IMG/VR virus record: IMGVR_UViG_3300033498_000048
Location: 224,001-288,000 of that record
Source of the DNA: a virus
Taxonomy: Duplodnaviria; Caudoviricetes
Reading direction: 5' to 3' (one strand)
Length of the DNA stretch: 64,000 nucleotides
Position 1 is the first letter of the stretch. Every line of letters begins with the position of its first letter. A program made the translations under genes and the position numbers. This document shows positions 1 through 64,000 of this stretch, one piece after another. The notes beneath the pieces were generated by a model. The model was not told where the DNA came from, made no database searches, and saw only the letters and a list, made by a program, of their open reading frames with translations.

Positions 1-504
1 GATAGTTTAATTAAAAAGGCAATTGATTTTGCAACATTAAAACATGAAGGGCAAACACGGAAGTTTTCAGGTTTACCGTATGTTACACATCCAATAAATG
101 TTAGTGCGATAATTAATAAGTATTGTAAAAAAGATGCTAATTATTCTAATTTGATGGTTGCGTCATTGCTCCACGATACGCTTGAAGACTGTGATGTTAG
201 TTACAAGGAATTAGTGATTGAGTTTGGTCCAACTATTGCAAATCTAGTACAAGAATTAACTAACGATGAAGCAGAAATGCAATTGGTTGGAAAGACTGAA
301 TATATGAAAACAAAGTTTGTAGGATTATCTGATAGTGCATTGACTTTGAAATTGGCTGATAGACTCGATAATGCACAAGATAATATGCCAGACAAAACTA
401 AAATTGCAACTCGTGATATTCTATATTATTTGTTGGACAATAGAACGTTAAATTTCACACAAAAACAATTATGTGATGCTATATTTGATGAAATTGGAAA
501 ATAA
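1..504 (+). CDS. HD-domain (p)ppGpp hydrolase-like protein (RelA/SpoT HD, small alarmone hydrolase/MESH1 type), 5'-partial
   Basis: Frame 1 is open from base 1: DSLIKKAIDFATLKHEGQTRKFSGLPYVTHP...LLHDTLED...LKLADRLDN, the SpoT/MESH1 HD motifs. It extends upstream of the listed ORF start at 151. Confidence 0.85.
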   Translation, partial: DSLIKKAIDFATLKHEGQTRKFSGLPYVTHPINVSAIINKYCKKDANYSNLMVASLLHDTLEDCDVSYKELVIEFGPTIANLVQELTNDEAEMQLVGKTEYMKTKFVGLSDSALTLKLADRLDNAQDNMPDKTKIATRDILYYLLDNRTLNFTQKQLCDAIFDEIGK

Positions 505-506
505 CA

Positions 507-1073
507 ATGCCAACACAACAAGAATTAAAACAAGCTTGGACAATAGATAAATCAAACTATGGCAGTCTAGCATATTTGTTTTATGTTAGAAACCAACCTC
601 CAATGCCATTAAAAAAGGTTACATCTAACTTAGAAGTCGAGTTGTGTTTTAATCGACAAATTCCACTGGTTAGATTTGATTCGGTTAAATTACCATTTAA
701 CATTACATTAGCAAAATTGGGAAACCCATTCCAGTATAAATCGGATTCTGGTACATTGATTGATTGTACATTAATTGATTATACACAATCTACATTTAGG
801 TTTTCAATTACAATTGATGGTTCAATTCAAATTGTTGAATTACCAGACTCGATTAATTCCACTGTTAAATTGGTTATGAAAACTCCTCCATTAATATCAC
901 AAAACATATTAGTATCTGAATTATCTAAAAACAATGTAATGGCTATATTAACTGACTTTATGTTGTTAAATGGAATCAATACATCACCAGACTTAATAGC
1001 TAATCCAACAGCATCATCACTAGACACTTTAAGATATGTTATGTCTCAACTGATTGACAGTGTTCACGATTGA
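507..1073 (+). CDS. hypothetical protein
   Basis: 188-aa ORF in a tightly packed + strand run; no motif recognised. Confidence 0.6.
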   Translation: MPTQQELKQAWTIDKSNYGSLAYLFYVRNQPPMPLKKVTSNLEVELCFNRQIPLVRFDSVKLPFNITLAKLGNPFQYKSDSGTLIDCTLIDYTQSTFRFSITIDGSIQIVELPDSINSTVKLVMKTPPLISQNILVSELSKNNVMAILTDFMLLNGINTSPDLIANPTASSLDTLRYVMSQLIDSVHD

Positions 1074-1101
1074 TAGTATAATTTACGTTTTATAAATCAC
1101 T

Positions 1102-1332
1102 TTGGAATATGTTATGAAATTAGTCGATATGATTGGTGAAATGAAAAACGGACTATCAATTAGGCGTGATAGTTGGTTATATGAAGACACAGCAAGTGTT
1201 GCATTAGTTTGGTGGGAAGCAGCTAACGACTATGTTTTTGTTATAAATCGGTCATACCCACACCCGAAAAAAGAACTATATACTGTTACATATTCGTGTT
1301 TAATGGCTACTGACTGGGAATTTGTAATATGA
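1102..1332 (+). CDS. hypothetical protein
   Basis: 76-aa ORF whose stop overlaps the next start. Confidence 0.55.
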   Translation: MEYVMKLVDMIGEMKNGLSIRRDSWLYEDTASVALVWWEAANDYVFVINRSYPHPKKELYTVTYSCLMATDWEFVI

Positions 1333-1649
1333 TTGATATAACTGTTGCACTTAAAAACATTTTGGTAGACATCCAAGACATCATTTACAATATCAACATT
1401 GGACGGTTAGATGTTTCACATAACAGAATGTTGATATTAAGAGGCAAGGTTGTTATGTTGTGTACACTATGTGGAACTGTAATAGTTTACAATAAAAAAA
1501 CCATATTGGAACTTTTTGCTAACACTATTAGTCCAAACATATCAATGAACGAAATTGAAGCTAATGGGAATAGAATAGTAACACTATTAACTGCTAAAAA
1601 ACTATGGATAGAATCCATATTAGAAAATAAACGTGTAATAAAAATATAA
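1329..1649 (+). CDS. hypothetical protein
   Basis: 106-aa ORF coupled to its neighbours. Confidence 0.55.
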   Translation: MIDITVALKNILVDIQDIIYNINIGRLDVSHNRMLILRGKVVMLCTLCGTVIVYNKKTILELFANTISPNISMNEIEANGNRIVTLLTAKKLWIESILENKRVIKI

Positions 1650-1659
1650 AGGAGTACAA

Positions 1660-1857
1660 ATGATTGATGTTATTGGTATTAATGCTGGTAAATTGTGGGA
1701 ATATTTAAAAGCTAATGGACCAGCTAGTCCATCTGTAGTTGAAAAGGCTTTAGGACTTCCAAAGAACGACTTACAACGAGCAATTGGTTGGTTGTCTAAA
1801 GAAGACAAGTTGTTTGTTGATGTAGTTGGTAAAGTAGAAACACTTTCGCTAAAATGA
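1660..1857 (+). CDS. small winged-helix DNA-binding protein (DUF2582-like)
   Basis: IGINAGKLWEYL...AIGWLSKEDKL matches the DUF2582 wHTH pattern; AAGGAG RBS upstream. Confidence 0.75.
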   Translation: MIDVIGINAGKLWEYLKANGPASPSVVEKALGLPKNDLQRAIGWLSKEDKLFVDVVGKVETLSLK

Positions 1858-1862
1858 TTGTC

Positions 1863-1892
1863 TATGGGAACAATAGTTAAATGTTGTTTCCA
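1863..1892. terminator. hairpin between convergent genes, possible bidirectional terminator
   Basis: ATGGGAACAA-N10-TTGTTTCCAT inverted repeat between the stops at 1857 and 1905. Confidence 0.4.
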
Positions 1893-1904
1893 TACACTTT
1901 AAAA

Positions 1905-2630
1905 TTACTCTATTATTGAATTTAAAATCGTATGAGTATCTGTAGCATTTGCTGTTTTAGGGCTTACTTCAGAAATCAATGTTGCGAACTTGGTATTGAC
2001 ATCCATTTCAGTCATATTAACAATAGTTTTTTTAATCACTTCTTGGTGTTTAACATCTCCATATAACCAACCTTTTACTGTGAAGTTAAGTGTCCATTCA
2101 ATTCTACGTTTTTCTTCAAAATCGCCTTCCCATTCAATTGAAAAGGATGCTGCATTTAATGTGATTGGAATATCTGTAATCAAATCAAAATCTGGTTTAT
2201 CGTGAATTGAGATATTCAATTCTGGAGTAAAGAATGGTAGTATTTGTTCAACTATTTTAAGACTTTCTTCAAACCGTTTAGTTGCAAGATATAAATTAAA
2301 TTGGAAATCGTATGGTATTCTAGTAAATAGATATTTCCTATCATGGGTAAACCCACTTTTAACTTTATTCATTGGATTTGAATATCGTTCCGATGCAAAC
2401 GCCATATCATTCATTTCAAAACCCATTCTGGGTAAATTCATTTCCGTTGCTATTTGGTTTGGGTCTAAGTTTTCGTAAATAGATGTGACAAACTTTTCTT
2501 TAGGAGCATAATGTAGTGGAACAGTAATTACTTCTCCATGGTCATTAATGAACCTAATATCAGAAAAAACTGTAGCAAATGCCACAATAATGTTTTTTAC
2601 TGTTCCGTAATAGAATATTTCTTTTTTCAT
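1905..2630 (-). CDS. gp15: T4-like tail sheath stabilizer/tail terminator
   Basis: FYY.T....IVAF...FSDI, VPL.YAPKEK, LPRMGFEM, PYDF.F.L, QILPFFTP motifs; follows gp13-gp14. Confidence 0.9.
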   Translation of the reverse strand: MKKEIFYYGTVKNIIVAFATVFSDIRFINDHGEVITVPLHYAPKEKFVTSIYENLDPNQIATEMNLPRMGFEMNDMAFASERYSNPMNKVKSGFTHDRKYLFTRIPYDFQFNLYLATKRFEESLKIVEQILPFFTPELNISIHDKPDFDLITDIPITLNAASFSIEWEGDFEEKRRIEWTLNFTVKGWLYGDVKHQEVIKKTIVNMTEMDVNTKFATLISEVSPKTANATDTHTILNSIIE

Positions 2631-3313
2631 ATATTGTCAAATGGGTTGTGTTCATCAAAATTAACTAATGATTGTTTTATTTCTAACATATCATTATTAA
2701 CACCTGCTATTACATCGCCATCATTAGAAGCACCATCTGGGACAGCATCCATTGCAATATTTCCAGTATTGATTTTTTCATATCCAAACGTAAACAACCT
2801 ACACGAAATGTCATAAAACATCCATTTACCTACTTGCCAAAATGGAACTTCATTCTCAACACTGGTTATTTCATAAATCCTATTCACGAAACTGCCATAT
2901 CCTTGTGGAACAGTATCATCACCGATAAAGAATAAATCTCCTTCAGTTGGACGCATTCTATCTGGAACTTTCAATTGATTGAATCTTGTCCTACTCATTA
3001 TTAAATTGACTGCATCGTTTTGTTGGAATCCATACTTAGACAACAAATTACCTTGACCAGATTCCCATTCAGAACCTTTAACGAACACTTCAACTTTATA
3101 ACTTGCATTGAAAGAAGTTTTAAACGATTCTCTAAATAACGAATCAATTGACTCATCCGTTCTTGGAATATAATGAACCTCAATTCCAGTAAACTTTATA
3201 TCTTCAACTGTCAATGCGTCATATAATTCCTGTTCATTGTTTGCTGTAATGAAGTTGAAATATGGATTTACAGTTGTTGATTTTGTTTTTTGGTTATATG
3301 TATTAATTGCCAT
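2627..3313 (-). CDS. gp14: T4-like neck protein
   Basis: NPYFN...EQEL, YIPR, LLSKYGFQ, RPTEGDL, YEIT.VE..PF.Q.GK motifs; synteny with gp13 and gp15. Confidence 0.9.
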   Translation of the reverse strand: MAINTYNQKTKSTTVNPYFNFITANNEQELYDALTVEDIKFTGIEVHYIPRTDESIDSLFRESFKTSFNASYKVEVFVKGSEWESGQGNLLSKYGFQQNDAVNLIMSRTRFNQLKVPDRMRPTEGDLFFIGDDTVPQGYGSFVNRIYEITSVENEVPFWQVGKWMFYDISCRLFTFGYEKINTGNIAMDAVPDGASNDGDVIAGVNNDMLEIKQSLVNFDEHNPFDNI

Positions 3314-3437
3314 GTAGTGTGTAAAATCCTTACGAGAATCGTTCCTAAGCGTGTTTCTGTGGAAAGTTATAGGTTGGTGTCACTTCAATTAAATCGTTAC
3401 ACTATGACTGTTTATTTAATTATATATGATGTCAAAT

Positions 3438-3932
3438 TTAAGAATCAACTTCAATGGTATGAGCGAACTGTTTTGTGTTTTTTATTATTGTATTTATTTT
3501 ATGGACAAATTCAGAATCATCATATAATCGCCTAAGCATATTTTCTAACCTTGATTTTATAATTTCAATTCTTATTATATATTTGCCAATATTATCAATT
3601 TTGCCATCCAGGTTCGGTTTAATTTGAATTTCTTTTTCATCTTTAAACTTTTCACCGTTGTATGACTTAAATGTGTATGTCGATAATTCATAGTCGTTGT
3701 TCAATCTAATACCATCCAATACTATTCGGAATAGTATTGGCGTTGCACCCACATAAAAGTTTATCTTAGGGTCTTTTGTTGTTGAAATCATATGATAGTT
3801 CTTCCCTTTAATAAATCCGTTATCAATTATATATTGCATACTATCATAATCAACTAAATGATATAACAGTTTTGGTGGACGTTTATATTTTTGTGTTTCT
3901 TCTATTAAAAAGTTTTCAAATGTGTTATACAT
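3438..3932 (-). CDS. putative ADP-ribosyltransferase-fold protein with capsid-targeting-like N-terminus
   Basis: N-terminus MYNTFENFLIEE; LYH...ISTT...DEKEI resembles the ART H-S-E strand motifs. Confidence 0.5.
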   Translation of the reverse strand: MYNTFENFLIEETQKYKRPPKLLYHLVDYDSMQYIIDNGFIKGKNYHMISTTKDPKINFYVGATPILFRIVLDGIRLNNDYELSTYTFKSYNGEKFKDEKEIQIKPNLDGKIDNIGKYIIRIEIIKSRLENMLRRLYDDSEFVHKINTIIKNTKQFAHTIEVDS

Positions 3933-3935
3933 TAT

Positions 3936-4682
3936 CTATCCCACAAACCAATCTATGGGATATTGATAAGTGTTAATCAATTCATCTTCTAATACTTCAA
4001 GGTCAGATAACGCATCATCATACATTTGTCGTCCATTTAATGTCATACCAGATGGTAATTGGAATCCATCAAACTTAATCATATTTTGACCCCATTGTCG
4101 TTTGAATAATGCTATTACATATTTTTTTAACCACATATCATTCCAAACATTATCATAGTCGTCTGGATCCACAATTACTGTACATTCAATTGCAATATAT
4201 TGACCCAATCCAATTAAACTCCAATCAGCTTCTATAAACAATCTATTCATGTGTCTATTGAATCTAACTGGTTTCTCATAATTAAATAGCCAGTTTATTG
4301 TAGATAGGTATTCCATATTAACCATAAAGCTACCAAGCCCACCTCCATTTGTTGGCGAAGCCATTTGACTAATAACATCACTCATATAAGCTGTATATTG
4401 TAAATTGTTATTACTAAAACCACTACCCCCGTATGGAAATACCCTTAATATAGATAATACGTTATCTGAAATTGGAATATATTTGTTTGCTAAATCATTA
4501 TTGGAAATTTGATGTACAATGTAACTTTTTGCTGAACCATCTGAATGAAATTCCCAATACTTTTGTAAAGCCTCATCAATTCTATCATCAATTTGTTCAT
4601 CAGCAATGTTTATTTGTATAACGGGTGCGCCCAATGAACGCAACGCATAATCTACTAAGTCTTGTTTTGTACTAATTGCCAT
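3936..4682 (-). CDS. gp13: T4-like neck protein
   Basis: L..YALRSLGAPVIQINI..EQI.DRIDEALQ...EFH; WLKKY..ALFKRQWGQN..KF.G.QLP.G.TLNG. Confidence 0.95.
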   Translation of the reverse strand: MAISTKQDLVDYALRSLGAPVIQINIADEQIDDRIDEALQKYWEFHSDGSAKSYIVHQISNNDLANKYIPISDNVLSILRVFPYGGSGFSNNNLQYTAYMSDVISQMASPTNGGGLGSFMVNMEYLSTINWLFNYEKPVRFNRHMNRLFIEADWSLIGLGQYIAIECTVIVDPDDYDNVWNDMWLKKYVIALFKRQWGQNMIKFDGFQLPSGMTLNGRQMYDDALSDLEVLEDELINTYQYPIDWFVG

Positions 4683-4684
4683 AA

Positions 4685-5092
4685 TTATCGTACTCCGAAG
4701 TCGTAAACTTGAATTTTACCTTTTTTGTTATAACCAACTTGATTACCATCAATAAATTTTACCCAACTTGGTAATTTATCTGAATCAACATTAATATCGA
4801 CCTTGACCATCAATAATACTGGAAAGTTTTTAATTAATACGATTTTAGCCGAAGCATAATCAGTCCAATCGGGTTTAAATCTAACCGAACTCTCGTATTG
4901 ATTATCATCAATACCATCATAATTGCGAGGAACTTTAAACACAAAGTTTTTAGACTTAAATGTACACCTATTCCTACCACAATCTGGTTCACCATACTTC
5001 TTAGATAACATTGATATTATTTCTTGAACCATAGGATAATCACTGTTGAAATATTCGTCTGTAATATACTCTGCAAAACTTTTTATGGTCAT
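4685..5092 (-). CDS. minimal protein-kinase-like protein with capsid-targeting-like N-terminus
   Basis: N-terminus MTIKSFAEYITDE; CGRNR (Gly-loop-like), VFKVP (VAIK-like), NQYE, DGNQVGY and YDFG. Confidence 0.55.
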   Translation of the reverse strand: MTIKSFAEYITDEYFNSDYPMVQEIISMLSKKYGEPDCGRNRCTFKSKNFVFKVPRNYDGIDDNQYESSVRFKPDWTDYASAKIVLIKNFPVLLMVKVDINVDSDKLPSWVKFIDGNQVGYNKKGKIQVYDFGVR

Positions 5093-5193
5093 AAATTATT
5101 TACCTTTACCGTAGTTATAAATGTATTCTTTGTACATTTCAAGTAAATCTGAAATGTAATGGTTCGTTGTATCTGATATATAGCATAATCTAT

Positions 5194-5523
5194 TTAATGG
5201 ATGTTAATATTTGAATTTAATGGATGTACATTATATAAAACTTTGGTTTCAATATTGTTTGGTCCAACCATAATAACGGTATATGTATCGTCATTGCAAT
5301 AATATATGAAATCGCCATTATTATTTGGAATTACAGTTGCTTCCATATTATAATTACTATTAACAAATAATACCCTATCACATATTCCAGATGGAGTCAT
5401 TGCATTTCCACTAATTGAATGTGTCGAATATCCAACAATGTTTGGATTTCTGTTGTTTGTAGTATTCGTAGATAGATATTGGTGTAATGCTAAAACTACT
5501 GGATTTATTGTTAATATGTCCAT
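5194..5523 (-). CDS. hypothetical virion-associated protein
   Basis: 109-aa beta-rich ORF within the structural operon. Confidence 0.5.
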   Translation of the reverse strand: MDILTINPVVLALHQYLSTNTTNNRNPNIVGYSTHSISGNAMTPSGICDRVLFVNSNYNMEATVIPNNNGDFIYYCNDDTYTVIMVGPNNIETKVLYNVHPLNSNINIH

Positions 5524-5524
5524 A

Positions 5525-6592
5525 TTAAGCTAACATCCTAGTATTCACTGGAAACCAAATATTGCGAAAATTACAATATGTCGGATTTACTCCAATCGAA
5601 TCTATAGTTGTATTAATAACATTAGGGTTTCCACAAAACTTAATATCAGAAACTTTACCAATTAAATATTTTAATGTTGTTGTTTCTGCTGTTAAGTATG
5701 TATTAAACAACCATTGATTTCCCTCTGAATCCCCACCAGCACTTAGATTATATCCAAAGTAATAACAACCTGAAATACCATCACCACTTGGAAATGCAGC
5801 ATTGGTATTTGCAGATGCTTTTACTATAGTCCAAATGATTGCTGTTGTATTTGTTCCATCTGGCATCCATGTGTTAAAAACTGGATTTACAGTTGAGCTT
5901 ACATTTGTAGAACCATTTAAATAAAAGTTCATATGGTTTGTTGAGTCTAACATTGATACTTGTGCTGCAATCGCGAATGGATAATCCTTTCCTTGATACT
6001 TTCCAACATCTGCTATTGGATATACCATTAATGCAGTGTGCATAATTAATAGTCCATTTAAAGTGATTAACGCATAAAAACTTCCATTATTGGTATTTGC
6101 AAATTGCCATTTGGTATTAGTTATAGCTGTTCGTACAAATATAGTATTGCTAATTAGGGTAATACCATTTGTACTTGTTGGAATCGTTGTAATTGAAGCA
6201 ACTCCAGTAGATGGTTTAACCCTATGGAAATACACGCTCCACTTGCTATAATCGGTTGTTGAACTTCCATGACAGTCTAGTATTAGCCAAACTCTGGACT
6301 GGTCTCCAAGGTAACTTCCGTTCAATCCTGCTACTATACCAACTGGACTTTTTAATAATAACCAAGACCTAGCTAACGAATTTGTATTCCAAGTAATATT
6401 GTTTAAATCTGTACCCCACAAGTCTAAATTTGCTGAATATGTAGTTCCATTTGAACAACCATCAATAGTCCAACCAGCTCCAATTAAAAATGTTTTCAAT
6501 TGGATGAACCACGATTGACATTGTTTTTGTAGAGTTGTTTGGTCTGTTGGTTCGGTATTTAATTGGAATGACCAAGTTTTATCATATGTCAT
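5525..6592 (-). CDS. putative virion structural/tail appendage protein
   Basis: 355 aa, T/N/G-rich, lies between the fibre-like gene and the neck genes. Confidence 0.55.
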   Translation of the reverse strand: MTYDKTWSFQLNTEPTDQTTLQKQCQSWFIQLKTFLIGAGWTIDGCSNGTTYSANLDLWGTDLNNITWNTNSLARSWLLLKSPVGIVAGLNGSYLGDQSRVWLILDCHGSSTTDYSKWSVYFHRVKPSTGVASITTIPTSTNGITLISNTIFVRTAITNTKWQFANTNNGSFYALITLNGLLIMHTALMVYPIADVGKYQGKDYPFAIAAQVSMLDSTNHMNFYLNGSTNVSSTVNPVFNTWMPDGTNTTAIIWTIVKASANTNAAFPSGDGISGCYYFGYNLSAGGDSEGNQWLFNTYLTAETTTLKYLIGKVSDIKFCGNPNVINTTIDSIGVNPTYCNFRNIWFPVNTRMLA

Positions 6593-6595
6593 ATA

Positions 6596-7156
6596 TTACC
6601 ACCCATGAGTAACTTGATTAGCTCGCAATTCATTAATAGCAGCAACTAAGCTAGTTTTGTCTGTAGTTGTTAATGTTGATAATACACCGTCCCTATTTGA
6701 TGATTCATTACTAACATTAGTTATATCTCCTGACAATGTTGCTTGAACTTCATTAATAGCCACAACTAAATTATTTTTATCTAATGTCGTTAGATTTGTT
6801 AATGTTCCAATCTTAGAGTTATAATTTACTATAACAGAATTAATAGCAGCAACTAAGTTATTTTTATCTGTGGATGTTAGGGTTGACAAATCTCCTGATA
6901 TTGTTTCAATATCACTTAGAACTTCATTAATGGCAGCAACTATATTCCCATTTGCTACTGTATTTAAGCTTGGTAACATCCCTATTTTTAACACCAATTC
7001 AATAATTGAATTAACAACACTTGTTTTATCGGATGTTGTTAGTGTTGATATTGTTCCAATATCATTTGTATTGTCATTTGTTTGGACTGAAATCGTATTT
7101 GACTTCACTCTCCACTGTTCAAATGTATCTGATGTGTTAATAATTATTAATGCCAT
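6596..7156 (-). CDS. fibritin/whisker-like fibre protein with internal repeats
   Basis: INTSDTFEQWRVKSN start; repeats of L.TLTT.DK..LV.AINE; occupies the wac-like position before the neck genes. Confidence 0.65.
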   Translation of the reverse strand: MALIIINTSDTFEQWRVKSNTISVQTNDNTNDIGTISTLTTSDKTSVVNSIIELVLKIGMLPSLNTVANGNIVAAINEVLSDIETISGDLSTLTSTDKNNLVAAINSVIVNYNSKIGTLTNLTTLDKNNLVVAINEVQATLSGDITNVSNESSNRDGVLSTLTTTDKTSLVAAINELRANQVTHGW

Positions 7157-7359
7157 TATTTAATCTCATTTAGTTTGGAAAACACTAAAGACATTTGTTT
7201 CTCTAGTGTATTTACTTTGTGTGACATTGTTAGTAGTTGGGATTCTAAATCACGCCGTTGTTTTGCTACATTATATTCATGGTCATTTATATTAATTATA
7301 CAACCAGATTGTTCATCCCTAACAAATCTCGAATCATCTTGAACTTTAACCCATGTCAT
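7156..7359 (-). CDS. small conserved T4-like structural-operon protein
   Basis: 67 aa, RDEQSGCIIN plus a coiled coil; translationally coupled on both sides. Confidence 0.6.
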   Translation of the reverse strand: MTWVKVQDDSRFVRDEQSGCIININDHEYNVAKQRRDLESQLLTMSHKVNTLEKQMSLVFSKLNEIK

Positions 7360-10300
7360 GTTAATGCAATTACCTTTAAGTTTTTGAATTTTGGAGGATT
7401 TGATGTGTTTTTTGTTTTTCCAACAAGTTTAACTTTAACAGCTTTAAATGTTGCTGTTTTATTGTTCCACATAGTTGGTAGCACCTCACCTACAATAAAT
7501 TCTATATGTTGAAAATCATTGCTTGTAATTGATGTAAAGTTTTTCTTAAATTCAATAGGCATTAATATCCAATCTACATCATCAATGATTCTTGAATCTC
7601 CAATATTAAGGGTTTTTATATAAATGTCAAAATTAGAATACAATGGTTTACAAACTTCAACAATAATCTTCAATTCTATTGCTGAATTTTTCAATGTCAT
7701 TACTTTTGAAATATATTTATATGACGATATACCATTTCTATTATTTGTTTCTGGAATAAATCTATTTAATCCATTCGGAATAACATCATAAATATTAGCA
7801 TCAATATCGTTGTCAATTTTATTAGCTATACCAATTACACTTAATGAATTGATGTTAATTACTGGAGAAACATATTGATTATCACTATTAAATGTACCAA
7901 CAACTCCAATACTTTTACCAGTATTACCAAATACCCTAATTTCATTATAATCATTAGCAAACTTAAATGGTGAATTTAAATTAACCAATTCCCCAATCTT
8001 AAATGGAATATCATATTGTTTAATGTAATTTAAATTACTAAACAAATCGAATGATTGATGTCCAATACCAGATAATACCCATGAGTTAGTACAACCGTTT
8101 ATAATTGGGTTAGAACAACTAACCACAAACTTATCGTATTTCAAATTCAAGTTTAAATACACATTCAATTCAACTATTCCAGAAGTTGTTGCAGGGGTAC
8201 TAAGTTGGATTATAAATGAATTTATAGAATCAATTGAAACAATGGCAATATCGTTATTAAAATCCGTTGATGGAATACCATTAATATCAATAATTGATGT
8301 TGAATTACAAGTTCCAGTGATAGTGCTTATCGCTGAATTAAATGTTGTTGTACCACCAACAAACGAATCTGTAACATATCTATCAGTCAATTGTTGTGTG
8401 AAATTATTTACTGTAAATTGTTGTCCTATTGAAAAGTGTCCAGTAATATCACTCAATTGACAATCAATAGTTGATATGATAATTCCAGGTTTAATGTCAC
8501 TGATAGTACCAACACCTGTTGTTGTTGATATTCTTTGTCCTATAGAAAACTTGTCACTAATATTATTTAATGTGAAATTTAACCATATACCACTGGACAA
8601 ATCAAACTTGTAAATATCACCAATAGCAACTCCATGATTGCTTCTGTGTATTCTAACTAAGTTACTTCCAGATTGAGTTTCTATTGCATTCGACATTGAA
8701 TTATAATCCCGAACAACACGATTATTAAATGTCAATTGCATATTTGATGCTGTAAATATAGCTCGATTAATAGCATATTTCAAATCATAGTTTATTATCT
8801 CAGTCCACATATTGTTTTGTGATTTATATAATCCAGTTGATTCAAATTGTTTGTTAATTAATTTGTTAAATTGAATAACATCATATTGACCCAATTCACC
8901 TACCCATATTTTAGTTGAAGGCTTAACACTACTAATAACCATAGCATAATTATATCCAGCCTTTACATATACAGGATATAGCAATTTGAGTTCAGATTTA
9001 ACACTTGCGTTTGAACTTGTAATAATGTCCCTACCTTTGACATTACAACCACCTAACACATCATCTCCAGGAATACCTGTTCCATCAATAACATTTCTTA
9101 ATTCTAAACATACCATATCGTCTGGATGTATTGATTGGAAATATAGGCTTATTCCTGTAATATAACAATCAACATCAATTGAAAATGTTTGAGCTATAGG
9201 GTCTGGTGTGTTAGTATCATCTAATTGAATCGCGTGTTGTGTCGCACTTGTAAATGTATTTTGGTAAGTATTGACACTAGCCCATGTTCCAGCAGTCCAC
9301 AATATTGTTTCCGCACTGGTTTCTAACACGGCATTGTTTGTAACTTTAAATACTTTTGGACCACTCCTAAAACGTTCTTTAGGTAATTTGAACTCAAGTT
9401 TTACGTTACCTAAGTTATCAACAACTATATCATCTCCATAGTTGGTTTTTGTGTTTAATGGTCGACATAAATCAGATACATTGATACCATCAAAAAAGCA
9501 ATATACTTTTGTGTTTGGTTTTAGTCCAGTCGCGAAAACCTGGAATCGTTGTTTTTCAATGAGTGGACATACTTTTAATTGTGATTTAACATTTTCTTGA
9601 TTTTTATATATGTTATTTCCAATAGTTTGTGTATTAAGGTTGTTATTAACATCAATTAACCTAACAGCATTATCTGATTGTAAATTATTAGTATTGGTAG
9701 CCTCATTTAACCATTCCCACACATTAGATTCAATTCCAGCCAATCCAAGCTTGTTTATCGGAATTGAATCTAACCCGACTTTAGCATCAATAACAACTTT
9801 TGGGTCATTTTCTAAATCTGCCCAATTAGTGATATTTGGAACTATAATAGCCTTTCCAGTAATACTTGGAGTTGATTGTGTATTAATTACAATAGCTTCA
9901 CTTGCAAATGGTTGTGTGATAAATGGTTCATCATAATGATTTAACATGATGATATTTCCATATTGTTTATAGTTTGTACTATCACTTGGAATAAAATCAA
10001 AGTTCGCATTAAACATAGTATATTGTGGGACAACCTCATAATGAGTTCTATCAATTACACATTTAAACTCTGTATCATCTATTGCTGAATATCGAAAGCT
10101 ATTGAAACAATCTACCATAAACCCATTTTTATACAATTCAATTCCATTGATGTTTTTTATTGGAGTATCAACCAACCTACGTTCCAATGTGGTAAAATTT
10201 GTAAAGTTTTCTAATTCAGTTATTCTATTATCGAGTTTTCCAATATCACGCATTGTATATCGTTTATTTTCAATGAATGATGTTACTATATCTGTTTCTA

Positions 10301-12800
10301 TGTTATTCAAATATGCTGCAATTCTATATGAATAGATTGCCATTTCTGATAATACATCTAATTGTGGAGCAATAGGATTCTCGGCACTTATTCCAGGTTT
10401 TGAATAAATTGTTCCATTTTTATTTACTACCATCAAATCAGTTCTTGGTAAATAAAACTCAATGTCTGATATGAAAATTGAATTTAATGCAGGTTGAACT
10501 AAGCTAACAATTGAATTATCTAATACCAATGGTCTAAAATCTAAACAATCCCTTAAGTTATATAATTGGTTGTCAGATGTTTTAAATGATGGAATATCAC
10601 CATAATGATAGTTGTTATCAATGGTATTAACAATAGCAGAATAACTATCAACACTGAAAAAATGTCCAGTATCACTATGTTGGTAATACTCATATTCAAT
10701 TGTAAATCTAGCATCACCTAGAAATGGATAATTAGATGTTAGTGTAATTGGAACATATGCCCAATCTGTTTGTCCATTAGTCCATTTAAAATGTTTCGTT
10801 ACATCTGTTGATAGTGAATCATTTAAAGTTATTTTAACAATTTTATGTAAATCACTTTTAGTTAAATTAAAAGTAGTTCCATTTAATTGTTTATCTGATT
10901 CGGTTATTGCAACAAGAGATTTAGTTTTTTCAAACACATTACTATTTAAAACTGTATGGACTAATTGTACAACCTTTCCAGAGTTAGCCGAATTGCCAGT
11001 ATTTACTGTAATAGAATCTGCTGTTAATGAAATTGTATTAAAACCTAATGGAATATAATCAGTTCCCGATATTATATGAGCATATGTAGACCCTAAATCT
11101 AATGGTTGGAATGTTTCATTGGTTTGATTTACCCATGTGAATGCTCCAGCTGAATTTAATACACCGTGAAACTTTTTACGTTGTGAATAACTCATACTAC
11201 TTTGAGTTGAATTGTTTATATCTCGTAAGGATTTAACGTTTTTCTTTCCTAGATAATATACCAATGAACTTTTATCGGCATCGTAAATATTAGGCTTTCC
11301 AGTATAACTATCAACCGTTGGAACTAATAAGTGTTCACCAGAAACAAATATTCCAGATAAACATTTAACATCTTGATATTGTTTCCCTGGAATTAATTTC
11401 ATATCAACAAAATGAACTCTCCATGTGTGTCCAAATTCGTGTTCAAAGTCAGCCAATATATCAAAACCCTTTAATGTTCCTATCATATTACCAGTGGGTA
11501 AGTTGTTTACTGGAACACCATCATACAATGAAATTTCGATATTAGAAAATATACTCGTAACTTGTTCAGTTGGGTCATTTGGAACAACCTTTGTAACAAT
11601 CGCAGCCCCAGAAACCAATATATAATTTAATCCTCCAGTTCTATTCAAATAACTTTTTAGCTTTTTAGTTTCACGGGGTTTATCTATAATGACTTCAGTT
11701 TCACTGGTGTTTCTAACTTCATATCCTCTAACATACCCAGTTCCACCTCTAACTATTGCAACAAATTTACTTTCATCTCCACCATTATTAATGGTATATA
11801 CACCATTTGGGTCATTATCTGATTTAGCTAAATGCTCTTTAAATGATATTCCAAATTGTTTAGTTGTGTAGTTACCACTTTCATCATATGTTCGTCTAGC
11901 TAATATGTCCATAATATCAGAATACGCTGGAATATCATTAACGTACTTTATTTTACCATTTTTAACAATAGCCAGTGGAATAAATTTATCACCATCAACA
12001 AATTGTAAGCTTCTGATAACTGGTATCAACCTAACTCGTTCTCTATCAGCTCCTGGGGCTTGATAATTCGGATAACCAAGTGCATTATCTAATAGTGATA
12101 TGTCAGTGTCCGATGTCACTATATCTGATATGACATCAAAACCTACTTTATAGCTAGATGTATTTCTGGAATATTTGTCTGCTACTATTATTGATGGTAA
12201 AACATCAATAAACATACCATCAATGAAATAAGTTGAAGTTTGAATGTACCACAAACTACCATATCCAGTTGGAACTATATTAATAAATGATTGTGATTGG
12301 TTAGGACAAGATGGACACCTGATTTTAATTTTATATGAAACTATACCCAAATCATCAATTACATCTATGATTTCTCCATTTAAAAATACTGAAGTGTTAT
12401 TATCAATAGCCGTTTTAGTATATTTCACATAAACAGTATGTGGAGATTCATTTGTAGCATCACATACATAAATTATAGTTGCTTCGATACCAGATGTTGT
12501 ACCACGCAATAATGTTCCGTGTATTTTATTAATACTAACTAACTCAGAATCAAATGGACTTATACTTTCTAATGTAATATAATTCGCAACAACATATTTT
12601 GGAGGTGAACCCTTAACAGGTGAACCGTGTTTAAATATGTGCGATGAAAACCTATTCATTTGATTGTACAAAATGCTTTGTACTTGGTTTAATTCCCTAG
12701 CTTGAACTGGAACTTTTGGCTTAAACAAAACACTCACAAAATTCTTATTTGGATTGAAATCATCAAAATATGGTTGTTTGTTGTGGTTGTAGGTTGTCAT
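7356..12800 (-). CDS. large baseplate/tail protein, DUF4815 (VrlC-like)
   Basis: PYFDDF....NF..VLFKP..PVQARELNQ.QS; APGADR; LARRTYDESGNY; RYTMRDIGKLDNRI..LE; DPIAQTF. Confidence 0.9.
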   Translation of the reverse strand: MTTYNHNKQPYFDDFNPNKNFVSVLFKPKVPVQARELNQVQSILYNQMNRFSSHIFKHGSPVKGSPPKYVVANYITLESISPFDSELVSINKIHGTLLRGTTSGIEATIIYVCDATNESPHTVYVKYTKTAIDNNTSVFLNGEIIDVIDDLGIVSYKIKIRCPSCPNQSQSFINIVPTGYGSLWYIQTSTYFIDGMFIDVLPSIIVADKYSRNTSSYKVGFDVISDIVTSDTDISLLDNALGYPNYQAPGADRERVRLIPVIRSLQFVDGDKFIPLAIVKNGKIKYVNDIPAYSDIMDILARRTYDESGNYTTKQFGISFKEHLAKSDNDPNGVYTINNGGDESKFVAIVRGGTGYVRGYEVRNTSETEVIIDKPRETKKLKSYLNRTGGLNYILVSGAAIVTKVVPNDPTEQVTSIFSNIEISLYDGVPVNNLPTGNMIGTLKGFDILADFEHEFGHTWRVHFVDMKLIPGKQYQDVKCLSGIFVSGEHLLVPTVDSYTGKPNIYDADKSSLVYYLGKKNVKSLRDINNSTQSSMSYSQRKKFHGVLNSAGAFTWVNQTNETFQPLDLGSTYAHIISGTDYIPLGFNTISLTADSITVNTGNSANSGKVVQLVHTVLNSNVFEKTKSLVAITESDKQLNGTTFNLTKSDLHKIVKITLNDSLSTDVTKHFKWTNGQTDWAYVPITLTSNYPFLGDARFTIEYEYYQHSDTGHFFSVDSYSAIVNTIDNNYHYGDIPSFKTSDNQLYNLRDCLDFRPLVLDNSIVSLVQPALNSIFISDIEFYLPRTDLMVVNKNGTIYSKPGISAENPIAPQLDVLSEMAIYSYRIAAYLNNIETDIVTSFIENKRYTMRDIGKLDNRITELENFTNFTTLERRLVDTPIKNINGIELYKNGFMVDCFNSFRYSAIDDTEFKCVIDRTHYEVVPQYTMFNANFDFIPSDSTNYKQYGNIIMLNHYDEPFITQPFASEAIVINTQSTPSITGKAIIVPNITNWADLENDPKVVIDAKVGLDSIPINKLGLAGIESNVWEWLNEATNTNNLQSDNAVRLIDVNNNLNTQTIGNNIYKNQENVKSQLKVCPLIEKQRFQVFATGLKPNTKVYCFFDGINVSDLCRPLNTKTNYGDDIVVDNLGNVKLEFKLPKERFRSGPKVFKVTNNAVLETSAETILWTAGTWASVNTYQNTFTSATQHAIQLDDTNTPDPIAQTFSIDVDCYITGISLYFQSIHPDDMVCLELRNVIDGTGIPGDDVLGGCNVKGRDIITSSNASVKSELKLLYPVYVKAGYNYAMVISSVKPSTKIWVGELGQYDVIQFNKLINKQFESTGLYKSQNNMWTEIINYDLKYAINRAIFTASNMQLTFNNRVVRDYNSMSNAIETQSGSNLVRIHRSNHGVAIGDIYKFDLSSGIWLNFTLNNISDKFSIGQRISTTTGVGTISDIKPGIIISTIDCQLSDITGHFSIGQQFTVNNFTQQLTDRYVTDSFVGGTTTFNSAISTITGTCNSTSIIDINGIPSTDFNNDIAIVSIDSINSFIIQLSTPATTSGIVELNVYLNLNLKYDKFVVSCSNPIINGCTNSWVLSGIGHQSFDLFSNLNYIKQYDIPFKIGELVNLNSPFKFANDYNEIRVFGNTGKSIGVVGTFNSDNQYVSPVININSLSVIGIANKIDNDIDANIYDVIPNGLNRFIPETNNRNGISSYKYISKVMTLKNSAIELKIIVEVCKPLYSNFDIYIKTLNIGDSRIIDDVDWILMPIEFKKNFTSITSNDFQHIEFIVGEVLPTMWNNKTATFKAVKVKLVGKTKNTSNPPKFKNLKVIALT

Positions 12801-12808
12801 AATAATCC

Positions 12809-14353
12809 TTAAAATAAAATAACTAATTTAATATTCTCTTCCTCATTTATACTACGAGTTATCGCTTGAATATTACTTAAATATAATACATATCCACTAC
12901 CACGTTTAATTTTGTGTAATGGACTAATAACATCACTATAATCTGGATGACTTGGTCCAATATAATAATTTAAATATGCTGGAATACCATTTGAATCTAA
13001 CACATCGGTAATAATAGCAATTTGTCTATAATCACTTCCAACATCTGTTATTAAATGTGTATTGTTTTCCAATTTAACACTAATTAAAATGGCAGTTGCA
13101 TTTAACTCAGTAACCATATTATACCCATGACCGTTATATGGAGACATAATTGCCTTTGCAATACACCCAGATGTTCCAGCAATAATAAACACTTTAGCCC
13201 AAGTGTAATTTGTTCCATTAGAATTAACTGTTATAGCTGTTACAGTATTTGATTCTGATATTACTGGACTTGCTGTTGCTCCAGTTCCATCGCCTACAAT
13301 TAAAACAATCGCATCTGTATAGTTTGACCCAACCATATTTACATCTATGCTAGTAACTGTTCCTGTTGTTATATTTGCAGTTGCAGTTGCTCCAGTTCCC
13401 AATGCAGTAGTGTTTTTTATTATCGCAAATGTATCTGTAGTATATCCATTACCACTTTCTATAGCCAATACTTGTCTAATTTCATTTGTGTTTGTTTTTA
13501 TTACATTAACAACTACATTTGACCCAACTCCATCTATTGCAACTTCGGTATCTGCGAATGTTCCAATTTGTGTCAATATGCTGAATGTACTTATTCCATT
13601 AGTTTGTGCTGACTGTTGTATTGTCCATTGCTCACTACTATCATCTTGAATGAGGTATTTTACTGGAACATACCCTGTAGTTAAAAATGTTGCAGCATCT
13701 TGTGAGCTAATATTACCAAGATACTTCCAGCAATACCCGTCTGCTAACACTACAGGATTTATTCCTGTAGTTGTTGGTTTTGAAATACTAGGCGAATCGG
13801 TGTTATTATCAAGACATTTGTATATCTTTAACTCATCAGTAACAATGTAATACGGAGTTAAATACGGTGATTCAAAAGTGTCAACGTCTGGATTAAACTG
13901 ACTATACACAATACCTGAAGTCCAATCGTGTCTAATTGCCATCATTCTAACATCGTTACTTGTTATCTTTTTTAATGTAATGATATTGTTCATGGTTTTC
14001 AAATCACCTGAATTTGACATATCGGGTAAGGTTGGGGATGATTCATTAAACCAAGGCACTGGATTACCAATTGATAGGAACATATTTCCTTTGAATGTGT
14101 TATCTTTGATAACTTGTTCAATAAACATCCAATTCAAACTACCATCAGACATTGTTCCGCTAATATGTGTTGGAGTTATATTACCACTAATTCCAGCTGA
14201 CAATGCACAATATTTATTTGTTCCACTGATACAAACATTGCCTATTATATAATTTGTGTTTGATGTCCAAACATCTGGAGTTTTAGATTGTATTGTATTA
14301 ATAAAACTATTACAAGAAAAACCTCTAATATTTTGACTGAACTTTGCTGACAT
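12809..14353 (-). CDS. gp8: T4-like baseplate wedge subunit
   Basis: YYIVTDELKIYKCLDNN, S..KPT, DGYCWKYL, GHG, DYRQIAI motifs. Confidence 0.85.
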   Translation of the reverse strand: MSAKFSQNIRGFSCNSFINTIQSKTPDVWTSNTNYIIGNVCISGTNKYCALSAGISGNITPTHISGTMSDGSLNWMFIEQVIKDNTFKGNMFLSIGNPVPWFNESSPTLPDMSNSGDLKTMNNIITLKKITSNDVRMMAIRHDWTSGIVYSQFNPDVDTFESPYLTPYYIVTDELKIYKCLDNNTDSPSISKPTTTGINPVVLADGYCWKYLGNISSQDAATFLTTGYVPVKYLIQDDSSEQWTIQQSAQTNGISTFSILTQIGTFADTEVAIDGVGSNVVVNVIKTNTNEIRQVLAIESGNGYTTDTFAIIKNTTALGTGATATANITTGTVTSIDVNMVGSNYTDAIVLIVGDGTGATASPVISESNTVTAITVNSNGTNYTWAKVFIIAGTSGCIAKAIMSPYNGHGYNMVTELNATAILISVKLENNTHLITDVGSDYRQIAIITDVLDSNGIPAYLNYYIGPSHPDYSDVISPLHKIKRGSGYVLYLSNIQAITRSINEEENIKLVILF

Positions 14354-14363
14354 TTAAACCTCT

Positions 14364-15986
14364 TTAAACTTGTATTTTTATTATTTCTGGGTCAATGGTT
14401 TTATAGTTTTTAATTCCAATAGAATATATTGAATCAAGGCTAATGTTTCCAAAATCTGATATTGTATATTTGAAAGTACCATCGAATTTGAAATATTCAA
14501 TGTTATTTATATCAAATAATAAACTATCGTTAATGTAATGTTGATTCTTAATTATTTCCATTGTTGAATTAACATCAATCATATCAATAGTTGGTAATAT
14601 CCTATTGATTTGTTTTGATATTAGTAACTCAATATCTATACCATTCAATTGGATTTCATCATTAATAATATGAACTTTAAACTTATTGAATCCTACTGGA
14701 TGTAATAATTCATCCACAATTTTATCAATCCGTGAATTGGAAATCGTACTGTGAACTTCATATGAATATTGTTGATATTTGTTTCCATCAAATATAATCG
14801 AACCATATCCAATAAACTTATTATCATTGATGTGTGTTAATTCAGTTTCATATACGCAATTGTGTAATTGAATATCGAGTATTGCAGAGTTACCATTATC
14901 AGTTAAAATACTAACACCAATAGAGTTTGTATTGGAACCCCAGTATTGTTCTTTGATGTCGAAACTCTTTATGCCACCAATTTCATTTGAATTACCAGTT
15001 AATATAGCACCATATCCACCAGATTTGCTATTAACAATTATGTCTGGAAAACTAATATAATCATAGCCAGAACTCCATAGTTTAATATTTGTTATTGTAC
15101 CAGCTTCATTAACACTAACAACTTCAGAATAGAAGCTATGTCCACTAATAGTTGGAATTGTAGTGATACTATCTCCAATAGAATAGCCATATCCACCATT
15201 TACAATATTAACACCTGTAATACCACCAGTAACAACGGACTTAACAACTATGTGTCCATTTATTGTAAACCCATCTAATAAAACAACATCACCGATTTTA
15301 TATCCAATTCCAGGATGTTTTATTTTTACGATTGGATGGTTTAATATTGTTTCAGTAACTGTTTCAGTGTTGTTCCAAATGTCAATTGATTCGCCTGGAA
15401 TATAACTCTTATTAATATTATTGATTAATATTTTGTAATAACATTCACCTTTAATATTAATTGGTGATATTTTATTAATAGTAGTTTCTATTCCACTAGA
15501 TTTACCTGTTACGATTGTGTTTAATAATACGGTATTGTATATGTGTTGGAATGAAATTGATTGAATTGAGTTTCCAGTAGTTAAAATCCATTGGTCTTTA
15601 TAATAGGTTGAATCACTTAAATTAAATACGTTATCACGTTGGTATTGTATATTAACATCAACGTCATATAAAATTCTATACAAATATTTAAAACTACTTT
15701 CACTTCCACGACTTAAATAAAAATCACGCAATGTGTGGACTAATAATTTTCTATCAATTAATGTTTTATGATTCCAACCTAATTCACTTATTATCAAATC
15801 AACATATGGCTCAATATCGTTATTAATTTCTAAGTTATCAGAATATTGTAATAATAATTGTATGTAATTACCATCCAATTCAAGCCATTTGTAAAAATCG
15901 ACTATTAATTGGAACGCACTAGGATAACCATATCGAATAAAGTTTGGTATCTTTGATTTTAATATTGGTACAATTGTTTTTCTCAT
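14364..15986 (-). CDS. baseplate wedge initiator-like protein (gp7-like)
   Basis: FY.W.E, RDFYLSRGSESSFKYLYRILY, repeated G.GY..GD, LLHPVGF; lies between gp6 and gp8. Confidence 0.75.
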   Translation of the reverse strand: MRKTIVPILKSKIPNFIRYGYPSAFQLIVDFYKWLELDGNYIQLLLQYSDNLEINNDIEPYVDLIISELGWNHKTLIDRKLLVHTLRDFYLSRGSESSFKYLYRILYDVDVNIQYQRDNVFNLSDSTYYKDQWILTTGNSIQSISFQHIYNTVLLNTIVTGKSSGIETTINKISPINIKGECYYKILINNINKSYIPGESIDIWNNTETVTETILNHPIVKIKHPGIGYKIGDVVLLDGFTINGHIVVKSVVTGGITGVNIVNGGYGYSIGDSITTIPTISGHSFYSEVVSVNEAGTITNIKLWSSGYDYISFPDIIVNSKSGGYGAILTGNSNEIGGIKSFDIKEQYWGSNTNSIGVSILTDNGNSAILDIQLHNCVYETELTHINDNKFIGYGSIIFDGNKYQQYSYEVHSTISNSRIDKIVDELLHPVGFNKFKVHIINDEIQLNGIDIELLISKQINRILPTIDMIDVNSTMEIIKNQHYINDSLLFDINNIEYFKFDGTFKYTISDFGNISLDSIYSIGIKNYKTIDPEIIKIQV

Positions 15987-17779
15987 TAATATCGAACCTC
16001 AACTTTTACACTTGAAATGTTTACAATATTGTATAAGTATGTTTCAATATCAGGTAATTTTGGTTTAGCGTAAATAATGATTGTTCCATGTGTACCATAA
16101 TCTATTGAACTTGTAATGTTTTGTTCAATAATCAGTTTAATTAAACCTTTAACATAATCAATTTCACCTATTGGACTATTTACTATAACTGACTTTGTTA
16201 CACTATTAGAAATAAAAACACTACCACCAATATCGCTAGACAACACACAATCAATCCCACCATATTTAAATGTGGAACTTGTAATACTTTCATTACCATT
16301 TAATTGGTTTCCAAATGCTATTAAATATTGTGAAGAGCTTAAATATACAATATTAAATGATTTTGATATTGTTGATTCACTATAAATTCGTGATATGTAC
16401 AATTCACCATTTTTAATATAATCTAACAAATCAATATTGCTTAATCCACGTTCAAATTTACTTAAATGTGCTTTATTGTACACATTAACTTTATTTGAAA
16501 TTAGTTTTTGTATTTCGCCGTTTGATTTGTTTGTCATGGTTGGGTCAACTTTGACGTGTATTGATAATTGGACATCAATATATTCAGGGTCTATTAATTT
16601 AACATTAGTTCCTATTACACCATTTTGTGATAATAATTTGTTAATTTCTTGTTTCGCTGCTATGCCGATATTGTTGTTTAGTTTCGGCTTAATGCTAATG
16701 TATATTGAGCCATAATCTGGAGGAATGTTTTTTTCACCACCCCATATATTAATACTATCAATATCCCTATAAGTGTCTAATATTATGCTCTTATAATCAG
16801 ATTCAGTAACAACTCGTTTTTGTCGTTTGAAGTTTGCTGGAATATTAGTCCGCAAACTTTGAATTGACTCTGCATTGATTCCGCCACTTGATTTTTCTAT
16901 TATTGTTACTAAGAAGTTCAAATATGCACCTGTTGTACCAGCATCTAAAATAGATGGACGTTGATATGCCATTTTAGTACAACCGTTTCCATCTGGACCA
17001 GACGTGCTTAAATAAACCATTTCAATCATAGAATTATTTAATGGTTGATTACCAATAATGTTGTTTCCAAACATTATTTCATATAATCCCTCTATATTAG
17101 AGCTTAAATAAAACACTTTATCGTTTTTGTTAATATCAAAAACATCATTGACTAATATATATTCGTCCCTATTAGTTGAAGATGAGTCTGGATAAACATA
17201 TACTCGCAATGTTTCATAATCAATGTTAATATCATTAATTACAAATCTTTGGTTCTGAACATCGGATTTTACTATCATTTTCCATGATTTTAAACTTCCC
17301 TCATAAACGGTAAAGTGTGGAGATGTATAATAAACTTGTGTTCCATTAACTATTCTATTGTGACAAATAACATCTTCTAAATTGTAAAAAGTTCTTGAAT
17401 CATTTGACACGTTTATTCCAGATAACAAACTATATTTTGGAATAATTATGGTTTTGTTATCTGGTTCAGGTAAACTATCTAAATTTATTTGTAAACTAAC
17501 AACTGCTCTCGATGCACGTTTCCCCTTTGGTAAATACCCATTTAGTTTGGCTTTACTCATTAAGCTTTCGCGTTTTGTAGCTCCATCAATAAAGCTTTCC
17601 GTGTATGCCATTTTTATGTAATATCCCATATAATGTGCAATATATGCAAACAAATTCATTAATGAACTAATGCCACTAGCTTCAAAATTATAATCTGTGT
17701 AATAGCTTTTGGTTTTTAAATATGAAATAAAATTGGACTTTATCTCATCAAAATCTAATCCGTTTATTGGTAATTGCAT
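15986..17779 (-). CDS. gp6: T4-like baseplate wedge subunit
   Basis: LDFDEIKSNF..YL, DYNFEASG, ESFID.A..R.S, YEI.FG, R.VT..DY, WGGE...PPDYG..YISIKP. Confidence 0.93.
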   Translation of the reverse strand: MQLPINGLDFDEIKSNFISYLKTKSYYTDYNFEASGISSLMNLFAYIAHYMGYYIKMAYTESFIDGATKRESLMSKAKLNGYLPKGKRASRAVVSLQINLDSLPEPDNKTIIIPKYSLLSGINVSNDSRTFYNLEDVICHNRIVNGTQVYYTSPHFTVYEGSLKSWKMIVKSDVQNQRFVINDINIDYETLRVYVYPDSSSTNRDEYILVNDVFDINKNDKVFYLSSNIEGLYEIMFGNNIIGNQPLNNSMIEMVYLSTSGPDGNGCTKMAYQRPSILDAGTTGAYLNFLVTIIEKSSGGINAESIQSLRTNIPANFKRQKRVVTESDYKSIILDTYRDIDSINIWGGEKNIPPDYGSIYISIKPKLNNNIGIAAKQEINKLLSQNGVIGTNVKLIDPEYIDVQLSIHVKVDPTMTNKSNGEIQKLISNKVNVYNKAHLSKFERGLSNIDLLDYIKNGELYISRIYSESTISKSFNIVYLSSSQYLIAFGNQLNGNESITSSTFKYGGIDCVLSSDIGGSVFISNSVTKSVIVNSPIGEIDYVKGLIKLIIEQNITSSIDYGTHGTIIIYAKPKLPDIETYLYNIVNISSVKVEVRY

Positions 17780-18174
17780 TATCTAATCCTCTGAATCACA
17801 TAATTAAAAGTTTCTTGCCTATTCAAATTTAATATCTCATAAAATATTGTTATGTCATATGCGTTTCCATCTGGTAATAAAACAACCGTAACATCCATTA
17901 CCTTAATTCTAGGTTCAACTGCACCAATTAACCATTCAATTCTTGATTTTAATGTCGATGCAATTAATACAGATGGATTCTCAAATAACAATTCTTTGAT
18001 GTAATTCTTATATTTGCTATTGAATGGAACATCCCATATTTCCCATAAAAATATCGTGCGTAAGCTCCGTCTAATTGCTTCTTCATTTATTTTCGTTGTT
18101 ATGTCTCCAGTTAATGGGTGTATCGTCAATGATAAATCTACATCACGATATATTATTAAATCTGTGTTTTTCAT
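17779..18174 (-). CDS. gp25: baseplate wedge/sheath initiator
   Basis: YRDVDLS...HPLTGD, AIRRSL, EPRI; directly before gp6. Confidence 0.88.
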   Translation of the reverse strand: MKNTDLIIYRDVDLSLTIHPLTGDITTKINEEAIRRSLRTIFLWEIWDVPFNSKYKNYIKELLFENPSVLIASTLKSRIEWLIGAVEPRIKVMDVTVVLLPDGNAYDITIFYEILNLNRQETFNYVIQRIR

Positions 18175-18225
18175 TTGGCATTATCTGGTTGTTATACTAA
18201 TTTCATATTTATGTGAATATAGTTG

Positions 18226-18255
18226 TTGACTAGGTATTTAATATTTTGTTATACT
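18226..18255 (+). promoter_or_regulatory. sigma70-type early promoter
   Basis: TTGACT-N18-TATACT with TGn extended -10, ahead of the ORF at 18285. Confidence 0.6.
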
Positions 18256-18284
18256 ATTGACATTCAAATAGACTAGCTTATCAG

Positions 18285-18584
18285 GTGGGTGTTATGACAA
18301 CTTCAAAAGAATTTTTAAAAGCTATAAAAACCGAAATGAAAAAAAATGGTGGAGATGATTGGTCGGCAATAAACAAAGTAAGTTCCACAGTAAAACGTGG
18401 AGAAGAAGATGATTGGGATATTGCTAGACTGGCAATTATAGGATTAACATCAACACAAGCAGCACAAAAAGCTAAAGCAGCAGCAAAAAGAATTGAGAAG
18501 GAATTTAATTCAAAAGAAGTTCAAGGCTATTTAAAAGTAATGCACGGCTCAAAAGATTTTTATTCTAATAACGCTGTAGCTTAA
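18285..18584 (+). CDS. hypothetical early protein
   Basis: 99-aa ORF downstream of the sigma70 promoter. Confidence 0.6.
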   Translation: MGVMTTSKEFLKAIKTEMKKNGGDDWSAINKVSSTVKRGEEDDWDIARLAIIGLTSTQAAQKAKAAAKRIEKEFNSKEVQGYLKVMHGSKDFYSNNAVA

Positions 18585-18655
18585 AAAACCCGTCCGTCAG
18601 TGGCATCATAACTGGTAAAAAACAAGTAAAATAATAATTTTTAGGAGTAAACATC

Positions 18656-18841
18656 ATGTCAATATTCATACCATCCATAAAACACACAAACGGTTACATT
18701 GAGGTTTTTACAACAAAATATGGTGGGATGTTCTTTGACGACATAGTACACGCATCACTATATGTAAGCGACCATACCAATGAATTTTGGCATTGCACAT
18801 CAAAAGGAGTGGCTAAAAATAGAGCAAACGAAACTATTTAA
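18656..18841 (+). CDS. hypothetical protein
   Basis: 61 aa with AGGAG RBS. Confidence 0.6.
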   Translation: MSIFIPSIKHTNGYIEVFTTKYGGMFFDDIVHASLYVSDHTNEFWHCTSKGVAKNRANETI

Positions 18842-18880
18842 AGCATTTTTTATTGAAGTTTAACATAAAGGAAATGTATC

Positions 18881-19045
18881 GTGGAAACATTTGAATATGT
18901 TGAAGGCTTTTTAGCAGCTAAAAATGATTTAATGTATGGTAGCAACCCATATCAAGACCCCGTAAAAAAATTGTCGTGGTCTAAAGGTCATAACGACTTT
19001 AGAGTAAAACAAAAAACAACAAAGTCGAAGAAAATAGCAAAATAA
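18881..19045 (+). CDS. ribosome modulation factor (RMF/CrpP-fold)-like microprotein, not in the ORF track
   Basis: GTG start after AAGGA; 54 aa: VETFEYVEGFLAAKNDLMYGSNPYQDPVKKLSWSKGHNDFRVKQKTTKSKKIAK. The G-x13-PY-x8-W-xx-G spacing equals that of E. coli RMF. Confidence 0.6.
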   Translation: METFEYVEGFLAAKNDLMYGSNPYQDPVKKLSWSKGHNDFRVKQKTTKSKKIAK

Positions 19046-19068
19046 GCAAACTAGTGATAGGTTTGCTT
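19044..19068. terminator. intrinsic terminator-like hairpin
   Basis: AAGCAAAC-N9-GTTTGCTT followed by ATTT, between convergent genes. Confidence 0.5.
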
Positions 19069-19123
19069 ATTTGAATGGAAATTGTATTCTGTCTAATACC
19101 AATCAAGCACACATAGCTCAAAA

Positions 19124-19558
19124 TTAAGGGCAAACAGCTCTCAGGATTCTCATTTGACCCGCAAGAATCTTGGGCGCACCATCTCCATTGGAAACTGTTT
19201 TTGAAGTTGTAAGAAATGAAATATAATACAGATTTCCTGCTGTTGCTGCATCGTGTAACCCAGCCCCGACAATAGTTCCCCAATTTGCGGAAGGAACACC
19301 GAAAACCAATTCTTGTAGGTTGCTATATTCAAGGTTAGCTCCAGATGGACCCTGCCAACCATTTGATGCTAATATTTGAACCCTAGCATAGTTAGTTCCA
19401 ACAGTTGATACTTCAACTCCTCCAGTACCATCAAGTGACGGAGTTGAGGTGAATAGTGAAACCCACAACGATGTTGGAGGAGTGAATACGGGGGTATTCT
19501 TTAATAAGTAGTCCATAGACTTCTGATAATAAAAATTTGATGTGGTACTAGATGGCAT
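19124..19558 (-). CDS. phage virion structural protein (tail-associated)
   Basis: LWVSLFTS.P...GTGGVEVS...NYARV, F..PSANWGTI...GLHDAAT.GN; TATAAATA late promoter upstream. Confidence 0.7.
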   Translation of the reverse strand: MPSSTTSNFYYQKSMDYLLKNTPVFTPPTSLWVSLFTSTPSLDGTGGVEVSTVGTNYARVQILASNGWQGPSGANLEYSNLQELVFGVPSANWGTIVGAGLHDAATAGNLYYISFLTTSKTVSNGDGAPKILAGQMRILRAVCP

Positions 19559-19591
19559 TTTTTTTCTCCGTCATTAATAATAGTATTACTA

Positions 19592-19599
19592 TATTTATA
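19592..19599 (-). promoter_or_regulatory. T4-type late promoter
   Basis: TATAAATA on the minus strand 34 nt upstream of the 19558 start. Confidence 0.7.
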
Positions 19600-19637
19600 C
19601 AAACATTGACACGTTATATTTAATATTTTGGAGGTCC

Positions 19638-20030
19638 GATACGAGTTATTTAACAGAGGAAAGTTTGGGTTTACATTTGCATGAAATGTTCGGTGTAGAC
19701 TTTATACACAACAGAATAGTACAAAAATCGACCTGATTATAGGAATGACGCATTAAACCTAATAATTGAATTTGATGGATATAGACATTTTAATTCTACT
19801 GAAGTGATAACTTTAAAGATTCTGTATATGTGTAAATTTAGGTTACACTATAGTAGTAAAGTCATACTGGTATTAAAACGTTCTTTGAAAATACTTCATA
19901 GCTCATGTTGTCTGGAACAACATCTTTTGTTAATTGTGAATAGTATTTCACCGAGTTGTACACTTTATATACACTATTCCATTTACAGTTACAACTTTCA
20001 TGTTTTTACCATCAGCACCTTTAAACATTT
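19638..20030 (+). pseudogene. degraded DUF559/Vsr-like PD-(D/E)XK endonuclease
   Basis: Fragments in different frames: YLTEESLG...FIHNRIV / RPDYRNDALNLIIEFDGYRHF (19729-19791) / LGYTIVVKSYW; several frameshifts; 3' boundary approximate. Confidence 0.6.
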
Positions 20031-20228
20031 TAGTCCGAACGCTATTATTTGTTGACATTTGTATTATCTCCACGTTTCGTTTTAAGATTGGAATTACATT
20101 GTAGTGCTTATTTTACACTAAACATTAAAACGATGTCAAATTTATTTTATCTAAATTAATGGACGTGTATCAAGTTCGGGTTTAATCACATGGAACAGTT
20201 ATCACCCCTTTGGAAATATGGTGAAATC

Positions 20229-20420
20229 TCATACTTGTTTACCATAATCAACATATCGTTGTTCTAAGTCAGATTCCCAATCTTTAATTGTTTCAACAAG
20301 TAAAGAATTATGACTTCTTTTGATGTCACGTTTTGCACCGTCAATTGCTTTAATAAGACCAGATTGTCTACGTTTTTCTTGGGCTATCAAATTAGCAATT
20401 TGTTGTTTGTTAGTTGTCAT
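20229..20420 (-). CDS. hypothetical protein
   Basis: 63-aa helical ORF. Confidence 0.5.
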   Translation of the reverse strand: MTTNKQQIANLIAQEKRRQSGLIKAIDGAKRDIKRSHNSLLVETIKDWESDLEQRYVDYGKQV

Positions 20421-20476
20421 GTTGTTTCCAGGTATTGTAATTGATTCAAGTTATTGGAACATATAATAAAGTACCA

Positions 20477-20665
20477 CTACTCCTCGAAATATTCGTTTTT
20501 AACCACATTGTGGACCAATTGTCTGTTGATTGCACGTTCACGCTGCCTTGATAATAACTTATTAATGGAGCAATAGGCTTGCTGTGATAACGGTCTACGA
20601 GACCATAAATCACGCCCTTGATGTTGCGTTTTTTGATTTCTATGGTGTAATGTCCTAGCCATCAA
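20477..20665 (-). CDS. hypothetical basic protein
   Basis: 62 aa, DLWSRRP motif, AGGAG RBS. Confidence 0.6.
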   Translation of the reverse strand: MMARTLHHRNQKTQHQGRDLWSRRPLSQQAYCSINKLLSRQRERAINRQLVHNVVKNEYFEE

Positions 20666-20728
20666 GTTTTCTCCTAAATTATTCGTTTTTTGTCAATTAT
20701 AATTTGGTATAATGAAGCGTGGTTTCCA

Positions 20729-22279
20729 TCATTTGATTCTTTCTATCAAATTGATATATTCGGTTGTTTTGTTACCAACTACTAATCCCTTTGTTCTATT
20801 GTATAACAACGGCATTACTGGTTCTAAACATTCAATAAGGAATAAAAATAATCTAAAACAATCCGAACATACTTCATGGCTATTATCACTCAAATTCCAA
20901 GGTTTGTTGTTATCTATGTAACAATTGATAATGGTAGCATTACCTAATATTATTTTTATTGCCTCAGAGTATTTTAATTCTGTGTATTTATCGAATATGA
21001 TTTGTCTATCATTAATTATATGTTCATAAAACACAGTATCAGATATTTCTGATAATTGACTACCGAACTTATTATTTAATAACGCAATTGTTCGACTACC
21101 AATATTAATTAACTTTCCAATTAATTCATTGTTTATTTTAACAACAAAATCATCATAAGTAAAGTCTATATCATTAATAGTATCATCCAATTTATAAGCA
21201 AAATAAAAACGTAATAATTCTGGGTCATACTTATCACCGAATTTCTTCCCTGTAATAAAAGAGCCTTTTGATTTACTCATTTTATTTTTATTAACGGTTA
21301 AAAATCCATGCGTTGCTAATTTTGTTGGTAATCTATAATTATTACCTTTTAGTATAGCTACCCAAAATAATGCGTGAAAGTAAATAATATCTTTACCTAT
21401 AAATTGGATCAACTCAGTCGACTCTTCTCTCCAATCATTTTTATAATCCAGTCCGATGCCATCAAGATATTCCTTATGGCTTGAAATATATGCTATAGGA
21501 GCGTCAAACCACACATAAAAACATTTATCCAAATCTGGAATATCAAATCCAAAATATGGTTTATCCCTAGTCAAGTCCCAATCAAGTAATGGCTCATCAA
21601 ACCATTCTAATAATTTATCTTTTAATTGATTACTAATCGCTTTACTATCAATAAACTCCAATAAGGTATCTCTGAACGATTCAATGTTTAAGAAACAATG
21701 ACTACTTGATTTGTTGATAATACTATGAGTGCTTTCTTTGACTACAATCGGATTAATCAAATCAATAGCAGAATAAACACTTTGGCAGTTGTCGCAACCA
21801 TCACCCCATTGTGAATGACTCCCACATTTTGGGCATATCCCCTTGACTTCTCTATCAGATAAAAACTTCTTATCATACTCATCAAATAATTGTTTTACTT
21901 CTTTTTCTATGATATATCCGTTTGCTTTTAACGTATTGAAAAAGTCAATAGTTAATTTTTCATTTTCTTTAGAATTTGTACTAGAGAAAATATCAAAATT
22001 TACACCAAATTTTTCTAAATCAAATAAATGTTCATTTCTAATCTTATCAATATAATCAACTTCTGATAAGTTTTCGTTTTGAGAGCTGATAGTAATTGCT
22101 GTTCCATGTGAATCGGACGCACATATAAAATCAACTTCATATCCATCTAATCGTTTAGCTCTAACAAAAATATCCGATTGGATATATTCCAGTAAATGAC
22201 CCAAATGAATATCACCATTTGCATAAGGCAATGCGCTGGTTACAACTATTTTATTTTTCATATCTCTTTGTCCAAACAT
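20729..22279 (-). CDS. metG: methionyl-tRNA synthetase (short monomeric form)
   Basis: ALPYANGDIHLGH (HIGH), DSHGT, CPKC...CDNC zinc knuckles, YVWFDAPIAY, FIGKDIIYFH, KMSKS, N.KPW anticodon Trp; start may be 22261. Confidence 0.97.
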   Translation of the reverse strand: MFGQRDMKNKIVVTSALPYANGDIHLGHLLEYIQSDIFVRAKRLDGYEVDFICASDSHGTAITISSQNENLSEVDYIDKIRNEHLFDLEKFGVNFDIFSSTNSKENEKLTIDFFNTLKANGYIIEKEVKQLFDEYDKKFLSDREVKGICPKCGSHSQWGDGCDNCQSVYSAIDLINPIVVKESTHSIINKSSSHCFLNIESFRDTLLEFIDSKAISNQLKDKLLEWFDEPLLDWDLTRDKPYFGFDIPDLDKCFYVWFDAPIAYISSHKEYLDGIGLDYKNDWREESTELIQFIGKDIIYFHALFWVAILKGNNYRLPTKLATHGFLTVNKNKMSKSKGSFITGKKFGDKYDPELLRFYFAYKLDDTINDIDFTYDDFVVKINNELIGKLINIGSRTIALLNNKFGSQLSEISDTVFYEHIINDRQIIFDKYTELKYSEAIKIILGNATIINCYIDNNKPWNLSDNSHEVCSDCFRLFLFLIECLEPVMPLLYNRTKGLVVGNKTTEYINLIERIK

Positions 22280-22329
22280 TAACTCGTTATTTATTGTTAA
22301 TAATAGCTTTAAAAATTTGCATTATTAAG

Positions 22330-22758
22330 CTAAGACTTAATTAATTTATCAATTATATTGGTAAATTCTGATATTTTATTGTCACAGTCAGTTACCACAG
22401 CTTTTTTATAATCTTCCAATCTAGCCATTACTCCATTCAATAATTCAACATACTTTAACACACATTCTTCACGATTATCAAACACATAAACTGGATTACC
22501 AGTACGACTCTTATATCCAGTGTTATCGAATGGAGCGTGTATGGTTTTTGTCAGTTTGTCATTTTTTAATACAACAAAGTGACAAGAAGAATAATAAATA
22601 GTTTTTTTAGATAACGAATTATCTTGTATCAAAACTTGAACTGGTAAAACATTTCTTGCTGCATTTATGATACTTAAATCGGTTTTTCTATAATCACATA
22701 TCCAAACCTTTTCACCAGTCATTTTTCCACTGGTAATGTCTTCAATTTTAATTTGCAT
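22330..22758 (-). CDS. hypothetical protein
   Basis: 142 aa, VWICDYR...ARNVLP; in the minus-strand early gene run. Confidence 0.65.
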   Translation of the reverse strand: MQIKIEDITSGKMTGEKVWICDYRKTDLSIINAARNVLPVQVLIQDNSLSKKTIYYSSCHFVVLKNDKLTKTIHAPFDNTGYKSRTGNPVYVFDNREECVLKYVELLNGVMARLEDYKKAVVTDCDNKISEFTNIIDKLIKS

Positions 22759-22899
22759 TATTTACCACCAACTTTGGAGTTTGGTTAGTTAGAGACTTAG
22801 CACATTTTGATATTAAATCAACAGGTGTATTTCCAACTAGCGAAATGTAATCACAAATCCAAATATATTTACCCTGCTTATGTGTTGTGGTATCGCACA

Positions 22900-23259
22900 T
22901 TATTTAGTCCTATTACGAAGTTGCTTTAACCTAATTACTTCTAATTCAGCTTGTTTGATTTTACTATCAAGATTTTTTACTTGTTTCCTTGCAAGTTTAT
23001 AATCGCGCATAATGTCAATATATTCACTATACAATTTTGACATAGTATCACTCATATTACTGTGGAACGGGTCGATAACCAATCTATGTTCAAGATGTAG
23101 GTCAATATCTTTGTTGGTGTTTTGGATGAGTTTTGATGCAACAGACCCATCTTTAATGGCAGCTTCATACAACCTATATGCAAATCTCAACAACATTGCT
23201 AGCTTTTTATCAACCGTTTCTACGGATGTAACTCCTCTAATGGTTTGGGCTTTACTCAT
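22900..23259 (-). CDS. hypothetical coiled-coil protein
   Basis: 119-aa ORF with RBS. Confidence 0.6.
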   Translation of the reverse strand: MSKAQTIRGVTSVETVDKKLAMLLRFAYRLYEAAIKDGSVASKLIQNTNKDIDLHLEHRLVIDPFHSNMSDTMSKLYSEYIDIMRDYKLARKQVKNLDSKIKQAELEVIRLKQLRNRTK

Positions 23260-23277
23260 ATCATTATCCTTTTTGTG

Positions 23278-23619
23278 TTAGTCTTCAATGTTCCAATTAT
23301 CAATAAAGTTTAATATTACCTTAACGAAGTCTTTAGTTTCATTGTATCTAAAACTCCGTGCTTTAATAGCGTACTTAATATCCCGTACTAAATTGCTTGC
23401 ATTGTGTTGGACTTCTTCAAGTAATTCAATTCGCTTTTCAAGTTTAGTAACCTCAGTTTGCACTTGCTCGAAATCTTCTAATTTACCCTCTAATTCTTCA
23501 ATCAAAGTACATTTCAATTGGTCTGGCAAATCTGCGTATTTGATGATTTCATCTATAGTGAAATTTACTGGCACATAAGTTGTCATGTCTATCCTAATTT
23601 TAAATATTGCACATTGCAC
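23278..23619 (-). CDS. hypothetical coiled-coil protein
   Basis: 113-aa ORF; likely start MTTYVP at 23586. Confidence 0.6.
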   Translation of the reverse strand: MQCAIFKIRIDMTTYVPVNFTIDEIIKYADLPDQLKCTLIEELEGKLEDFEQVQTEVTKLEKRIELLEEVQHNASNLVRDIKYAIKARSFRYNETKDFVKVILNFIDNWNIED

Positions 23620-23816
23620 AATAACAGTTTTCCAATAGCAGTCAGTTCAATACTTCCGAATGGACCCCTAATAATATAACCTTCTAATTCAAGTTGTTTT
23701 GCTTGTTTTATTGGCATTGTATAGCACGGAATATTACCTCTTTCCATCCCAGCTATTTGTTTTTTAAGATTTTTTATTGCTGATTCAGTTGCCATGTGAT
23801 TGACACTCGACTTCAC
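23589..23816 (-). CDS. hypothetical protein
   Basis: 75-aa ORF in a packed run. Confidence 0.5.
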   Translation of the reverse strand: MKSSVNHMATESAIKNLKKQIAGMERGNIPCYTMPIKQAKQLELEGYIIRGPFGSIELTAIGKLLLCNVQYLKLG

Positions 23817-24012
23817 ATTGTTGTGCTAAAAAATATCTCAATTCTGCTGCAATTTTATCAGCAGGATAACCAAGATTCCTTAGCCTGTTAAATTCGGTCA
23901 TTGCTGCGTGTGAGTCTATTGCTTCATCTAGCATTGTTTCAATTAAAATTTCTTTATTCGACATTACTATAACTCCATTTAAAAATATACTTGGATTAAA
24001 CCGTAGTACCAC
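23785..24012 (-). CDS. hypothetical protein
   Basis: 75-aa ORF; likely start MSNKEIL after a GGAG RBS. Confidence 0.5.
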   Translation of the reverse strand: MVLRFNPSIFLNGVIVMSNKEILIETMLDEAIDSHAAMTEFNRLRNLGYPADKIAAELRYFLAQQCEVECQSHGN

Positions 24013-24094
24013 CCACTTTCATCTTGACTTGCCACCTTAAACCCAGTTTAACAAGCTCTTTTTTAATTCTTCTAGTTCATATTTTGACATTATA

Positions 24095-24313
24095 TTATCC
24101 AGTAACTAACCTTGACATATCAGAAACTATTGCGTTATTGCGAATAAAATCAATAACATTGAATCTTTCGTTTGTGTCGTTAAATTCCAATGCGTCTTTA
24201 CGATTAAAAGTCCAGTAAACCTTTAAACATACAATACTTTTGACATATTTATAAACAGCACCACCAATTCCATGCTCGTCTTTCTCCAACACAGCATAAC
24301 CTATAATTGCCAT
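24095..24313 (-). CDS. hypothetical protein
   Basis: 72-aa ORF with AAAGGTG RBS. Confidence 0.55.
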   Translation of the reverse strand: MAIIGYAVLEKDEHGIGGAVYKYVKSIVCLKVYWTFNRKDALEFNDTNERFNVIDFIRNNAIVSDMSRLVTG

Positions 24314-24402
24314 CTTATCACCTTTATTATTGTTAGCGTTTCAATATTTGTGTACTATAACATGATATACAGTCTTAACGCAAGCTTTTATTTTCAAGTT
24401 AA

Positions 24403-24410
24403 TATAAATA
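24403..24410 (+). promoter_or_regulatory. T4-type late promoter
   Basis: TATAAATA ahead of the + strand cluster 24447-26247. Confidence 0.7.
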
Positions 24411-24446
24411 AATGTATCAATATGATTATTTTAAGGGGAACTACAA

Positions 24447-24620
24447 ATGGAAGGACAATGGCTTGGAGGTAAGGGTTCAACAACTAGACCTATGCAAGTA
24501 AACCGACAACAGTTTGAAGATAACTGGAACAAGATTTTCAACAAGAAACTGGATAATGCGAATAAATTAATTCCAGTAAATGAAACCATAGTGGAGATTG
24601 TAACAAATGACACAGTATAA
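24447..24620 (+). CDS. small conserved phage protein (W.GGKGS..RP...F..NW.KIF type), not in the ORF track
   Basis: 57 aa MEGQWLGGKGSTTRPMQVNRQQFEDNWNKIFNKK...; AAGGGG RBS; follows the late promoter. Confidence 0.7.
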   Translation: MEGQWLGGKGSTTRPMQVNRQQFEDNWNKIFNKKLDNANKLIPVNETIVEIVTNDTV

Positions 24621-24858
24621 AACATTTAAATCCTTTTGTGAGTCTGTAACAGCGTTGCCTATCTATTTTCTATGTGAAAAGTGTAAAGAATCAGGTATTC
24701 AGGAGTCTGATGAATTTGATATGGAGACTAAAACCTCTAGGCAAGAATATATTACAAAGGGACAAGATAAAATATTTTTAAAGAAAGTTTGTTATGAATG
24801 CAAATCTGAAAGTGGTGTAGACGAGAATTATTTAAAAGGGATACAATATAGTGGTTAA
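24607..24858 (+). CDS. zinc-ribbon protein with capsid-targeting-like N-terminus
   Basis: MTQYKTFKSFCES; CEKC...CYEC. Confidence 0.6.
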   Translation: MTQYKTFKSFCESVTALPIYFLCEKCKESGIQESDEFDMETKTSRQEYITKGQDKIFLKKVCYECKSESGVDENYLKGIQYSG

Positions 24859-25453
24859 TGTTAAAAACATTAGGGTAAAATCATTTAATGAATATTTAAT
24901 GGAAAACAGTCCAATAATTAGAACTGAGTTAGACAAAGAAATACATTCTAACACAGCAACAAGCCAATTAAATGATATTCCAATTCCATCAATGAAAGAT
25001 GCAAAAAGTGGAGATTATAAAAAAAGCAGAATTAAAATAAATGGACTAATCATTGATATTGAAAATCCGTATGGTTCAGTTAGAAAAGGCATTAGCTCAA
25101 ATGGCGAATCGTGGGAAATTACGTTATCAGATAATTATGGTGAAATTAAGGGGTATGATGCTGCTGATGGAGATTATTTAGATATTTTCATTCGTCCACA
25201 TATGACACAAAAACAAGCAGATAATTTAAATGTCATTTATGTGATAGACCAATTGGATCCAACTACACATGGATTTGATGAACATAAAGTCGTATTTGGG
25301 TATGAAACAATCGAGGAATCTAAACGTGCATATCTAGCCAATTATAAATCAAATTGGACTGGATTAGGATATATCACTCCATTAACTATGACGATGTTTA
25401 AATATTGGATTAAAAATGAAGACTTAACACAACCATTAGTTTGGGGTAAATAA
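24851..25453 (+). CDS. inorganic pyrophosphatase-like (polyvalent-protein InPase family) with capsid-targeting-like N-terminus
   Basis: KSFNEYLME; IDIENPYGSVRKG, YGEIKG..AADGDYLDIFI, VIDQ, FDEHKVVFGY, AYLANY, W.GLG.IT. Confidence 0.8.
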   Translation: MVNVKNIRVKSFNEYLMENSPIIRTELDKEIHSNTATSQLNDIPIPSMKDAKSGDYKKSRIKINGLIIDIENPYGSVRKGISSNGESWEITLSDNYGEIKGYDAADGDYLDIFIRPHMTQKQADNLNVIYVIDQLDPTTHGFDEHKVVFGYETIEESKRAYLANYKSNWTGLGYITPLTMTMFKYWIKNEDLTQPLVWGK

Positions 25454-25834
25454 ATGTTTAAATCATTCAATGACTTCATACGATTAGAAGATACGAGCTT
25501 TCATTCAATAATGGCAAGGAACATAAAACCCACCAAACAAAAAACAGTTGATTTTGATGATATTAGCACTGGTTCAACCGTTAGATTAGTTGATATTGGA
25601 AATTACTTTTTATTAACTGGATTAGAAACACCTCCAGAAAATAGGGGTAAAGGTGGTGCTAAAAAAGTTATGCAACAGGCAATTCAATATGCGATTGATA
25701 ACGAAAAGAACATAGAATTATCGGTTATTCCTGACGATGATACAGACACTGAAACCTTAATAAAATTGTATTCTAGTTTTGGATTTAGAAAAACAGGACA
25801 ACCACATAACCATATGCGTTATATTACAATATGA
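25454..25834 (+). CDS. GNAT acetyltransferase with capsid-targeting-like N-terminus
   Basis: MFKSFNDFIRLE; LETPPENRGKGGAKKVM (acetyl-CoA motif A), LIKLYSSFGF. Confidence 0.85.
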   Translation: MFKSFNDFIRLEDTSFHSIMARNIKPTKQKTVDFDDISTGSTVRLVDIGNYFLLTGLETPPENRGKGGAKKVMQQAIQYAIDNEKNIELSVIPDDDTDTETLIKLYSSFGFRKTGQPHNHMRYITI

Positions 25835-26247
25835 AATCATTTAAAGAATATACAAACAATCCGATATTATATCACGGAACAACATCAAACTTCGATTTTG
25901 ATAAAGGTTTAATGGCAGGTGGAAATAAACAAACAACGTCCAACTTTAATGCCAGTAATGGTGAAATTTGGCTAACTTCAAATAGGGAAGTTGCGTTTGA
26001 GTATGCTATGATTGCATGGAAAACACTACAAAACTTTTCATTAACGCCGATTTTGATACAAGTTGATATTGATGTTAGCTTATCAGCAGACCAACCTATA
26101 GAACATGACCAAGTAGCGTTTTGTTTTGAATTAGATGTTATTCCAAAAAGTAAACTAAAGATGGTAAAGTTGACTCAAGCAGAATTAGCTAATTTCAAAA
26201 AACGATATGACCGAGAACTTAAAAATGGAAAATCAAAATTCAATTGA
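25831..26247 (+). CDS. ADP-ribosyltransferase-like protein (ART-PolyVal type) with capsid-targeting-like N-terminus
   Basis: MKSFKEY; LYHGT...IWLTSNREVAFEYA. Confidence 0.7.
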   Translation: MKSFKEYTNNPILYHGTTSNFDFDKGLMAGGNKQTTSNFNASNGEIWLTSNREVAFEYAMIAWKTLQNFSLTPILIQVDIDVSLSADQPIEHDQVAFCFELDVIPKSKLKMVKLTQAELANFKKRYDRELKNGKSKFN

Positions 26248-26302
26248 TTTTCGTATGGTGTTTGTGTTATAGTACATAAAACATCATACTAATCACAACA
26301 TT

Positions 26303-26536
26303 ATGAAATCAAAACTAACCCAAGCTAAAGAATTATTTGACACAGGAAATTTGAATGGATGTTTAAAGATAGTTAAGACTTTTAGGTTAAGTTTAACTAA
26401 AGATGATTTGAAGGTGGTTTCCAGAACATATGAAATGCTGACAGGAAACCACAATTTTTACAATTCATTGGGCTTTGATGTGGACACTGAATTAGCTAAA
26501 GCTAACCAAATTTTGACCACAGTATTTAAATTGTGA
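26303..26536 (+). CDS. hypothetical protein
   Basis: 77 aa; TTGATT-N18-TATAGT promoter upstream at 26244-26273. Confidence 0.6.
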   Translation: MKSKLTQAKELFDTGNLNGCLKIVKTFRLSLTKDDLKVVSRTYEMLTGNHNFYNSLGFDVDTELAKANQILTTVFKL

Positions 26537-26773
26537 TTATTTGTCAACTTTATTTTCAATGAACTTTTGTACAGCTTTAGGTGCGAATGCTGCTAATAAG
26601 AACCCAAATGTCAAATATAATCCAACATCTGAATTGCTAGTGATGTGAACAATCGACATTTTCAAGGTTAAATATCCGAAAACGATTGATGCGATTAATG
26701 AAATAAACGACATCAGCCTCATTGAACTGTGGTTTCCGTTATCTTCTTGGAAGAATCCAATCTTTCTATACAT
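26537..26773 (-). CDS. small two-TM membrane protein (holin-like)
   Basis: FFQEDNG..SSMRL, two hydrophobic helices, KAVQKF. Confidence 0.55.
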   Translation of the reverse strand: MYRKIGFFQEDNGNHSSMRLMSFISLIASIVFGYLTLKMSIVHITSNSDVGLYLTFGFLLAAFAPKAVQKFIENKVDK

Positions 26774-26819
26774 AAATAGAGTTCCGTTAATATATTATAT
26801 AATTTTATTATTTATTATA

Positions 26820-28019
26820 TTAACTATTTAACTTTTGAAAAAATTGCAACAAATCTTCTTGTAATACTGAACATGGAATAGGATATTCAATATTATCAAG
26901 AAAATTGAGTTTAATATCTTGATTACAATCTGGTATAACTAAATCGAATAGTTTTCCAGCCAATACATAATCGAAATATTTAAATTCCAATGTATAATCA
27001 ATCCTACCTTTACGCAATAGGGCATCATCTAACTTAGTGTGGAAGTTGCTAGTCATTATAACTATAACATCTTCTTTACTATACAATCCGTCCAACACAT
27101 TCAATAGTGTAGATAAACTAACTGAATTGGTTAGACCAGCATTAGTTGAATTAATGTCCCGTTTTAATACACTATCACACACGGCATCAATGTCTTCTAA
27201 CAAAACAATTGAATCAGATGGAATATCAATAAACGCTGTAATAATTGACGAGTCAGTTAATGTTTTCAAATTGATTGAATAAATTGATTTTTTATATAAT
27301 GATGCTAATGCTAACACTAAACTCGTTTTACCAGTTCCAGGTGGACCAGTAAACAAATATCCCCTTTTATATAAAATTCCTCTATCTAAGTACCATTGTT
27401 TATTAATGTAGAAGTGTTCTATATCATCAAGCAACGATTGCTTATCATTATCTGGTAATACAATTGATTTAATATTGCGATAGTTCCTAGATGCAATTAT
27501 TCGCCATTCAGTAACATATGTGTGTATTGAAACTTGATTTCGACTTTTAGTTAAAACAGCAGCAACGAAATCATCAACTATATTTGGATCCCTACGAAAT
27601 AGAAAATACATTGTTATATCTTCAGGAGCTTTAAACATTCCAGTAGTTCGATTCGCCAATACTTTATAAAACAAAACTGGACGGTGTTTATACCAAAACC
27701 AATGTAACCCAGTTGAAAATGTAATATTACCAACATTTCCATGATAACCTGAAACATAATAATCATACAATTGAAGCCTTCTTGTATTAGATAGTAATCT
27801 ATTTTTTTCAATCCACAAACAAATATCATCAAACATATCGGTATTATTCCTAACCAACACTTCAACAGATAAAAAGTAAATTACCATTCGTTTTATTTGT
27901 GTTGGAATACCTTTTAACACATAAATCGCATATCCACATAGTGTAGCAACAACAGCACCAGAACTAAACATATTTGTTTGTACTTGATAGACTATCCATT
28001 CATAAACTTGTATCACCAT
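26820..28019 (-). CDS. BCS1-type AAA+ ATPase with N-terminal membrane anchor
   Basis: WY..RGI.YKRGYLF.GPPGTGKT (Walker A), LLEDID (Walker B), LSTLLNVLDG, MTSN, LLRKGRID. Confidence 0.9.
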   Translation of the reverse strand: MVIQVYEWIVYQVQTNMFSSGAVVATLCGYAIYVLKGIPTQIKRMVIYFLSVEVLVRNNTDMFDDICLWIEKNRLLSNTRRLQLYDYYVSGYHGNVGNITFSTGLHWFWYKHRPVLFYKVLANRTTGMFKAPEDITMYFLFRRDPNIVDDFVAAVLTKSRNQVSIHTYVTEWRIIASRNYRNIKSIVLPDNDKQSLLDDIEHFYINKQWYLDRGILYKRGYLFTGPPGTGKTSLVLALASLYKKSIYSINLKTLTDSSIITAFIDIPSDSIVLLEDIDAVCDSVLKRDINSTNAGLTNSVSLSTLLNVLDGLYSKEDVIVIMTSNFHTKLDDALLRKGRIDYTLEFKYFDYVLAGKLFDLVIPDCNQDIKLNFLDNIEYPIPCSVLQEDLLQFFQKLNS

Positions 28020-28573
28020 TAGTAATTCCGTTTCTTTATTTTAATAATATCAATATCATTACCACACGATACGATGTGATTTCCAGCTGCTAATATTGCC
28101 ATTTTTAATTTATCATTTGTATTCAATTGTGTTTCAATATTTGTTAATACAAATAAAGCTCCTTCGGCAGTGATACCTCCACTACCAATTGCAGTGTAGG
28201 GTGAATTTAGTTCACATACTGACCAATCATCTTGGATTTCAAATATCTTTGACCGATAACAAATTATATAGTTACCACAACGCCCTTTACTATCGTTTTC
28301 AGTATATTTGTGTAATTCCAAACACCTGCGAATTTCTGGAATTAAATCTTGTATCATATAATCAATTGGGTTGCCTCTTGTGTCTTTTGGTAGTTCTAAA
28401 TGGTGGCTAATAATTTGTGTTGCTCTTAATGAACCCATAGAGCCTATTAACATTTTTCCTATTTTAAATACCTTTGAATGAACTAAAGTTGACCCAACAT
28501 GACCATTTGATATTAGTCGGTCTCCACCTAAATATAAGTGTGTTTTGTCCATTAATGCTGCTATACACGTCAT
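28019..28573 (-). CDS. HslV/proteasome-beta-like Ntn-hydrolase
   Basis: MTCIAA (N-terminal Thr), GGDR, SKVFK, IGSGG. Confidence 0.8.
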   Translation of the reverse strand: MTCIAALMDKTHLYLGGDRLISNGHVGSTLVHSKVFKIGKMLIGSMGSLRATQIISHHLELPKDTRGNPIDYMIQDLIPEIRRCLELHKYTENDSKGRCGNYIICYRSKIFEIQDDWSVCELNSPYTAIGSGGITAEGALFVLTNIETQLNTNDKLKMAILAAGNHIVSCGNDIDIIKIKKRNY

Positions 28574-28602
28574 ATAATCTCCTTATAATTGTTTTAAAAT
28601 AA

Positions 28603-28660
28603 TAGCACTTGGAACAGTCTTATAATTAACTAACTGTTCCAAGTGCTAACCTGTTGATAT
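28603..28660. repeat. solitary copy of the 68-bp palindromic element
   Basis: TAGCACTT-GGAACAGTCTTATAATTAACTAACTGTTCC-AAGTGCTAACCTGTTGAT; 16-bp perfect stem; abuts the RNA ligase stop codon. Confidence 0.9.
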
Positions 28661-29794
28661 TTACTTAATTAGTCCACGAATTAAAGATTCAAACTTACGA
28701 ATTTCTAGCTTTCTCAAATAAGCTGGAATATCTGTAATAGCACCCTTTTGATATGCAAAAACTATTCCAGATAAGTTTTGATTATCTTTCATTTTTAAGC
28801 CAAGTTCTTTTCCAGTTAATGTTTTAGTGTATTCAATAAGCGTGTCTAGTTTCTGTTGTAATCGCTTGTACGCTGTTTTTATGGTTGAGTGTAGCACTGT
28901 ATGCTCTTTGTACTTATCGAGCGATAGGAACGATTTGTGTGAGTTTGTACGCACTATTTCACACATTCTACGGAAATTGTCTTTATCTATTTGTGATTTT
29001 CGTTTGATGTATTCCTCATTTGATATGAATTTAGAAGTCCGCAACAGATTAATATTGTCGTATTGTGGACTCTTTATTTTCAACCGATTAAAATTAGAAT
29101 CACACGCAACATAACCTTCCATCTTAATTGGGTCAACCTCATTTAATTCCAATAAAATATCATTCAAGGTTGATTTTTTACCAGTTGCACATTCCCATGA
29201 AATACACAATTCACGTTTAGCACGTTCAATTGACACCTCTTTAAAAGTTTTAAGATTGCGAACACCAATAAGGGTAATGTTAGGTTCTGATACTTTAACC
29301 AAAAAGTCTTCTGATGGACGTTCCATTTCAAACATATAACAATGGTCTGTAAACTTTGGTAATTCGTATTTTTTCAACTTCCAAACTTTCCAGAAATAAT
29401 CATTCATTGTAATATCTAAACCCTTAATTTGTCCAGACGCATCAGGCATACCTTTAGATGCTACATTCCATTTTCCATCATACCAATACAATGTCATCAA
29501 TGAACCATCTAACTTTTTCCAATATGTACAATCATCAAAATCGAAAGTTTGTTTTCCCATTGGATTATAATCACTAAACCTAGTAAACGGAAATGATACA
29601 ACCTTCATTGTATTAGTATCAATTATTAATCCCCTACAATTATTAGTTATGTCATTCTTTGGTGTTTCCAATTGGTCATACATCAATTGTACTAAATTTG
29701 GATATAATATATGTCTACGCATTTTTAATGAATATGTAGCAACTAATGTTTCCAATGAATTTTTAATAATGTAATCAATAACGTTTAACATCAT
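28661..29794 (-). CDS. rnlA: RNA ligase 1 (T4 Rnl1-like)
   Basis: CRGLII, FPFTRF, KLDGSL (motif I), YMFEM, EGYV, RLKIKS. Confidence 0.85.
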   Translation of the reverse strand: MMLNVIDYIIKNSLETLVATYSLKMRRHILYPNLVQLMYDQLETPKNDITNNCRGLIIDTNTMKVVSFPFTRFSDYNPMGKQTFDFDDCTYWKKLDGSLMTLYWYDGKWNVASKGMPDASGQIKGLDITMNDYFWKVWKLKKYELPKFTDHCYMFEMERPSEDFLVKVSEPNITLIGVRNLKTFKEVSIERAKRELCISWECATGKKSTLNDILLELNEVDPIKMEGYVACDSNFNRLKIKSPQYDNINLLRTSKFISNEEYIKRKSQIDKDNFRRMCEIVRTNSHKSFLSLDKYKEHTVLHSTIKTAYKRLQQKLDTLIEYTKTLTGKELGLKMKDNQNLSGIVFAYQKGAITDIPAYLRKLEIRKFESLIRGLIK

Positions 29795-29966
29795 AACCTC
29801 GTTTAGTTTGTTTAGGAAGGAACAGCACCTAAGCTATTACAGTCTTTGTAAAATATCTCAATGCGTTTTTTATTTGCATAATCATCTGCAACGTATAATA
29901 ACAATACTACACACAAATTAGTTCTACCAACTCTTGTTTTCTATATACCACATAACACCTCTTTAA

Positions 29967-30191
29967 TTAAAGTCTTCTAAAGTTGGAACATTTAACTGCG
30001 TGTGTTCCATCCAAGTAATGCTTTAGAACTGGCTTCATTTTTTTAAATTCTAAATGACTACAATTCACAATACTATCAATACAATTACAACACATTTCAC
30101 CATCTGGAAAATACTCAGGTAGTGTTCTATCAATGTAATTACCATCTCCAATTGTTTGATTACCCTCAAACACAAATTTAAGTTTTCTCAT
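29967..30191 (-). CDS. hypothetical Cys-rich protein
   Basis: 74 aa, first gene behind the promoter at 30221-30249. Confidence 0.55.
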   Translation of the reverse strand: MRKLKFVFEGNQTIGDGNYIDRTLPEYFPDGEMCCNCIDSIVNCSHLEFKKMKPVLKHYLDGTHAVKCSNFRRL

Positions 30192-30220
30192 AATGTAATT
30201 CCACGAATATCAATTTAGTA

Positions 30221-30249
30221 ATTATAAATGTACACACTAACAATGTCAA
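30221..30249 (-). promoter_or_regulatory. consensus sigma70 promoter overlapping the end of repeat array 1
   Basis: TTGACA-N17-TATAAT on the minus strand. Confidence 0.85.
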
Positions 30250-30828
30250 TCAATAAGTTAGCATTAAGTAATTAATAATAGCGTCCAAGTGCTATCTTAT
30301 TGATATTATTAGTGTATGACTACTCCAACTAAATCAACGACTTAGCACTTGCATAGAGTATTAGTTATATAACCGTTCTAAATGCTAACCTATTGATTTT
30401 GTTACATATCACCTAAAATATTAAGAATCAACAAGTTAGCACTTGTAGCCATTAGGTAATTAATAACACCATCCAAGTGCTAAGTCATTGATTTTGTATA
30501 ATTGACAAGAATGTATGGATTTAACCGTAAATCAACAAGATAGCACTTGCAGCTTGGTATTAATTATATAACTGTTGCAAGTGCTAACTTATTGATTTTG
30601 TTATTGGCTATTAAAACAATTAAGAATCAAGTGGTTAGCACCTATTGGTATCAAGTGGTTACTATTGTCAATAAATTGAGTAAAATGACCTAGTAATTAC
30701 AGTTACACTACAAACAATAGGTTAGCACTTGCAGTGTGTTATTAATTACTTAATGGCTACAAGTGCTAACTTATTGTTTTATATACAACACATAAACACA
30801 CCTAAATCAATGACTTAGCACTTGGACG
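30248..30828. repeat. palindromic-element array 1 (4 intact, 1 degenerate, 2 half units)
   Basis: Units AATCAAYRRSTTAGCACTT-N30-AAGTGCTAASYYRTTGATT at 30331, 30426, 30529 and 30712; spacing about 90-105 bp. Confidence 0.95.
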
Positions 30829-30889
30829 GATTAGCTGAAATTGGTAAACAACATAAATACCATTTTAGTTAAATTAGGGGATACAGATT

Positions 30890-31469
30890 ATGTTACTAAG
30901 TTTTAATGAATATTTGTTATCTGAGGCATACATTAACCTGATAGGTGATGACGCTAAAAAACAAAACTACGTTGATGCTGTTTGGAATATGTTACAAATA
31001 TCTTATGAGAGGATTGGTGGAATACATGATTATGGGTTTAAAGATAAACAGAATATGATTACCAATATAAATTTTTGGAAATAGCTACTAAAGATGGTAA
31101 ACCTGTAGCAGTTGCAATGTATAAAGATTCTGGAGGCAGAAAAAATTAGTTGCGTATGGAACTGATAAGTCCACAGTAGGAAAAGCAAAGATAGTTGATA
31201 TTATTAAGGCAGATATGACCAGAAGTTATATGGAACTATCTGGTGCAACTGTGACAATATTAATGAATAACATTGAGTGGAATCAATTGAAAGATTATAC
31301 ATTCACTCCAGAGCAAGCTGAAAAATTGCTAGGAAAGGATATTACACCAATAAGTCAACTACCATCAATTCCATAAGATGCGAAATTAACGTTGGCATTG
31401 TTTGAATATGGGTACATAAGAAAGATTGGTAGTGATTTACATTTTAAAGTTATGTTTGGTAAAATCTAG
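30890..31469 (+). pseudogene. frameshifted gene with capsid-targeting-like N-terminus
   Basis: MLLSFNEYLLSEAY...NFWK, shift at 31079-81, IATKDGKPVAVAMYKDSGGRK, shift at ~31140-45, LVAYGTD...TAA at 31374...YIRKIGSDLHFKVMFG stop at 31469. Confidence 0.75.
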
Positions 31470-31990
31470 CATCTGTCCGATGGTATATTCCAGTGTTTCA
31501 TAAAAGTCTTTAATGATATTTAATACGGGTGAAATGTTACTAAACCTATGGTTTCCACCATTAAATACAATTGTTCTAAATGAATTGCTATATCTGTTGT
31601 TTGTAGTAATTGAATTAATTAACTCATCACCTAGGTTTAGTAATAAAAGACCAATTCCAGTTGATTTAAATTGGTCTTTATAAAATTGTATCTGGTATGC
31701 ACAATTCAAACAAAGTAATATTAGGTTCAATTGCTGGATTTAACATAACAAATGGAATATCTAAAATATTACCTAATCTGTTTGCATAGAATCCCACCCA
31801 TTGAAGTTCCGACCAACAAGTCGGGCTTCATGTCTATTATTGCAGATTCAAGCATTGTTGTAATGTGTTCTATGGAATTAGAATAATCTATTGTAACTCC
31901 ACAAACATCTCCAATAGCCATTAAAGACTTCACTTTATCGCTACTTTGGTCATAAAACGAACCATAGCCATGAATGTACATTATTTTCAC
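31437..31990 (-). pseudogene. split YqiA/UPF0227-like alpha/beta esterase
   Basis: YIHGYGS, GTSMGG elbow, extra G near 31797 (restored reading FYANRLGNILDIPFVMLNPAI), second break, then LLLNLGDE...FNGGNHRF in ORF 31437-31730. Confidence 0.8.
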
Positions 31991-32042
31991 TTAAAACTCG
32001 ATGTTAGTTGACATTTTAACTACCTTTATAATTTAAGTCAAA

Positions 32043-32234
32043 CTAAAAGTTTTTGTCTTGAACTTTAATGTTACCACTTTTTAATATCTGTAAAGCCTTT
32101 GTAGCATCACTAGATGTTTTGAAATGGAACTTTAAATTATCACGTTCAAATTCAATATTATTTTTATATTTCAATTCCCGTTCGGCATCAATAATGTTCC
32201 CTGGATTAGACAAATACAACCAATATTCATACAT
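32043..32234 (-). CDS. hypothetical protein
   Basis: 63-aa ORF with GGAG RBS. Confidence 0.45.
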   Translation of the reverse strand: MYEYWLYLSNPGNIIDAERELKYKNNIEFERDNLKFHFKTSSDATKALQILKSGNIKVQDKNF

Positions 32235-32395
32235 TCATATTACTCCTTTAATTACTACGATTAATTTATCTGTGTATTTTGTTATTTCATTTTGTATTAA
32301 ATATTCCCGCTGTTCGATGTTGGTACATCTTTCACAAATACTTAACACTTTACGAGTTAATTCATTTTTTAATGATTGCAAATATTCAGTATCAT

Positions 32396-32770
32396 TCATA
32401 ACCTTTTACCTTTTAATGCTATATACCTTTCCATGGACTGTTCCATATTCCTAATATGATTGAAGTAATTTAATCTATCCAACCAAGATAGGCTATGTGA
32501 ACTACATAGGAATAGCTCATGGGTGTGTGGGTTATTTCCGCGATATAACACACCAGAAGCTTCTCTAATATAAACTAATTCCATATTAACCGAATTAATA
32601 TCAAACCGAATACAGGGTGAGAACTCACCATTACAAACTCGAATCAAATACAATATGCTTAATATTATATTAGTGTTTTCATCTGAACCAAATAATATTA
32701 TGTTTCTATCCATATATTCAGATATGACTATTTGCATTACAACACACCATCCAAGAAAACAAATTTCCAA
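32396..32770 (-). CDS. hypothetical protein
   Basis: 124-aa ORF. Confidence 0.5.
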   Translation of the reverse strand: MEICFLGWCVVMQIVISEYMDRNIILFGSDENTNIILSILYLIRVCNGEFSPCIRFDINSVNMELVYIREASGVLYRGNNPHTHELFLCSSHSLSWLDRLNYFNHIRNMEQSMERYIALKGKRL

Positions 32771-33195
32771 TTATATTTCTCTTTCTGATGCTTAATCATA
32801 CTATCAACAATTGTATGGCTAAACTTTACACTTCCAGTGTCAATGCCAGTTGTTAAAATTACTAGGATTACATTGTTTGGACGTGCTTGTTCTTGCATAG
32901 ATGCGAACTTTAATCCAAGCATACTAATTGTTTTACCTATAGCATCATATAAAGCTGAAACACCACTTGGGTTATACATCATATCATTCAATATCAGTAT
33001 TGGTGAATCCAATCTAAATACGACCTTTGAATTGAATGTCGCTAGAATATTTGGATGGTTGTTTTTAATGTATGCGTTATATGTGTCAATTACATTTTGT
33101 TTTATTCCAATCATATTATCAGACTCGTCTAATATGAATGTAGTGTATGTAGAATCTTTCATGTTTGTGTTCCTTAATAGTGAAGTCGAAGTCAA
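32737..33195 (-). CDS. degenerate vWA-domain protein
   Basis: TTFILDESDNM (MIDAS-like DxSxS altered), ILTTGIDTGS (TDG.EN.S altered), WKFVFL. Confidence 0.6.
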   Translation of the reverse strand: MTSTSLLRNTNMKDSTYTTFILDESDNMIGIKQNVIDTYNAYIKNNHPNILATFNSKVVFRLDSPILILNDMMYNPSGVSALYDAIGKTISMLGLKFASMQEQARPNNVILVILTTGIDTGSVKFSHTIVDSMIKHQKEKYNWKFVFLDGVL

Positions 33196-33203
33196 TATAA
33201 ATA
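33196..33203 (+). promoter_or_regulatory. T4-type late promoter
   Basis: TATAAATA 24 nt before the 33227 start. Confidence 0.7.
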
Positions 33204-33226
33204 ATTACATTTATAGGTATTAACTT

Positions 33227-33610
33227 ATGATGTTATTTGAACAATTTTTATATGAGAATGTTGGAAGTGTCAATCTGGCAACTGACCTTTTTTATATGGC
33301 TAGAAACTCTGCTACCATTGCACACAAGCAACACTTAAATTCCAAATCTAGGTCAGAACACGAAGCACTCCAAGAATATTATGATGGAATAATCACATTA
33401 ACTGATAGGCTTATGGAATGTTTCATTCAAAGATTTGGTAGAATGTGCGACTCTCCAGAAACGATTGACTTTTTGTCTGTTGAGGGGTTTGCTAAATGGT
33501 TGGAAACATATCGCTACGATATTACGGATGTTCCACATATCCAAACTATTATAGATGAAATGCTCATTTTATGTGATTCGGTATTATATAAGCTTAGATA
33601 CCTAAATTGA
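33227..33610 (+). CDS. ferritin/Dps-like four-helix protein (DUF5856-like) with capsid-targeting-like N-terminus
   Basis: MMLFEQFLYE; AHKQH...SEHEALQEYYD..TD.L.E, YKLRYL. Confidence 0.75.
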   Translation: MMLFEQFLYENVGSVNLATDLFYMARNSATIAHKQHLNSKSRSEHEALQEYYDGIITLTDRLMECFIQRFGRMCDSPETIDFLSVEGFAKWLETYRYDITDVPHIQTIIDEMLILCDSVLYKLRYLN

Positions 33611-33980
33611 GCCTATAAGCTAATTCATTATGCAATACCTTTTCAGTGTGCTGATTCAATGTTTGGGTTTCTAAAATCGCATTGATGTGTGATTCTTCTA
33701 AGTCCTTTAATATTACATATTTAAGGGGTGAGTTTCCAGTTTTACCATACGTTCCCCATACGAAATATTCACGGATTTTATCGTGTGAGTCTGAATTAAA
33801 TATATCAACGATTTTTGGCTTTTCATTGTTTACTGAACTTCTAATATAATCATTGCCACCGTCAATATAATACGACTCGCCATTTTTATCTACATGGGAT
33901 GCCACATCATGGCGATGGTGACTAATTAATCTAGTTCCATCTGGAGTAATCATTACAGTTAATAGTTTGTGTTTTTTCAT
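33594..33980 (-). CDS. conserved phage protein (TPDGT.L.S.HRHD family)
   Basis: ITPDGTRLISHHRHD, YIDGGNDY, WGTYGKTG. Confidence 0.7.
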   Translation of the reverse strand: MKKHKLLTVMITPDGTRLISHHRHDVASHVDKNGESYYIDGGNDYIRSSVNNEKPKIVDIFNSDSHDKIREYFVWGTYGKTGNSPLKYVILKDLEESHINAILETQTLNQHTEKVLHNELAYRLNLGI

Positions 33981-34033
33981 ATTCTTAATCCACTCGTATT
34001 TTTATAAATTATTGTATATGCTTAGATACCTAC

Positions 34034-34351
34034 TCAAGTTAGGTTTTTCTTTCTATATTGCAATTCATCAACGAATACCTTTTTAATATGTTGTGGTAAT
34101 GTTGTTTGTTTTTTTAAAACATCAATGATGTTTGATTCTTCCATATTCATTAATTGAGTGTATTTAGTTGGTACGATTCCATATCTTCCAATTTCACCAC
34201 AAGAACACCACTTAAACCACTCTCGAATTTTACCGTGCGAGTTGGTATCAAAAACATCAATTAATGTAGCTGGAAAATCATTATCGTCAATGTGCCTAAC
34301 CATTTCATGTCGATGTTGACTAATTAACCTAGTACCATCTGGAGTAATCAT
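34034..34351 (-). CDS. paralog of 33594-33980 with an internal deletion
   Basis: MITPDGTRLISQHRHE...SHGKIREWFKW; lacks the DGGNDY segment. Confidence 0.6.
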   Translation of the reverse strand: MITPDGTRLISQHRHEMVRHIDDNDFPATLIDVFDTNSHGKIREWFKWCSCGEIGRYGIVPTKYTQLMNMEESNIIDVLKKQTTLPQHIKKVFVDELQYRKKNLT

Positions 34352-34422
34352 TGTAAAAACCTTGTTCCCTTTAAGTAAGTGATTTGTATATATTACAACA
34401 TTTACAATGTTGTTGTCAATAG

Positions 34423-34839
34423 ATGTATAAATACTATTTTAAAACAAGGTATGGAACTGCGATGACAACAAAACAAAAACCTAAATTGACAATAGAAGAA
34501 GTTGCTAAATTAGCACGGAATATTAATCGTATGTATAGTGCTTCAATCAATGATGAAGTGCCAGAAATATGGGAACGTAGCACTGAGGCTGAAAAGGAAA
34601 GTATGATTCGGGGTGTAAAGTTTCATTTAGCCAATGATTTTACTCCAGAAGAATCACACATGATATGGGTTAAACAAAAAATTACAGATGGATGGTGTTA
34701 TGATATGAATTATGATGCTGTATTAAAATTGAGTCCACATTTAATTCCATACAACCAATTACCAATTGAGCAAAGAGTTAAAGACCACATATTCAGAGGA
34801 TTAGTAATTGGATTAAAACAATTTATTGACCTCGATTGA
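34423..34839 (+). CDS. RyR-domain protein
   Basis: SH..W...K..DGW.Y....D...K.SPHLIPYNQLP..Q..KD; TATAAATA at 34426-33 implies a start at 34462 (MTTKQK). Confidence 0.8.
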   Translation: MYKYYFKTRYGTAMTTKQKPKLTIEEVAKLARNINRMYSASINDEVPEIWERSTEAEKESMIRGVKFHLANDFTPEESHMIWVKQKITDGWCYDMNYDAVLKLSPHLIPYNQLPIEQRVKDHIFRGLVIGLKQFIDLD

Positions 34840-34852
34840 ATGGTAAAATATA

Positions 34853-35353
34853 ATGCTTGACACAATATCAGAAACTATAGGAACTGCGAGTGGAATAACA
34901 CAAGAAGATATTGAAAAACATAGTAAAGATATGTCTGTATTCCACAAGGAAGTAACATCACAATTAAGACAGGAACAATATGAAGAAGATTATGATTATG
35001 TTCGTGATAATTTAAAGACTGCAATTGGATATGGAATGGATATGATTCCAGCAATAATTAGTTTAGCTAAAGATTCGGAGAATGCTAGATGTTATGAAGT
35101 TGCTGCTGGATTGTTAAAATCTTTATCTGAAATCAATAAGGACTTATTAGCAGTATCTAAAGTTAATGCTCCAGCTAAACAAACAGCTATAGGGTCTGAA
35201 TTGGTAGGAATAGATAATTCCACAACACACAACCAAACTAACGTATTCGTGGGTACATCTGAGGACGTATTCGCAAAGATATTTCAACAAAGAAATTTTG
35301 AAAAGGTGATAGATAATAATGATAATGAGCAATGTCCAACATCAAGTATTTGA
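34853..35353 (+). CDS. gp16: terminase small subunit
   Basis: DYDYVRDNL, A.DSENARCYEVAAGLLKSL.E.NKDLL, TNVFVGTSED. Confidence 0.8.
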   Translation: MLDTISETIGTASGITQEDIEKHSKDMSVFHKEVTSQLRQEQYEEDYDYVRDNLKTAIGYGMDMIPAIISLAKDSENARCYEVAAGLLKSLSEINKDLLAVSKVNAPAKQTAIGSELVGIDNSTTHNQTNVFVGTSEDVFAKIFQQRNFEKVIDNNDNEQCPTSSI

Positions 35354-36209
35354 ACGAATTGAATTTAAGATTTGTATCTTAATTGTATTCGCAATATGTT
35401 CGATACTTGTTAGTTACAATGTGGTACTAGGTGAAATTGAAGTAATGAATACATTTGCTACTACACAATGGCAAAAAGATTTCTTTAAAGGTGTATTCAC
35501 TGCAATCGCTATAGTAACTCCAATAATAATTCCAGCAACAGTAATATTGAAAAAAGCTGGATTAAGTAGGTGGAAGTCAGTTGGAATTACATTATCAATA
35601 TTATTAACAATATATGAATTTGTAGCAATAGACCATATTGTACTTAGAGCTGGTATGGATAATAGTAACACAACTAAAGAAAAATCTTTGACCCAAGCCA
35701 CACTTAGCTCAAATTTAACACTATTGAAAACTACTGGACAATCAATACAAGTTAATGATAAACACACATCATTAGTATCATTACAGGATAATTTAACTAA
35801 AGAAAAAACGTCATTGAAATCTTGTGGAAGGTTTAACCAATCTTGTAAGAGAATCCACAAATCAAAAATAGTAGAACTAACGAGTCAAATAAGTGCTAGG
35901 CAAGATGAAAACAAGCATATTGATGAAACTTCAACATTACAATTACAGCTTTTAAATGCTAATAATCAACTATTGGAAATATCAAAGAAACAAGATGAAA
36001 AAGTCGTAGCTGCCTCTGGATTTAGAATGTTATATCCAAATGACCCAGATAAAGCATTATTTGTCCAACTTATTTTTTCACACTTCGTGGCACTATTGAT
36101 TACAATATTTAATACACTATCACTATTGGTTGTTGGAGGTGTCGCAGCATCATTAGGTGTTTTGAATCACAAAAAGACAGATAAAATCATAGTTACAGGT
36201 AGAACGTAA
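35319..36209 (+). CDS. multi-pass membrane coiled-coil protein
   Basis: Three N-terminal hydrophobic helices, a coiled coil and a C-terminal TM. Confidence 0.6.
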   Translation: MIMSNVQHQVFERIEFKICILIVFAICSILVSYNVVLGEIEVMNTFATTQWQKDFFKGVFTAIAIVTPIIIPATVILKKAGLSRWKSVGITLSILLTIYEFVAIDHIVLRAGMDNSNTTKEKSLTQATLSSNLTLLKTTGQSIQVNDKHTSLVSLQDNLTKEKTSLKSCGRFNQSCKRIHKSKIVELTSQISARQDENKHIDETSTLQLQLLNANNQLLEISKKQDEKVVAASGFRMLYPNDPDKALFVQLIFSHFVALLITIFNTLSLLVVGGVAASLGVLNHKKTDKIIVTGRT

Positions 36210-36239
36210 CCTAATAAAATGGTACTGGATGATATATCA

Positions 36240-36551
36240 TCAATACCATCCAGTAATTGTTTTAGAGGTGTATAATTTTACATCACAACCTTCTGGTAAT
36301 GACATACCTATAAATTGAGTCTTGTTGAATGTGAATAAGATGTTGTTGAGTGTGTTTCTAATAGTATTGTCCCTATAACACAAGTAACCTATAGGTTTAC
36401 CGTTAGATTCTTTGGAATATAAATATCCTTTCCTGATTGTGTATAAGACATTAATCAACTCTTTATCATTACTAGCATACACTCTACCATTATAAACATT
36501 ATAGAATTTATGATTTTTATCCAACATCTTATCAATTCGCATAGTCGCCAC
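36240..36551 (-). CDS. hypothetical protein
   Basis: 103-aa ORF. Confidence 0.5.
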   Translation of the reverse strand: MATMRIDKMLDKNHKFYNVYNGRVYASNDKELINVLYTIRKGYLYSKESNGKPIGYLCYRDNTIRNTLNNILFTFNKTQFIGMSLPEGCDVKLYTSKTITGWY

Positions 36552-36557
36552 CTAAAA

Positions 36558-36815
36558 TTATCTTCTTGATTTACTCAACCTAATCAATCGTTGTTGTAAT
36601 AATGTTCCGCGTTCAACTGGTTTTTTGGTTAGTAAACATACTGTTCCAACCTCATCAATTTTGTATATGGTATAGTCTGGAGTAAAATAATGTCTATTGT
36701 ACCCCTCCTTTGGAATTAAATCACCAACACAAACTGCTTTAAACTCAACGCCTTCACATTGTAAAATTCTCATTAGTGTTTCCAGTTGTTTTAAGATGTT
36801 GGGTATTATAAACAA
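36558..36815 (-). CDS. hypothetical protein
   Basis: 85-aa ORF. Confidence 0.45.
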   Translation of the reverse strand: MFIIPNILKQLETLMRILQCEGVEFKAVCVGDLIPKEGYNRHYFTPDYTIYKIDEVGTVCLLTKKPVERGTLLQQRLIRLSKSRR

Positions 36816-38062
36816 GTTTGTATAGTGTTGTCAATGGTTAATTCTGATAATAATTTTTCTTTCATAATGTGGAGTGTCAGTCTACGTCCACCGTCCCTAG
36901 TCTCAATGTAAAAACTAATCAGTGGCATATTATCAGAGGCATTTTTAAAAAATATTCTAGGGTTCTTTGACTTGATGTTATCATATTCAGCAATAATATT
37001 TAATTGATTCAATTTAATAAACAGATTCTTATATAGATATACACCAAAATTATTATCGTTAATGTGTACTTGGATTGTGTTTTTACAATTTCTAGTAGCA
37101 GCATTAATAATACCATTCGCTAATCCATAATGCCGTTCATAAGGGTTTAATGAATTAAATTTTGTCACTATTTCATTAAATAATTGAGCATACCATGTAA
37201 CTGTTTTTTCGTATTCGGTCATAATATCTTCTAAATAGATTCCAAATGAGTTCACTACTTTATGTGCAAAGATTTCGGACGTTCCAGCTTGTTCTAAGTT
37301 TTTGGTATTTCCGCATTTCAAACTAATATATAACTTTCTTGAATTGGACGACAATTCAATATCAGCTTTTATGTTTTTGTTTCCATTATAACCTATTGTT
37401 TTTATTTCAACATTGTTATCGTTATAAAATTGTGATATGTAACTTGTTTGTGCAAATTGGATTATAGCATTATATATTCCAGTAAGAATTACATGATTAC
37501 CAATATTCACTAAGTTACATATTGCGATTTTATTCAATTTAACTTCACTAGATAAATGGAACTCGTTATATTGTAGTGTACAATCATCAACTTGGTTATA
37601 TTCCAATATTAATTGTTTTATAGTTTCAATTGTCAAGTTATACTTTAATAACTTAGCTATCATTGCAATTGTTAATAGTCCCTCGGCAATTTCACCTTTA
37701 TTATATTGTCTTCCATTAATACTTGGTTTTCTAATACTTGATATTAAAACATATCCAATATCAACATCATAACAAATCGAAACATAACATCTCCCATTAA
37801 TTAATACAACATCACGACATATTATTTTAAATGTGTTTCCTTTTAATACATCTGTAATATGATTACCAAACTCATCAACCATTTTAGTGTCACATTCAAA
37901 CTCAAAAACCGTTTCGTTTATATTGCACAACTCAATGTAATAATCATATATGCTTACATTTGTGTCCCTATACTTTTTTGTGGCAGATAATCTAGCCATA
38001 TCAACTCCTTTTATTAATAACTTCACTGGACTTATAGTAGTATCTAATATAGATATTGTCAA
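36806..38062 (-). CDS. hypothetical protein, possible PD-(D/E)XK nuclease fold
   Basis: NKGEIAEG and KADIEL......YISLK motifs; likely start MARL at 37999 after AAGGAG. Confidence 0.5.
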   Translation of the reverse strand: MTISILDTTISPVKLLIKGVDMARLSATKKYRDTNVSIYDYYIELCNINETVFEFECDTKMVDEFGNHITDVLKGNTFKIICRDVVLINGRCYVSICYDVDIGYVLISSIRKPSINGRQYNKGEIAEGLLTIAMIAKLLKYNLTIETIKQLILEYNQVDDCTLQYNEFHLSSEVKLNKIAICNLVNIGNHVILTGIYNAIIQFAQTSYISQFYNDNNVEIKTIGYNGNKNIKADIELSSNSRKLYISLKCGNTKNLEQAGTSEIFAHKVVNSFGIYLEDIMTEYEKTVTWYAQLFNEIVTKFNSLNPYERHYGLANGIINAATRNCKNTIQVHINDNNFGVYLYKNLFIKLNQLNIIAEYDNIKSKNPRIFFKNASDNMPLISFYIETRDGGRRLTLHIMKEKLLSELTIDNTIQTCL

Positions 38063-38105
38063 TTAATAAATAGATATTAGCAATTAAATAATAAATTAGG
38101 AGATA

Positions 38106-38897
38106 ATGGTGAAACTACCAATAGTAGAACACAGATTACATAGTATAACAGTACCATCATCTAAACAGGAAGTTAAGTTTAGGGCGTTTAGAGTTAAAGA
38201 ACATAAGTTGTTACTAGAAGCATTAGAAATGCAAGATGGACAATCATTAATTAATACAATTGGAGTCATTGTAGAATCATGTACTGTTCCACAATTAAAT
38301 GTTAATACATTATCAATGTACGATATGGATTATATCTTTTTACACATTAGAGCTAAAAGTTTAGGTGAGATAGTTCCTGTAGAATATACTTGCATGGCTC
38401 AAACAAAGAAATTAGTGAAACAAGCTCCAGATTATACTGGAGAACCAATACATGAAACTGGAGCTTGCAATTCTAAAGTCATTGTAAATTTAGACTTAAA
38501 TGCTGTTGATGTTTATTATCCAATTGATTATGATAAAAAACGATTGATAATGATTAATGATACTATTGGAATTAAATTGAAATGTCCATCATTTTATCAA
38601 TTTAAAGAATTGGATAAGATTGACAATGTTAAATCATTATTTTCGGTAACTGAACGATTCATTTATGCTTGTGTTGATAGTATATTCGATGGAGATAACG
38701 TTTCTGTTCCAGATATTGATTTCAATTTCAATGATATGGTTGAGTTTTTAGAAAATCTACCAACCGATATTATAGATGAAATCAATTTGTTTTTTGATGA
38801 AATGCCATACACTGCATTAAAAATGAATATTGAATGTCCATATTGCAAAAACAAAGGAATGATAGAGGTTAAGGAACTTGAAGATTTTTTCGTTTAA
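38106..38897 (+). CDS. gp26: baseplate hub subunit
   Basis: VPSSKQEVKFRAFRVKEHKLLL, DMDYIFLHIRAKSLGE, CPYC. Confidence 0.9.
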   Translation: MVKLPIVEHRLHSITVPSSKQEVKFRAFRVKEHKLLLEALEMQDGQSLINTIGVIVESCTVPQLNVNTLSMYDMDYIFLHIRAKSLGEIVPVEYTCMAQTKKLVKQAPDYTGEPIHETGACNSKVIVNLDLNAVDVYYPIDYDKKRLIMINDTIGIKLKCPSFYQFKELDKIDNVKSLFSVTERFIYACVDSIFDGDNVSVPDIDFNFNDMVEFLENLPTDIIDEINLFFDEMPYTALKMNIECPYCKNKGMIEVKELEDFFV

Positions 38898-39082
38898 TGG
38901 TTTCGGATGGTGAATTAATTGATTTATACAAAACAAACTTTCTAATTACAAAAAATCATGGAATTTCATTAACAGAAATTGAAAATATGATTCCCTACGA
39001 AAGAGAGATTTATATTATGATAATTTTAGATTACTTAGAACGCGAAAAACGCGCCCGTCAAAAACACCACATCACTGACTGA
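38897..39082 (+). CDS. gp51: baseplate hub assembly catalyst
   Basis: YKTNF.....H.ISLTEIENMIPYEREIY. Confidence 0.9.
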   Translation: MVSDGELIDLYKTNFLITKNHGISLTEIENMIPYEREIYIMIILDYLEREKRARQKHHITD

Positions 39083-39092
39083 GTATAAATCA

Positions 39093-42000
39093 ATGTTAAA
39101 ATCAATAGTAAATGCTGCTAAAAAAAACTTACCTTCAACTTTAGCAGCTACTGAAAAAATACAAAACCTCAATCCGAAACCATTACTCAATAAACCCGAA
39201 TCTAATGTAGAACCAAAAACAACACTATTATCTAAAATAACTGGAGGTCTTAAAGGAGATACCCATAAACGCATAATAGATGCGTCTAAACCAATTCCAC
39301 AAACTGAATCCAGTGCTAGTAGTACAATCACACGAGTTCCAAATCCACAAAAAAGTGGTGTTCAGCAACCATTCGTAAAAGAGCAAGCTAGGGAAATGCT
39401 CCAAAATAAACGAAAACAACTTGCAAATGAAGTTAAAGAACGACATGATGCTGCCCATGAAAGGGCAATGAGACGGACAACAAAATCCGATTCCATATCT
39501 GTATCTGCTGAATCAAATTCGATAGGCTACTTGGAAGAAATTGCTAAAAATTTAAGGGACATTAAAAAGTTTTTATTCGATAAAGAAGATGATAGTTGCT
39601 CATGTAAAACAATCGGTGATAATATCATGGACAAATTCAAAAGAAATGAACCAGATAAATTGAGAAAGAAATCTCCATATCAAAAAACAATTAATAGGGT
39701 TAAAGATAAAGTTTTTAGTAAAAAAGACTCGTTTGGAAAAATGGCTAAAAAGTCCAGTTCTAAAATGGGGTCTTTATTTGAAAATGTCGGGAAAGCAAAA
39801 AAACTACCAAGTGCCAATTTAGCTAAAGGCGTAACATCAATTGCCACTAAGAGTCCAGTGTTGGGTACAGCAATGCAATCTGCAAAGGGGTTATTTTCTA
39901 GTGGAGGTGCTATTGCTAGAGCAGCTGGAACGATATTGAGATTATCAAGTCCTGCTATGGCTGTTGCAGCAGCTGGATATGCTGGATGGGAATTAGGCAA
40001 GTATATTAACAAATCAATCGAAGGAACTGATATTGGTAAAAAGAAAGATGATTTATTTGATAGTATTTTTGCTGGAATTGATAAAGTCACAGATGGTCTA
40101 ATTGGAGGTGGCTCTGAAATCGCTAAAGGTATGGAAGTCGTTCCATATAAACCAAAAAACAAACCCAGTGTTGTTCCAATAGCTAATCCACAACCAGTAG
40201 CTAGTACACCACCAATTGAACAAAACGAAGTACCTAACACAACACAAACTGAATCCATTAAAGTAACACCGATTGAGCAAAATGGAATACAATCTACTGA
40301 ACAAAATGAAACTCCAGTAGTAAAATCTACTAAAGAAGTGTATAGCTCGGCTAAAAGTTCTTTAGCAAATGTGATTAAGGGAGGTGAAAGTGGTAAAGAG
40401 GGTTATGATGCTTATAATCGTGGAACATCGGGGAATAAAGTTTTAGGTTCGGTTGGACATAGAGATTTACAAAGTATGTCCATTGGTGAAGTTATGGCTG
40501 ACCAAAAACGGAGCAAAGCTGACACTAAACGATTATTTGCTGTTGGTAAGTACCAATTAATTCCAGAAACATTACAATCTGGTGTAAAAGCCCTTGGAAT
40601 GAGTTCCGATACCAAGTTCGATGCTGCAACCCAAGAGAAATTGTTTAGTGATTATTTACTAGACAAAAAAAGACCACAAATATCATCATACATTAAAGAT
40701 AAGGGAGGTTCAGCACAATCAGCACAAATAGCAGCAGCACAAGAATGGGCATCAATAGCTGACCCAAGAACTGGTAAAAGTTTTTATGATAAATCTGGAG
40801 GCAATCATTCATCTATATCGTCCGATAAGATATTAAGCTCAATGAATGCAGCCAAAACTAAGTATAAAGAATTTATAGCTAAGGGAATGTCAGATAACGA
40901 AGCTTATAGTAAAGCTGTTAATAGTACAATGACACAAGATGCTACTGGAGGTGGTACTGTCGCAGGTGGTGGAAACGATGTTACAAAAAAGACAAGTCCA
41001 GATGTTACCACACTAACGAATAAAAGTAAACAAATAAATTCAGATATAAAAGCTCCAAAGCAAGGTGTAAGTCCAGTAACGACTCAACTAACGAATAAAA
41101 GCAATAAAATAAAATCAAATAAAGGTGGATTTGATGTTATGTCTGCTGCACTAGGTTATACTGGAAACACATTAACAGGATTAACTGAAGCTGAAACCAG
41201 AGCGTTAGCTGCTGAAACACAAAGAACTGAATCACAGGGAAAAATAAGTGCTGAAAATGCAAATGGTTATATCGGAAAATACCAATTTGGTTCTGAGGCA
41301 TTAGCTGAGTCTGGGTTAGTTGATAAAGAAAAGGCTATCCAAGCAAAGAAAGCAGCTGGAAATAAAAACTGGTACAATCAAGGTGGACAAAAAGCTTTTT
41401 TAGAAAACGATGCTAATTGGACAATAGCTGGTGGGAAAAAAGCTTTTATGAGTAATTCAGACATACAAGATAAAGCATATTCAGTTTATACAAATAAAAA
41501 CATAAAAGCTGGAATGAAATCTGGAGCAATATCAACTTCTGATTCTCCTGAAAAAATAGCAGCATACACAAAGGCAGCACACTTAAAAGGTGTTGGTGGA
41601 GCTAATAAACTATTCAAACAAGGTGTAGATAGTCAAGATGGTAATGGAACAGGTGCGAAAAAATACGCAACCGATGGAACAAATGCAATAAAAAACTTAG
41701 CTCCACTTGTCCAACAAACGCTTAATACTGGTGGGAAAGTTAGTCCAGTAAAACCTGTAGTATCAGATGGTGCTACACAAATGGGAGATGCTACAACCTT
41801 TACAAAAAATACTAAGGCTAAAGTAACATCTCCAGATAGTCCTAAAAATGGAGGTACAGGTGCGCAAAATGTTGGTAACGTTTCAACTGCAAATTCAATG
41901 GGTTTACGAGTTAAGGGGCAACAAGCAGTTGATGGCGGAAACACTAAAGCTGGTACATTAGCAATGGCTAAAGTTCTACAAGATAATGTTAGTGGAATTA

Positions 42001-43427
42001 AACAATTCACAGCATTTGATGATGGTTATCATCATAGTGCAAAGTATATGGGTGGTAATCCCAAAAAACATTCAGCTCATCACGATGGACGTGCAATGGA
42101 CTTTACACTACAAAATCCAACAAATGCTGCATACGCTAAAGCTGCTGGAGAAGTTAGGGGATTATTAGAAAAAAACAACATCAATGCTAAAGTTATAGAT
42201 GAGGCAAACCATCCATCATCTAAAGCTACAGGGGCGCACATTCATGTCCAACTTGCTACAGATGAAGATGTTGCTAAGGCACACGCTTTATATTCTGGAC
42301 AAGACCCTAGCACAGTTGGAAATAAGGGTGATAAGGGAGCAGTGGAAGCAGCGAAAAAAGGGGAGGACGTTGCTGGTGTCGCTAATAAGGCTATGAACGC
42401 TGATGCACTGGTAACAAATGCAAAAACGGTTACAAGTGATGATAAACTAGGTGAAACAAAAACTAAAAAGCCTAGTGGAACATTAACTAAGACAAAGAAT
42501 AAAAAGAGTGTAATTCCAGGAGGTATAACAAAGAACATAGACACCATAAGTCCAATAGGTGATATGTCAAATATGATTCCAGACGATTTAGGTGAAATAG
42601 ACACACAAATGGCAACAGTCGATTCTGAGCCAATTATTAACAATGTTACACAGGAAGGGTCTGTTACCGAAATTGCTGGTTCTACAAATGTATCAGACTT
42701 AATTGGTAATTCGTCAACATTAGGTATAGACCCAACATTAGGAACAATACAACATCCACTATTTGTTAAAACATTAGATGGTAAATCTGAACCATTAACA
42801 GAAAATGCAACATATAATGATTTAACACGGTCATTTAATCCAAGTCAAAATAACAATTCAGTGATTGGTAACATTACTAAAATGTTTAGTGGAGATAGTA
42901 ATTCAGTAATTGGTGATATTACTAAAATGATTGGGGGTATTGGAGATAGTAACACATTAATCAAATCTATTGGAAATGTAATAACTGATACATCGAATCC
43001 ATCATTAAATGGAATAACACGACCATTTTCACCTGAAAACAATAACATCTTTGAGAAGTCCAATTCAACAATAATAAACTCAGTTAATAAGCCTAGTAAT
43101 GGATTATTATCTAATATTGTTGATGGAGATAGAATGGGTAGAGCTAATAAAATGGAATCACTATCAATTAATAATAGTTTAGAAAGAATAGACAAACCTA
43201 AAACGAGTGATATTGTTGGAAATGTGACATTTGAATCAGAAATGGAAAAATCTAAATCTGGTAATAACAAACCTATTGTAGTCCCAATTCCAATACAGCA
43301 ACAGGTGTCTAGTGGACAACAAAATCCAACCACACAAGGACATTCAAAACCTCCGTTGATAGTTAGAACACAAGATAGTGCAATACGAAGGTTGACCGAT
43401 GGAATTTTAAGTTATGGATTAACCTGA
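39093..43427 (+). CDS. tape-measure/baseplate-hub protein with two lysozyme-like domains and an M15-type peptidase domain
   Basis: 1444 aa after gp26/gp51; GGESG...GKYQLIP; RTES...GKYQFG; HH...AHHDGRAMDF...AHIHVQ. Confidence 0.75.
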   Translation: MLKSIVNAAKKNLPSTLAATEKIQNLNPKPLLNKPESNVEPKTTLLSKITGGLKGDTHKRIIDASKPIPQTESSASSTITRVPNPQKSGVQQPFVKEQAREMLQNKRKQLANEVKERHDAAHERAMRRTTKSDSISVSAESNSIGYLEEIAKNLRDIKKFLFDKEDDSCSCKTIGDNIMDKFKRNEPDKLRKKSPYQKTINRVKDKVFSKKDSFGKMAKKSSSKMGSLFENVGKAKKLPSANLAKGVTSIATKSPVLGTAMQSAKGLFSSGGAIARAAGTILRLSSPAMAVAAAGYAGWELGKYINKSIEGTDIGKKKDDLFDSIFAGIDKVTDGLIGGGSEIAKGMEVVPYKPKNKPSVVPIANPQPVASTPPIEQNEVPNTTQTESIKVTPIEQNGIQSTEQNETPVVKSTKEVYSSAKSSLANVIKGGESGKEGYDAYNRGTSGNKVLGSVGHRDLQSMSIGEVMADQKRSKADTKRLFAVGKYQLIPETLQSGVKALGMSSDTKFDAATQEKLFSDYLLDKKRPQISSYIKDKGGSAQSAQIAAAQEWASIADPRTGKSFYDKSGGNHSSISSDKILSSMNAAKTKYKEFIAKGMSDNEAYSKAVNSTMTQDATGGGTVAGGGNDVTKKTSPDVTTLTNKSKQINSDIKAPKQGVSPVTTQLTNKSNKIKSNKGGFDVMSAALGYTGNTLTGLTEAETRALAAETQRTESQGKISAENANGYIGKYQFGSEALAESGLVDKEKAIQAKKAAGNKNWYNQGGQKAFLENDANWTIAGGKKAFMSNSDIQDKAYSVYTNKNIKAGMKSGAISTSDSPEKIAAYTKAAHLKGVGGANKLFKQGVDSQDGNGTGAKKYATDGTNAIKNLAPLVQQTLNTGGKVSPVKPVVSDGATQMGDATTFTKNTKAKVTSPDSPKNGGTGAQNVGNVSTANSMGLRVKGQQAVDGGNTKAGTLAMAKVLQDNVSGIKQFTAFDDGYHHSAKYMGGNPKKHSAHHDGRAMDFTLQNPTNAAYAKAAGEVRGLLEKNNINAKVIDEANHPSSKATGAHIHVQLATDEDVAKAHALYSGQDPSTVGNKGDKGAVEAAKKGEDVAGVANKAMNADALVTNAKTVTSDDKLGETKTKKPSGTLTKTKNKKSVIPGGITKNIDTISPIGDMSNMIPDDLGEIDTQMATVDSEPIINNVTQEGSVTEIAGSTNVSDLIGNSSTLGIDPTLGTIQHPLFVKTLDGKSEPLTENATYNDLTRSFNPSQNNNSVIGNITKMFSGDSNSVIGDITKMIGGIGDSNTLIKSIGNVITDTSNPSLNGITRPFSPENNNIFEKSNSTIINSVNKPSNGLLSNIVDGDRMGRANKMESLSINNSLERIDKPKTSDIVGNVTFESEMEKSKSGNNKPIVVPIPIQQQVSSGQQNPTTQGHSKPPLIVRTQDSAIRRLTDGILSYGLT

Positions 43428-43798
43428 TTAACCCAATCAGTATTTCGTATATTGTGAATTGAAGATTGTAGGAGTGAGTATAATTCAGTTGAAATATTAT
43501 CATCTTGGATTTCACACACTCCTATAAAACTTAATATTGTGTACAGTATTCTAAACTCTTCAACGTCCAATAATATATCAAACAATTTCAACACAGTATC
43601 TAATTCAAAGACATTAATTGAAATTATCACATTATTCAATAATAACCTTTCGTTTATTACATTTTTATCAATATATCTCCTAATCATTTTTCGTATTATG
43701 AATAAGTGGTATATGTCTCGTTTACACGTTGCTTCAAACACCACACAATTCTTGGACATAATTGCAATCTGAAATAAGTTTTCCCGTACACTAGACAT
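43412..43798 (-). CDS. conserved T4-like hypothetical protein
   Basis: RKMIRRY.....INERLLLNNVII..NVF motif typical of T4-like phage conserved ORFs. Confidence 0.7.
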   Translation of the reverse strand: MSSVRENLFQIAIMSKNCVVFEATCKRDIYHLFIIRKMIRRYIDKNVINERLLLNNVIISINVFELDTVLKLFDILLDVEEFRILYTILSFIGVCEIQDDNISTELYSLLQSSIHNIRNTDWVNQVNP

Positions 43799-44164
43799 TT
43801 AATTTTTTGCTTTTGATTTAGGTTTTGTTATTGATTTCACTGCATCTATTGCAATATCTGACGTTGGCATTGTAATAATGTTATTGTCTGCTAAAAAGTT
43901 CAATTTAGCATCATCATCCTCAACTATAGGTCGTGTTGTTACCTCAATTATTTCAACAGCATTGGACGTTGGTTGTTCATTAATCTCAACAGCTTCAACA
44001 GTAACAGAATTGGACGTTGTTTGTATTAAATATGGACGATTTGGAACATATCCAACAACAGGGTTTGCAAGCCCCCTAATACTAACTAGCAATTCACCAG
44101 TTTTTGGCAAAAACCATCCAAACTCACTTGGTAACGCATCTTTATGTGGTTTTCTTTGTAACAT
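43799..44164 (-). CDS. conserved T4-like hypothetical protein
   Basis: A.PS..GW..PKTGELLVS.RGL; late promoter at 44202-44209. Confidence 0.65.
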   Translation of the reverse strand: MLQRKPHKDALPSEFGWFLPKTGELLVSIRGLANPVVGYVPNRPYLIQTTSNSVTVEAVEINEQPTSNAVEIIEVTTRPIVEDDDAKLNFLADNNIITMPTSDIAIDAVKSITKPKSKAKN

Positions 44165-44229
44165 ATTTGTTTCCTATAGTAATTGATTCATTATTAATGT
44201 ATATTTATACAGTCACTTAATAGTATAAA

Positions 44230-44258
44230 TTGACAACTCTACTAATAAATAATATAAT
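44230..44258 (+). promoter_or_regulatory. consensus sigma70 promoter for primase
   Basis: TTGACA-N17-TATAAT. Confidence 0.8.
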
Positions 44259-44267
44259 ATTTTATTT

Positions 44268-45344
44268 ATGGTTGGAAATGATATGGACCATGTTGATGTT
44301 AAATATGTTTTGCTATTAAGCTCAAGGTTAGATAGATTCAAAGAAAGTGGAAACAATGTTTATAATTTTAGGTGTCCATTTTGTGGTGATAGTAAAACCA
44401 ACAAAGTTAAAGCAAGGGGGTACATATATCCCAATAATGGAAACTTGTCATATCGGTGTCACAATTGTGGATATTCAATAAAACTACAAACATTCATCAA
44501 AGAGTTGGACATTGGATTATATACAGAATACAAACTTGAAAAGTTCGGCAATTTCAAAAGAATTATTACTAAGCCAGAGCCTACAAGAATTGAGTTCAAA
44601 CGTAGTGATAATCAATTAAGGTTGGAACGAAATATGATATTAACCGATTGTGTTGCAATATCAAATATTGGAGATACACATCCATTAAAACCAATTAAAG
44701 ATTATGTTATTAACAGAAAAATACCTGAGAAGTATTACAGTCAAATATTCGCAACATCAAGCATTTCAAACATTTCTAAAAAAATTGAAAAGTATCAAAA
44801 TATAATGTTCCCAGAATTTCCATCATTGGTTATTCCGTTTTATAGTGAAACTGGAATGATAGACTATATCCAATGTAGGAGGCTTGATGTTGTTGATGAT
44901 GGATTAAGATATACTACATTTGAACTAGATAGTATCGCTATGAAAATATGGGGATTGAATAGTGTTAATTGGAACAATAGAATTTATTTATTTGAGGGTC
45001 CAATTGATGCTATGTGTGTTGATAATGCGTTAGCAATGGCAGGTGTATCACAATCTATCGTATTAAGTTATTTATTATCTAAACAACCAAACAAACATAA
45101 CATTTGCATTTGCTACGATAGTGATTATAAAACAAATTCTGATATATTGCGGGAATTACATCGTAGAATTGACTCTGGATATTCAGTAATCATTTATGAT
45201 AAACAATTTATATGGAAAGATATTAATGCTGCTATTGAAAAGGGCAACTGGACACATAATGAAATCAAAGAATATTTAGAAAATAGAACATTTAAAGGTA
45301 TGAAAGCTAAACTTGAATTATCTAAACAATTAAATAGGAAATAA
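44268..45344 (+). CDS. gp61: DNA primase
   Basis: FRCPFCGDS....KARGY, CHNCG, LVIPF, LFEGPIDAM, YDSD, WKDIN. Confidence 0.97.
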   Translation: MVGNDMDHVDVKYVLLLSSRLDRFKESGNNVYNFRCPFCGDSKTNKVKARGYIYPNNGNLSYRCHNCGYSIKLQTFIKELDIGLYTEYKLEKFGNFKRIITKPEPTRIEFKRSDNQLRLERNMILTDCVAISNIGDTHPLKPIKDYVINRKIPEKYYSQIFATSSISNISKKIEKYQNIMFPEFPSLVIPFYSETGMIDYIQCRRLDVVDDGLRYTTFELDSIAMKIWGLNSVNWNNRIYLFEGPIDAMCVDNALAMAGVSQSIVLSYLLSKQPNKHNICICYDSDYKTNSDILRELHRRIDSGYSVIIYDKQFIWKDINAAIEKGNWTHNEIKEYLENRTFKGMKAKLELSKQLNRK

Positions 45345-45401
45345 CAAGGGTGTTCACACATCAATAAAAATATTCCAAATGATATGTGAACACCAGAATA
45401 A

Positions 45402-46430
45402 CTAATTAAATATCCGACTTGGACGATATTTGATACCATCAATACATATTGATATATTGACATTGCGAATCGAATCACAATTCAAGGTTGGAGTAATTGA
45501 AGTTGCCACAAGTATTTTATTACAACCTATTACTTTATAGTGATATTTTGAATTGTTAGTATATCTAATAGACCCATCTTTTAATTCTTTGTAATAGCCA
45601 ATAGTATTTTCATCGCCAATTATTGAATATTTTACATCGTGTTTATTTGATGTACAAAATCCAATAATATCATATGTCGATACATTACCATAATAACAAA
45701 TGTCTTTTGCTAAATTAACAAATTTTAGTGGGTCTTTAATATCAGGTACAACAACGTTTGAATCCGTATATTCAATAACATTCGGCTTTGTGAGTATTAA
45801 TATATCGCCATTTGATGATGCCTTATGTAGTTTGCCATCTTCAACAATTACAAATATGTAATACTTTTTAGGTGTAATTGTTAATTCCATAGTACGGTTG
45901 TGATAATTATCAGATTTACATTCTTCTCTAATAATATGAAATGCACCAAGATATTGTAATATCTTTTCACTAGAATCTACATATAACTTATTTACTGTTA
46001 AAACCGTATTTTTAGATGTGACTGAAATAGTTGTGGATTTAACTGCATTTAAATATGGCTCTGACCCCTCTGGTAACAGCACTGGTTTACCTGAATCAAA
46101 AGACAATATACACCTACCCTGGATTGTGCCATTCTTGATGGAAGCGTTTTTAATCACTTCCATCATATTACCTGAATATATCTCAAATTCAAAGCCTCTT
46201 GGGTCCAAGACTCTCCAAACAACATTTGATGTTGTCCATCGGGATATATTGTCTCGTATGATATACCCATCTAACAATTCATTTAAATAAGTGACACCTT
46301 CAGAAATTTCAGCCCAATTTAATCCAGTTGATTTTCGTTTTTGGAAAGCAGAATTATCTTCTTGATATGTCACATAAGCCAAACCCGATGTTTCACGCAT
46401 GGCTACGAATATTTCTTTTGGTATTTTCAT
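45402..46430 (-). CDS. conserved hypothetical protein
   Basis: GLAYVTY...KRK.TG..WA, WRVLDPRGFEFEI. Confidence 0.65.
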   Translation of the reverse strand: MKIPKEIFVAMRETSGLAYVTYQEDNSAFQKRKSTGLNWAEISEGVTYLNELLDGYIIRDNISRWTTSNVVWRVLDPRGFEFEIYSGNMMEVIKNASIKNGTIQGRCILSFDSGKPVLLPEGSEPYLNAVKSTTISVTSKNTVLTVNKLYVDSSEKILQYLGAFHIIREECKSDNYHNRTMELTITPKKYYIFVIVEDGKLHKASSNGDILILTKPNVIEYTDSNVVVPDIKDPLKFVNLAKDICYYGNVSTYDIIGFCTSNKHDVKYSIIGDENTIGYYKELKDGSIRYTNNSKYHYKVIGCNKILVATSITPTLNCDSIRNVNISICIDGIKYRPSRIFN

Positions 46431-46516
46431 AATATTAAATCCAGGATTGAGTTAAATTCATGCCAACACCAGCAATTTGAGGTTGGTGTGTCTGCATAAT
46501 TGCTTTGTTTGATTAA

Positions 46517-47374
46517 TTACCATAAGCTATCTTTTAATATTTTAACTAATTGGTGTTTAACTAAATATTTGTAAGTTTTAGACCTATTTGATTGTGTAAT
46601 TAAATAGGTTTCCAGTATATCGGTTACAATAGCCTCTGGAATCCTTTGTAAGTCAATTAGTGTTTGATTCCGTTGTAACTTTACAATTTCATCAATTGAA
46701 CAACAAAATTCTTCAGGTTTATTTAAACCATACTCACGCCACACCTTAAGTTTTAATGCTGATATTGGTTTACACCTTTTACCTTCAACCAAAAATACGT
46801 CATCATCAGATAAGAAGTTTGGTATTCCATCACTCGCATCGCCTTTTACAATATGCTCAAATAAATCATATTTACTATCCACAACGTTAATAAAATCTTT
46901 TCGTTTTAATGAAAATTGTTTGATATTTGGATTGATGTTTTGTAATTGTAAGAAGTCGTTGTCCGATGATATGATTACAATATCTTTAGTATTACCGTAA
47001 GCAATAGATAAGGTGGCAATTATATCGTCAGCCTCAGCTTTATTTATTTCAATTACTTTAAATGGAGACGACTCTTTAAATTCTTCTTTTAATTGGTTAA
47101 AATGTATAAAAAATGAATCCCAATCAAATGATGATTCTTGCCTAGCCTGTTTTCGATTTCGCTTATAATTTGGAAACACATTATGTCGCCAGTATGAACG
47201 ACTGTCCAAGCACAGTACAATTTCATCTGCTTGTTTTGATAATTTAGATTTCACACTAAGGATATAACTTAAGACTATGTGCCTTAATAAGTTCATATCA
47301 ATTTCTTGTTTTGTTTTTGTCGAATAATCAATTGCAGAACTCATTGCAATTTGACTAAAATCAAATAATAGCAT
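46517..47374 (-). CDS. rnh: RNase H / 5'-3' exonuclease
   Basis: DFSQIA, CLDS..YWR..VFP.YK.NR, EADDII, ISSD.DF.QL, KGDASDGIPN. Confidence 0.97.
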   Translation of the reverse strand: MLLFDFSQIAMSSAIDYSTKTKQEIDMNLLRHIVLSYILSVKSKLSKQADEIVLCLDSRSYWRHNVFPNYKRNRKQARQESSFDWDSFFIHFNQLKEEFKESSPFKVIEINKAEADDIIATLSIAYGNTKDIVIISSDNDFLQLQNINPNIKQFSLKRKDFINVVDSKYDLFEHIVKGDASDGIPNFLSDDDVFLVEGKRCKPISALKLKVWREYGLNKPEEFCCSIDEIVKLQRNQTLIDLQRIPEAIVTDILETYLITQSNRSKTYKYLVKHQLVKILKDSLW

Positions 47375-47559
47375 TTGTAAATAACCTTATAATAGTTTAT
47401 GTTGTATGTTCCATTGTAACAGCTACATTGTGTTTAGTCAAAATGATATTCTTAGCTTTAAACCAATAGAACTCTGGAACTTCTTTAAATCCATCACTTT
47501 TAGCTAAATTATATGCTGTTAATTTAATTTGCTCAACAAATGAGATTAATCCACATCGT

Positions 47560-47799
47560 TTACTCATCCATTACTTCCTGTAACATTTTAATACCAGTTA
47601 CCAATTTAAACTTCATAATTTCGTATTCACCTGGACTTAATTGTTTAGCATTTAATTCCAAATCAGTCAAGTTCAAATATAATAAATCTAAATTGTATCT
47701 ACTGTGATTTAATATCAATTCTGGATAACCATTCGTGTTACTTACAATCCACTTACTATGTAAAATGTTTAATAAATGTATAGTCCATAAATTTATCAT
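47560..47799 (-). CDS. hypothetical protein
   Basis: 79-aa ORF. Confidence 0.45.
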   Translation of the reverse strand: MINLWTIHLLNILHSKWIVSNTNGYPELILNHSRYNLDLLYLNLTDLELNAKQLSPGEYEIMKFKLVTGIKMLQEVMDE

Positions 47800-47993
47800 T
47801 CACAATTCTATCTCGTCTTTATGTGCATATACCCGTTTTTTACCATCAATGGAAACTATTATATAATTTCCAGAACCATTAAATGTTAATAACACCGTTA
47901 CTGATTCACCTTGTTTAAATGTACCTTTAGTCCCATTTATTTCAACTAATACCTTTGCCACTATTGCAGTCTCCTTAATTTTGTTATTTTATC

Positions 47994-48317
47994 CTAATTT
48001 AAAATCATTGATGGGTCTAAAAATGTACCATCATCATCTTCAACATCACAATACTCTGCTGGCATTATTATCACAAGGATTGTAGTATCGTGAATTATCT
48101 TTTCAAGTGGAATTTTAATAAATTGTTTATTTAGTATTGCTTGTTCCAATAGTTGTATCACTTTATGCCTATGTGATGTTGGAACATCATCTAAACTGGT
48201 TAAAATCTCATGAATCAATATCGGTTTCGATGTGTTCCAATATTTTAACCAAATCAAGATTACTAACATACAACAACAAATTATTAAAGGTGGATTAGCT
48301 ATTATCATATTCAACAT
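47994..48317 (-). CDS. hypothetical protein with N-terminal TM
   Basis: 107-aa ORF overlapping the macrodomain stop. Confidence 0.5.
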   Translation of the reverse strand: MLNMIIANPPLIICCCMLVILIWLKYWNTSKPILIHEILTSLDDVPTSHRHKVIQLLEQAILNKQFIKIPLEKIIHDTTILVIIMPAEYCDVEDDDGTFLDPSMILN

Positions 48318-48741
48318 AAGTAACGTCCTTTAAATGCTTATCTATTAATGTTGATATGTATCTCCAATCACCACCACCTAAGCCAGCTCCAATTTTCGGA
48401 ATACCAATTCGCATATTTCCAAATTCTTTAGCAACAGCGATTAAACAATTCTCAATTGCAGTATAATTCGTTTTGGAGTGTTTTCCATTCCAATGATATT
48501 GTGTATAACAATTTACAATTGTTAATTCATGTTTATCTATATTTGCTAATGAATATGACCCCAACTTGGACTTATCACCTTTAATGGTTTTACAATCAGC
48601 TCGGTATGCTTTTGGAAACTCATTTTTTATTGTCAATGCAATTCCAGCCCCAAAATTACAAAAACAATTACATCCATGTAATATGACATCAAATTGTTTT
48701 TGTTTCGCTAATGTAATTAAATTCCCTTTGATAGTTTTCAT
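48295..48741 (-). CDS. macrodomain (ADP-ribose binding/hydrolase) protein
   Basis: KGNL, HGCNCF..FGAGIA..IK, NCYTQ, PKIGAGLGGGDW. Confidence 0.93.
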   Translation of the reverse strand: MKTIKGNLITLAKQKQFDVILHGCNCFCNFGAGIALTIKNEFPKAYRADCKTIKGDKSKLGSYSLANIDKHELTIVNCYTQYHWNGKHSKTNYTAIENCLIAVAKEFGNMRIGIPKIGAGLGGGDWRYISTLIDKHLKDVTYVEYDNS

Positions 48742-48822
48742 TTTTAATGTTCACTCCCATTGATAATTCGTATTAAACGTAGACAAGTAATAATCTATTT
48801 GCATTATATTCTCCATAGGTTA

Positions 48823-50217
48823 TTAACTTAAAATTGTACCTTGTTTGATTCCTAGTTCAATGGCTAACACTTCATCAAGAGTATTGGCTTTGTTTTTATC
48901 GGGTCTTGATTCATCCCATCTAGGATGTAATAGTCCATATCCATCCTTTGACACTGATATACCAGAACATTCAACTTGTAATATGGTATCAATTAAGGAA
49001 TCCATTTCATTAGTTATTTGTGTCATTAATTTTTCATTAATACCTGCTGCTGCTGCAACTAATTTACCATCTTCAGTTTCAACTATAACAGAACTAATAA
49101 CGTGTTCATTTTTAGTTCCCTTTGTTCCATATTTAAAACCTTTGATTTTCATATCAACAACAAAATCAAGTTTGAATTTAATTTGATACGATGGTTTTCC
49201 ATCTTTCCAAGCACCTGACAACCCTTTTAATATTGTACCTTCTTTCCCACTAGAAATCTTGTCTTGGAAATCAGCATTAGCTTCTTCCAACGATTTAACA
49301 ACTTTTGAGTCAACTAATTTCAACTTAGGTGAATTTACTCTTGTTACAATGTCAGACAAAAGTTCAAATCGTTCTGAATAAGGTGTGGAACTATATGTCT
49401 TGTCATATTCGTCTAAAGTTATAATATCCCAACAAACATATACGATTTTAGATTGGGCATCTGAAATAGACATTCCATATTCTAATTCAAATTCAGAAAT
49501 CTCTTTTACAACTGAAATTCCAGATGTAATCTTTTTATTAATTGAAATCACACTTGCAATTATTCCATTTGAAGTGTAACGTGAAATCCCTTCGATTATC
49601 AATTCACCATTAAGCACGATGTTATCAACAAACTTTGTTAAAAAATCGAATTGATTGCCTATTAGGGTTTCTTCGCCTCCACGACTTTCAATCAATACAT
49701 CGTTAGGTGTTACAATACAATTTCCATATCGTCCATCTATTTTCTCTTGACTGACAGCTCCTTGTTTGTCGTTTTTAATAAGGTTTAGAATCTTTTTAAC
49801 ATTGTATGGAATTGCACCCATATATGGAGTTTCTTCTATTAAATCTTTCCAAACCTTATTTACTATTGATACACCAACACCACATTTCAAATCACCTTTA
49901 ATAATCAATTCCAGCACCTGAGCATCGTCTGAACTAACAGATGCTAATAGTGTGTGAAGATGTGCTAGTGCTTCATTTCCAGTCTTTTGTCTTGAACTTA
50001 AAACATTTAATTCAGACATAGCATATTTTAATGAAATTGGATTAGTTAAGGTTCCAGCAACATATTCTGGAACCTTTCTAATATAAAACTTAATCCGTGG
50101 ACTTAAGGCTAAATAAACAACTTCTTTAAGTAGCTCATTATTAACTTCAAGCTGAACCCTAGCAAGTTTTTTCTTAATTGAACTTATCGACTTTAACTCT
50201 TTAAATATTTGTAACAT
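48823..50217 (-). CDS. gp30: ATP-dependent DNA ligase
   Basis: QEKIDGRY (motif I), LNGELI, EGTILK, W..GK...QIK.K, LLHPRW...R.DK..AN. Confidence 0.97.
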   Translation of the reverse strand: MLQIFKELKSISSIKKKLARVQLEVNNELLKEVVYLALSPRIKFYIRKVPEYVAGTLTNPISLKYAMSELNVLSSRQKTGNEALAHLHTLLASVSSDDAQVLELIIKGDLKCGVGVSIVNKVWKDLIEETPYMGAIPYNVKKILNLIKNDKQGAVSQEKIDGRYGNCIVTPNDVLIESRGGEETLIGNQFDFLTKFVDNIVLNGELIIEGISRYTSNGIIASVISINKKITSGISVVKEISEFELEYGMSISDAQSKIVYVCWDIITLDEYDKTYSSTPYSERFELLSDIVTRVNSPKLKLVDSKVVKSLEEANADFQDKISSGKEGTILKGLSGAWKDGKPSYQIKFKLDFVVDMKIKGFKYGTKGTKNEHVISSVIVETEDGKLVAAAAGINEKLMTQITNEMDSLIDTILQVECSGISVSKDGYGLLHPRWDESRPDKNKANTLDEVLAIELGIKQGTILS

Positions 50218-50373
50218 ATTATTATCCTTTATTGTAAAATCTAACTCTTTTGTGTGAGTCTAACCATCTACATACAAACTTCCAGAAATACCAGATGTAT
50301 GCTTCTTTAATTTCCTGCATATTTACTTCGACAAAGAAGATGAATGTTTGTTACTGTTTTCCATTATGATTAC

Positions 50374-50745
50374 CTAATTTAAATGTTGTTGTTGTGTTAA
50401 TAAGATTATTTCACATTTGATGACTTTATATCTTAGGCTCGTAAACATATCAACGGATTGCCTAGCCAACTTAGCAGTTTGACTAATCGACTCTAATATT
50501 ACATTACCACTAAGCTTGTGGACTACACAATATAAATTTCTAGCTAATATGGTTGGAGTTTTGTGTTGGTTGTTCCATGATTTATATTCAATTGGTATGA
50601 ATAATTGTAATCCAACCTTAACAACATTGCTCGTATGTGCAAAACACGTTTTTTTATGTTTTGATATTGAATTTAATATTGGGTATGAAACTTCATTCAA
50701 TGCACAATAACACTGTATAGGGTCTATATATTGTTTTAATTCCAT
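50374..50745 (-). CDS. hypothetical early protein
   Basis: Start revised to MELKQ at 50745 because the listed start (50808) lies in the -35 box. Confidence 0.5.
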   Translation of the reverse strand: MELKQYIDPIQCYCALNEVSYPILNSISKHKKTCFAHTSNVVKVGLQLFIPIEYKSWNNQHKTPTILARNLYCVVHKLSGNVILESISQTAKLARQSVDMFTSLRYKVIKCEIILLTQQQHLN

Positions 50746-50779
50746 TTCAAATCCTAAAATACTATTATGTAAATGGTGT

Positions 50780-50808
50780 ATTATAATAGCACAATGTACA
50801 AATGTCAA
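50780..50808 (-). promoter_or_regulatory. consensus sigma70 promoter just downstream of repeat array 2
   Basis: TTGACA-N17-TATAAT on the minus strand. Confidence 0.85.
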
Positions 50809-50838
50809 AATATATTTTTAACACATCAAGTCGTGGAA

Positions 50839-51127
50839 GAATCAATAAGTTAGCCCTTACAGGTGTTGGTTAATTAGTAAACGGTTCCAAGTGCTAGCTT
50901 GTTGATATTGTTAATGTTTATTATACTCAATTATATCAATAAGTTAGCACTTGGAACGTGGTATTAGATATATAACCGATGCAAGTGCTAAGTCATTGAT
51001 TCTTAATAATTGACAGTAAAAATTTAGCACTTATGGAGTGGCATTAGTTACATAACTGTTCCAAGTGCTAACCTGTTGACATTATTAGGACACAATCATT
51101 ACCAGTTAAATCAATAAGTTATAGCAT
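50839..51127. repeat. palindromic-element array 2 (3 units plus a half)
   Basis: 30-nt cores at 50859-50888, 50953-50982 and 51033-51062. Confidence 0.95.
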
Positions 51128-51144
51128 TGTAGCAAGTATTTGGT

Positions 51145-51744
51145 TCACATATTCCAAGCATCTTTATTAGTACCACCTTTCCATCGTTGGGTTGGAAGAA
51201 ATGCAACTATTTCAAATGATTCATCTGGAATATTAACAAACTTTGATTTTATGTGGTCGAGTCTATATGAATGTAGTGCGTGTTCAAAGAATTTAACTTC
51301 TGACATTTTTCTTAAAATTGACCACGATAATGATTTTTTTGCTTTTAGGTTTATGATAGCCATTAATGCCTTGGCTCTAATGACTGGAGCTAAATAATGG
51401 AAATTTAGTCCAACCATAATAGGTACACCTTGTTTAGATGTGTATGCTCCACATGGAATAACTAAAGGTAATGTGTCGTATATGTTTAGTTTGTCTTTCC
51501 ATTTTGGGTCATATTGAAACAAAACCATATCCCCTGGATTAAACTTATTAGTAACTAAATTACTATCTTGTAATAGCCTAGGTAAACGAACACTCTTATA
51601 GTTTTTTGATATGAAATTCCTAAACCAGTCCATCGACTCATCCGTATTTCTTTTCTGTTTAGTTGGATTCAAATCAAAAAACTTTTGTTCTAACCGTTTA
51701 ACTAAATCAATTTCTGTTCCTGTTGTGTTTTTTATATTTGCCAT
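51145..51744 (-). CDS. gp2: DNA end protector protein
   Basis: SMDWF, PG.M..F.YDPK.KDKL..YD.LPLVI, GLNFHYL.P, HSY...H.KS, FLPT.R. Confidence 0.93.
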   Translation of the reverse strand: MANIKNTTGTEIDLVKRLEQKFFDLNPTKQKRNTDESMDWFRNFISKNYKSVRLPRLLQDSNLVTNKFNPGDMVLFQYDPKWKDKLNIYDTLPLVIPCGAYTSKQGVPIMVGLNFHYLAPVIRAKALMAIINLKAKKSLSWSILRKMSEVKFFEHALHSYRLDHIKSKFVNIPDESFEIVAFLPTQRWKGGTNKDAWNM

Positions 51745-51758
51745 GATGTTAAAAAATG

Positions 51759-51786
51759 TTGACGTTTAAAAAAATGTGTGTATACT
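51759..51786 (+). promoter_or_regulatory. sigma70-type promoter
   Basis: TTGACG-N16-TATACT with TGTG extension, ahead of 51828. Confidence 0.6.
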
Positions 51787-51827
51787 GAAGTCCACAATTA
51801 AGTAAACCACATAACAGAAGATAAATC

Positions 51828-52124
51828 ATGTACTATAAATTTACAAATCCTACTAAAAAACACACATTGATAATTGAAGCTAAATCTAAACTACAAGCCA
51901 TGGCAAAAGCTGAATCACATGGCGAGGTATTTGAATCAACAAGTGAAGTGTGTGATTATGATTGTAGTTCTACTGACACAATAGGTTTTGAATATGTGGA
52001 TGGATTTATTGAAGAAGTCCATTCTAACAAACCAAAATTGCGTGATTTTATAATAAAAGGTTATTGTGAAACTGTATCACTAATTCCATTAAACGGTACA
52101 CGCATATACACTGAAAAACTTTAA
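51828..52124 (+). CDS. hypothetical early protein
   Basis: 98-aa ORF behind the promoter. Confidence 0.6.
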   Translation: MYYKFTNPTKKHTLIIEAKSKLQAMAKAESHGEVFESTSEVCDYDCSSTDTIGFEYVDGFIEEVHSNKPKLRDFIIKGYCETVSLIPLNGTRIYTEKL

Positions 52125-52175
52125 TTGGTCCAATAAAATAGGGAGCTACTATATTGACTTAGTAGCTCCCATTTA

Positions 52176-53132
52176 TTATATTTCAATTGGACCAACAACT
52201 TCTGGTTTATACATACTACCTTCTGGTCCATAAGCAACAATATCATAAACCTTGTCTTTTGTTCCATAAAATTCCCAATATGCCGAGCTATCGGGAACAA
52301 TTTTATGTGTTTTTCCATCTGGTAATTCTCGAATCAATACTACACTTGCTGGACTGTATGGGTGTGTACTATCTTTTGCAATTCCAGATAACATCTCATT
52401 ATATGCTGATAGCGTGTATATGGTATTAACACAACTTAATCCCACGTCAAAATCGAACATAACCACGTCTTTAAACAACGAAGTTGAATTAGCTATAGTA
52501 GCATCAAGACTCTTACCAATATGGCAATAGGGGCGATTTAACGCAGCTATTTGTGCAATATTGATGGTATTGTCTTCAATCAATATTCCATTTAGGTAAA
52601 CTGAAAACTTATTAGTTGTTGGATTTAACGTAAGAGCAATGTGATACCATGTGTTGTCTAATAAATTCACAATTGAGGTAATTGATAAATCACCATAAAT
52701 TAAATTTGTTAGTCTACAAAATATTGTATTATAATTGGTGTCTTTAATTATATCAATTGAGTTTTGTATTCCATTGGAATCTGATGTCAATGAAAATAAA
52801 CAATATTGATAATCCCTAGATGATATGTCTTTACTATTAAACCAAAACATGATAGTAATTCCAGTTGAATTGATGTTATTTAACAAATTATTAGTTGGAA
52901 TTGTTAAATAACTATTAATAGATTTTTCTAAAAATAATCCACCGAATTGTGTATTCGCATTGCTTTTAGGAATTGTAGTTAATGTTGCGTCATGTCCGTT
53001 AAAACCTTCATCCATGATATTAGTTGATAAGTCCCCTTGCAATCGGTAAAAAACAACAGGCTTATTAACCAAAACCTGTTGTTTTACTGGACTACAATTC
53101 CTAGCAAAAGGACTTTGTGTTAGTTGTATCAT
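52176..53132 (-). CDS. LamG/ConA-like lectin domain protein (probable virion appendage)
   Basis: VFYRL, ITIMFWF, NTWYHIALT...SVYLNG, HIGKS, FKDV..FD. Confidence 0.8.
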   Translation of the reverse strand: MIQLTQSPFARNCSPVKQQVLVNKPVVFYRLQGDLSTNIMDEGFNGHDATLTTIPKSNANTQFGGLFLEKSINSYLTIPTNNLLNNINSTGITIMFWFNSKDISSRDYQYCLFSLTSDSNGIQNSIDIIKDTNYNTIFCRLTNLIYGDLSITSIVNLLDNTWYHIALTLNPTTNKFSVYLNGILIEDNTINIAQIAALNRPYCHIGKSLDATIANSTSLFKDVVMFDFDVGLSCVNTIYTLSAYNEMLSGIAKDSTHPYSPASVVLIRELPDGKTHKIVPDSSAYWEFYGTKDKVYDIVAYGPEGSMYKPEVVGPIEI

Positions 53133-53609
53133 TTAAACATCTTTCACGAAATCTTCTATCCAATCTAGTCCTAAGCTTGGATAATTCACTTCTATATTCT
53201 TTTTAATTAAACTTAAAGTTTCTCCTGATTTAGTTAATTTTTTAACATCCTTTTTTGCAGCATTTAATAACTTATAGTTTACTCCACCATTGTAGCTGTT
53301 TACAATTTCTTTTAATGATTGTTCCATTCTATTTTTTATAGATTTAGTACAGTTTTTTTGGTGTTTAATAATTGTTTGTTGTAGTGATTTTAGTTGTGTT
53401 ATACACATATCATCAACGCGATTTGGATATGTTAAAAAATATCCAAATCGCCCTTGCTCACTATCAAATAAAAATAACACCAATTCAACCGATGTTAGTG
53501 TTTCAGTGTTTAGGATTGATATTATGGAACGGCATGACATTCCTGTTTTTATATAAGTTTTCATGTAACCCAAGGATTCGATTAATTGTGGAACTAGACT
53601 TACATCCAA
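53133..53609 (-). CDS. hypothetical protein, paralog of 54293-54604
   Basis: IL.TETL...EL..FLFD...G.F.YFL..P...DD..I.QLK.LQQT.IK.Q.NCT shared with 54293-54604. Confidence 0.65.
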   Translation of the reverse strand: MDVSLVPQLIESLGYMKTYIKTGMSCRSIISILNTETLTSVELVLFLFDSEQGRFGYFLTYPNRVDDMCITQLKSLQQTIIKHQKNCTKSIKNRMEQSLKEIVNSYNGGVNYKLLNAAKKDVKKLTKSGETLSLIKKNIEVNYPSLGLDWIEDFVKDV

Positions 53610-53644
53610 TATAAACCATGTAAGTCTTTAGTTGAGTTATTGTG

Positions 53645-53941
53645 TTATTTAATTACCGTTGATATAGCTCGCTCAAAAGCTGATTTGAAATTATCAAAAT
53701 TGTCTAAAAACTCTTTAGTTTTACCTTTATCTGGCTTTCCATTTGAATAGAAATGTAATGAATCAGATGATGGAATACTATCGAATATGTCAACTTGGTT
53801 AATTGATGTTAATGATATTAAGTAATCAAAAAACGGTTGTACCATATCGTCCGTAAGTTGTGAATCTATTTTATCCCAACTGTTACGAATCCAATTAGAA
53901 ATGTGGTCAAAGTCTGATAGTTGTGGATTATCTGTTGTCAT
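53645..53941 (-). CDS. hypothetical protein
   Basis: 98-aa ORF with AGGA RBS. Confidence 0.55.
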   Translation of the reverse strand: MTTDNPQLSDFDHISNWIRNSWDKIDSQLTDDMVQPFFDYLISLTSINQVDIFDSIPSSDSLHFYSNGKPDKGKTKEFLDNFDNFKSAFERAISTVIK

Positions 53942-54234
53942 GTTTAAGTCCTCATTGTTTATTATTAAAGCGTGTGTTGTATCGCAGTTAATTTTGAAAT
54001 ATCATAGTCGATATAATCTTTGTTACTTCCAAGGTAAAGTTTACTCACTCCAGCACCTATCAACCTCGCATACACTTTTAATACAGATTTTTCGTCTCCG
54101 TTTGTTGGGATATACACGTTTAACCATGAGTTTTTCAATCACAAGATTTCCAATAGAAGGTTGGTGATTGATAACAACTGTGTCATTGCGTTTCATAATA
54201 AATTCTCACTTTGTGTCGATTTTCGATGGAACAA

Positions 54235-54263
54235 ATTATAATGATATTCAAAACTAAAGTCAA
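54235..54263 (-). promoter_or_regulatory. sigma70 promoter
   Basis: TTGACT-N17-TATAAT on the minus strand. Confidence 0.75.
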
Positions 54264-54292
54264 ACTATTTATTATAAACAAGTCTAACAAAA

Positions 54293-54604
54293 TTAGGTGT
54301 TATAGTTAGATTCAATTTCAGCTAAGGCTTTTTTCATTTGCCGTTTAATTGCAGGAGTGCAATTTGGTTGATATTTGATAACAGTTTGTTGTAATACTTT
54401 TAATTGTTCTATTACTTTGTCATCGGTAATATCAGGATTCACTAAAAAGTATTCAAATTGTCCTGAAGCATCATCAAATAAGAATGAATCCAACTCACCT
54501 GTTGATAAAGTTTCAGATTTTAGTATTGAATTTATCTTTTCAACTGACATTCCAGGTTTTATAATGGTTTCAGATTCACTTAAGAATTGTCCAAATGTTT
54601 TCAT
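54293..54604 (-). CDS. putative internal head protein
   Basis: MKTFGQFLSE closely resembles the T4 IP capsid-targeting sequence MKTYQEFIAE. Confidence 0.65.
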   Translation of the reverse strand: MKTFGQFLSESETIIKPGMSVEKINSILKSETLSTGELDSFLFDDASGQFEYFLVNPDITDDKVIEQLKVLQQTVIKYQPNCTPAIKRQMKKALAEIESNYNT

Positions 54605-54613
54605 GTTTATTCC

Positions 54614-55315
54614 TTATTTGTTATAAAATGGGTTATCGTCAATTTCACTTAAAGGGTTTTCTTTAAGCATACTTTTAACCATGTCTAATATCTTTGTATC
54701 CAAATGGTTTTTTAACCAAGGGTTAGATGTCATATTTATAGACGAGTCAACATTCATATCCATCAACTTTTGTATTTTTTTATTGGCTTCTTGTCCCAAT
54801 TCGTTAATGATAACATCGTCTAACTTTTTAACACCTTGATAAATTGCATTAGAAATATCATTAAACGAATCAGCTCGTGATAACCAAGACATTCTTCTTG
54901 AAAATTCACGTTCAGCTTTCCCAGTTTCAGTGTTAATAGACCATTGTGGAACTGAACCATTATTTATTCTACGCAATATTTCAACTCGGTCTTTTTGAAC
55001 TTTAACAGCGTTTTCCCATATTGTTGGATAATCACGTCTTAATTCAGATATATCATCTTGTTGGACTAATGCAATAATAGCTTGCATTTTATCGAAAATT
55101 ATTTTATCAATTTCAACCTTTTCAGGTGATTCTTGATATATGTCTTGTTTTATTTTATTGATTTTTTTATGTAAACTGGGATTACCTCCAGCTAAGATGT
55201 TTCCATCATGGTCAACATATATTGACCCACCTCTGCCCATTCGTTTCCAAGTTCCACCAGATAATGCCTTTTGGTCAGCCTCTGACAAAACCATAAAATC
55301 TTTAATGCTTATCAT
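54614..55315 (-). CDS. putative internal head protein
   Basis: MISIKDFMVLSEAD; W..MGRGGSIYVD.DGNILAG motif. Confidence 0.55.
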   Translation of the reverse strand: MISIKDFMVLSEADQKALSGGTWKRMGRGGSIYVDHDGNILAGGNPSLHKKINKIKQDIYQESPEKVEIDKIIFDKMQAIIALVQQDDISELRRDYPTIWENAVKVQKDRVEILRRINNGSVPQWSINTETGKAEREFSRRMSWLSRADSFNDISNAIYQGVKKLDDVIINELGQEANKKIQKLMDMNVDSSINMTSNPWLKNHLDTKILDMVKSMLKENPLSEIDDNPFYNK

Positions 55316-55450
55316 ATTAATTTATCCTATATTATGGTTGGTTTTGTTGTATTTATTATATTTGAATACTAGGCTATAGAGTCATTTATTACTAATGGTC
55401 CAGTTTCTTTTCGTATCATCATGGACATTAGATTCAACTTAGATACGACT

Positions 55451-55524
55451 CATCTTATGTCCAGTGTGTTATATTAAGTTTAGTATAAATACAAGAAATC
55501 AAATAACACACTGGACATAAGATG
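55451..55524 (+). promoter_or_regulatory. translational-sequestration hairpin with an internal late promoter
   Basis: Perfect 22-bp inverted repeat 55451-55472 / 55503-55524 covering the ATG at 55522; TATAAATA at 55484-55491 in the loop. Confidence 0.85.
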
Positions 55525-56325
55525 GCAAAATTAATAAACGACAAGTATTACACTCCATTAGAATTGGCTCAATATTGTATAGATAAAACGCATCAAATTA
55601 TAGGGAATAAAAATATCACTGAATATATTGAACCATCAGCTGGAAATGGGTCATTTAGTTTATTATTACCTGATTGTATTGCATTTGATATTGAACCTGA
55701 GCATCCATCAATTATCAAACAAGACTTTTTAATGATTGATATACCACATAAATCTGGACGATGTGTTATTGGGAATCCTCCATTTGGAAAAAACAATTTA
55801 TTATATAGGAGGTTTTGTGATAAAAGCTTTAATATTGCTGATTATGTTGCTTACATTTTACCTATCAGTCAATATAATAACAGAAATCTAATTTACAAAT
55901 TTGATTTAATTTATAGTGAAAAGCTTAATCAGGTGTTGTTTAGTTCGGCTAAACAAGTTCCAGTTTGTTTTAACATTTATAAAAGACCATTAAGTGGAAT
56001 TTACAATAAACGTCCTAAATTATACCACAAATATATTAAGTTTATATATAAAACTAGGCACTCGAACGAAATCATCAATGATTTTGATGTGATAATATGT
56101 GCATGGGGGAGTAATGTTGGTAAACCAATAACAGATTTAAATGCTCCTAGATGGACATCAAGTATGTACATTAAATTTATTGATGGACTAGATACTTCAA
56201 TTAAAAGCAAACTAATAGAATCAATATCAAATGTTGATTGGAAACTCAAATATAGTATGCCTAGAAATGGGTCAATATCATATTGGCATATTTATAATTA
56301 TCTAAATGAAATTGTTAAGGAGTAA
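55522..56325 (+). CDS. N6-adenine DNA methyltransferase-like protein
   Basis: DKYYTP, IEPSAGNGSF (SAM motif I), FDIEP, DFL, IGNPPFG (motif IV). Confidence 0.85.
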   Translation: MAKLINDKYYTPLELAQYCIDKTHQIIGNKNITEYIEPSAGNGSFSLLLPDCIAFDIEPEHPSIIKQDFLMIDIPHKSGRCVIGNPPFGKNNLLYRRFCDKSFNIADYVAYILPISQYNNRNLIYKFDLIYSEKLNQVLFSSAKQVPVCFNIYKRPLSGIYNKRPKLYHKYIKFIYKTRHSNEIINDFDVIICAWGSNVGKPITDLNAPRWTSSMYIKFIDGLDTSIKSKLIESISNVDWKLKYSMPRNGSISYWHIYNYLNEIVKE

Positions 56326-56331
56326 CATTAT

Positions 56332-56820
56332 ATGGCTAAAAGAAAAACAGCACAAGATAAAGAAGCTGAATACCAAAACAACCCTTGGATGTTTAATAAT
56401 GAACCGTTCAATGATTGCAAACAATATGCTGGATTTGTTTATGAAATAATAGACTTAGAAACCAGTAAACGCTATATTGGAAAAAAGTTTTTTTGGAGTA
56501 TGAAACGGGTTCCAGGTAGAAAAAACCGAATCACTGTAGAATCTACATGGAGAGAATATTATAGTTCCAGTGTTGAGATTAAGGCACTGGTTAAAGAATT
56601 TGGAAAAGCTAGATTTAAGCGAACCATATTATCAATACACGAATTAGAAAGGGATGTTAATTATGAAGAAACAAGGCAATTATATACTAAAAAGGTATTA
56701 TCAGAAGTGAATGGTGATGGTGAATTGGTTTATTATAATGGAAACATTGAAGGTAAACGATTTTCTAATCTTTGTATTGGAATAGAAAATCGTAGTTTAT
56801 TTGCAATGGAAGCAATTTAA
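56332..56820 (+). CDS. GIY-YIG family endonuclease
   Basis: GFVYEI......RYIGKK, ES.W..YYSS, YYNGNI. Confidence 0.85.
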   Translation: MAKRKTAQDKEAEYQNNPWMFNNEPFNDCKQYAGFVYEIIDLETSKRYIGKKFFWSMKRVPGRKNRITVESTWREYYSSSVEIKALVKEFGKARFKRTILSIHELERDVNYEETRQLYTKKVLSEVNGDGELVYYNGNIEGKRFSNLCIGIENRSLFAMEAI

Positions 56821-56834
56821 TAAAGTTTTTATTA

Positions 56835-57071
56835 TTAGTCCACAATAAAAGATATGTTATCATAGCCACTAAAATGGTGTAACTTTGGAAACACCGAAAT
56901 GGTAAACCAACAACCAAACTCAAAGTAGTCGTTCATCATTTTGTCTTTAGAACACCCAAATTTATTCTTTACATTAACACCAGTTGATAAATCCAAACTC
57001 GTAGAGGTAAATTCGCACCCATTACTAGAAGTGTGTTGGATAACAATTATTGATTTTATAGATGTGGACAT
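56835..57071 (-). CDS. hypothetical early protein
   Basis: 78 aa with AAGGA RBS, behind the promoter at 57104-57132. Confidence 0.55.
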   Translation of the reverse strand: MSTSIKSIIVIQHTSSNGCEFTSTSLDLSTGVNVKNKFGCSKDKMMNDYFEFGCWFTISVFPKLHHFSGYDNISFIVD

Positions 57072-57103
57072 AATGATTCCTTTAAGTTCTCAATGATGGT
57101 TAT

Positions 57104-57132
57104 ACTATAATGTGTTGGAGTTATAATGTCAA
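57104..57132 (-). promoter_or_regulatory. sigma70 promoter overlapping the end of repeat array 3
   Basis: TTGACA-N17-TATAGT on the minus strand. Confidence 0.75.
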
Positions 57133-57373
57133 TCAATATGTTAGCATTTGCAACGGTTAAGTAACTAACACATTCATTGATTGTGTTGTCATAAATACTT
57201 GCTGTAATAGAATCAATGAGTTAGCACTTGGAGCTATTACATAATTAATAACAATGTCCAAGTGCTAACTCATTGATAGTTATACTATTCACATCAATTA
57301 TGAAAAATCAATGGGTTAGCACTTGGAACTATCATATAATTACTAACACGCTGCAAGTGCTAACTTATTGATA
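57131..57373. repeat. palindromic-element array 3 (2 intact plus 1 degenerate unit)
   Basis: 30-nt cores at 57230-57259 and 57325-57354. Confidence 0.95.
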
Positions 57374-57375
57374 GG

Positions 57376-58059
57376 TCAACCAACACCAATAAGGTTTTGA
57401 ACTGGGTCAATGATTACTAATTCCTTTGTGCTTGGACGTATCATAAAATTATCACTATGTAAATCACTCATAAAGTTTTTAAACAAAGGCTCGATTAATC
57501 GCAAAGCTTTTATTAAATTATCATCTGTAATTCTGGATTTAAGTTTCAAACGTCTAGTTGGGTTTGCAAATTGTTGTCTAATATCAAGATACAAGTCATT
57601 TAAGTTTCTGTAGCTATTAAATGGGTCAAAAAAACCCAATGATTTAAACATATTCCATACAAATTTAGCATCTTCATGGAATAACGGCATTAAACGTTCT
57701 ACTACCATGACCAGCATATATTTTTCTTGTGTTGGTTGTATCAATGTTCTATATTTTAAAAAGTCAATATCATCTTCTGTTAATTCTGAATTGTCATACA
57801 TCTTATAGGTATAAACTTTTGGAAAATATGGATTATTTTCGTGATTAACACACAATCTTAAAAATTGAACAGAAGCATCATTCTCACCTGTTACATTAAC
57901 AACCTTTATAATCTTGTTAGCATCTTTAGTGTGAGCATATACCAAGGCTTGAACTCCAGACCCTAATAGCTTTTTATCTTTCATTATACCATTGAATTTT
58001 GTATCAGATTTAGGGAGTTGTAATTTAACTTCCCTAATATAGTTTTGATAGGACAACAT
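57376..58059 (-). CDS. Ser/Thr protein kinase-like protein with capsid-targeting-like N-terminus
   Basis: MLSYQNYIRE; LGSGVQALVY (Gly loop), IIKV, FPKVY, VERL, DLHSDNFM (catalytic loop), VIIDP. Confidence 0.85.
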   Translation of the reverse strand: MLSYQNYIREVKLQLPKSDTKFNGIMKDKKLLGSGVQALVYAHTKDANKIIKVVNVTGENDASVQFLRLCVNHENNPYFPKVYTYKMYDNSELTEDDIDFLKYRTLIQPTQEKYMLVMVVERLMPLFHEDAKFVWNMFKSLGFFDPFNSYRNLNDLYLDIRQQFANPTRRLKLKSRITDDNLIKALRLIEPLFKNFMSDLHSDNFMIRPSTKELVIIDPVQNLIGVG

Positions 58060-58078
58060 TTATTATCTCCATGTAGTA

Positions 58079-58436
58079 GTGAGTTAGCACTTGCGATAGG
58101 TATATAATTAACAACACTGTTTCCAAGTGCTAACTCGTTGATTTAATTATAGTAAATATTTATGGTAATGGAATAAATAGGTTAGCACTTGGAACGGTTA
58201 TACAATTAACTAACACCTGCAAGTGCTAACCTATTGATTCTTAGTAATTGACAATGATTGTAACTTAACCAACTATCAATGACTTAGCACTTAGACACAT
58301 TAGGTAATTACTAACAATGCCCAAGTGCTAACGCATTGATTTAATTGAGTTTAGTGAATGTTATTATAATCAACAAGTTAGCACTTGGAACGGTTATATA
58401 ATTAAGACCACACTGCAAGTGCTAACTTATTGATTC
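58079..58436. repeat. palindromic-element array 4 (4 units)
   Basis: Cores at 58093-58124 (32 nt), 58191-58220, 58293-58322 and 58387-58416. Confidence 0.95.
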
Positions 58437-58467
58437 TTATACACAACTTTACATAATAAGGAACAAA

Positions 58468-58617
58468 ATGAACATAATATATTTAATGTGGGTTATTCAC
58501 AATGTAATTATTCATCCATTAATGATGCTTATGTCTGTTAGTAAGGCTAACGCATTACACGATGCGAATGCAATTTGGGCTTTTAAATTGAACACGAAGG
58601 TAATCAACGATGCTTAA
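58468..58617 (+). CDS. small hypothetical protein, not in the ORF track
   Basis: 49 aa MNIIYLMWVIHNVIIHPL...LHD; AAGGA RBS. Confidence 0.45.
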   Translation: MNIIYLMWVIHNVIIHPLMMLMSVSKANALHDANAIWAFKLNTKVINDA

Positions 58618-58639
58618 CTTTAAACAGTTTTGTTTATTA

Positions 58640-59235
58640 GAATCTACATTAAGTGATAATGAAATTATTGAATTGGGAAACCGAATAAGAAATACTTTTA
58701 AAACAAATGATGTTGAAATGAACTATAATTTATTATCAACATTCATATCTTAATATTGGAAATAGATGTCCAAGTTTTTTCATTAAACACTAAGAAAAAA
58801 GTTGTGAAAACTAATGTCACATTTGGAAATGTTCAAATTGAAAATCAATCATCGCTGAGTGAAAAACGATTTATTGAATTGGCTGGAATGGTAACTGATT
58901 TATTGAGTAAGTTTCAATGTGAATATAAAAAGGCATTATCTGGAAAATTAAAATTCGTATTCAAACCATCATCCGAACAAAAGGCAAAAGCAACTTACAA
59001 ATCAGAGCTTGATGAAATATGGATAAGCAATTCAACAGAAACTTTAAAATTATTTACAAAAGAGTTATATGGATTGCCAAATTGGTTTAATTCAAGTTAC
59101 ATAACATCTAAGTATTCGGTTAGTGCTGGATTCGCAGATGAAGAAAATTGGGCTGAATGTTTCGCAATTGCTTTCTTTGGTCAATCAATTCATCCCAGAT
59201 TATACAAATTGGCAAAATGTAATAAACAAATTTAA
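58640..59235 (+). pseudogene. probable remnant of a zincin-like metallopeptidase gene
   Basis: ORF 58756 has a weak TTG start; A.Y....DEIWI and SKY......EENWAECFA motifs are present, but no HExxH lies between them. Confidence 0.35.
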
Positions 59236-59257
59236 AATAGGCTTAGGTTGTTTCTAC

Positions 59258-59495
59258 GTCCAAGTGCTAATTCATTGTCAATTACTATAATCAACAAGTT
59301 AGCACTTACAGCTTGGTCTTAATTATATAACTGTTCCAAGTGCTAAGTCATTGATAGTTAGTAATTGACATAAATAGTAACTTAACCAACTATCAATGAC
59401 TTAGCACTTGGTCATTGTTAGTAATTACCTAATGTGTCTAAGTGCTAACACATTGATTTAATTGAGTATAATATTAACAAGTTAGCACTTAGACG
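59258..59495. repeat. palindromic-element array 5 (2 units plus 2 half units)
   Basis: 30-nt cores at 59308-59337 and 59410-59439. Confidence 0.95.
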
Positions 59496-59544
59496 ATGTT
59501 AATGATTATGGTGTATTGAACAAATCTCGACATACGCAATAGAA

Positions 59545-60003
59545 TCATTGTTTGCGTTTTTTAATACCTAAATCATATTCATTCATAATTTGGAAAGTAA
59601 AGTTGTGTAATCTAGCCCATTCGATAGCTGCTTTCCACTTATCCTGATTTACTTGCCATGTAATACATTCATTAATAAAAGTTGTTTGTCGTTTACGTCC
59701 TTTAACTGGAGGTATAGTTTGGTCATGTGGTTTAATTTCAATAATAATGTCTTTTAATGAACCATCTTTCATTTTCACTTTAATAAAGAAGTCTGGAAAA
59801 TACCTTCTTAATTTCTTATCAGCTTGACTATAATATTGTATTGCTTGAATTTCACTACCCCATAATTCAACAGATGGATTCATATCACACCAACGCATAA
59901 ACTTAGTTTCCCATGAACTCCTAGATATAACATTGGTACTGTCTCCAACATATTTCTCTTTGTTTTTAACCACATATTTAATTGGTGTCGGAAATCTTTT
60001 CAT
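59545..60003 (-). CDS. gp4: head completion protein
   Basis: NKEKYVGD...VISRSSWE.KFM.WCD.NP.V..WGSE, RRYFPDF, IEIKP..QT, NQDKWKAA. Confidence 0.95.
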   Translation of the reverse strand: MKRFPTPIKYVVKNKEKYVGDSTNVISRSSWETKFMRWCDMNPSVELWGSEIQAIQYYSQADKKLRRYFPDFFIKVKMKDGSLKDIIIEIKPHDQTIPPVKGRKRQTTFINECITWQVNQDKWKAAIEWARLHNFTFQIMNEYDLGIKKRKQ

Positions 60004-60015
60004 TTGTATTACATT

Positions 60016-60023
60016 TATAAATA
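60016..60023 (+). promoter_or_regulatory. T4-type late promoter
   Basis: TATAAATA 25 nt before gp48. Confidence 0.7.
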
Positions 60024-60047
60024 TAATATTTATGTGAGATTAATACT

Positions 60048-60860
60048 ATGTCAATATTAGATGTATTTGATTCTGCTGTTAGTTCTGTAGCTAATACGGT
60101 TTTAAAATCAGTAACATCATTTGAAATTGGAAAATCATTTGGAATTCTTAAATATCCAGCCACAGTTGGGGAAGGTGTTTTTCCATCATGTATTCAATTT
60201 CAAGAATATAAACGGAGCAGTCCAATGGAAAGCTTACCTTGGACTACAATTTATATGTATATGCCTGAAAAGGTATCTAATCCATCACAAATTTCATGGG
60301 AAGGAAATGACACATTAGCAGCAAGTCAAATGAAAAAAATGAATGATGGGCAGTTTACCAGTGCTGCTGGGGCGTGGGCTTCAAGTTCTATTGCACAAAT
60401 ATTAAATGAAAAGGCTAGTATGTTGGGTACAGATTTGGACACTGTATTAGGTGCTGGTGGAAATATGATACAGAATCCATATTTAACTATGATGTTTAAG
60501 GGTGTAGACCAACGTGATTTTTCATTTGAATTTAAGTTGTTTCCACATTCTAGGTCTGAGTGTGATAATATTCACAATATCGTAACTGCATTTAGGGCTG
60601 CTGCATATCCAACTGGAAATTCAAATGATGCGTTATTAGGTTATCCTAGCGAATTTGAAATCCAATATCTATTTAACGGACAACAAAATAAATGGTTAAA
60701 TAAGTTCAAACGAAGTGTAATAACTAATGTGGATGTAGATTATACAGGTTCAGGTGGATGGACAGTTACACGAGATGGTTTTCCATCAGAAATATCACTG
60801 ACAATAGAATTTAAAGAAATGCAAGTATTAACATCATCTGATATACAAGCAGGATATTAA
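60048..60860 (+). CDS. gp48: baseplate tail-tube cap
   Basis: IYMYMP, NPY..MMFKG...RDFSFEFK..P.S..E, YPSEF.I.Y, VDYT, L.IEFKE. Confidence 0.85.
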   Translation: MSILDVFDSAVSSVANTVLKSVTSFEIGKSFGILKYPATVGEGVFPSCIQFQEYKRSSPMESLPWTTIYMYMPEKVSNPSQISWEGNDTLAASQMKKMNDGQFTSAAGAWASSSIAQILNEKASMLGTDLDTVLGAGGNMIQNPYLTMMFKGVDQRDFSFEFKLFPHSRSECDNIHNIVTAFRAAAYPTGNSNDALLGYPSEFEIQYLFNGQQNKWLNKFKRSVITNVDVDYTGSGGWTVTRDGFPSEISLTIEFKEMQVLTSSDIQAGY

Positions 60861-61424
60861 ATGGGAATGTTTAATAAGTTTGAAAGATACAAATACACAT
60901 TAGATGGAATAATAACAAATGTTACTAATATTGGAATGTCAATATTAATTGATACAGTTAGAAATGTAGACAATCGTTTTGCATTTCAAAAGTATGTAAT
61001 GTCTGAAAATGAGATTCCAGAAAGTATTAGTGAAAAAATGTATGGTGATGCTAAGTATTATTGGACTATATTGGTTGTAAATGATATTATCAATCCATTT
61101 CACGATTTACCATTAGACTCAGAAACATTGATTGATTACATTAAAGACAAATATGTTGATATATATGAAATCCACCATTATATTAATATGTCAGACAATT
61201 CATTGGTTGATGATTATAATACTGATATTATTAGAAATAGTAATGACCCGATACCAGATACCATTCGAGCAATTACTAATTATGAATATGAATATGAATT
61301 AAATGAAAGTAAAAGGAACATTAAAATTGTTAATCCAGTATTTATAAAGGACTTTACCTATTCATATATGAAAGCATTGGACACAAAAATAGAATCTACA
61401 ATTCAAGAGGAAGACATATTATGA
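60861..61424 (+). CDS. gp53: baseplate wedge subunit
   Basis: PE.IS..MYGD..YYW.ILVVNDIINPF.D.P, NY.YEYE.NE.KRNIK. Confidence 0.93.
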   Translation: MGMFNKFERYKYTLDGIITNVTNIGMSILIDTVRNVDNRFAFQKYVMSENEIPESISEKMYGDAKYYWTILVVNDIINPFHDLPLDSETLIDYIKDKYVDIYEIHHYINMSDNSLVDDYNTDIIRNSNDPIPDTIRAITNYEYEYELNESKRNIKIVNPVFIKDFTYSYMKALDTKIESTIQEEDIL

Positions 61425-62665
61425 TTAGTGACAAGGGTATATTACCAACAGACTTATCACAATTTCAAGTGACGATTAATGGAAAAGATGTATCACAAGC
61501 TATTAGTGGAGTTATAATCTATCAAGATGTTTTATCTCCTATATGGACTTGTGAATTGCAAGTTGCTGATACCAACAATTTAATTATGAATGTTCCAATA
61601 GCTCCAGGTTCAACTATTGAAATTGAAATAGAATCTAATCAGGGATTCTCATTAAATGGTAGTAAATCTTATGAGTTTGTGGTATTTGGAATTAATGATA
61701 AAAAGTTTATTAATTCAAAGTTCCAAACCTATATGGTTAGTGGTGTTAGTCCAGAAATAATAAAGAATCAATCTATTAGGGTAAAAAAATCATATCAAGC
61801 ACAAAGTCCAACCGACATTGCAACAAACATCATTAAGAACTCATTAGGAGCATCATTAGAAGTTGATTCAAGTGAAAATACAATAACCACAATTGTATCT
61901 AATTTAAGTCCATTTACTGCTGTTAATAAAATGTGTAAAGTTGCCTTGTGTAATGGAGCAGCCGATATGATATTATTCCAAATTGATACTGGAAAATTCG
62001 CCATGAAAAGTATCGAAAAAATGTATTCAGATACAGATTCTGGGGTTACTTTTATATTAAAACCTGCTGGAATAAAAGACAATTCTGGTAATTCCACCAC
62101 TGATTTGACATTAAGTATCGTTGATTATAATATGGAACATTTCAATGCTATGAGTAGTTTGGGTAGTGGAATGTTTGGTAATAAAACCGTTTCATTTGAT
62201 TTTATGTCTAAAGCATTTACTTCAAAAACGTTTAAATATGGTGATGATAATAAGCAGGACAATTCAAAAAAGTCTTGGGATAGTGAAACCTTTGAATCTC
62301 CAAATTCTAACATCACGTTTGTTCCTAAACACACCAATCTCCATACCGATGATACAGCTTTTACATCAATGGACAAATGGGTTGGGTCAAGGAAAAGTTC
62401 AATAATGAAGCTTGAGCAAGATAGGTTAATATTGCAAGTTCCAGGTGCTGTTAAGGCGTGGGAATTGATAGGTAAATCGTTTAATGTAGATATGCCATCA
62501 CAACAATCTATGTCCGATGGAGAAGACTTAGACCTATATTATAAGGGTGCTTACCTATGTATAGCAATAGCTCATTTTTATGGTAAACATGGAGCATGGG
62601 TAAATATTGCTGGTGTTAAAAAGAGATTAGAAAAGTCAATGAATAGTAGCTTTTCTATTAGTTAG
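61421..62665 (+). CDS. baseplate hub protein (gp27-like)
   Basis: IYQD..SP.W, S.RV.KSY, F...S.E.M, VPG......G, Y.G.YL...I.H; baseplate operon context. Confidence 0.55.
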   Translation: MISDKGILPTDLSQFQVTINGKDVSQAISGVIIYQDVLSPIWTCELQVADTNNLIMNVPIAPGSTIEIEIESNQGFSLNGSKSYEFVVFGINDKKFINSKFQTYMVSGVSPEIIKNQSIRVKKSYQAQSPTDIATNIIKNSLGASLEVDSSENTITTIVSNLSPFTAVNKMCKVALCNGAADMILFQIDTGKFAMKSIEKMYSDTDSGVTFILKPAGIKDNSGNSTTDLTLSIVDYNMEHFNAMSSLGSGMFGNKTVSFDFMSKAFTSKTFKYGDDNKQDNSKKSWDSETFESPNSNITFVPKHTNLHTDDTAFTSMDKWVGSRKSSIMKLEQDRLILQVPGAVKAWELIGKSFNVDMPSQQSMSDGEDLDLYYKGAYLCIAIAHFYGKHGAWVNIAGVKKRLEKSMNSSFSIS

Positions 62666-62687
62666 TAAATTTATTTCCAAGACAATT

Positions 62688-63395
62688 ATGCCAACCTTAG
62701 ATACATCTTTAAAATATGAACGTGATGCTGCTTTACAAATTCATGGAAAAACAGCTTCTATTACACAAAATGGTTTACCAGTTACCAATGTTACCAATTT
62801 TGTTAATCTATTATCAATGGGGTTAGCCAAATCTAATAAATATTTTGTTGAATTTAGATTACCGAAGGGTTTTAGTGAATCAGCATTTAGTCCAGGTGTC
62901 AATGCCGAAAGTGCTTCAACACACATTAGAGCAGTTGAAAACATATTAAATAACAATAACACTATTGGATTAATGTGTCACACTCTAAGTATGCCAGCTA
63001 GAGCCTTAGAATCATATTCACACAAACAATTAGTTTCACCATATAAAGTTCCAAAGGGAATTGAAGAATATGAACCAGTTACGTTTAGCCTATATTCAAG
63101 TAGTGACTTAAACACCAGACATTATTTTGACGTGTGGCAGTCAACAGTTGTTAATGTTGGAAGTAATACCTTAAATTATTATGATGAGTATGTTTCAGAT
63201 GTGAACATTTATCTAATTGATGATGAAGGTAAATACTCTCCATATTTTATCACACTGTTCGAGGCATGGCCCATGAATATCGGTGAACTCCCATTATCTT
63301 ATTCATCTAACAATACATTCCAAACAGTTACCGTTACATTAGCTTACAAACACTGGAAATCATCATTCGACACCACTAAAATGGGTACTTTCTAA
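62688..63395 (+). CDS. gp54: baseplate tail-tube initiator (gp54-like)
   Basis: GLAKSNKYFVEF..P, C..LSMPAR, YEPVTF, R.YFDVWQ, Y.DEYV.DV.IY, L.EAWP..IG.L.LS. Confidence 0.7.
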   Translation: MPTLDTSLKYERDAALQIHGKTASITQNGLPVTNVTNFVNLLSMGLAKSNKYFVEFRLPKGFSESAFSPGVNAESASTHIRAVENILNNNNTIGLMCHTLSMPARALESYSHKQLVSPYKVPKGIEEYEPVTFSLYSSSDLNTRHYFDVWQSTVVNVGSNTLNYYDEYVSDVNIYLIDDEGKYSPYFITLFEAWPMNIGELPLSYSSNNTFQTVTVTLAYKHWKSSFDTTKMGTF

Positions 63396-63401
63396 AATAT
63401 G

Positions 63402-63597
63402 TGTCCAAATGCTAACTCATTGATTCTAGTGAATATGTGTTTAAACAACCAAATGGTATGGGAATCAATAGGTTAGCATTTACAACCATTAGGTAATTAC
63501 TAACCCGTACCAAGTGCTAACGCTTTGATTTAATTGATAATAATATACACTAATAATATCAATTGGTTAGCACTTGGTACGGTTAGTTAATTAGTAC
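63402..63597. repeat. palindromic-element array 6 (1 unit plus 2 half units)
   Basis: Core at 63482-63511; the half unit from 63557 retains its TAATTA centre. Confidence 0.93.
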
Positions 63598-63605
63598 ACA
63601 CGTTA

Positions 63606-63854
63606 TTAATCGGTAATATCAGAACATTGTGATGCGAAACAAGGTTGAATATCTCCAACAGAATAATACTTTACTGTATTGTGTGTAATAATCTGAGTTT
63701 TAGTTTCTTCTGGACTTTTACCATACAACCTAACAAACATATCAAATGGATAAAACATTACCATATCAACTACATGAAAATTACCTGTAAATTGAGCCTT
63801 ACCAATAGCCGAATCATCTAATACCAAATACCTTTTGTTTTTTCTGAAATACAT
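63606..63854 (-). CDS. hypothetical protein
   Basis: 82-aa ORF with AGGA RBS. Confidence 0.55.
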   Translation of the reverse strand: MYFRKNKRYLVLDDSAIGKAQFTGNFHVVDMVMFYPFDMFVRLYGKSPEETKTQIITHNTVKYYSVGDIQPCFASQCSDITD

Positions 63855-63866
63855 GATTATTCCTGA

Positions 63867-64000
63867 TTAATTGAAAATGTTACCAATCACTTTAACTTTC
63901 TTTTTTGCTAAACTATATAGATTTTTTGGGTCATATGCAACAAAATCACTTTGTAAAAAGTAACCACATCTATCATTGTCCCAAACAATAGTTTTATTTA
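63867..64000 (-). CDS. YopX-like protein, 5'-partial
   Basis: Minus frame NKTIVWDNDRCGYF...VKVIGNIFN*; VIGNI is the YopX C-terminal signature. Confidence 0.55.
   Translation of the reverse strand, partial: NKTIVWDNDRCGYFLQSDFVAYDPKNLYSLAKKKVKVIGNIFN

What the first reader, a model, noticed from the sequence alone, without database searches (positions are those of the whole stretch)
3438..58059. At least 11 dispersed ORFs share a T4 internal-protein-like capsid-targeting N-terminus: a predicted injected enzyme arsenal
Seen N-termini: MYNTFENFLIEE (3932), MTIKSFAEYITDE (5092), MTQYKTFKSFCES (24607), ...KSFNEYLME (24851), MFKSFNDFIRLE (25454), MKSFKEY (25831), MLLSFNEYLLSE (30890), MMLFEQFLYE (33227), MKTFGQFLSE (54604), MISIKDFMVLSE (55315) and MLSYQNYIRE (58059). 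Established: T4 IPII/IPIII begin MKTYQEFIAE, which directs packaging into the prohead and is cleaved after Glu by gp21; IPI* is injected and blocks GmrSD. Several of these genes follow TATAAATA late promoters (24403, 33196) or lie in late operons. Inference: the phage packages and injects two ART-like proteins, two kinase-like proteins, a GNAT, a pyrophosphatase-like protein and a ferritin-like protein for immediate host takeover or anti-defence.
Basis: partly seen in the sequence, partly recalled or inferred. Interest (0 to 1): 0.82.

Follow-up and report, generated by a model that had tools for sequence, protein, structure and literature searches.

The report
T4-type capsid-loading tags on many enzymes
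An uncultured 306-kb T4-like phage starts about twenty unrelated late genes, several of them enzymes, with the short peptide that phage T4 uses to load proteins into its head, so it probably packs and delivers a large protein cargo with its DNA; no virion has been examined.

Summary
All 11 N-termini are present as written, and I add one in-window member (32737-33162, minus strand). Genome-wide, about 20-26 genes carry the tag.

- **Enrichment.** A pattern taken from T4's MKTYQEFIAE fits 16 of 461 N-termini. Internal positions predict 1.6, and shuffled N-termini also give 1.6 (maximum 7 in 2000).
- **Cross-check on T4.** A matrix built only from this phage's tags ranks T4 gp61.1, IPII, IPIII and IPI first among 268 T4 N-termini.
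- **Key positions.** The conserved residues are those published for T4: aromatics 4 and 7 for targeting, I/L 8 and E 10 for processing.
- **Machinery.** The genome has a gp21-type prohead protease, a gp22-like scaffold with tag-like repeats, and a gp23-like capsid protein.
- **Portability.** Beyond the tag the proteins are unrelated, apart from three paralogue pairs. Codons vary, late-promoter motifs are enriched, and relatives' orthologues keep the tag.
- **Cargo.** InPase, a GNAT, two ART-like proteins (one folded with high confidence), two T7 gp0.7-like kinases, DUF5856 and a 2H (Acb1-like) phosphodiesterase.

Packaging, cleavage and injection are inferred, not shown. This is a new variant of a known kind. 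The scan found the same pattern earlier in at least six other uncultured phage genomes.

The parts
3438..3932 (-). 164-aa tagged protein (MYNTFENFLIE|E) with an ADP-ribosyltransferase-superfamily fold, lying between the gp13-like and gp14-like neck genes
   Evidence: N-terminus. AF2 pLDDT 92.3, tag residues 5-15 helical. Foldseek top hits are Tpt1/KptA and DarT. 79 of 103 homologues carry a leader ending [LIF]xE. Neighbours are PHROG Ad2 and Hc2.
4685..5092 (-). 135-aa tagged protein of unknown fold (MTIKSFAEYITDE) in the late neck/baseplate operon
   Evidence: No Pfam or PHROG family.
24403..24410 (+). TATAAATA late-promoter-type motif 196 nt upstream of the four-gene tagged operon
24607..24858 (+). 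83-aa Cys-rich tagged protein (MTQYKTFKSFCE); a weaker tag; first gene of the operon
   Evidence: Matrix score 11.7. Weak BSD2_CRD hit.
24851..25453 (+). Polyvalent-protein-type inorganic pyrophosphatase (InPase). GTG start, with the tag KSFNEYLME at residues 10-18.
   Evidence: PF18823 5.2e-42. Orthologues P0005 and P0006 start MKQTFKEYFDE and MNQTFEEYLAE, and L019 has MKIKTFKSFVSE.
25454..25834 (+). 126-aa GNAT acetyltransferase-like tagged protein (MFKSFNDFIRLE)
   Evidence: Acetyltransf_1 at 20.9 bits against a 20.7 cut-off. phrog_1249 1.3e-6.
25831..26247 (+). 138-aa tagged protein (MKSFKEYTNN, like T4 IPI's MKTFKEFTST) with ART-fold leads (Arr / Tpt1 / ART-PolyVal)
   Evidence: ART-PolyVal at 17.9 bits, below the cut-off. 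Atlas features 0.94 to Arr-ms; TM 0.53-0.60 to Arr, DUF3990 and Tpt1.
30890..31084 (+). 64-aa tagged protein of unknown function (MLLSFNEYLLSE), with CATAAATA at 30852-30859
32737..33162 (-). New candidate member: 141 aa starting MKDSTYTTFILDE at an internal ATG with an AAGGA ribosome-binding site
33196..33203 (+). TATAAATA late-promoter-type motif 23 nt upstream of 33227
33227..33610 (+). 127-aa DUF5856 protein with tag MMLFEQFLYE. It hits phrog_858, whose description is the same as the product name of T4 rI.-1 in RefSeq.
   Evidence: PF19174 5.6e-12. phrog_858. T4 rI.-1 annotation.
54293..54604 (-). 103-aa tagged protein of unknown function (MKTFGQFLSE), in exactly the T4 register
54614..55315 (-). 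233-aa protein with a weak tag (MISIKDFMVLSE); AATAAATA at 55350-55357
   Evidence: No family or fold lead.
57376..58059 (-). 227-aa protein-kinase-like tagged protein (MLSYQNYIRE), a paralogue of genome 192615-193301 (MLTFNTFLKE)
   Evidence: phrog_15752 3.3e-12. Paralogue pair at 4.7e-41.

Best explanation
The shared N-terminus is most likely a T4-type capsid targeting sequence (CTS). In this reading it is a portable, roughly 10-residue peptide, M-x-[KLST]-[FY]-x-x-[FY]-[IL]-x-E. It would dock late-made proteins onto the scaffolding core of the assembling prohead. The gp21-type prohead protease would then cut it off after the Glu. The mature proteins would stay inside the DNA-filled head and leave it with the DNA at infection.

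In this 306-kb T4-like phage the tag sits on about 20-26 otherwise unrelated proteins. Several are enzymes of the kinds that other phages carry in packaged 'polyvalent' proteins: InPase, GNAT, ART and 2H phosphodiesterase. There are also two T7 gp0.7-like kinases.

**Shown here:**
- the motif, its enrichment and its equivalence to the T4 CTS;
- the presence of protease, scaffold and capsid homologues;
- protein-level (not DNA-level) conservation of the tag;
- association with late-promoter motifs;
- conservation of the tag in relatives.

**Inferred:** docking, cleavage, packaging, injection and what the cargo does in the host.
For: 1. **Same positions as T4.** The residues conserved here are those mapped genetically in T4 IPIII: 4 and 7 for targeting, 8 and 10 for processing (PMC9026906; tags).
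2. **Out-of-sample check.** A matrix built only from this phage's tags ranks T4 gp61.1, IPII, IPIII and IPI as the top 4 of 268 T4 N-termini (14.0-19.6; the next scores 5.7).
3. **Enrichment.** 16 observed against 1.6 expected, by internal rate and by shuffling.
4. **Head machinery.**
   - Peptidase_S77 hit at 4.9e-39, 41% identical to gp21, with the GELxHP and GVSSRGLGSL motifs kept.
   - A gp22-like scaffold and a gp23-like capsid protein.
   - The capsid protein's FLNE|V aligns with T4's gp23 cleavage region FLTEAE|I.
   - The scaffold carries 4-5 repeats of [SA]YGxY[VL] that resemble the tag core.
5. **Portable tag.** From residue 21 on, only 3 paralogue pairs are detectable among 26 candidates.
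6. **Protein-level selection.** Conserved residues use varied codons, and mean nucleotide identity across tags is 40%.
7. **Late expression signals.**
   - TATAAATA lies within 60 nt upstream of 6 of 20 tag genes against 17 of 441 others (P = 1.9e-4).
   - ATAAATA lies within 110 nt of 9 of 20 against 40 of 441 (P = 5.8e-5).
   - The rest sit in operons behind such genes or in the neck operon.
8. **Relatives.**
   - InPase and 2H orthologues keep the tag, while more distant 2H homologues lack it.
   - 79 of 103 representatives of the ART-fold family have a 5-18-residue leader ending [LIF]xE, mostly followed by A, S or G.
   - A 167-kb T4-like contig has five consecutive tagged neck-operon genes.
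9. **Cargo repertoire.** InPase, 2H, ART and GNAT domains were independently predicted to be virion-packaged in other phages (PMC5512222).
Against: - There is no virion proteomics, N-terminal sequencing or expression data for this or any close relative. Everything beyond sequence is analogy with T4.
- The InPase tag is 9 residues from the called GTG start. It is unknown whether an internal CTS works.
- Several members lack Glu at position 10 (MMKTFNQFILTQ, MLLQFKDYVKK, MKSFKEYTNN) and would need a more distal cleavage site.
- Mature cargo is mostly acidic or neutral (pI 4.1-9.2), unlike the basic T4 internal proteins.
- Leave-one-out matrix scores are modest for 8 of 18 seeds.
- One relative with a 57%-identical protease shows no tag in 19 kb around its head genes.
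Confidence: 0.7

Rival explanations
1. The tag does send the proteins to the prohead core, but most act as assembly or core components (like T4 gp67, gp68 and gp22). They would be degraded or expelled during maturation, not kept and injected as effectors.
For: The 269-aa tagged gene sits between portal and protease, where T4 has gp67/gp68. The scaffold itself carries tag-like repeats. Many tagged proteins are small and of unknown function.
Against: Many cargos are enzymes with intact catalytic motifs: two HxT motifs in the 2H protein, InPase at 5e-42, and the invariant residues of the ART-fold family. These have no obvious role in assembly. In T4, CTS-tagged proteins and even foreign fusions stay in the head and are delivered (PMC9026906).
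Confidence: 0.12
2. The peptide is mainly a protease-removable pro-sequence that keeps toxic enzymes (ART, kinase, phosphodiesterase) inactive in the producing cell. Packaging would be absent or secondary.
For: The [IL]-x-E end of the tag matches the gp21-type cleavage pattern. In the ART-fold family the domain starts exactly 6 residues after the Glu in 52 of 79 leaders, so the leader could occlude the domain. In the model it is a helix packed next to the domain.
Against: The aromatic positions 4 and 7, which are the targeting (not the processing) determinants in T4, are the best-conserved part of the tag. gp21-type proteases are active only inside proheads (established T4 knowledge), so cleavage itself implies entry. 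Non-enzymatic small proteins also carry the tag.
Confidence: 0.08
3. The similarity is not a protein signal. It would reflect AT-rich codon bias at gene starts, a translation-initiation element or a dispersed DNA repeat, or simply paralogy.
For: The genome is 31% G+C, and K, F, N, Y and I codons are AT-rich. TTT and AAA dominate some tag positions.
Against: - Shuffling each N-terminus keeps its composition yet gives 1.6 matches against 16 observed.
- Leu, Ser, Phe, Tyr and Glu codons vary, and F and Y interchange.
- Pairwise nucleotide identity over the 30-nt tags averages 40% and never exceeds 70%.
- Mature regions are unrelated.
- The same peptide logic picks out T4's known CTS proteins.
Confidence: 0.03

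Closest known systems
Capsid targeting sequence (CTS) of phage T4 internal proteins IPI, IPII and IPIII (Mullaney and Black 1996; reviewed in PMC9026906 and PMC3012670)
   Same: Both are roughly 10-residue N-terminal peptides with aromatics at positions 4 and 7, I/L at 8 and Glu at 10, carried on otherwise unrelated late proteins. The genome has gp21-type protease and gp22-type scaffold homologues. This phage's tag matrix recovers IPI-III out of sample.
   Different: T4 has three small basic internal proteins, plus gp61.1 with the motif. Here there are about 20-26 carriers, many of them enzymes, mostly acidic or neutral, and scattered through late operons. Position 2-3 is often L-S or L-T in place of K-T. 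Packaging here is untested.
T4 Alt, the head-packaged, gp21-processed ADP-ribosyltransferase injected with the DNA
   Same: Both are ART-type enzymes made late, encoded next to tail or neck genes, and (for Alt) packaged and injected (PMC5512222). Here two ART-like proteins carry the tag, and one lies in the neck operon.
   Different: Alt is 682 aa, belongs to the R-S-E type, and does not start with the CTS. The proteins here are 138-164 aa and resemble Tpt1, DarT and Arr.
Polyvalent proteins of phages and conjugative elements (Iyer et al. 2017, PMC5512222), including P1 DarB/DdrB
   Same: The effector domain repertoire overlaps: InPase (PF18823), ART-PolyVal, GNAT and 2H, all predicted to be virion-packaged and injected. 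The window's InPase-GNAT-ART operon mirrors the domain neighbourhoods they describe.
   Different: Those are single giant polypeptides, often cut up by an internal peptidase. Here each domain is a separate small gene with its own address tag.
Processed inner-body / ejection proteins of phiKZ, 201phi2-1 and SPN3US
   Same: Dozens of head-internal proteins are cleaved after Glu by a gp21-related protease and are ejected into the host (PMC9026906).
   Different: Those phages use S/A-x-E sites and long propeptides, with no shared 10-residue N-terminal tag. Their head genes are only distantly T4-like, whereas this phage has a clear gp20-21-22-23 module.
Acb1 (T4 gene 57B) anti-CBASS 2H phosphodiesterase
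   Same: The tagged protein at genome 1068-1688 passes the Pfam Acb1 cut-off (29 bits against 27). It has both HxT motifs and a 2H fold that includes Acb1 among its matches.
   Different: Acb1 is not the best structural match; CPDase, Usb1 and LigT score as well or better. T4 Acb1 has no full CTS and is not known to be packaged. The substrate here is unknown.

Membership tests
T4-type CTS-bearing head-internal proteins | N-terminal peptide of about 10 residues with the T4 determinants: aromatic at 4 and 7 (targeting), I/L at 8 and Glu at 10 (processing) | tested here: met
   Tags listed. T4 determinants from PMC9026906. This phage's matrix ranks T4 IPII, IPIII and IPI in the top 4 of 268. Two of the 11 are weak, and some genome members lack E10.
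T4-type CTS-bearing head-internal proteins | More frequent at N-termini than chance | tested here: met
   16 observed against 1.6 expected by internal rate. Shuffle mean 1.56, maximum 7 in 2000.
T4-type CTS-bearing head-internal proteins | Genome encodes a gp21-type (S77) prohead protease and a gp22-type scaffolding core | tested here: met
   PF03420 at 4.9e-39. BLASTP to gp21 1.3e-28, gp22 2.4e-7 and gp23 5e-78. Catalytic-region motifs conserved.
T4-type CTS-bearing head-internal proteins | The tag is portable: the carriers are otherwise unrelated | tested here: met
   All-vs-all BLASTP from residue 21 on finds 3 paralogue pairs only. 2H homologues exist with and without the tag.
T4-type CTS-bearing head-internal proteins | Late expression, together with head assembly | tested here: inconclusive
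   Late-promoter-type motifs are enriched (P = 1.9e-4 and 5.8e-5), and two genes lie in the neck operon. No transcript data exist.
T4-type CTS-bearing head-internal proteins | Physically present in the virion, N-terminus removed after Glu, delivered into the host | not testable with these tools
   Needs virion mass spectrometry or N-terminomics and infection assays. The phage is uncultured.
Polyvalent proteins (Iyer et al. 2017) | Two to fifteen effector domains in one polypeptide | tested here: not met
   InPase, GNAT and the ART-like protein are separate ORFs of 126-200 aa. Only the domain repertoire is shared.
ADP-ribosyltransferase superfamily (window 3438-3932) | ART fold | tested here: met
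   AF2 pLDDT 92.3. Foldseek top hits are Tpt1/KptA (E 2e-4, probability 1.0) and DarT, with Scabin lower. No Pfam hit.
ADP-ribosyltransferase superfamily (window 3438-3932) | Catalytic residue set of a defined ART clade (H-Y-E or R-S-E) | tested here: inconclusive
   Y24, H25, S50 and E101 are invariant; T52, R53 and E99 are nearly so. This set does not map cleanly to either clade without a structural superposition.
Acb1 anti-CBASS 2H phosphodiesterase (genome 1068-1688) | Pfam PF23474 above its cut-off, two HxT/S motifs and a 2H fold | tested here: met
   29 bits against a 27 cut-off. H83-I-T85 and H161-x-T163 are invariant. All Foldseek hits at E 0.001 or better but one (a mitoribosome chain) are named 2H-type phosphoesterases; Acb1 7T26 ranks 26. 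2_5_RNA_ligase2 also passes, so the subfamily is not resolved.
Acb1 anti-CBASS 2H phosphodiesterase (genome 1068-1688) | Cleaves cyclic oligonucleotide immune signals | not testable with these tools
   Needs an enzyme assay.

The most novel reading that the evidence does not exclude
T4-like phages outside the enterobacterial model group may have turned the CTS into a general address system. About 5% of this phage's genes would be pre-made, head-packaged effectors delivered at time zero. In effect this would be a polyvalent protein broken into separately tagged modules. The set would include a 2H phosphodiesterase that could destroy cyclic-nucleotide immune signals before any phage gene is expressed, plus kinases and ADP-ribosyltransferases for instant host takeover. 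If so, the 'injectome' of uncultured T4-like phages could be read straight from sequence.
Probability: 0.35. Interest if true: 0.78.

Novelty: new variant of a known kind. Interest (0 to 1): 0.62.

Why it matters
If the tag works as in T4, the proteins a phage delivers with its DNA can be listed from sequence alone, even for uncultured phages. That would give a direct route to candidate first-minute anti-defence and takeover factors. It would also link two ideas so far treated apart: T4's small internal proteins and the giant polyvalent proteins of other phages. Finally, it offers natural tag variants for protein packaging in phage-based delivery tools. A 2H (Acb1-like) enzyme carried in the capsid would be a new timing strategy against cyclic-nucleotide immunity.

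Tried and rejected
- **Near-identity DNA search** of the baseplate region against cultured phages found no match. The distant search matched only the protease, in pelagiphages and cyanophages.
- **The search for related loci with the protease** returned one relative (L018). It had no tag in 19 kb, so it was uninformative.
- **Kinase homologue search** gave a single homologue with a non-aromatic N-terminus, MRVIDLLEKK.
- **PDB sequence searches** for DUF5856, the kinase and the 2H protein found nothing significant.
- **Pfam at E up to 1** for nine unknown cargos gave no credible family.
- **BLASTP between the two ART-like proteins** showed no similarity.
- **Atlas search for 54614-55315** gave no lead.
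- **Complex prediction of the scaffold with the 103-aa cargo** returned no verdict. I do not use it either way.
- **In-sample matrix scores** were rejected as a statistic after leave-one-out showed inflation.
- **Rejected readings:** a DNA repeat or initiation element, paralogy and composition bias.

Full report
**What the DNA is.** The window is bases 224001-288000 of a 305,782-bp virus record with direct terminal repeats, 31% G+C. It is a T4-like myovirus.
- Outside the window lies a head module in T4 order: portal; a 269-aa gene; a Peptidase_S77 prohead protease (E 4.9e-39; 41% identical to T4 gp21, with the GELxHP and GVSSRGLGSL motifs kept); a gp22-like scaffold; and a gp23-like capsid protein (33% identity, 5e-78).
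- Window bases 1905-18174 (minus strand) hold the late baseplate and neck operon: wedge subunits, then gp13-, gp14- and gp15-like genes.
- The nearest cultured relatives are pelagimyophages and cyanomyophages, detectable at DNA level only in the protease.

**Checking the observation.** All 11 N-termini are present exactly as written.
- I took the pattern [FY]..[FY][ILMVT].{1,3}E from T4's MKTYQEFIAE. It fits 16 of 461 ORF N-termini.
- The rate at internal positions predicts 1.6 (Poisson 1.6e-11). Shuffling residues 2-20 of every N-terminus gives a mean of 1.56 and a maximum of 7 in 2000 shuffles.
- Clear members outside the window start at genome 1068, 1698, 54315, 185601, 193301, 194268, 194827, 201068 and 218717. 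Further candidates have internal-Met starts. One is in the window at 32737-33162 (minus strand, MKDSTYTTFILDE).
- My position matrix separates members sharply in sample, but leave-one-out scores are much lower: 10 of 18 reach 10 or more. I therefore rest the statistics on the pattern test and on the cross-validation below.

**Is it the T4 motif?** I fetched the T4 genome and scored all 268 T4 ORF N-termini with the matrix built only from this phage's tags.
- The top four are gp61.1 (MKTFKEFIKE), IPII, IPIII (both MKTYQEFIAE) and IPI (MKTFKEFTST), at 14.0-19.6. The next scores 5.7.
- Published genetics on IPIII place targeting at residues 4 and 7 and processing at residues 8 and 10 (PMC9026906). 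Those are the conserved positions here: [FY]4, [FY]7, [IL]8, E10.
- The capsid protein's predicted maturation site FLNE|V aligns with T4 gp23's FLTEAE|I.
- The scaffold holds 4-5 repeats of [SA]YGxY[VL] that look like the tag core. Earlier notes of this scan made the same point for other genomes; I tested it here only by inspection and matrix score.

**Is it a portable protein signal?**
- From residue 21 on, 26 candidates show only three paralogue pairs: the two kinases, 193792/194297, and 119952/184897.
- Conserved residues use varied codons, F and Y interchange, and mean nucleotide identity over the tag is 40%. This rules out a DNA repeat.
- The InPase orthologues start MKQTFKEYFDE and MNQTFEEYLAE. 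A syntenic 8-kb contig has MKIKTFKSFVSE, followed by another tagged gene.
- The closest 2H homologue starts MLSFKQFLME, whereas 37%-identical homologues lack the N-terminal extension altogether.
- The family of window gene 3438-3932 has 103 cluster representatives. In 79 of them there is a leader of 5-18 residues ending [LIF]-x-E. The leader is followed by A, S or G in 48 of the 79, and the conserved 'xYH' begins exactly six residues later in 52.
- One such homologue lies in a 167-kb T4-like contig between the neck genes and gp15. It is the last of five consecutive tagged genes.

**Timing.**
- TATAAATA occurs only 45 times in the genome. It lies within 60 nt upstream of 6 of 20 tag genes, against 17 of 441 others (Fisher 1.9e-4).
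- ATAAATA within 110 nt gives 9 of 20 against 40 of 441 (5.8e-5).
- The remaining tag genes follow such genes in operons or sit in the neck operon.
- This is promoter-motif evidence, not expression data.

**Cargo.**
- InPase of the polyvalent-protein type: PF18823, 5e-42.
- GNAT: just above the Pfam cut-off.
- 25831-26247: ART-PolyVal below the cut-off, with Atlas leads to Arr, Tpt1 and DUF3990.
- 3438-3932: modelled at pLDDT 92. Its best PDB matches are Tpt1/KptA and DarT.
- Two T7 gp0.7-type kinase-like paralogues: phrog_15752.
- DUF5856: same PHROG description as T4 rI.-1.
- A 530-aa P-loop-like protein.
- A 2H phosphodiesterase (genome 1068-1688). It passes the Acb1 and 2_5_RNA_ligase2 cut-offs, keeps both HxT motifs, and gives PDB matches that are essentially all 2H-type phosphoesterases, Acb1 among them.
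- Iyer et al. (PMC5512222) had independently predicted that InPase, 2H, ART and GNAT domains are packaged and injected as parts of giant polyvalent proteins. Here they are separate genes, each with its own tag.

**Interpretation and limits.** The best explanation is a T4-type capsid-loading and processing tag, expanded to about 5% of the genes.
- Docking, cleavage, retention and injection are all inferred from T4.
- Weak points: the InPase tag is offset from its start; some members lack Glu10; the mature cargo is mostly acidic or neutral, unlike the basic T4 internal proteins; and one relative's head region has no tags.
- A complex prediction gave no verdict.

**Novelty.** The open literature I could search describes the CTS for T-even phages and notes that CTS-like basic proteins vary among them. 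I found no description of a large, enzyme-rich tagged set in other T4-like lineages. This scan has reported the same pattern in at least six other uncultured phage genomes. I class it as a new variant of a known kind.

Noticed in passing
L014 18966-19130 (T4 gene 61.1): T4 gp61.1 (54 aa, MKTFKEFIKE) outscores IPI-III when T4 N-termini are ranked with this phage's tag matrix. It is not an annotated internal protein.
   Followed up: partly
L015 23952-24410 (T4 57B/Acb1) and L015 8819-9205 (T4 rI.-1): T4 Acb1 starts MMEFKDFS and rI.-1 starts MKFSDFS. Both show the aromatic i/i+3 spacing of CTS residues 4 and 7 but have no I/L-x-E. The corresponding families in this phage carry the complete tag.
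   Followed up: no
genome 1068-1688 (L002), residues 7-37, against the capsid protein at genome 197304-198485, residues 39-69: The N-terminal extension of the 2H protein aligns without gaps to the capsid protein's predicted cleavage junction and N-arm (FLNE|VSNVSN..NPILISLVRR). The score is 46 against a shuffle mean of 17.6 (sd 3.5), the best of 430 N-termini. It may be a capsid-protein N-terminus mimic.
   Followed up: partly
L021 6881-10510: A 167-kb, 28% G+C T4-like ENA contig has five consecutive neck-operon genes that start MKTFKCFLNE, MKRFKEFLIE, MKRFKEYLME, MKRFKEYLSLNE and MKTFKQFILE.
   Followed up: partly
window 24851-24858: The InPase ORF starts at GTG, 8 nt inside the end of the preceding tagged ORF. 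Its tag begins 9 residues in. An ATT codon six codons downstream of the GTG would give a tag in the usual register. The true start is unresolved.
   Followed up: partly
genome 58101-62093 (1330-aa ORF): This large protein has two internal tag-like segments: VKSYKEYITT near residue 850 and TTFANFINE near residue 1225. Their meaning is unknown.
   Followed up: no
window 20729-22279 (-): A 516-aa ORF begins ...SALPYANGDIHLGHLL, which looks like a class I aminoacyl-tRNA synthetase (methionyl type) HIGH motif. I did not test it with any tool.
   Followed up: no
window 33594-33980 (-) and 34034-34351 (-): Adjacent ORFs share the N-terminal stretch ITPDGTRLIS.HRH, so they look like a tandem duplication.
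   Followed up: no
window 26820-29794 (-) and L019 3288-6212: A three-gene block (399-aa BCS1_N/AAA ATPase, 184 aa, 377 aa) next to the InPase operon is conserved in gene order and size in an 8-kb ENA contig.
   Followed up: no

Follow-up and report, generated by a model that had tools for sequence, protein, structure and literature searches.

An intact, short methionyl-tRNA synthetase of the E. coli type encoded beside the baseplate genes of a large phage

The window (the whole stretch of DNA that was analysed, 64,000 nucleotides) belongs to a record of 305,782 bp with 31% GC and direct terminal repeats, which is rated complete. It contains a gene for a methionyl-tRNA synthetase (MetRS), metG, on the same strand as T4-like baseplate genes. 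E. coli K-12 MetG served as the reference for mapping residues of the phage enzyme. The features of the locus are as follows.

1-504 (+), with its start 24 nt ahead of the window: protein with an HD_4 domain (Pfam match)
12809..18174 (-): T4-like baseplate genes (gp8-, gp6- and gp25-like), downstream of metG
19124-19558 (-): Gp80-type fibre-associated protein, between the baseplate genes and metG
20729..22261 (-): metG, methionyl-tRNA synthetase of 510 aa, a monomeric core that lacks the Trbp111 domain
20729..20790 (-): shortened C-terminal fold-back peptide; the R533 equivalent is R514, with the stop two residues on
20897..20899 (-): W461 (KPW), the C34-stacking tryptophan
20933..20935 (-): T449 in place of D449
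21092..21106 (-): anticodon helix, N392..R396, equivalent to E. coli N391 and R395
21269..21283 (-): KMSKS loop
21785..21835 (-): single zinc site, C149, C152, C162 and C165, equivalent to E. coli C145/148/158/161
22196..22207 (-): HIGH motif (HLGH), after the conserved ALPYAN strand of the Met pocket
22330..22758 (-): hypothetical ORF of 142 aa, upstream, stopping 50 nt before the first ATG of metG
24851-25453 (+): InPase (PF18823) protein, E=5e-42
26820-28019 (-): BCS1-like AAA ATPase, upstream of metG
28019-28573 (-): HslV-family peptidase, following the BCS1-like gene
28661..29794 (-): Rnl1-like RNA ligase, in phage context, a member of the tRNA-maintenance kit

The metG open reading frame spans 516 codons (20729-22279, minus strand) with no internal stop. 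The first ATG (22279) would give 516 residues; the recorded gene call starts at the second (22261) and gives 510 residues. The second ATG is preceded by a weak SD-like GAG and is the likelier start. A promoter scan returned 42 sites against 30 ± 5 in shuffled sequence, none of them convincing immediately upstream of metG, and the 45 T4-late-type TATAAATA sites found genome-wide are uninformative. The protein matches Pfam tRNA-synt_1g (E=6e-125) and passes the curated family model TIGR00398 metG (437 bits, cut-off 336); against PRK00133, a model of 676 positions that includes the C-domain missing here, it falls just below (562 against 587). Among solved structures, the enzymes of A. baumannii and E. 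coli match it best. The frame is an intact MetRS of the E. coli type with two knuckles and one zinc site; the unbroken frame, the family scores and the residues agree with the earlier note, which had read an enzyme with intact catalytic and anticodon motifs here.

The Met pocket is identical to that of E. coli at all 12 positions (A12, L13, P14, Y15, D52, W253, A256, P257, Y260, I297, H301 and W305), and the phage MetRS retains D52, R233, N391, R395, N452, D456, P460-W461 and R533 (E. coli numbering). The HLGH, KMSKS, N..L.N..SR and KPW motifs listed in the earlier note are all present, N391/R395 and P460-W461 included. Its two zinc knuckles need rewording: CPKC and CDNC are both there, but their four cysteines make up one zinc site. 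Two zinc sites are ruled out, as the protein has only the Cys 145/148/158/161 set and no second one. E. coli MetRS likewise holds one zinc, and two-zinc MetRS enzymes use eight ligands (PMC8216282). The AlphaFold model of the phage protein (pLDDT 90.5) superimposes on E. coli MetRS with a TM score of 0.94 and has the Rossmann fold. Identity to the E. coli enzyme is ~40% across the entire protein, so that the likeness first seen at the N-terminus is correct as to type but extends over the whole length. PF01588, the C-terminal dimerisation (Trbp111) domain, was found neither in the protein nor in the whole genome, as had been read from the sequence; this supports assignment to the monomer type of MetRS rather than to the dimeric Trbp111 type.

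The gene is embedded in phage DNA. Small phage ORFs also lie upstream of metG, and the 142-aa ORF among its neighbours has no Pfam or PHROG match. Codon usage (CAI 0.681 against a genome mean of 0.683) and GC3 (0.223 against 0.224) are those of the genome, and the nearest protein in a search over billions of sequences is at most 46% identical. A separate Logan assembly, possibly of the same sample, is 100% identical over 7.5 kb. Chimeras and recent host captures do occur in viral collections (L031, L049 and L053), but an assembly artefact or fresh capture is extremely unlikely here: GC and codon usage equal those of the phage, the distance to homologues is large, the second assembly agrees, and host neighbours such as mrp/apbC are missing beside metG. 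Composition, codon usage and distance to homologues reject it, in accord with the low chance given to a chimeric contig at first reading. metG is an old, fully ameliorated and truly phage-borne gene. The phage has a T4-like capsid protein with 62% identity to that of Acidovorax phage ACP17 and 59% to those of Stenotrophomonas phages. A beta- or gammaproteobacterial host is suggested by this likeness, by an RdgC gene and by a CCA enzyme whose closest model is PRK10885. The HD_4 protein at the edge of the window may be a Mesh1/SpoT-like alarmone hydrolase, going by its Pfam match.

Among columns that are invariant in 80 GTDB MetRSs the phage enzyme keeps 87 of 95, and among variable columns 17 of 124, which fits long purifying selection on the gene; 19 near-invariant positions are changed. 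No close relatives suitable for dN/dS or presence/absence comparison were found. The C-terminus is the most unusual part. Between W461 and R533 the chain spans 53 residues, where the 80 GTDB enzymes have 69-76, and this span is the shortest among the apparently complete enzymes of the set, tied with one other. The chain ends two residues past the R533 equivalent, in a segment 19 residues shorter whose last ten residues have a mean pLDDT of 53. The C-terminus falls ~30 residues short of that of the E. coli M547 monomer. Other natural MetRSs (P0163, on a 695-kb contig, P0133 and P0175) also stop one or two residues after R533. A chain of 547 residues gives E. coli MetRS full activity, its tRNA charging depends on the 528-533 stretch, and truncations near residue 534 lose stability. 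By these limits the phage MetRS, with the 528-533 stretch kept, stands at the lower size limit, and its activity may be reduced.

A formerly useful enzyme that C-terminal erosion has left unstable or inactive, though not yet a pseudogene, would account for this short span, for the 19 changed positions and for the long branch (1.58 substitutions per site), and a broken copy does exist in a group of ~184-kb IMG/VR phages. That copy (L042:5627-7323) is without the first ~120 codons, HIGH motif included, and the upstream gene abuts the remnant. We consider such decay very improbable here, since a 1.5-kb frame stays open in DNA of 31% GC, all catalytic residues are kept at ~55% divergence, and P0163, P0133 and P0175 end just as early. 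The broken copy fits an optional gene, and any benefit from metG is accordingly conditional.

The second peculiarity lies in the anticodon-binding region. Position 449 is aspartate in 117 of the 119 nearest homologues and in 78 of 80 GTDB enzymes; in the phage MetRS it is threonine. D449 and D456 of E. coli MetRS reportedly act as negative determinants against non-cognate anticodons. Position 449 varies widely in distant enzymes, and D456 is kept in the phage protein. Neither the short C-terminus nor D449T by itself shows altered function; the enzyme is a natural test of the minimal length of an E. coli-type MetRS and of the role of D449.

In a C20 mixture tree the phage MetRS sits on its long branch inside the group that holds all sampled Gamma- and Betaproteobacteria. 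It joins P0175 with support 96/84, to be read with a long-branch warning; the two have in common the short C-terminus and a one-residue insertion that occurs in four of 211 sequences. The sister status of P0175 is lost after recoding, and with method and taxon set the sister shifts between P0175, P0125 and P0129 as long branches meet. With so unstable a placement no donor can be named, and we reject any such naming. The ancestor was likely of proteobacterial type, so that of the proteobacterial donor or host hinted at in the earlier note the (E. coli) type stands and the donor does not. Monophyly with the MetRSs of the ~184-kb phages is borderline rejected (p-AU 0.043), by which their metG is probably a separate capture. 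'HGTAI' as a shared phage signature was rejected as well, that alanine occurring in 43 of 211 enzymes. P0175 itself, a 519-aa MetRS, lies on a contig of 23% GC (L135:1-15289), perhaps from a phage or another mobile element, among genes for a HipA-like kinase, a phage-type DHH phosphoesterase, SPFH and vWA-PP2C proteins; the closeness of a HipA kinase to a class I synthetase there is curious.

ARAGORN finds 17 tRNAs in a single cluster (G000:17.7-29.4 kb of the phage genome), ~85 kb from metG when measured around the circular genome. Two of them have the anticodon CAU, one initiator-like, which answers the search for tRNA-Met genes proposed at the outset. The gene at G000:22447-22519 has A11:U24, G2-C3-G4 and G29-G30, is without encoded CCA, and keeps two of the three 29-31/39-41 G:C pairs, the third being replaced by U31:G39, which the annotated initiator of T5 has too. 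A11:U24 is found in 4430 of 4438 bacterial initiator tRNAs and in no elongators (PMC5143459), and on these features the tRNA is classed as initiator-like. It is atypical in U31:G39 and in an A1:U72 pair where a 1x72 mismatch is expected, a pair seen in 0 of 4438 bacterial initiators (PMC5143459). The same tRNA (L004:7447-7522, minus strand) has A for G19 and U for C56, an apparently compensated tertiary pair that suggests a functional molecule. The second gene (G000:26125-26197) combines C11:G24 with the same anticodon stem, CGA/UCG, as E. coli ileX; Ile2 is favoured ~3:1 for it using the data of PMC5143459, and AUA makes up one third of the phage Ile codons. The genome further encodes a peptide deformylase, a CCA enzyme, Thg1, YqeY, TROVE, two RNA ligases and the HD_4 protein. 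Fmt and TilS were not found in the phage genome, and searches with PF00587 and PF00579, self-tblastn and a reading of ORF starts revealed no second synthetase. Inside the tRNA cluster (G000:23714-25913, minus strand) lie two larger ORFs, one with a radical-SAM-like CxxxCxxC motif.

The unusual tRNA raises the question of whether the phage MetRS is tuned to it, that is to A1:U72 and U31:G39, or has been relaxed by D449T to mis-methionylate other tRNAs or unmodified tRNA-Ile2(CAU). A dedicated pair was first suggested by two ~184-kb metG phages that have a similar initiator-like tRNA in the tRNA cluster adjoining metG. The rarity of A1:U72 in bacterial initiators, T449 in place of the aspartate of near homologues, the missing TilS and the misacylation of two tRNAs in vitro by E. 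coli MetRS (PMC3488245) all point the same way. A1:U72 initiator-like tRNAs, however, occur in at least 114 viral stretches (with U31:G39 in 24 of the 80 read), and MetRS is found in none of 35 records with such a tRNA (0 of 21 near-complete), so that host enzymes suffice for them. G002, conversely, has metG and no CAU tRNA in the loci scanned, and position 449 is variable at a distance while D456 is kept. An orthogonal enzyme-tRNA pair is disfavoured by the 35 viral records that have the tRNA type and no MetRS, and private or relaxed charging is on the whole rather improbable. The frequency of A1:U72 initiator-like tRNA(CAU) in viral contigs (L277-L356) may be a viral signature against tRNA-fMet nucleases; some of these rows are giant-virus records, in which A1:U72 is expected.

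We favour, as probable though by no means certain, that the trimmed and probably active monomeric enzyme is an accessory source of Met- and fMet-tRNA in infection. Its activity, substrate range and benefit we infer. Met-AMP would form in the Rossmann site between HIGH and KMSKS, the C34-A35-U36 anticodon would be read through W461, N391 and R395, and any CAU tRNA-Met could be charged, the initiator-like tRNA of the phage as well as host tRNA-fMet and tRNA-Met. The initiator would be formylated by host Fmt, to which the step is assigned as the phage has no fmt, and the phage deformylase may then strip the formyl group. Given the genes present and absent, the route from Met to Met-tRNA, host formylation and phage deformylation would be coherent. 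Initiation and Met flux might so be kept high while host translation factors decay or come under attack, with MetRS as one item of a wider tRNA kit. Al-Shayeb 2020 (PMC7162821) likewise proposes a general translation role for synthetases that huge phages encode. The initiator-like tRNA(CAU) and the deformylase fit the role in initiation that the earlier note had put forward. Our literature search, incomplete in coverage, found no published functional test of a phage MetRS; as this phage is uncultured, only heterologous tests are possible.

The earlier note had the enzyme sustain initiation when host MetRS or tRNA-Met is attacked. More specific defence against the host can be imagined along this line, in which the enzyme would stand in for a host MetRS that a HipA-type kinase has inactivated, or would quickly recharge a phage tRNA-fMet resistant to VapC- or AtaT-type toxins. 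Initiator tRNA is cleaved by VapC and acetylated by AtaT, while HipA and HipT phosphorylate synthetases (PMC7180214); the kinase targets named in passages of this review are GltX and TrpS, not MetRS. tRNase evasion has been proposed for phage tRNAs (PMC10264068), U31:G39 lies beside the anticodon loop, and RNA ligases, TROVE and the HD_4 protein co-occur with metG. Yet the KMSKS serines, the expected target of HipA-type kinases, are unchanged in the phage MetRS, a cleaved or acetylated tRNA is not repairable by a synthetase, and the initiator-like tRNAs with U31:G39 in T5, phi-pp2 and cr116 are found in genomes with no metG match. Counter-defence of this kind is unlikely. A more composite reading is a long shot: a near-minimal, phage-adapted MetRS (510 aa, D449T), perhaps grouped with P0175 in a small lineage of mobile elements, would have relaxed tRNA discrimination, and the single A1:U72 tRNA-Met would serve both initiation and elongation and so bypass defence against Met-tRNA-fMet or MetRS.

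The phage MetRS adds, probably independently, to the large-phage captures of metG, and MetRS is suggested to be a recurrent phage synthetase; initiator-tRNA supply may therefore be a pressure point in infection. The rarity of such genes in phages was overstated in the earlier note, as metG occurs in several independent phage lineages. MetRS loci lie on viral contigs of 175-543 kb, with T4 gp23 in three of four tested; the four MetRS loci tested score best on the other bacterial MetRS model, PRK12267, and are 19-26% identical to the phage MetRS. A full-length betaproteobacterial-type metG lies among large-phage-like genes at L031:5719-7773, a recent capture or a chimera, and the metG of Microcystis phage MaAM05 (L003, MW495066), among purB, mtaB, ycfH, gabD and mtnC, resembles host DNA. 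RNAs of ~120 nt that resemble tRNAs and match RF00005, with no ARAGORN call, stand just after tRNA-Pro at G002:165075-165194 and G004:92424-92547, and by position in G001 and G003 too.

The ~184-kb phages (L034, L035, L040 and L042) likewise carry a divergent E. coli-type MetRS of short form, ~554 aa, and two have the similar A1:U72 initiator-like tRNA. Their C-terminus is longer than here, and their metG lies beside a tRNA cluster, whereas the present gene adjoins baseplate genes ~85 kb from its cluster; G001, of that group, has no T4 gp23 match. SSU5-like phage-plasmids (Escherichia phage Cyrano, PhiR41_1) also encode an E. coli-type MetRS, but it is full-length (677 aa), near-identical to that of K-12 and next to the host neighbour mrp on a temperate ~108-kb element. 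The huge phages are similarly large and encode tRNAs, synthetase, PDF and CCA enzyme, with metG annotated in the supplement and up to 15 synthetases per genome (Al-Shayeb 2020, PMC7162821); here only MetRS was found. With the E. coli core (M547/M551; PDB 1QQT, 1F4L, 3H9C) and A. baumannii MetRS (5URB) the phage enzyme has in common the fold, the one-zinc knuckles, the Met pocket, KMSKS, N391/R395/W461 and R533. It is ~40% identical to this core, naturally without the Trbp111 domain, ~19 residues shorter between W461 and R533 with its end at ~535, and carries the substitutions D449T, D384E, Y357F and P306V. A phage-borne metG is not new; what is peculiar here is the very short C-terminus together with D449T.

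Follow-up and report, generated by a model that had tools for sequence, protein, structure and literature searches.

What is the short mirror-image sequence that recurs in rows along this viral DNA, and does it work as a protein-bound site on duplex DNA, as a hairpin in RNA, or merely as a repeat? The window analysed here is a stretch of 64,000 nucleotides from the 305,782-bp (~306 kb) genome of an uncultured, T4-like phage, which carries ~100 copies of a 68-bp mirror-image element. The initial annotation listed 17 intact units at seven loci, and an nhmmer profile returned exactly that list, with 8–9 further partial or half units at row ends and no unit at positions 1–28602. The observation itself is therefore confirmed, and its interpretation is, overall, partly supported.

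Anatomy and distribution of the unit

Across the whole genome, the profile identified ~95 full units and ~44 partial ones, distributed over 43 intergenic loci in rows of 1–9 units. The element is thus spread through the genome, as first proposed, and its spacing is kept outside the window. The pattern TTAGCACTT-N25-35-AAGTGCTAA has 12 matches in the window versus 0 in 100 dinucleotide shuffles, and 60 in the whole genome versus 0 for a backwards-read control pattern. Intergenic DNA holds 95% of unit bases in a genome that is itself 88% coding.

Each unit has two outward-facing 19-bp arms, AATCAA-YRRS-TTAGCACTT, which lie 30 nt apart in 81 of 95 cases genome-wide. Of the 17 intact window units, 15 have a core of 30 nt between the arms and the remaining two have cores of 29 nt (30331) and 32 nt (58078), reproducing the CACTT-to-AAGTG distances originally described. 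The centre reads TAAYTA or TARTTA in 76 of 87 units. Placing the centre on TAATTA was correct but incomplete, as the core is asymmetric around a 17-bp inner site, the quasi-palindrome RTTA-N9-TAAY around TAATTA, whose length leaves outer segments of 6 and 7 nt. By inspection of sequences, five cores of 29 or 31 nt retain this 17-mer. The two core halves never belong to the same class (70 units are X-Y, 11 X-X and 1 Y-Y), and identity between them is below chance (z = −6.4). Neighbouring units are spaced 93–96 bp apart in 26 cases and 102–105 bp in 5, genome-wide. The columns ATCAA, centre TAA and core position 3, none of them used for finding units, are 86–98% conserved next to columns of ~0 bits, and polymorphic arm columns are confined to the restricted alphabet YRRS. 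Helical periodicity of conservation within the unit was not significant (p = 0.09).

Features in the window are as follows; units are given without strand, and "profile" marks a profile match.

28603..28659, single intact unit, 30-nt core (profile E 2.7e-14; genome 252603-252659); left outer arm truncated where the adjacent gene ends; both genes bordering this 87-bp gap are on the minus strand
30221..30249, minus strand, sigma-70-type promoter TTGACA-N17-TATAAT (12/12); -35 overlaps the row's last base, reads into gene 29967-30191
30248..30305, degenerate unit, shortened core, first of the 30.2-30.8 kb row (profile E 7e-9)
30331..30399, intact unit, 29-nt core (profile)
30425..30494, intact unit, 30-nt core, classes B/D (profile)
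30529..30598, intact unit, 30-nt core, classes C/A (profile)
30624..30660, weak partial unit, arm segment ATCAAGTGGTTA duplicated (profile E 1.2)
30711..30779, intact unit, 30-nt core, classes D/B (profile)
30805..30836, half unit, row end (profile E 3.7e-5)
50780..50808, minus strand, sigma-70-type promoter TTGACA-N17-TATAAT (12/12); ~30 bp outside the row's first unit, pointing away from the row
50839..50908, intact unit, 30-nt core, classes B/E (profile)
50934..51002, intact unit, 30-nt core, classes C/A (profile)
51018..51080, intact unit, 30-nt core, without left outer arm (profile); begins only 80 bp after the preceding unit
57104..57132, minus strand, sigma-70-type promoter TTGACA-N17-TATAGT (11/12); -35 fused to the terminal half-unit end, reads into gene 56835-57071
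57131..57172, half unit, row end (profile E 5e-7)
57210..57278, intact unit, 30-nt core, classes A/D (profile)
57305..57373, intact unit, 30-nt core, classes A/D, 3 bp from gene 57376-58059 (profile)
58078..58144, intact unit, 32-nt core (profile)
58172..58240, intact unit, 30-nt core, classes A/B (profile)
58274..58342, intact unit, 30-nt core, classes B/D; flipped-core partner of 59391..59459
58368..58436, intact unit, 30-nt core, classes A/C; a small ORF starting at 58468 may use the unit's outer TTGATT as its -35 (TTGATT-N16-CATAAT, 9/12)
59256..59277, weak arm fragment (profile E 0.05)
59289..59356, intact unit, 30-nt core, classes C/A (profile)
59391..59459, intact unit, 30-nt core, classes D/B; flipped-core partner of 58274..58342
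59472..59508, half unit, row end (profile E 1e-3)
63390..63426, half unit (profile E 4e-4)
63462..63531, intact unit, 30-nt core, classes B/D (profile)
63556..63601, partial unit, row end (profile E 1.5e-7)

IHF-like boxes and neighbouring promoters

The outer 13 bp of the arm correspond to the IHF consensus WATCAANNNNTTR (PMC10380432), which 134 of 174 arms (77%) match at a fixed position. Genome-wide, 162 matches to WATCAANNNNTTR fall inside units and 59 outside, versus 70 for the backwards control. The phage genome encodes neither HU/IHF nor MotA, and the genes beside the rows include no candidate binding protein. Each IHF-like box is adjoined by a TTAGCACTT box of very strong conservation, and because the best-conserved bases, GCACTT, fall outside the IHF consensus, IHF alone cannot explain the element. 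Within rows, two outward-facing IHF-like boxes are only ~27 bp apart. The IHF footprint in the IHF–H′ complex is centred a few bp upstream of WATCAA; with that position and spacing, two IHF dimers could hardly occupy both boxes at once.

Rows lie directly upstream of 15 of the 87 near-consensus sigma-70-type promoters in the genome, and about a third of loci (15 of 43) adjoin a strong promoter of this type. The -35 is fused to a unit end at three loci, its distance ranging from −1 to 89 bp, and late promoters (TATAAATA) lie immediately beside rows at 69180 and 87122 in the genome.

Alternative readings and known systems

The units may form a family of palindromic repeats resembling REP or MITE elements, selfish or nearly neutral, that spreads within the phage lineage and is homogenised there through unequal crossing-over, recombination and template switching, with gene shuffling like that of promoter-early stem-loop (PeSL) cassettes as its only consequence. 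We regard this as somewhat unlikely. It is consistent with the ~44 partial or decayed copies beside 95 full ones, and with the mosaic make-up of units, whose arm types and core classes are in linkage equilibrium (p = 0.38). Cores and flanks agree in orientation in 6 pairs and disagree in 7; in the best flip, the core of unit 58274..58342 (at 58284) is the reverse complement of the 59401-59448 core at 29 of 30 positions, while the flanks of the same pair match at 53 of 68 in direct orientation. This random orientation of cores and spacers relative to flanks and genes suggests that cores flip between inverted arms, and hairpin loops flanked by inverted repeats are known to undergo small inversions as a generic process (PMC12371153). 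Restriction to one phage lineage also fits: the sole other carrier found is a close freshwater relative (90–97% identical), whose orthologous row at 50.9 kb differs despite a conserved flanking gene, and no copies were found in IMG/VR or JGI metagenomes. However, the whole genome holds no Y1 transposase or RAYT and no recombinase, none of 185,579 prokaryote species genomes carries a copy, and no gene in the phage genome is interrupted by a unit. Neutral decay would not give rise to the sharp column-to-column differences in conservation, the YRRS alphabet and the fixed 30/17/95-bp lengths, which counts further against this reading.

Escherichia coli BIME-1/RIP (RIB) and REP families are likewise ~100-copy intergenic palindromes with inverted repeats and an IHF consensus, and are also mosaics of few motif types. 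REPs, however, are GC-rich, 35–40 bp long and chromosomal, with an IHF site between two REPs and RAYT transposases, whereas this element is AT-rich and phage-borne, with outward-facing IHF-like boxes inside its arms, in a genome without RAYT; no prokaryote genome searched carries it. Correia repeat-enclosed elements of Neisseria are similarly small and abundant intergenically; they too carry inverted repeats at their termini and an IHF site, and their outward ends resemble a -35 and can form promoters with flanking DNA (PMC2649163). They differ in being 100–150 bp long, with the IHF site in the core, a duplicated TA target and RNase III processing (PMC2649163), in contrast to 68-bp units with two IHF-like boxes in the arms, arranged in tandem phased rows, at which no target duplication is demonstrable.

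Alternatively, transcribed units might fold into 19–21-bp hairpins that act in RNA as RNase III or other processing sites, mRNA stabilisers or unconventional (bidirectional) terminators, forming the stem-loop half of a PeSL-type terminator–promoter cassette. Whichever strand is read, the RNA fold of a unit is strong (−17 to −38 kcal/mol, z −2 to −10), flanks are A-rich 5′ and T-rich 3′, rows sit between one gene's end and the next promoter, and some units stand singly in very short gaps within apparent operons. The gene beside two window rows also resembles the T7 gp0.7 kinase, an annotated regulator of RNase III, and a strict scan yielded six canonical terminators in 306 kb, so few that the units may still have a transcript-level role. 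Yet pairing between arms at polymorphic positions is no commoner than chance (position 12 is paired in 38 of 81 units, odds 0.81), the two arms share the same NNNN segment in 19 units versus 12.8 expected, and no compensatory change was found among the units of this genome. The 185 sense-strand arm mismatches (58 G·U, 51 A·C and 76 transversion-type) show no bias of G·U over A·C. Absence of both arm co-variation and G·U bias argues against a selected hairpin, whether RNA or cruciform. Core asymmetry is random relative to gene strand (20:20 and 7:7), as is the spacer motif (16 times with transcription, 18 against); a fixed 30-nt loop with conserved palindromic motifs, in rows of up to nine units, is unlike terminators; units occupy only 6 of 38 convergent gaps in the genome; and no Rfam family matches. 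These statistics favour a site bound by protein on double-stranded DNA over an RNA hairpin, in line with the initial annotation, and make a role in RNA improbable.

PeSL cassettes of T4-type phages (PMC2839356, PMC4122927) resemble the element as conserved intergenic repeats concentrated outside conserved late and structural blocks, and at ~15 loci here a stem-loop-forming repeat lies just upstream of a TTGACA-N17-TATAAT-like sigma-70-type promoter; both are also likely substrates for recombinational shuffling. A PeSL, however, joins a single short stem-loop with a G/C clamp to a single promoter (PMC2839356, PMC4122927), whereas the arms of this element are 19 bp long and conserved in sequence, its structured core has a fixed length of 30 nt, and it contains no promoter itself; its units form phased rows of up to nine, two thirds of its loci are without an adjacent strong promoter, and pairing is not under selection.

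Rows could also resemble baculovirus homologous regions (hrs) in function, as origins of replication or enhancer-like elements, with a phage early protein binding the palindromes and starting or stimulating replication or transcription at many sites of a very large genome. The architecture is the same: dispersed rows of ~65–95-bp imperfect-palindrome repeats in a large dsDNA virus, laid out independently of position and orientation (PMC4535591, PMC2834656). Each hr comprises 3–8 units of 64 bp with a 24-bp palindrome and has origin and enhancer activity (PMC4535591). Placement of rows upstream of promoters and AT-rich cores and spacers also agree with this role. However, hrs bind the viral IE-1 protein and their activity is proven, whereas any such activity of this element is hypothetical; the virus realm differs, the sequences are unrelated, and ~5–9 hrs compare with 43 loci, far above any known origin set. 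Neither a candidate binding protein nor an origin-associated gene was found beside the rows. T4-type phages, moreover, initiate replication mainly by recombination. An hr-type role is therefore quite improbable, and the hr and PeSL analogies first drawn hold for architecture and position and nothing beyond.

Finally, inversion of the 30-nt core by a site-specific recombinase or invertase, to which the inverted cores between same-direction flanks would otherwise lend support, is very improbable: the whole genome encodes no protelomerase and no recombinase of the tyrosine or serine type, the core does not fit a 6–8-bp crossover, the 30–48-bp segment is to our knowledge too short for synapsis by known invertases, and hairpin-mediated template switching or arm–arm homologous recombination explains the flips without such an enzyme. 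The original suggestion of a recombinase, resolvase or protelomerase target is thus not supported, although cores are flipped between copies.

A candidate binding platform at transcription-unit boundaries

We tentatively favour, at somewhat less than even confidence, a phased protein-binding platform on duplex DNA, possibly with host IHF, which is also a recombination substrate. Each 68-bp unit would be a module read as double-stranded DNA, made up of two arms with IHF-like boxes, a TTAGCACTT box beside each and the inner 17-bp site, and bound by a symmetric factor or by several factors. The likeliest binders would be IHF, the DNA-bending protein of the host, on the arms and another protein, from host or phage, on TTAGCACTT and the inner site.

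Counting against a binding platform are the low share of loci beside a strong promoter (about a third), the variable distance to the -35 and the roadblock that a protein bound to a single unit within an apparent operon would form.

On the favoured platform reading, units repeating every ~95 bp (about nine turns of the helix) would assemble into phased nucleoprotein blocks where transcription units meet, in the early parts of the genome in which genes are shuffled. Where they immediately precede strong early (sigma-70-type) or late promoters, at about a third of loci, the blocks may act as architectural, boundary or upstream elements. Being repeated ~220 times in both orientations, the arms would also serve as recombination substrates, and their recombination may flip cores and spacers and reshuffle the rows.

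Anatomy and placement of the units

One family of 68-bp inverted-repeat units makes up about a quarter of the non-coding DNA of this phage and, because so large a share falls to one rigidly built element, is probably a main organiser of the way in which the genome is read, copied or reshuffled. The virus record, assembled from a microbial-mat metagenome, comprises 305,782 bp with terminal repeats and 31% G+C (window, G000:C1:224001-288000), and a Gp23 match at E 2e-128 assigns the phage to the T4 type. The closest cultured gp23 belongs to Acidovorax phage ACP17 (62%), with those of Stenotrophomonas and Xanthomonas phages at 57-59%, and an IMG/VR gp23 search returned no relative above 58%.

A profile search of the whole genome found ~95 complete units and 44 partial ones, spread over 43 loci of 1-9 units each, showing that the family is not confined to the window. 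Within the window, the search recovered exactly the 17 intact units at seven loci counted in the initial annotation, with cores of 30 nt in 15, 29 nt in one and 32 nt in one; row ends there carry half units. Counts of the strict pattern TTAGCACTT-N25-35-AAGTGCTAA are 12 for the window, with 0 in shuffles, and 60 for the genome, with 0 for the backwards control. Genome-wide, the arm-to-arm distance is 30 nt in 81 of 95 arm pairs, the centre reads TAAYTA or TARTTA in 76 of 87 units, the TAATTA centre lying 12 nt from either arm, and neighbours are spaced 93-96 bp apart in 26 cases. Unit bases are 95% intergenic, with tandem, divergent and convergent gaps all used, and rows are missing from 87-116, 185-215 and 217-252 kb of the genome, the capsid region included.

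From the outside in, a half unit reads taaa-AATCAA-YRRS-TTAGCACTT-RSAnCn-(G)TTAnn-TAA. The YRRS arm segment takes few discrete types (TGAG, TAGG, TGAC, TAAG and CAAG), and core halves sort into six classes, A-F. Classes A and B form the X half, with RTTA 6 nt from the arm, and classes C to F the Y half, with the equivalent motif 7 nt from it; 70 units are X-Y, 11 X-X and one Y-Y, no unit carries one class twice, and identity between the two halves of one unit is far under chance (z = -6.4). Oriented X to Y, the core consensus is RSAACn-RTTAKR-TAAYTA-ATAMCA-CnnTSY, in which a 17-bp inner site, RTTA-N9-TAAY, sits in the 30-nt core between outer segments of 6 and 7 nt. On inspection of the sequences, five cores of 29 and 31 nt keep the 17-mer intact and have only one outer segment altered; thus, the inner site is a separate module. 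The spacers also form a family, with a polar TAATTGA(C/G)-A-ATGAATGATAAC-like motif in either orientation. No higher-order pattern was found in unit and spacer orientations inside rows, and helical periodicity of conservation within the unit was not significant (p = 0.09).

Repeat, RNA and protein-bound readings

We tentatively favour a reading of the units as a phased duplex-DNA platform for protein binding at transcription-unit boundaries, possibly with IHF, that would also be a substrate for recombination. That they are instead a selfish or near-neutral repeat is fairly unlikely. Their 19-bp inverted arms are terminal inverted repeats, as in MITE and Correia-like elements, and because the unit flanks are themselves palindromic (TTAAATCAA...), a TA or TTAA target duplication would be indistinguishable from them. 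Unlike REP and BIME elements, the units have no cognate RAYT in the phage (the Y1 transposase/RAYT family, PF01797, is absent from the genome) and no chromosomal copies, two scans of 185,579 prokaryotic species genomes (GTDB) giving 0 matches.

Exact-pattern scans of IMG/VR likewise returned no family copies, only unrelated single hairpins and one chance match in a tRNA region (contigs L001-L018, L107), and no inverted-9-mer family was present in the initial 50 kb of the genome of Acidovorax phage ACP17. Freshwater metagenome contigs (runs X2 and X3) contain fragments of a 90-97% identical relative, compared over window 50300-64000, that has the same units with 27-nt spacers; at the 50.9-kb locus its array, seen in contig fragments only, differs beyond the first unit, and the flanking gene is conserved. 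With units in this one relative only and an array that differs, the family is lineage-specific, with rows that probably turn over quickly.

In JGI metagenomes, a scan that required the centre motif gave 0 matches, and one that did not require it gave 28, in two families that look unrelated. The first (L111, L114, L117, L118, L120, L123, L126, L128 and L135; JGI/ENA contigs of 37-42% GC) is a conserved divergent promoter region with TTAGCACTT-N30-AAGTGCTAA, that is, the phage 9-mers and spacing with other flanks and core. An AAA-ATPase-like gene lies on one side of it and an unknown 315-aa gene on the other, and downstream there is a 195-aa tyrosine recombinase. This site could be the operator of a protein reading TTAGCACTT, and its likeness to the phage unit is probably coincidence. 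The second (L110, L115, L119, L121, L122, L127 and L129-L134; 55-61% GC) comprises long hairpins of the 7-nt repeats TTAGCAC / TTGGCAA / TTAGCAT, one of which, on L121, separates the gene of an ECF sigma factor from that of its zf-HC2 anti-sigma; this repeat family is a distinct one.

Although the units have good RNA folds, their pairing is not under selection, and a hairpin acting at the RNA level is improbable. At polymorphic arm columns, arm-arm matches equal chance (38 of 81 at position 12 and 47 of 76 at position 13; Fisher p 0.12-1.0), 19 units carry the same NNNN segment in both arms (12.8 expected), and sense-strand arm mismatches comprise 58 G·U, 51 A·C and 76 of transversion type, with neither covariation nor G·U bias in these pairing tests. 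Gene strand is unrelated both to the X-to-Y direction (20:20 and 7:7) and to the spacer motif (16:18). A structured RNA or intrinsic terminator was rejected on the lack of compensatory changes, the 30-nt would-be loop, a moderately T-rich tail (39-69% T) without a clear U tract, and the lack of an Rfam family, a search at E<=1 giving only sub-threshold miRNA-like hairpin matches and none at gathering score.

Conservation is column-specific: among columns that played no part in detection, conservation reaches 91-98% in ATCAA and 86-98% in the centre TAA, with adjacent columns at ~0 bits. Because of this, and because pairing is not selected, we read the unit as duplex DNA that would be recognised by protein, each arm being an independent half site and the complex setting the geometry. 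The protein-bound site that the initial annotation had proposed as its main inference thus gains support from the pairing, strand-bias, orientation and column-conservation tests.

IHF-like boxes, promoters and neighbouring genes

At a fixed position, 134 of 174 arms match the IHF consensus WATCAANNNNTTR (PMC10380432), and 162 of the 221 genome matches lie inside units, those outside being at background (59 vs control 70). On this match, IHF binding to the arms is plausible. Judging from the published IHF-H' complex, footprints of ~35 bp, centred just upstream of WATCAA, would overlap in rows, because outward-facing IHF-like boxes there are only ~27 bp apart; isolated units have room. IHF would not be the full answer, and a second factor would be needed, given this spacing, the position of the best-conserved bases, GCACTT, outside the IHF consensus, and the lack of an HU/IHF gene in the phage genome. 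An IHF-bearing host is no more than plausible, given the canonical TTGACA/TATAAT promoters and the proteobacterial-phage gp23 relatives. Near-consensus TTGACA-N16-18-TATAAT sites number ~87 genome-wide, many of them perfect (12/12), and a strict whole-genome scan found only 6 canonical intrinsic terminators, one of the 6 beside a row; these numbers suggest that the host has a canonical sigma-70 and that transcript ends are unusual. No RNA run was found to contain the phage.

A row lies immediately upstream of 15 of the ~87 sigma-70-type sites. As only ~15 of the 43 loci have an adjoining strong promoter, the other two thirds have none, and distances vary, we take the rows for boundary elements or upstream elements rather than activator sites at a fixed position.

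Promoters and genes near rows (window or genome coordinates as stated)
Window 30221-30249: promoter with its -35 fused to a unit end
Window 57104-57132: promoter with its -35 fused to a unit end
Genome 116593: promoter with its -35 fused to a unit end
Window 50780-50808: sigma-70-type promoter ~30 bp outside its row
Genome 49458-51329, 69215-71068, 87165-92386 and 289309-291477, plus strand: five-member Laminin_G_3 / CarboxypepD_reg paralogue family
Window 57376-58059, minus strand: 227-aa kinase-like protein between two rows
Window 58468-58617, plus strand: small ORF of ~49 codons that follows directly on the 58.1-58.4 kb row

The late promoter of the phage is of the T4 type, TATAAATA, for example 5' of gp23, and late promoters adjoin rows at genome 69180 and 87122, before Laminin_G_3 structural paralogues. 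This paralogue family is the only one enriched beside rows, and no DNA-binding candidate emerged among the genes there. It has five members, all large, plus-strand, structural and outside the window, of which three start or end beside rows and two follow TATAAATA promoters. The 227-aa protein matches the T7 gp0.7-type protein kinase PHROG (E 3e-12), annotated as an inhibitor of host transcription and regulator of RNase III/E; its only database homologue (36% identical) is on L100, a 5.8-kb Logan contig with a cluster of tRNA-like genes at 3650-4210 and no such palindromic units. The small ORF has a good ribosome-binding site, and an arm TTGATT, 16 nt upstream of CATAAT, may be its -35. Three further roles were rejected: the spacers as promoters, as their AATTGAC/G motif lacks a -10 at the correct spacing and is randomly oriented; the core as a T4 late promoter, as the phage uses TATAAATA and the TATAATTA of the core is not the same; and the arms as MotA boxes, as the MotA gene is absent from the genome.

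The comparisons with PeSL cassettes and baculovirus hrs made in the initial annotation hold as analogies and fail as memberships. Like PeSL cassettes, the rows belong to a T4-type phage and lie mainly in variable regions; unlike those short stem-loops, each joined to an early promoter, the unit has 19-bp arms around a 30-nt core, most loci adjoin no strong promoter, and the spacers carry no correctly spaced -10 boxes. Baculovirus hrs are likewise tandem repeats at dispersed sites, and every repeat contains an imperfect palindrome, as at the 43 loci here. No viral transactivator-type candidate was found among the genes beside rows, and an hr-like origin or enhancer is distinctly improbable.

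Core flipping and a possible cis-acting system

The units are mosaic. Arm type is independent of neighbouring core class (p = 0.38), and where two units have similar cores and their flanks are informative, orientation is concordant in 6 pairs and discordant in 7. In the clearest flip, window cores 58284-58331 and 59401-59448 are reverse complements at 29 of 30 positions, with flanks that match directly at 53 of 68. Since the genome has no gene for a tyrosine or serine recombinase, protelomerase or Y1 transposase, the best explanation of such flips is that the inverted arms recombine or allow template switching; in plastid DNA, hairpin loops undergo small inversions by the same process (PMC12371153). 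The proposal that the units are recombinase targets is very improbable and a site-specific recombination site (att/dif/hix/tel) was rejected, as tyrosine and serine recombinases and protelomerases (PF00589, PF00239, PF16684) are absent from the genome at E<=1 and the arms lie 30 nt apart, against a crossover region of 6-8 bp.

A bolder reading, quite unlikely in our view, makes the rows a new phage cis-acting system. Helically phased composite sites, each of an IHF-type box, a TTAGCACTT box and the 17-bp inner operator, would let host IHF and a phage factor assemble into nucleoprotein blocks that organise the transcription units or replication of the jumbo genome; the rows would then be for a bacterial virus what hrs are for baculoviruses. 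In a second version, the rows might serve as a sink, soaking up host IHF on ~200 consensus sites per genome copy and thereby disabling IHF-dependent functions of host or competitors.

The grammar of the unit, with independent arms, an odd 17-bp site in an even 30-bp core and free core flipping, makes falsifiable predictions about binding. Should it be bound by host IHF or by a phage factor, the 68-bp unit would offer a concrete, synthesisable test probe, and no hr-like or BIME-like architectural system would have been described in a T4-type phage before this family.

Follow-up and report, generated by a model that had tools for sequence, protein, structure and literature searches.

Arrays of an intergenic 66-bp repeat are loosely associated with predicted sigma70-type early promoters in a T4-like phage

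In our study, the arrays of a dispersed 66-bp repeat were found to be associated with strong sigma70-type promoters throughout the complete, 305,782-bp genome of an uncultured T4-like phage. The association is real genome-wide but loose. A strong promoter was present at 14 of the 28 gene starts lying behind an array and at 27 of the 161 comparable starts (p=0.0003), a control set that may be inflated by the custom gene caller (86% coding); among control starts within 5 kb of an array the count was 16 of 102. Six controls and three thresholds gave an enrichment of about 3-fold, with p values of 0.0002-0.017. Of all 71 strong promoters in the genome, 15 had an array at most 100 bp upstream, whereas none had one within 150 bp downstream. 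The preliminary description, which was made on a 64-kb stretch of the genome (the window), had noticed the link at three arrays. The link was found to hold outside the window, and all the array-linked promoters of the genome are predicted to fire away from their arrays, as had been described for those three.

The 66-bp unit contained a fixed, polar core of 28 bp flanked by two inverted 19-bp arms. The whole genome was found to contain 218 arms in 43 clusters, all of them intergenic. The window alone contained 12 exact units (0 expected), and the orientation of the units across the genome was random (42/40). No sign of hairpin selection was found in covariation, folding, wobble pairs or T tails. 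The arm-arm identity inside units was 1329 (1332±9 when shuffled), the palindromy of the core was below chance (264 vs 388±19), and the predicted folding of the real units (-23.0 kcal/mol) was worse than that of chimeras (-24.4±0.4). The G-U and A-C wobble pairs (62 and 49) showed no strand bias, and only 12 of 164 arms were followed by a T run. No Rfam family matched at the gathering score, generic hairpins alone being returned weakly and far under the cut-off; with the absence of covariation and the poor folding, the reading as an RNA hairpin or Rfam family was dropped. A similar repeat was not found in public phage records, 80 distant gp4 loci were devoid of units, and when viral and metagenome contigs were scanned for the pattern, unrelated chance hairpins were the only hits (L001, L002, L019, L020). 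No description of the 66-bp element was found in the literature.

A sigma70-type promoter was called where TTGACA-16..18-TATAAT is predicted from sequence in a non-coding gap ahead of a gene. The window contained six consensus promoters of this kind (0.53 expected), three of which (at 1054, 36805 and 44230) were without an array. The other three were found exactly where the preliminary description had placed them, on the minus strand, with start codons 30-35 bp beyond the -10 box. Promoter 1 (30221..30249) was a perfect TTGACA-17-TATAAT with a PWM score of 20.8, and its -35 box overlapped the first arm of array 1 (30249..30824) by a single base. This array contained 12 arms, and its promoter-proximal unit (30249-30304) carried a 10-bp deletion in the core. 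The promoter is predicted to serve a 74-aa ORF (29967..30191, minus strand) of no family, whose ortholog (58%) in a relative lies directly behind a two-unit array. Promoter 2 (50780..50808, TTGACA-17-TATAAT) serves a 123-aa ORF (50374..50745, minus strand) upstream of the DNA ligase gene, with a 59% ortholog in the relative. Its -35 box lay 33 bp outside array 2 (50841..51080), which follows the gene of the DNA end protector gp2 and contained three units, the left arm of the last being decayed. Promoter 3 (57104..57132, TTGACA-17-TATAGT) serves a 78-aa ORF (56835..57071, minus strand), a member of an unnamed widespread family with 45 relatives at 31-45%. Here, too, the -35 box overlapped by a single base with the first arm of array 3 (57132..57372), which contained two intact 66-bp units and an orphan arm (57132-57150). 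The arrays had been described as lying on or directly upstream of their promoters; arrays 1 and 3 touch theirs, and array 2 starts 33 bp upstream and not on its promoter.

The remaining clusters of the window were without such promoters. The four units of array 4 (58075..58434) are flanked by divergent genes at distances of 16 and 34 bp, with a strong promoter on neither side. Array 5 (59261..59491), behind the head completion gene gp4, and array 6 (63406..63576), behind a tail tube gene, were both flanked by convergent genes and lacked an outward promoter. A single promoterless unit with one decayed arm (28593..28658) was present between the RNA ligase and HslV-like genes; it was also found in the close relative L103 but not in L101. 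Only 3 of 7 clusters and 3 of 10 strong promoters in the window were paired in this way.

The 14-mer at the junctions of arrays 1 and 3 (30242-30255 and 57125-57138) is common to both, as first noticed, and had no third copy in the genome, but the overlap amounts to one base of a 19-bp arm. Seven of its bases are arm consensus, five more belong to the -35 box, and the final two (TTGACATT) were also present in 15 of the 56 array-free promoters. The shared 14-mer therefore adds little information, and a triple tie among 13 offsets had a p value of about 0.09. The two junctions were alike over 23 of 24 bases (repeat family D17), so one may be a copy of the other. Four further TTGACA hexamers, all on the plus strand and 10 bp outside an arm, were confirmed in spacers at 30502..30507 (a type-2 spacer), 51010..51015, 58248..58253 and 59365..59370, each without a matching -10 box. 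TTGAC occurred at +9 to +11 from 31 of 218 arms, and to judge by the flanks common to these copies they are a single, copied spacer type. The hexamers were also considered as promoters for another sigma factor, but no fixed downstream box was found, and gp55 was the sole phage sigma found.

We favour, tentatively, a reading in which the arrays are double-stranded protein-docking boundary modules, and the sigma70 promoters are separate elements recruited just outside the array edge. In the plastic parts of the genome, where the accessory genes lie, the arrays would delimit transcription units, and a promoter would be recruited beside an array if the accessory gene that follows has to be expressed early on its own. 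The spacer type, with its ready TTGACA 10 bp off the arm, would need only a -10 box to become a promoter, as may have happened at three array edges. Recombination or conversion between arrays probably spreads units and spacers. That a factor binds the arrays had been supposed from the start, and protein binding is still the best reading of the predicted architecture. Host IHF probably docks on the outer half of the arm, and a second protein would bind the invariant inner block. The IHF-type consensus WATCAANNNNTTR (PMC9452768) was exact in 164 of 218 arms and present with at most one mismatch in 209, most of the variation falling in N4. It was found in all four arms of L101, with a different N4, and was exact in five of eight arms of the relatives. 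The putative assignment is a match to the consensus alone, and it leaves the invariant GCACTT unexplained. No genes for IHF/HU, HrcA, HTH_3, integrase, resolvase or Y1 transposase were found in the phage genome. IHF sites occur at promoters (Mu Pe, lambda pL) and in REP/BIME-1 elements. As in BIME-1 elements with IHF sites, intergenic rows of alternating inverted units were found, with WATCAANNNNTTR in three quarters of the arms; unlike them, the sites belong to a lytic phage, number more than 200 and are each fused to an invariant second block. Sites of the attC, loxP/dif and serine-recombinase types were also considered, but no recombinase was found, and the central hexamer of the unit was not conserved in the relative.

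The comparison of promoters with the relative rests on two informative loci. The sequence L102 stops short of the array 3 junction. At the array 2 locus the promoter was kept, at an offset of +16 rather than +33, whereas the array-1 ortholog was located between a promoter, 78 bp upstream of it, and the gene, 17 bp beyond it, and transcription is predicted to pass through its two units. An array-free, promoter-like site of our phage (18226..18255, plus strand, TTGACT-18-TATACT) aligned with the promoter that would fire through this ortholog. In these predicted layouts array and promoter are shown to be separable. The core sequence of the relative's units had drifted, yet the 66-bp length, the 30-bp inner spacing and the 95-bp period were kept, which points to selection on the geometry. 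Relatives differed by the gain or loss of units. An inversion and a 7.8-kb insertion each had one end at an array and the opposite end elsewhere.

The first alternative is dedicated transcription control, in which a factor bound to the arrays would repress, delay or activate the early promoters beside them, this being the purpose of the arrays. It is consistent with the 3-fold enrichment, with the array-promoter link retained at one orthologous locus, and with the helical phase of the offsets. The offsets between array and promoter ranged from 0 to 91 bp, and the values 0, 9, 9, 10, 23, 23, 30, 33, 33 and 43 bp clustered on one helical face (Rayleigh p 0.02 at 10.5 bp with duplicates collapsed; 0.02 with intact units only). 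Class I activator sites likewise cluster on one helical face (PMC4132738). The weak helical rhythm hints at more function than plain neighbourhood. But the relative's +16 is off phase and raises the p value to 0.09, its array 1 lies downstream of the promoter, and the offsets of 10 and 30-33 bp could stem from the spacer layout of the array itself. Moreover, of the 45 array-flanked starts 30 lacked a strong promoter, as did 28 of the 43 clusters, five clusters lying between convergent genes, and 56 of the 71 strong promoters had no array. The linked promoters scored 19.5 and the free ones 19.6; being as consensus-like as free ones, they need no activator, and the activation first considered is not supported. 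Taken together, dedicated control is unlikely.

One sign of occlusion was found. The nearest unit was intact at none of the four promoters that touch an arm, at all ten promoters farther out, and at 34 of 47 edges without a promoter (p 0.001 and 0.005). The pattern is post hoc, with n=4, of which one is a weak promoter and two are perhaps of common origin. It hints that an intact bound unit may occlude a touching promoter; repression of adjacent promoters by arrays is possible. Within the docking-module reading, an intact bound unit would hinder a touching promoter, so touching promoters would survive only at broken units, whereas those at a distance of 9-43 bp are found next to intact units, which may tune them. 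It is doubtful that this extends to a helically phased, genome-wide nucleoprotein system of IHF and a second phage or host protein, which would time or damp a subset of the strongest early promoters, these sitting on a compatible helical face or being freed by breaking of the nearest unit. No description of such a regulatory architecture in phages was found in the searchable literature. We know of no means by which T4-like phages without MotA and AsiA tune individual early promoters; should bound arrays prove to occlude promoters or to tune them by phase, phages would have a new layer of transcription control, one that uses a host nucleoid protein.

The logic of MotA boxes had also been invoked. 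In T4 middle promoters the MotA box replaces the -35 box, 12±1 bp from the -10 box (PMC2988021). The phage motif likewise lies beside the -35 region of host-polymerase promoters, but here the full -35 box is retained and the motif is outside it, at variable distances. Only three MotA-type matches were found in the whole genome, and MotA and AsiA gave no match in the phage, but the control queries of both searches were also silent. The layout is best read as PeSL-like, not as MotA logic. PeSL and PmSL cassettes were described in the T4-like phages RB49, phi1, PST and nt-1 (PMC2839356, PMC4122927). As with PeSLs, the arrays were intergenic, in plastic regions ahead of small genes of unknown function (ORFans), near-perfect sigma70 promoters were tied to repeats, and rearrangements adjoined the elements at one of their two ends. 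Unlike in PeSLs, the promoter was outside the repeat, at 15 of 43 clusters (about one in three) and at a variable offset, and was thus not a constant part. The long, fixed unit in 95-bp tandem rows and the IHF-type consensus in the arms also differ, and from the sequence no terminator tail or stable stem-loop terminator or attenuator is predicted. The idea that the arrays carry promoters as mobile cassettes was not supported in the form of a fixed array-plus-promoter cassette, with the offsets varying, two thirds of the flanked starts bare, and array 1 parted from its promoter in the relative. In a weaker reading, a dispersed repeat with a ready -35 box would seed promoters for shuffled accessory genes, as an alternative to PeSL cassettes.

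A barrier, as in PeSLs, would stop or damp incoming transcription at the array through a hairpin or a protein roadblock, so that a fresh promoter is needed. In tandem gene contexts a promoter was present at 10 of 17 starts behind arrays vs 13 of 73 others, each unit could fold at about -23 kcal/mol, and in PST and nt-1, too, the promoter of the PeSL directly follows an inverted repeat, the stem-loop (PMC4122927). Against this, covariation, strand-biased wobble and regular T runs were absent, 14 promoterless genes begin within 50 bp of the array that precedes them and so require read-through, and the relative is predicted to transcribe through two units. We consider a barrier improbable. A little less probable still is a selfish or neutral repeat of the REPIN/MITE type, entering promoter gaps in which an insertion ahead of the -35 box does no harm. 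The gain and loss of units, their random orientation, the tandem inverted-arm doublets and the freely varying promoter position would suit it, but the geometry was kept despite core drift, the repeats take up about 7 kb of a lytic genome, and no Y1 transposase, integrase or resolvase was found in the phage. Unlike REP elements and REPINs, the units showed no REP hairpin, and RAYT (PF01797) was absent from the complete phage genome while the positive controls matched, although a host-encoded enzyme is possible.

Origins of replication or recombination, with an initiator loaded at iteron-like arrays and an R-loop primer made from the promoter beside them, are a quite improbable explanation. IHF sites are common at origins, and divergent junctions accounted for 9 of the 43 clusters and for 36 of 482 gene pairs overall. 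In T4, oriE contains repeats at even spacing, and R-loops made from promoters are used at the origins; however, the repeats of oriE are direct, 12 nt long and without a proven role (PMC3016281), 43 clusters far exceed the few origins of T4, most arrays were promoterless and no initiator was found. A decoy titrating the heat-shock repressor HrcA is very improbable: the inner block matched eight of nine bases of the CIRCE half-site (PMC1676014), as an inverted pair near sigma70-type promoters and at a spacing of 30, i.e., 9 plus two helical turns, but no site with the 9-bp spacer was found, the ninth base was T in 177 copies, with C in another 5, the tandem arrays lie upstream of the promoter and not over the start, and the outer block, the polar core and the promoter link are left unexplained.

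The units were also examined as promoters themselves, but the best internal score was below 9 (14 or more for real promoters) and the orientation of the core to adjacent genes was mixed. Late promoters showed no general link to arrays (2 of 27). Among the genes behind array-linked promoters, 12 of the 13 scanned were without a named family and one was peptide deformylase. The best homolog of the 78-aa ORF at the array 3 locus was present in an unrelated phage.

The source record was a complete virus genome with terminal repeats (305,782 bp, 31% GC), and the window, its bases 224001-288000, contained T4-like genes for gp2, gp4 (nearest cultured match about 57%), the tail tube, DNA ligase and RNA ligase. 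The sole sigma-family gene of the phage, located beside gp47, encodes a gp55-like late sigma, so the TTGACA/TATAAT promoters would be read by the host polymerase and, judging from T4 biology (PMC2988021), must be of the early class. The three minus-strand promoters of the preliminary description were exact matches at 30221-30249, 50780-50808 and 57104-57132, adjoining arrays 1 (30249-30824), 2 (50841-51080) and 3 (57132-57372), the arrays being intergenic rows of units with two inverted arms around a core. The window contained 6 such promoter matches vs. 0.53 expected, and 3 of the 6 were without an array. The arm was said to overlap the -35 box; at arrays 1 and 3 the 19-bp arm starts at 30249 and 57132 and has one base in common with the hexamer, and array 2 starts 33 bp away. 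The identical 14-mer reported for arrays 1 and 3 was common to both and found at no other site; it is weak evidence alone, because 12 of its 14 bases are set by the arm consensus plus the -35 and three coinciding offsets are expected by chance at p ~0.09. The likeness of the two junctions reached 23 of 24 bases, suggesting that a single junction was copied.

The repeat family itself is the surprising object, and no published description of it was found in the public phage records or literature searched, an incomplete library. The genome contained 218 arms, 82 exact 66-bp units and 43 clusters; shuffled DNA yielded no arm above threshold, and all arms but one were outside called genes. Of 90 head-to-head arm gaps, 82 measured 28 bp; tail-to-tail gaps were mostly 26-30 bp, with a period of 94-96. 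Complementarity between the arms of one unit was at the level of random pairs (1329 vs. 1332±9), core palindromy was below chance (264 vs. 388±19), real units folded worse than chimeras and showed no strand-biased wobble, and polarity was random (42/40); the units therefore fit double-stranded protein sites rather than RNA. Scored against the IHF consensus (PMC9452768), 164 of the 218 arms matched exactly and 209 with at most one mismatch, and three quarters of the matches in the whole genome were arms. This consensus does not include the invariant inner block GCACTT, so a second reader other than the predicted IHF would be needed. A second tail-to-tail spacer type, with ATTGA repeated 5 bp outside the arm, was found at 24 arms genome-wide and also in a relative (contig L101, 1600-1780); this makes TAATTG a candidate third block for recognition.

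Our preferred reading, whose chances we place just short of even, is that protein binds the arrays, which form boundary modules with their own role. The DNA would be bent by predicted IHF plus a second factor, the arrays would have been copied among accessory-gene junctions with early promoters recruited alongside, and regulation, if any, would be hindrance or tuning, not activation. What the promoter side adds to the repeat family is a measured moderate link, a geometry failing conservation and a testable hint of occlusion.

The link was measured with a promoter matrix trained on 38 array-free promoters, at gene starts lying 50-200 bp from the array behind them. A strong promoter was found at 14 of 28 array-backed starts vs. 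27 of 161 others (p = 0.0003), so the association looked for genome-wide is real and about 3-fold. The excess held at three thresholds (p 0.0002-0.017) and survived restriction to high-confidence genes, to within 5 kb of arrays, to small minus-strand genes and to tandem contexts. An arm lay within 100 bp upstream of 15 of 71 strong promoters and within 150 bp downstream of none (0/71). The association is partial: 30 of 45 array-flanked starts had no promoter (14 of these with less than 50 bp of room), and 5 clusters were between convergent genes. Linked and free promoters were equally consensus-like (19.5 vs. 19.6), which argues against dependence on an activator. The observations of the preliminary description are borne out and its interpretation is supported in part; dedicated transcription control, as it proposed, is unlikely. 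The layout resembles the PeSL regions of T4-like phages (PMC2839356, PMC4122927) but fails two defining PeSL features, and the arrays are not of the MotA kind (PMC2988021).

The -35 lay 0, 0, 0, 9, 9, 10, 23, 23, 30, 33, 33, 43 and 91 bp outside the outward-facing arm. Offsets up to 43 tended to share one face of the helix (p 0.02 at 10.5 bp, duplicates collapsed), as activator sites likewise do (PMC4132738); the signal weakened to p 0.09 once the +16 of the relative was added, and +10 and +30-33 mirror the spacer layout of the array itself. All four promoters with the -35 touching or overlapping an arm abutted a broken unit (a 10-bp core deletion at array 1, an orphan arm at array 3, two more elsewhere). 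Intact units stood at the edge for 10 of 10 promoters further out and at 34 of 47 promoterless edges (vs. touching, p 0.001 and 0.005). Such a pattern, a post hoc one in a small sample, would be expected if an intact unit with protein bound occluded the promoter. TTGAC was found 9-11 bp outside 31 of the 218 arms vs. 0.0018 per base in other intergenic DNA, with flanks alike on both sides, which points to copies of a single spacer type rather than to sites of independent origin. Of the 31, 28 had no -10 (scores ≤8.2); the other 3, at array edges, had one and were strong promoters. The spacer is either a relic of a promoter junction, its -10 replaced by the next unit, or a ready-made -35 and source of edge promoters.

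Array 1 and array 2 both have counterpart loci in the relative ENA ERZ925373 (58-89% protein identity). One unit lay behind its gp2, with 30-bp inner spacing as here and a promoter-side arm that has lost the outer block, then TTGACT-17-TATAAT at +16; next came an additional 82-aa gene, the 50374-50745 ortholog and then ligase. At this locus the promoter link is kept and the spacing is not. At array 1 it contained two intact units (period 95; arms 4/4 IHF-consensus, N4 differing), which stopped 17 bp short of the 29967-30191 ortholog, and no promoter was found at this junction. A TTGACA-17-TACAAT promoter 78 bp upstream of the array fires through it and aligns with the array-free site 18226-18255, which marks the opposite end of a 12-kb block lying in inverse orientation in the two phages. 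From this layout, promoter 1 with its -35 junction is lineage-specific, an array can part from its promoter, and transcription can pass through two units; a barrier to transcription is a distinctly doubtful role. Mobile promoter cassettes, as had been proposed, are not supported, the geometry not being conserved and the two parting company. Against L101, the inverted block spans about 12 kb (18175-30250), with array 1 at one end and no array here at the other (~18200). Unit length and arms were kept in the relative (L101 1610-1770 and L018 2256-2321), and the central TAATTA was not (ATATTG, CAACAC). A closer relative (91% nucleotide identity) retains the lone unit before HslV, which ERZ925373 is without.

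A selfish repeat is improbable and a replication origin highly so. No IHF/HU, HrcA, HTH_3, integrase, resolvase or Y1 transposase genes were found in the phage (controls worked); the arrays are not CIRCE, the HrcA operator (PMC1676014), and an HrcA decoy is scarcely credible.

About 7.8 kb between gp2 and gp4 (51745-59544) holds arrays 3-5, a kinase, a GIY-YIG nuclease and a methyltransferase-like gene; this segment was missing from two relatives whose gp4 and gp2 lie close together. The 227-aa protein kinase (57376-58059, minus strand), T7 gp0.7 family-like, lies between arrays 3 and 4, 4 bp from the former and 16 bp from the latter; it had no sigma70 promoter of its own, and its expression may come from read-through of the late gp4 transcript. 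Behind promoter 3, the 78-aa ORF 56835-57071 belongs to an unnamed family of at least 45 distant clusters and had no Pfam or PHROG matches. Right of array 1, 30890-31470 (plus strand) is apparently a single gene split up into short frames (64 aa, 53 aa, pieces). At 26820-28573 (minus strand) an HslV-like peptidase, then a BCS1-type AAA ATPase, were found beside RNA ligase, an order kept in relatives. The unrelated GC-rich phage contig L001 contained, in two intergenic gaps (3630-3740 and 9743-9850), a 7-bp TTAGCAC-type repeat arranged in inverted runs; a different family of inverted repeats occupied 766-859 and 10494-10613.
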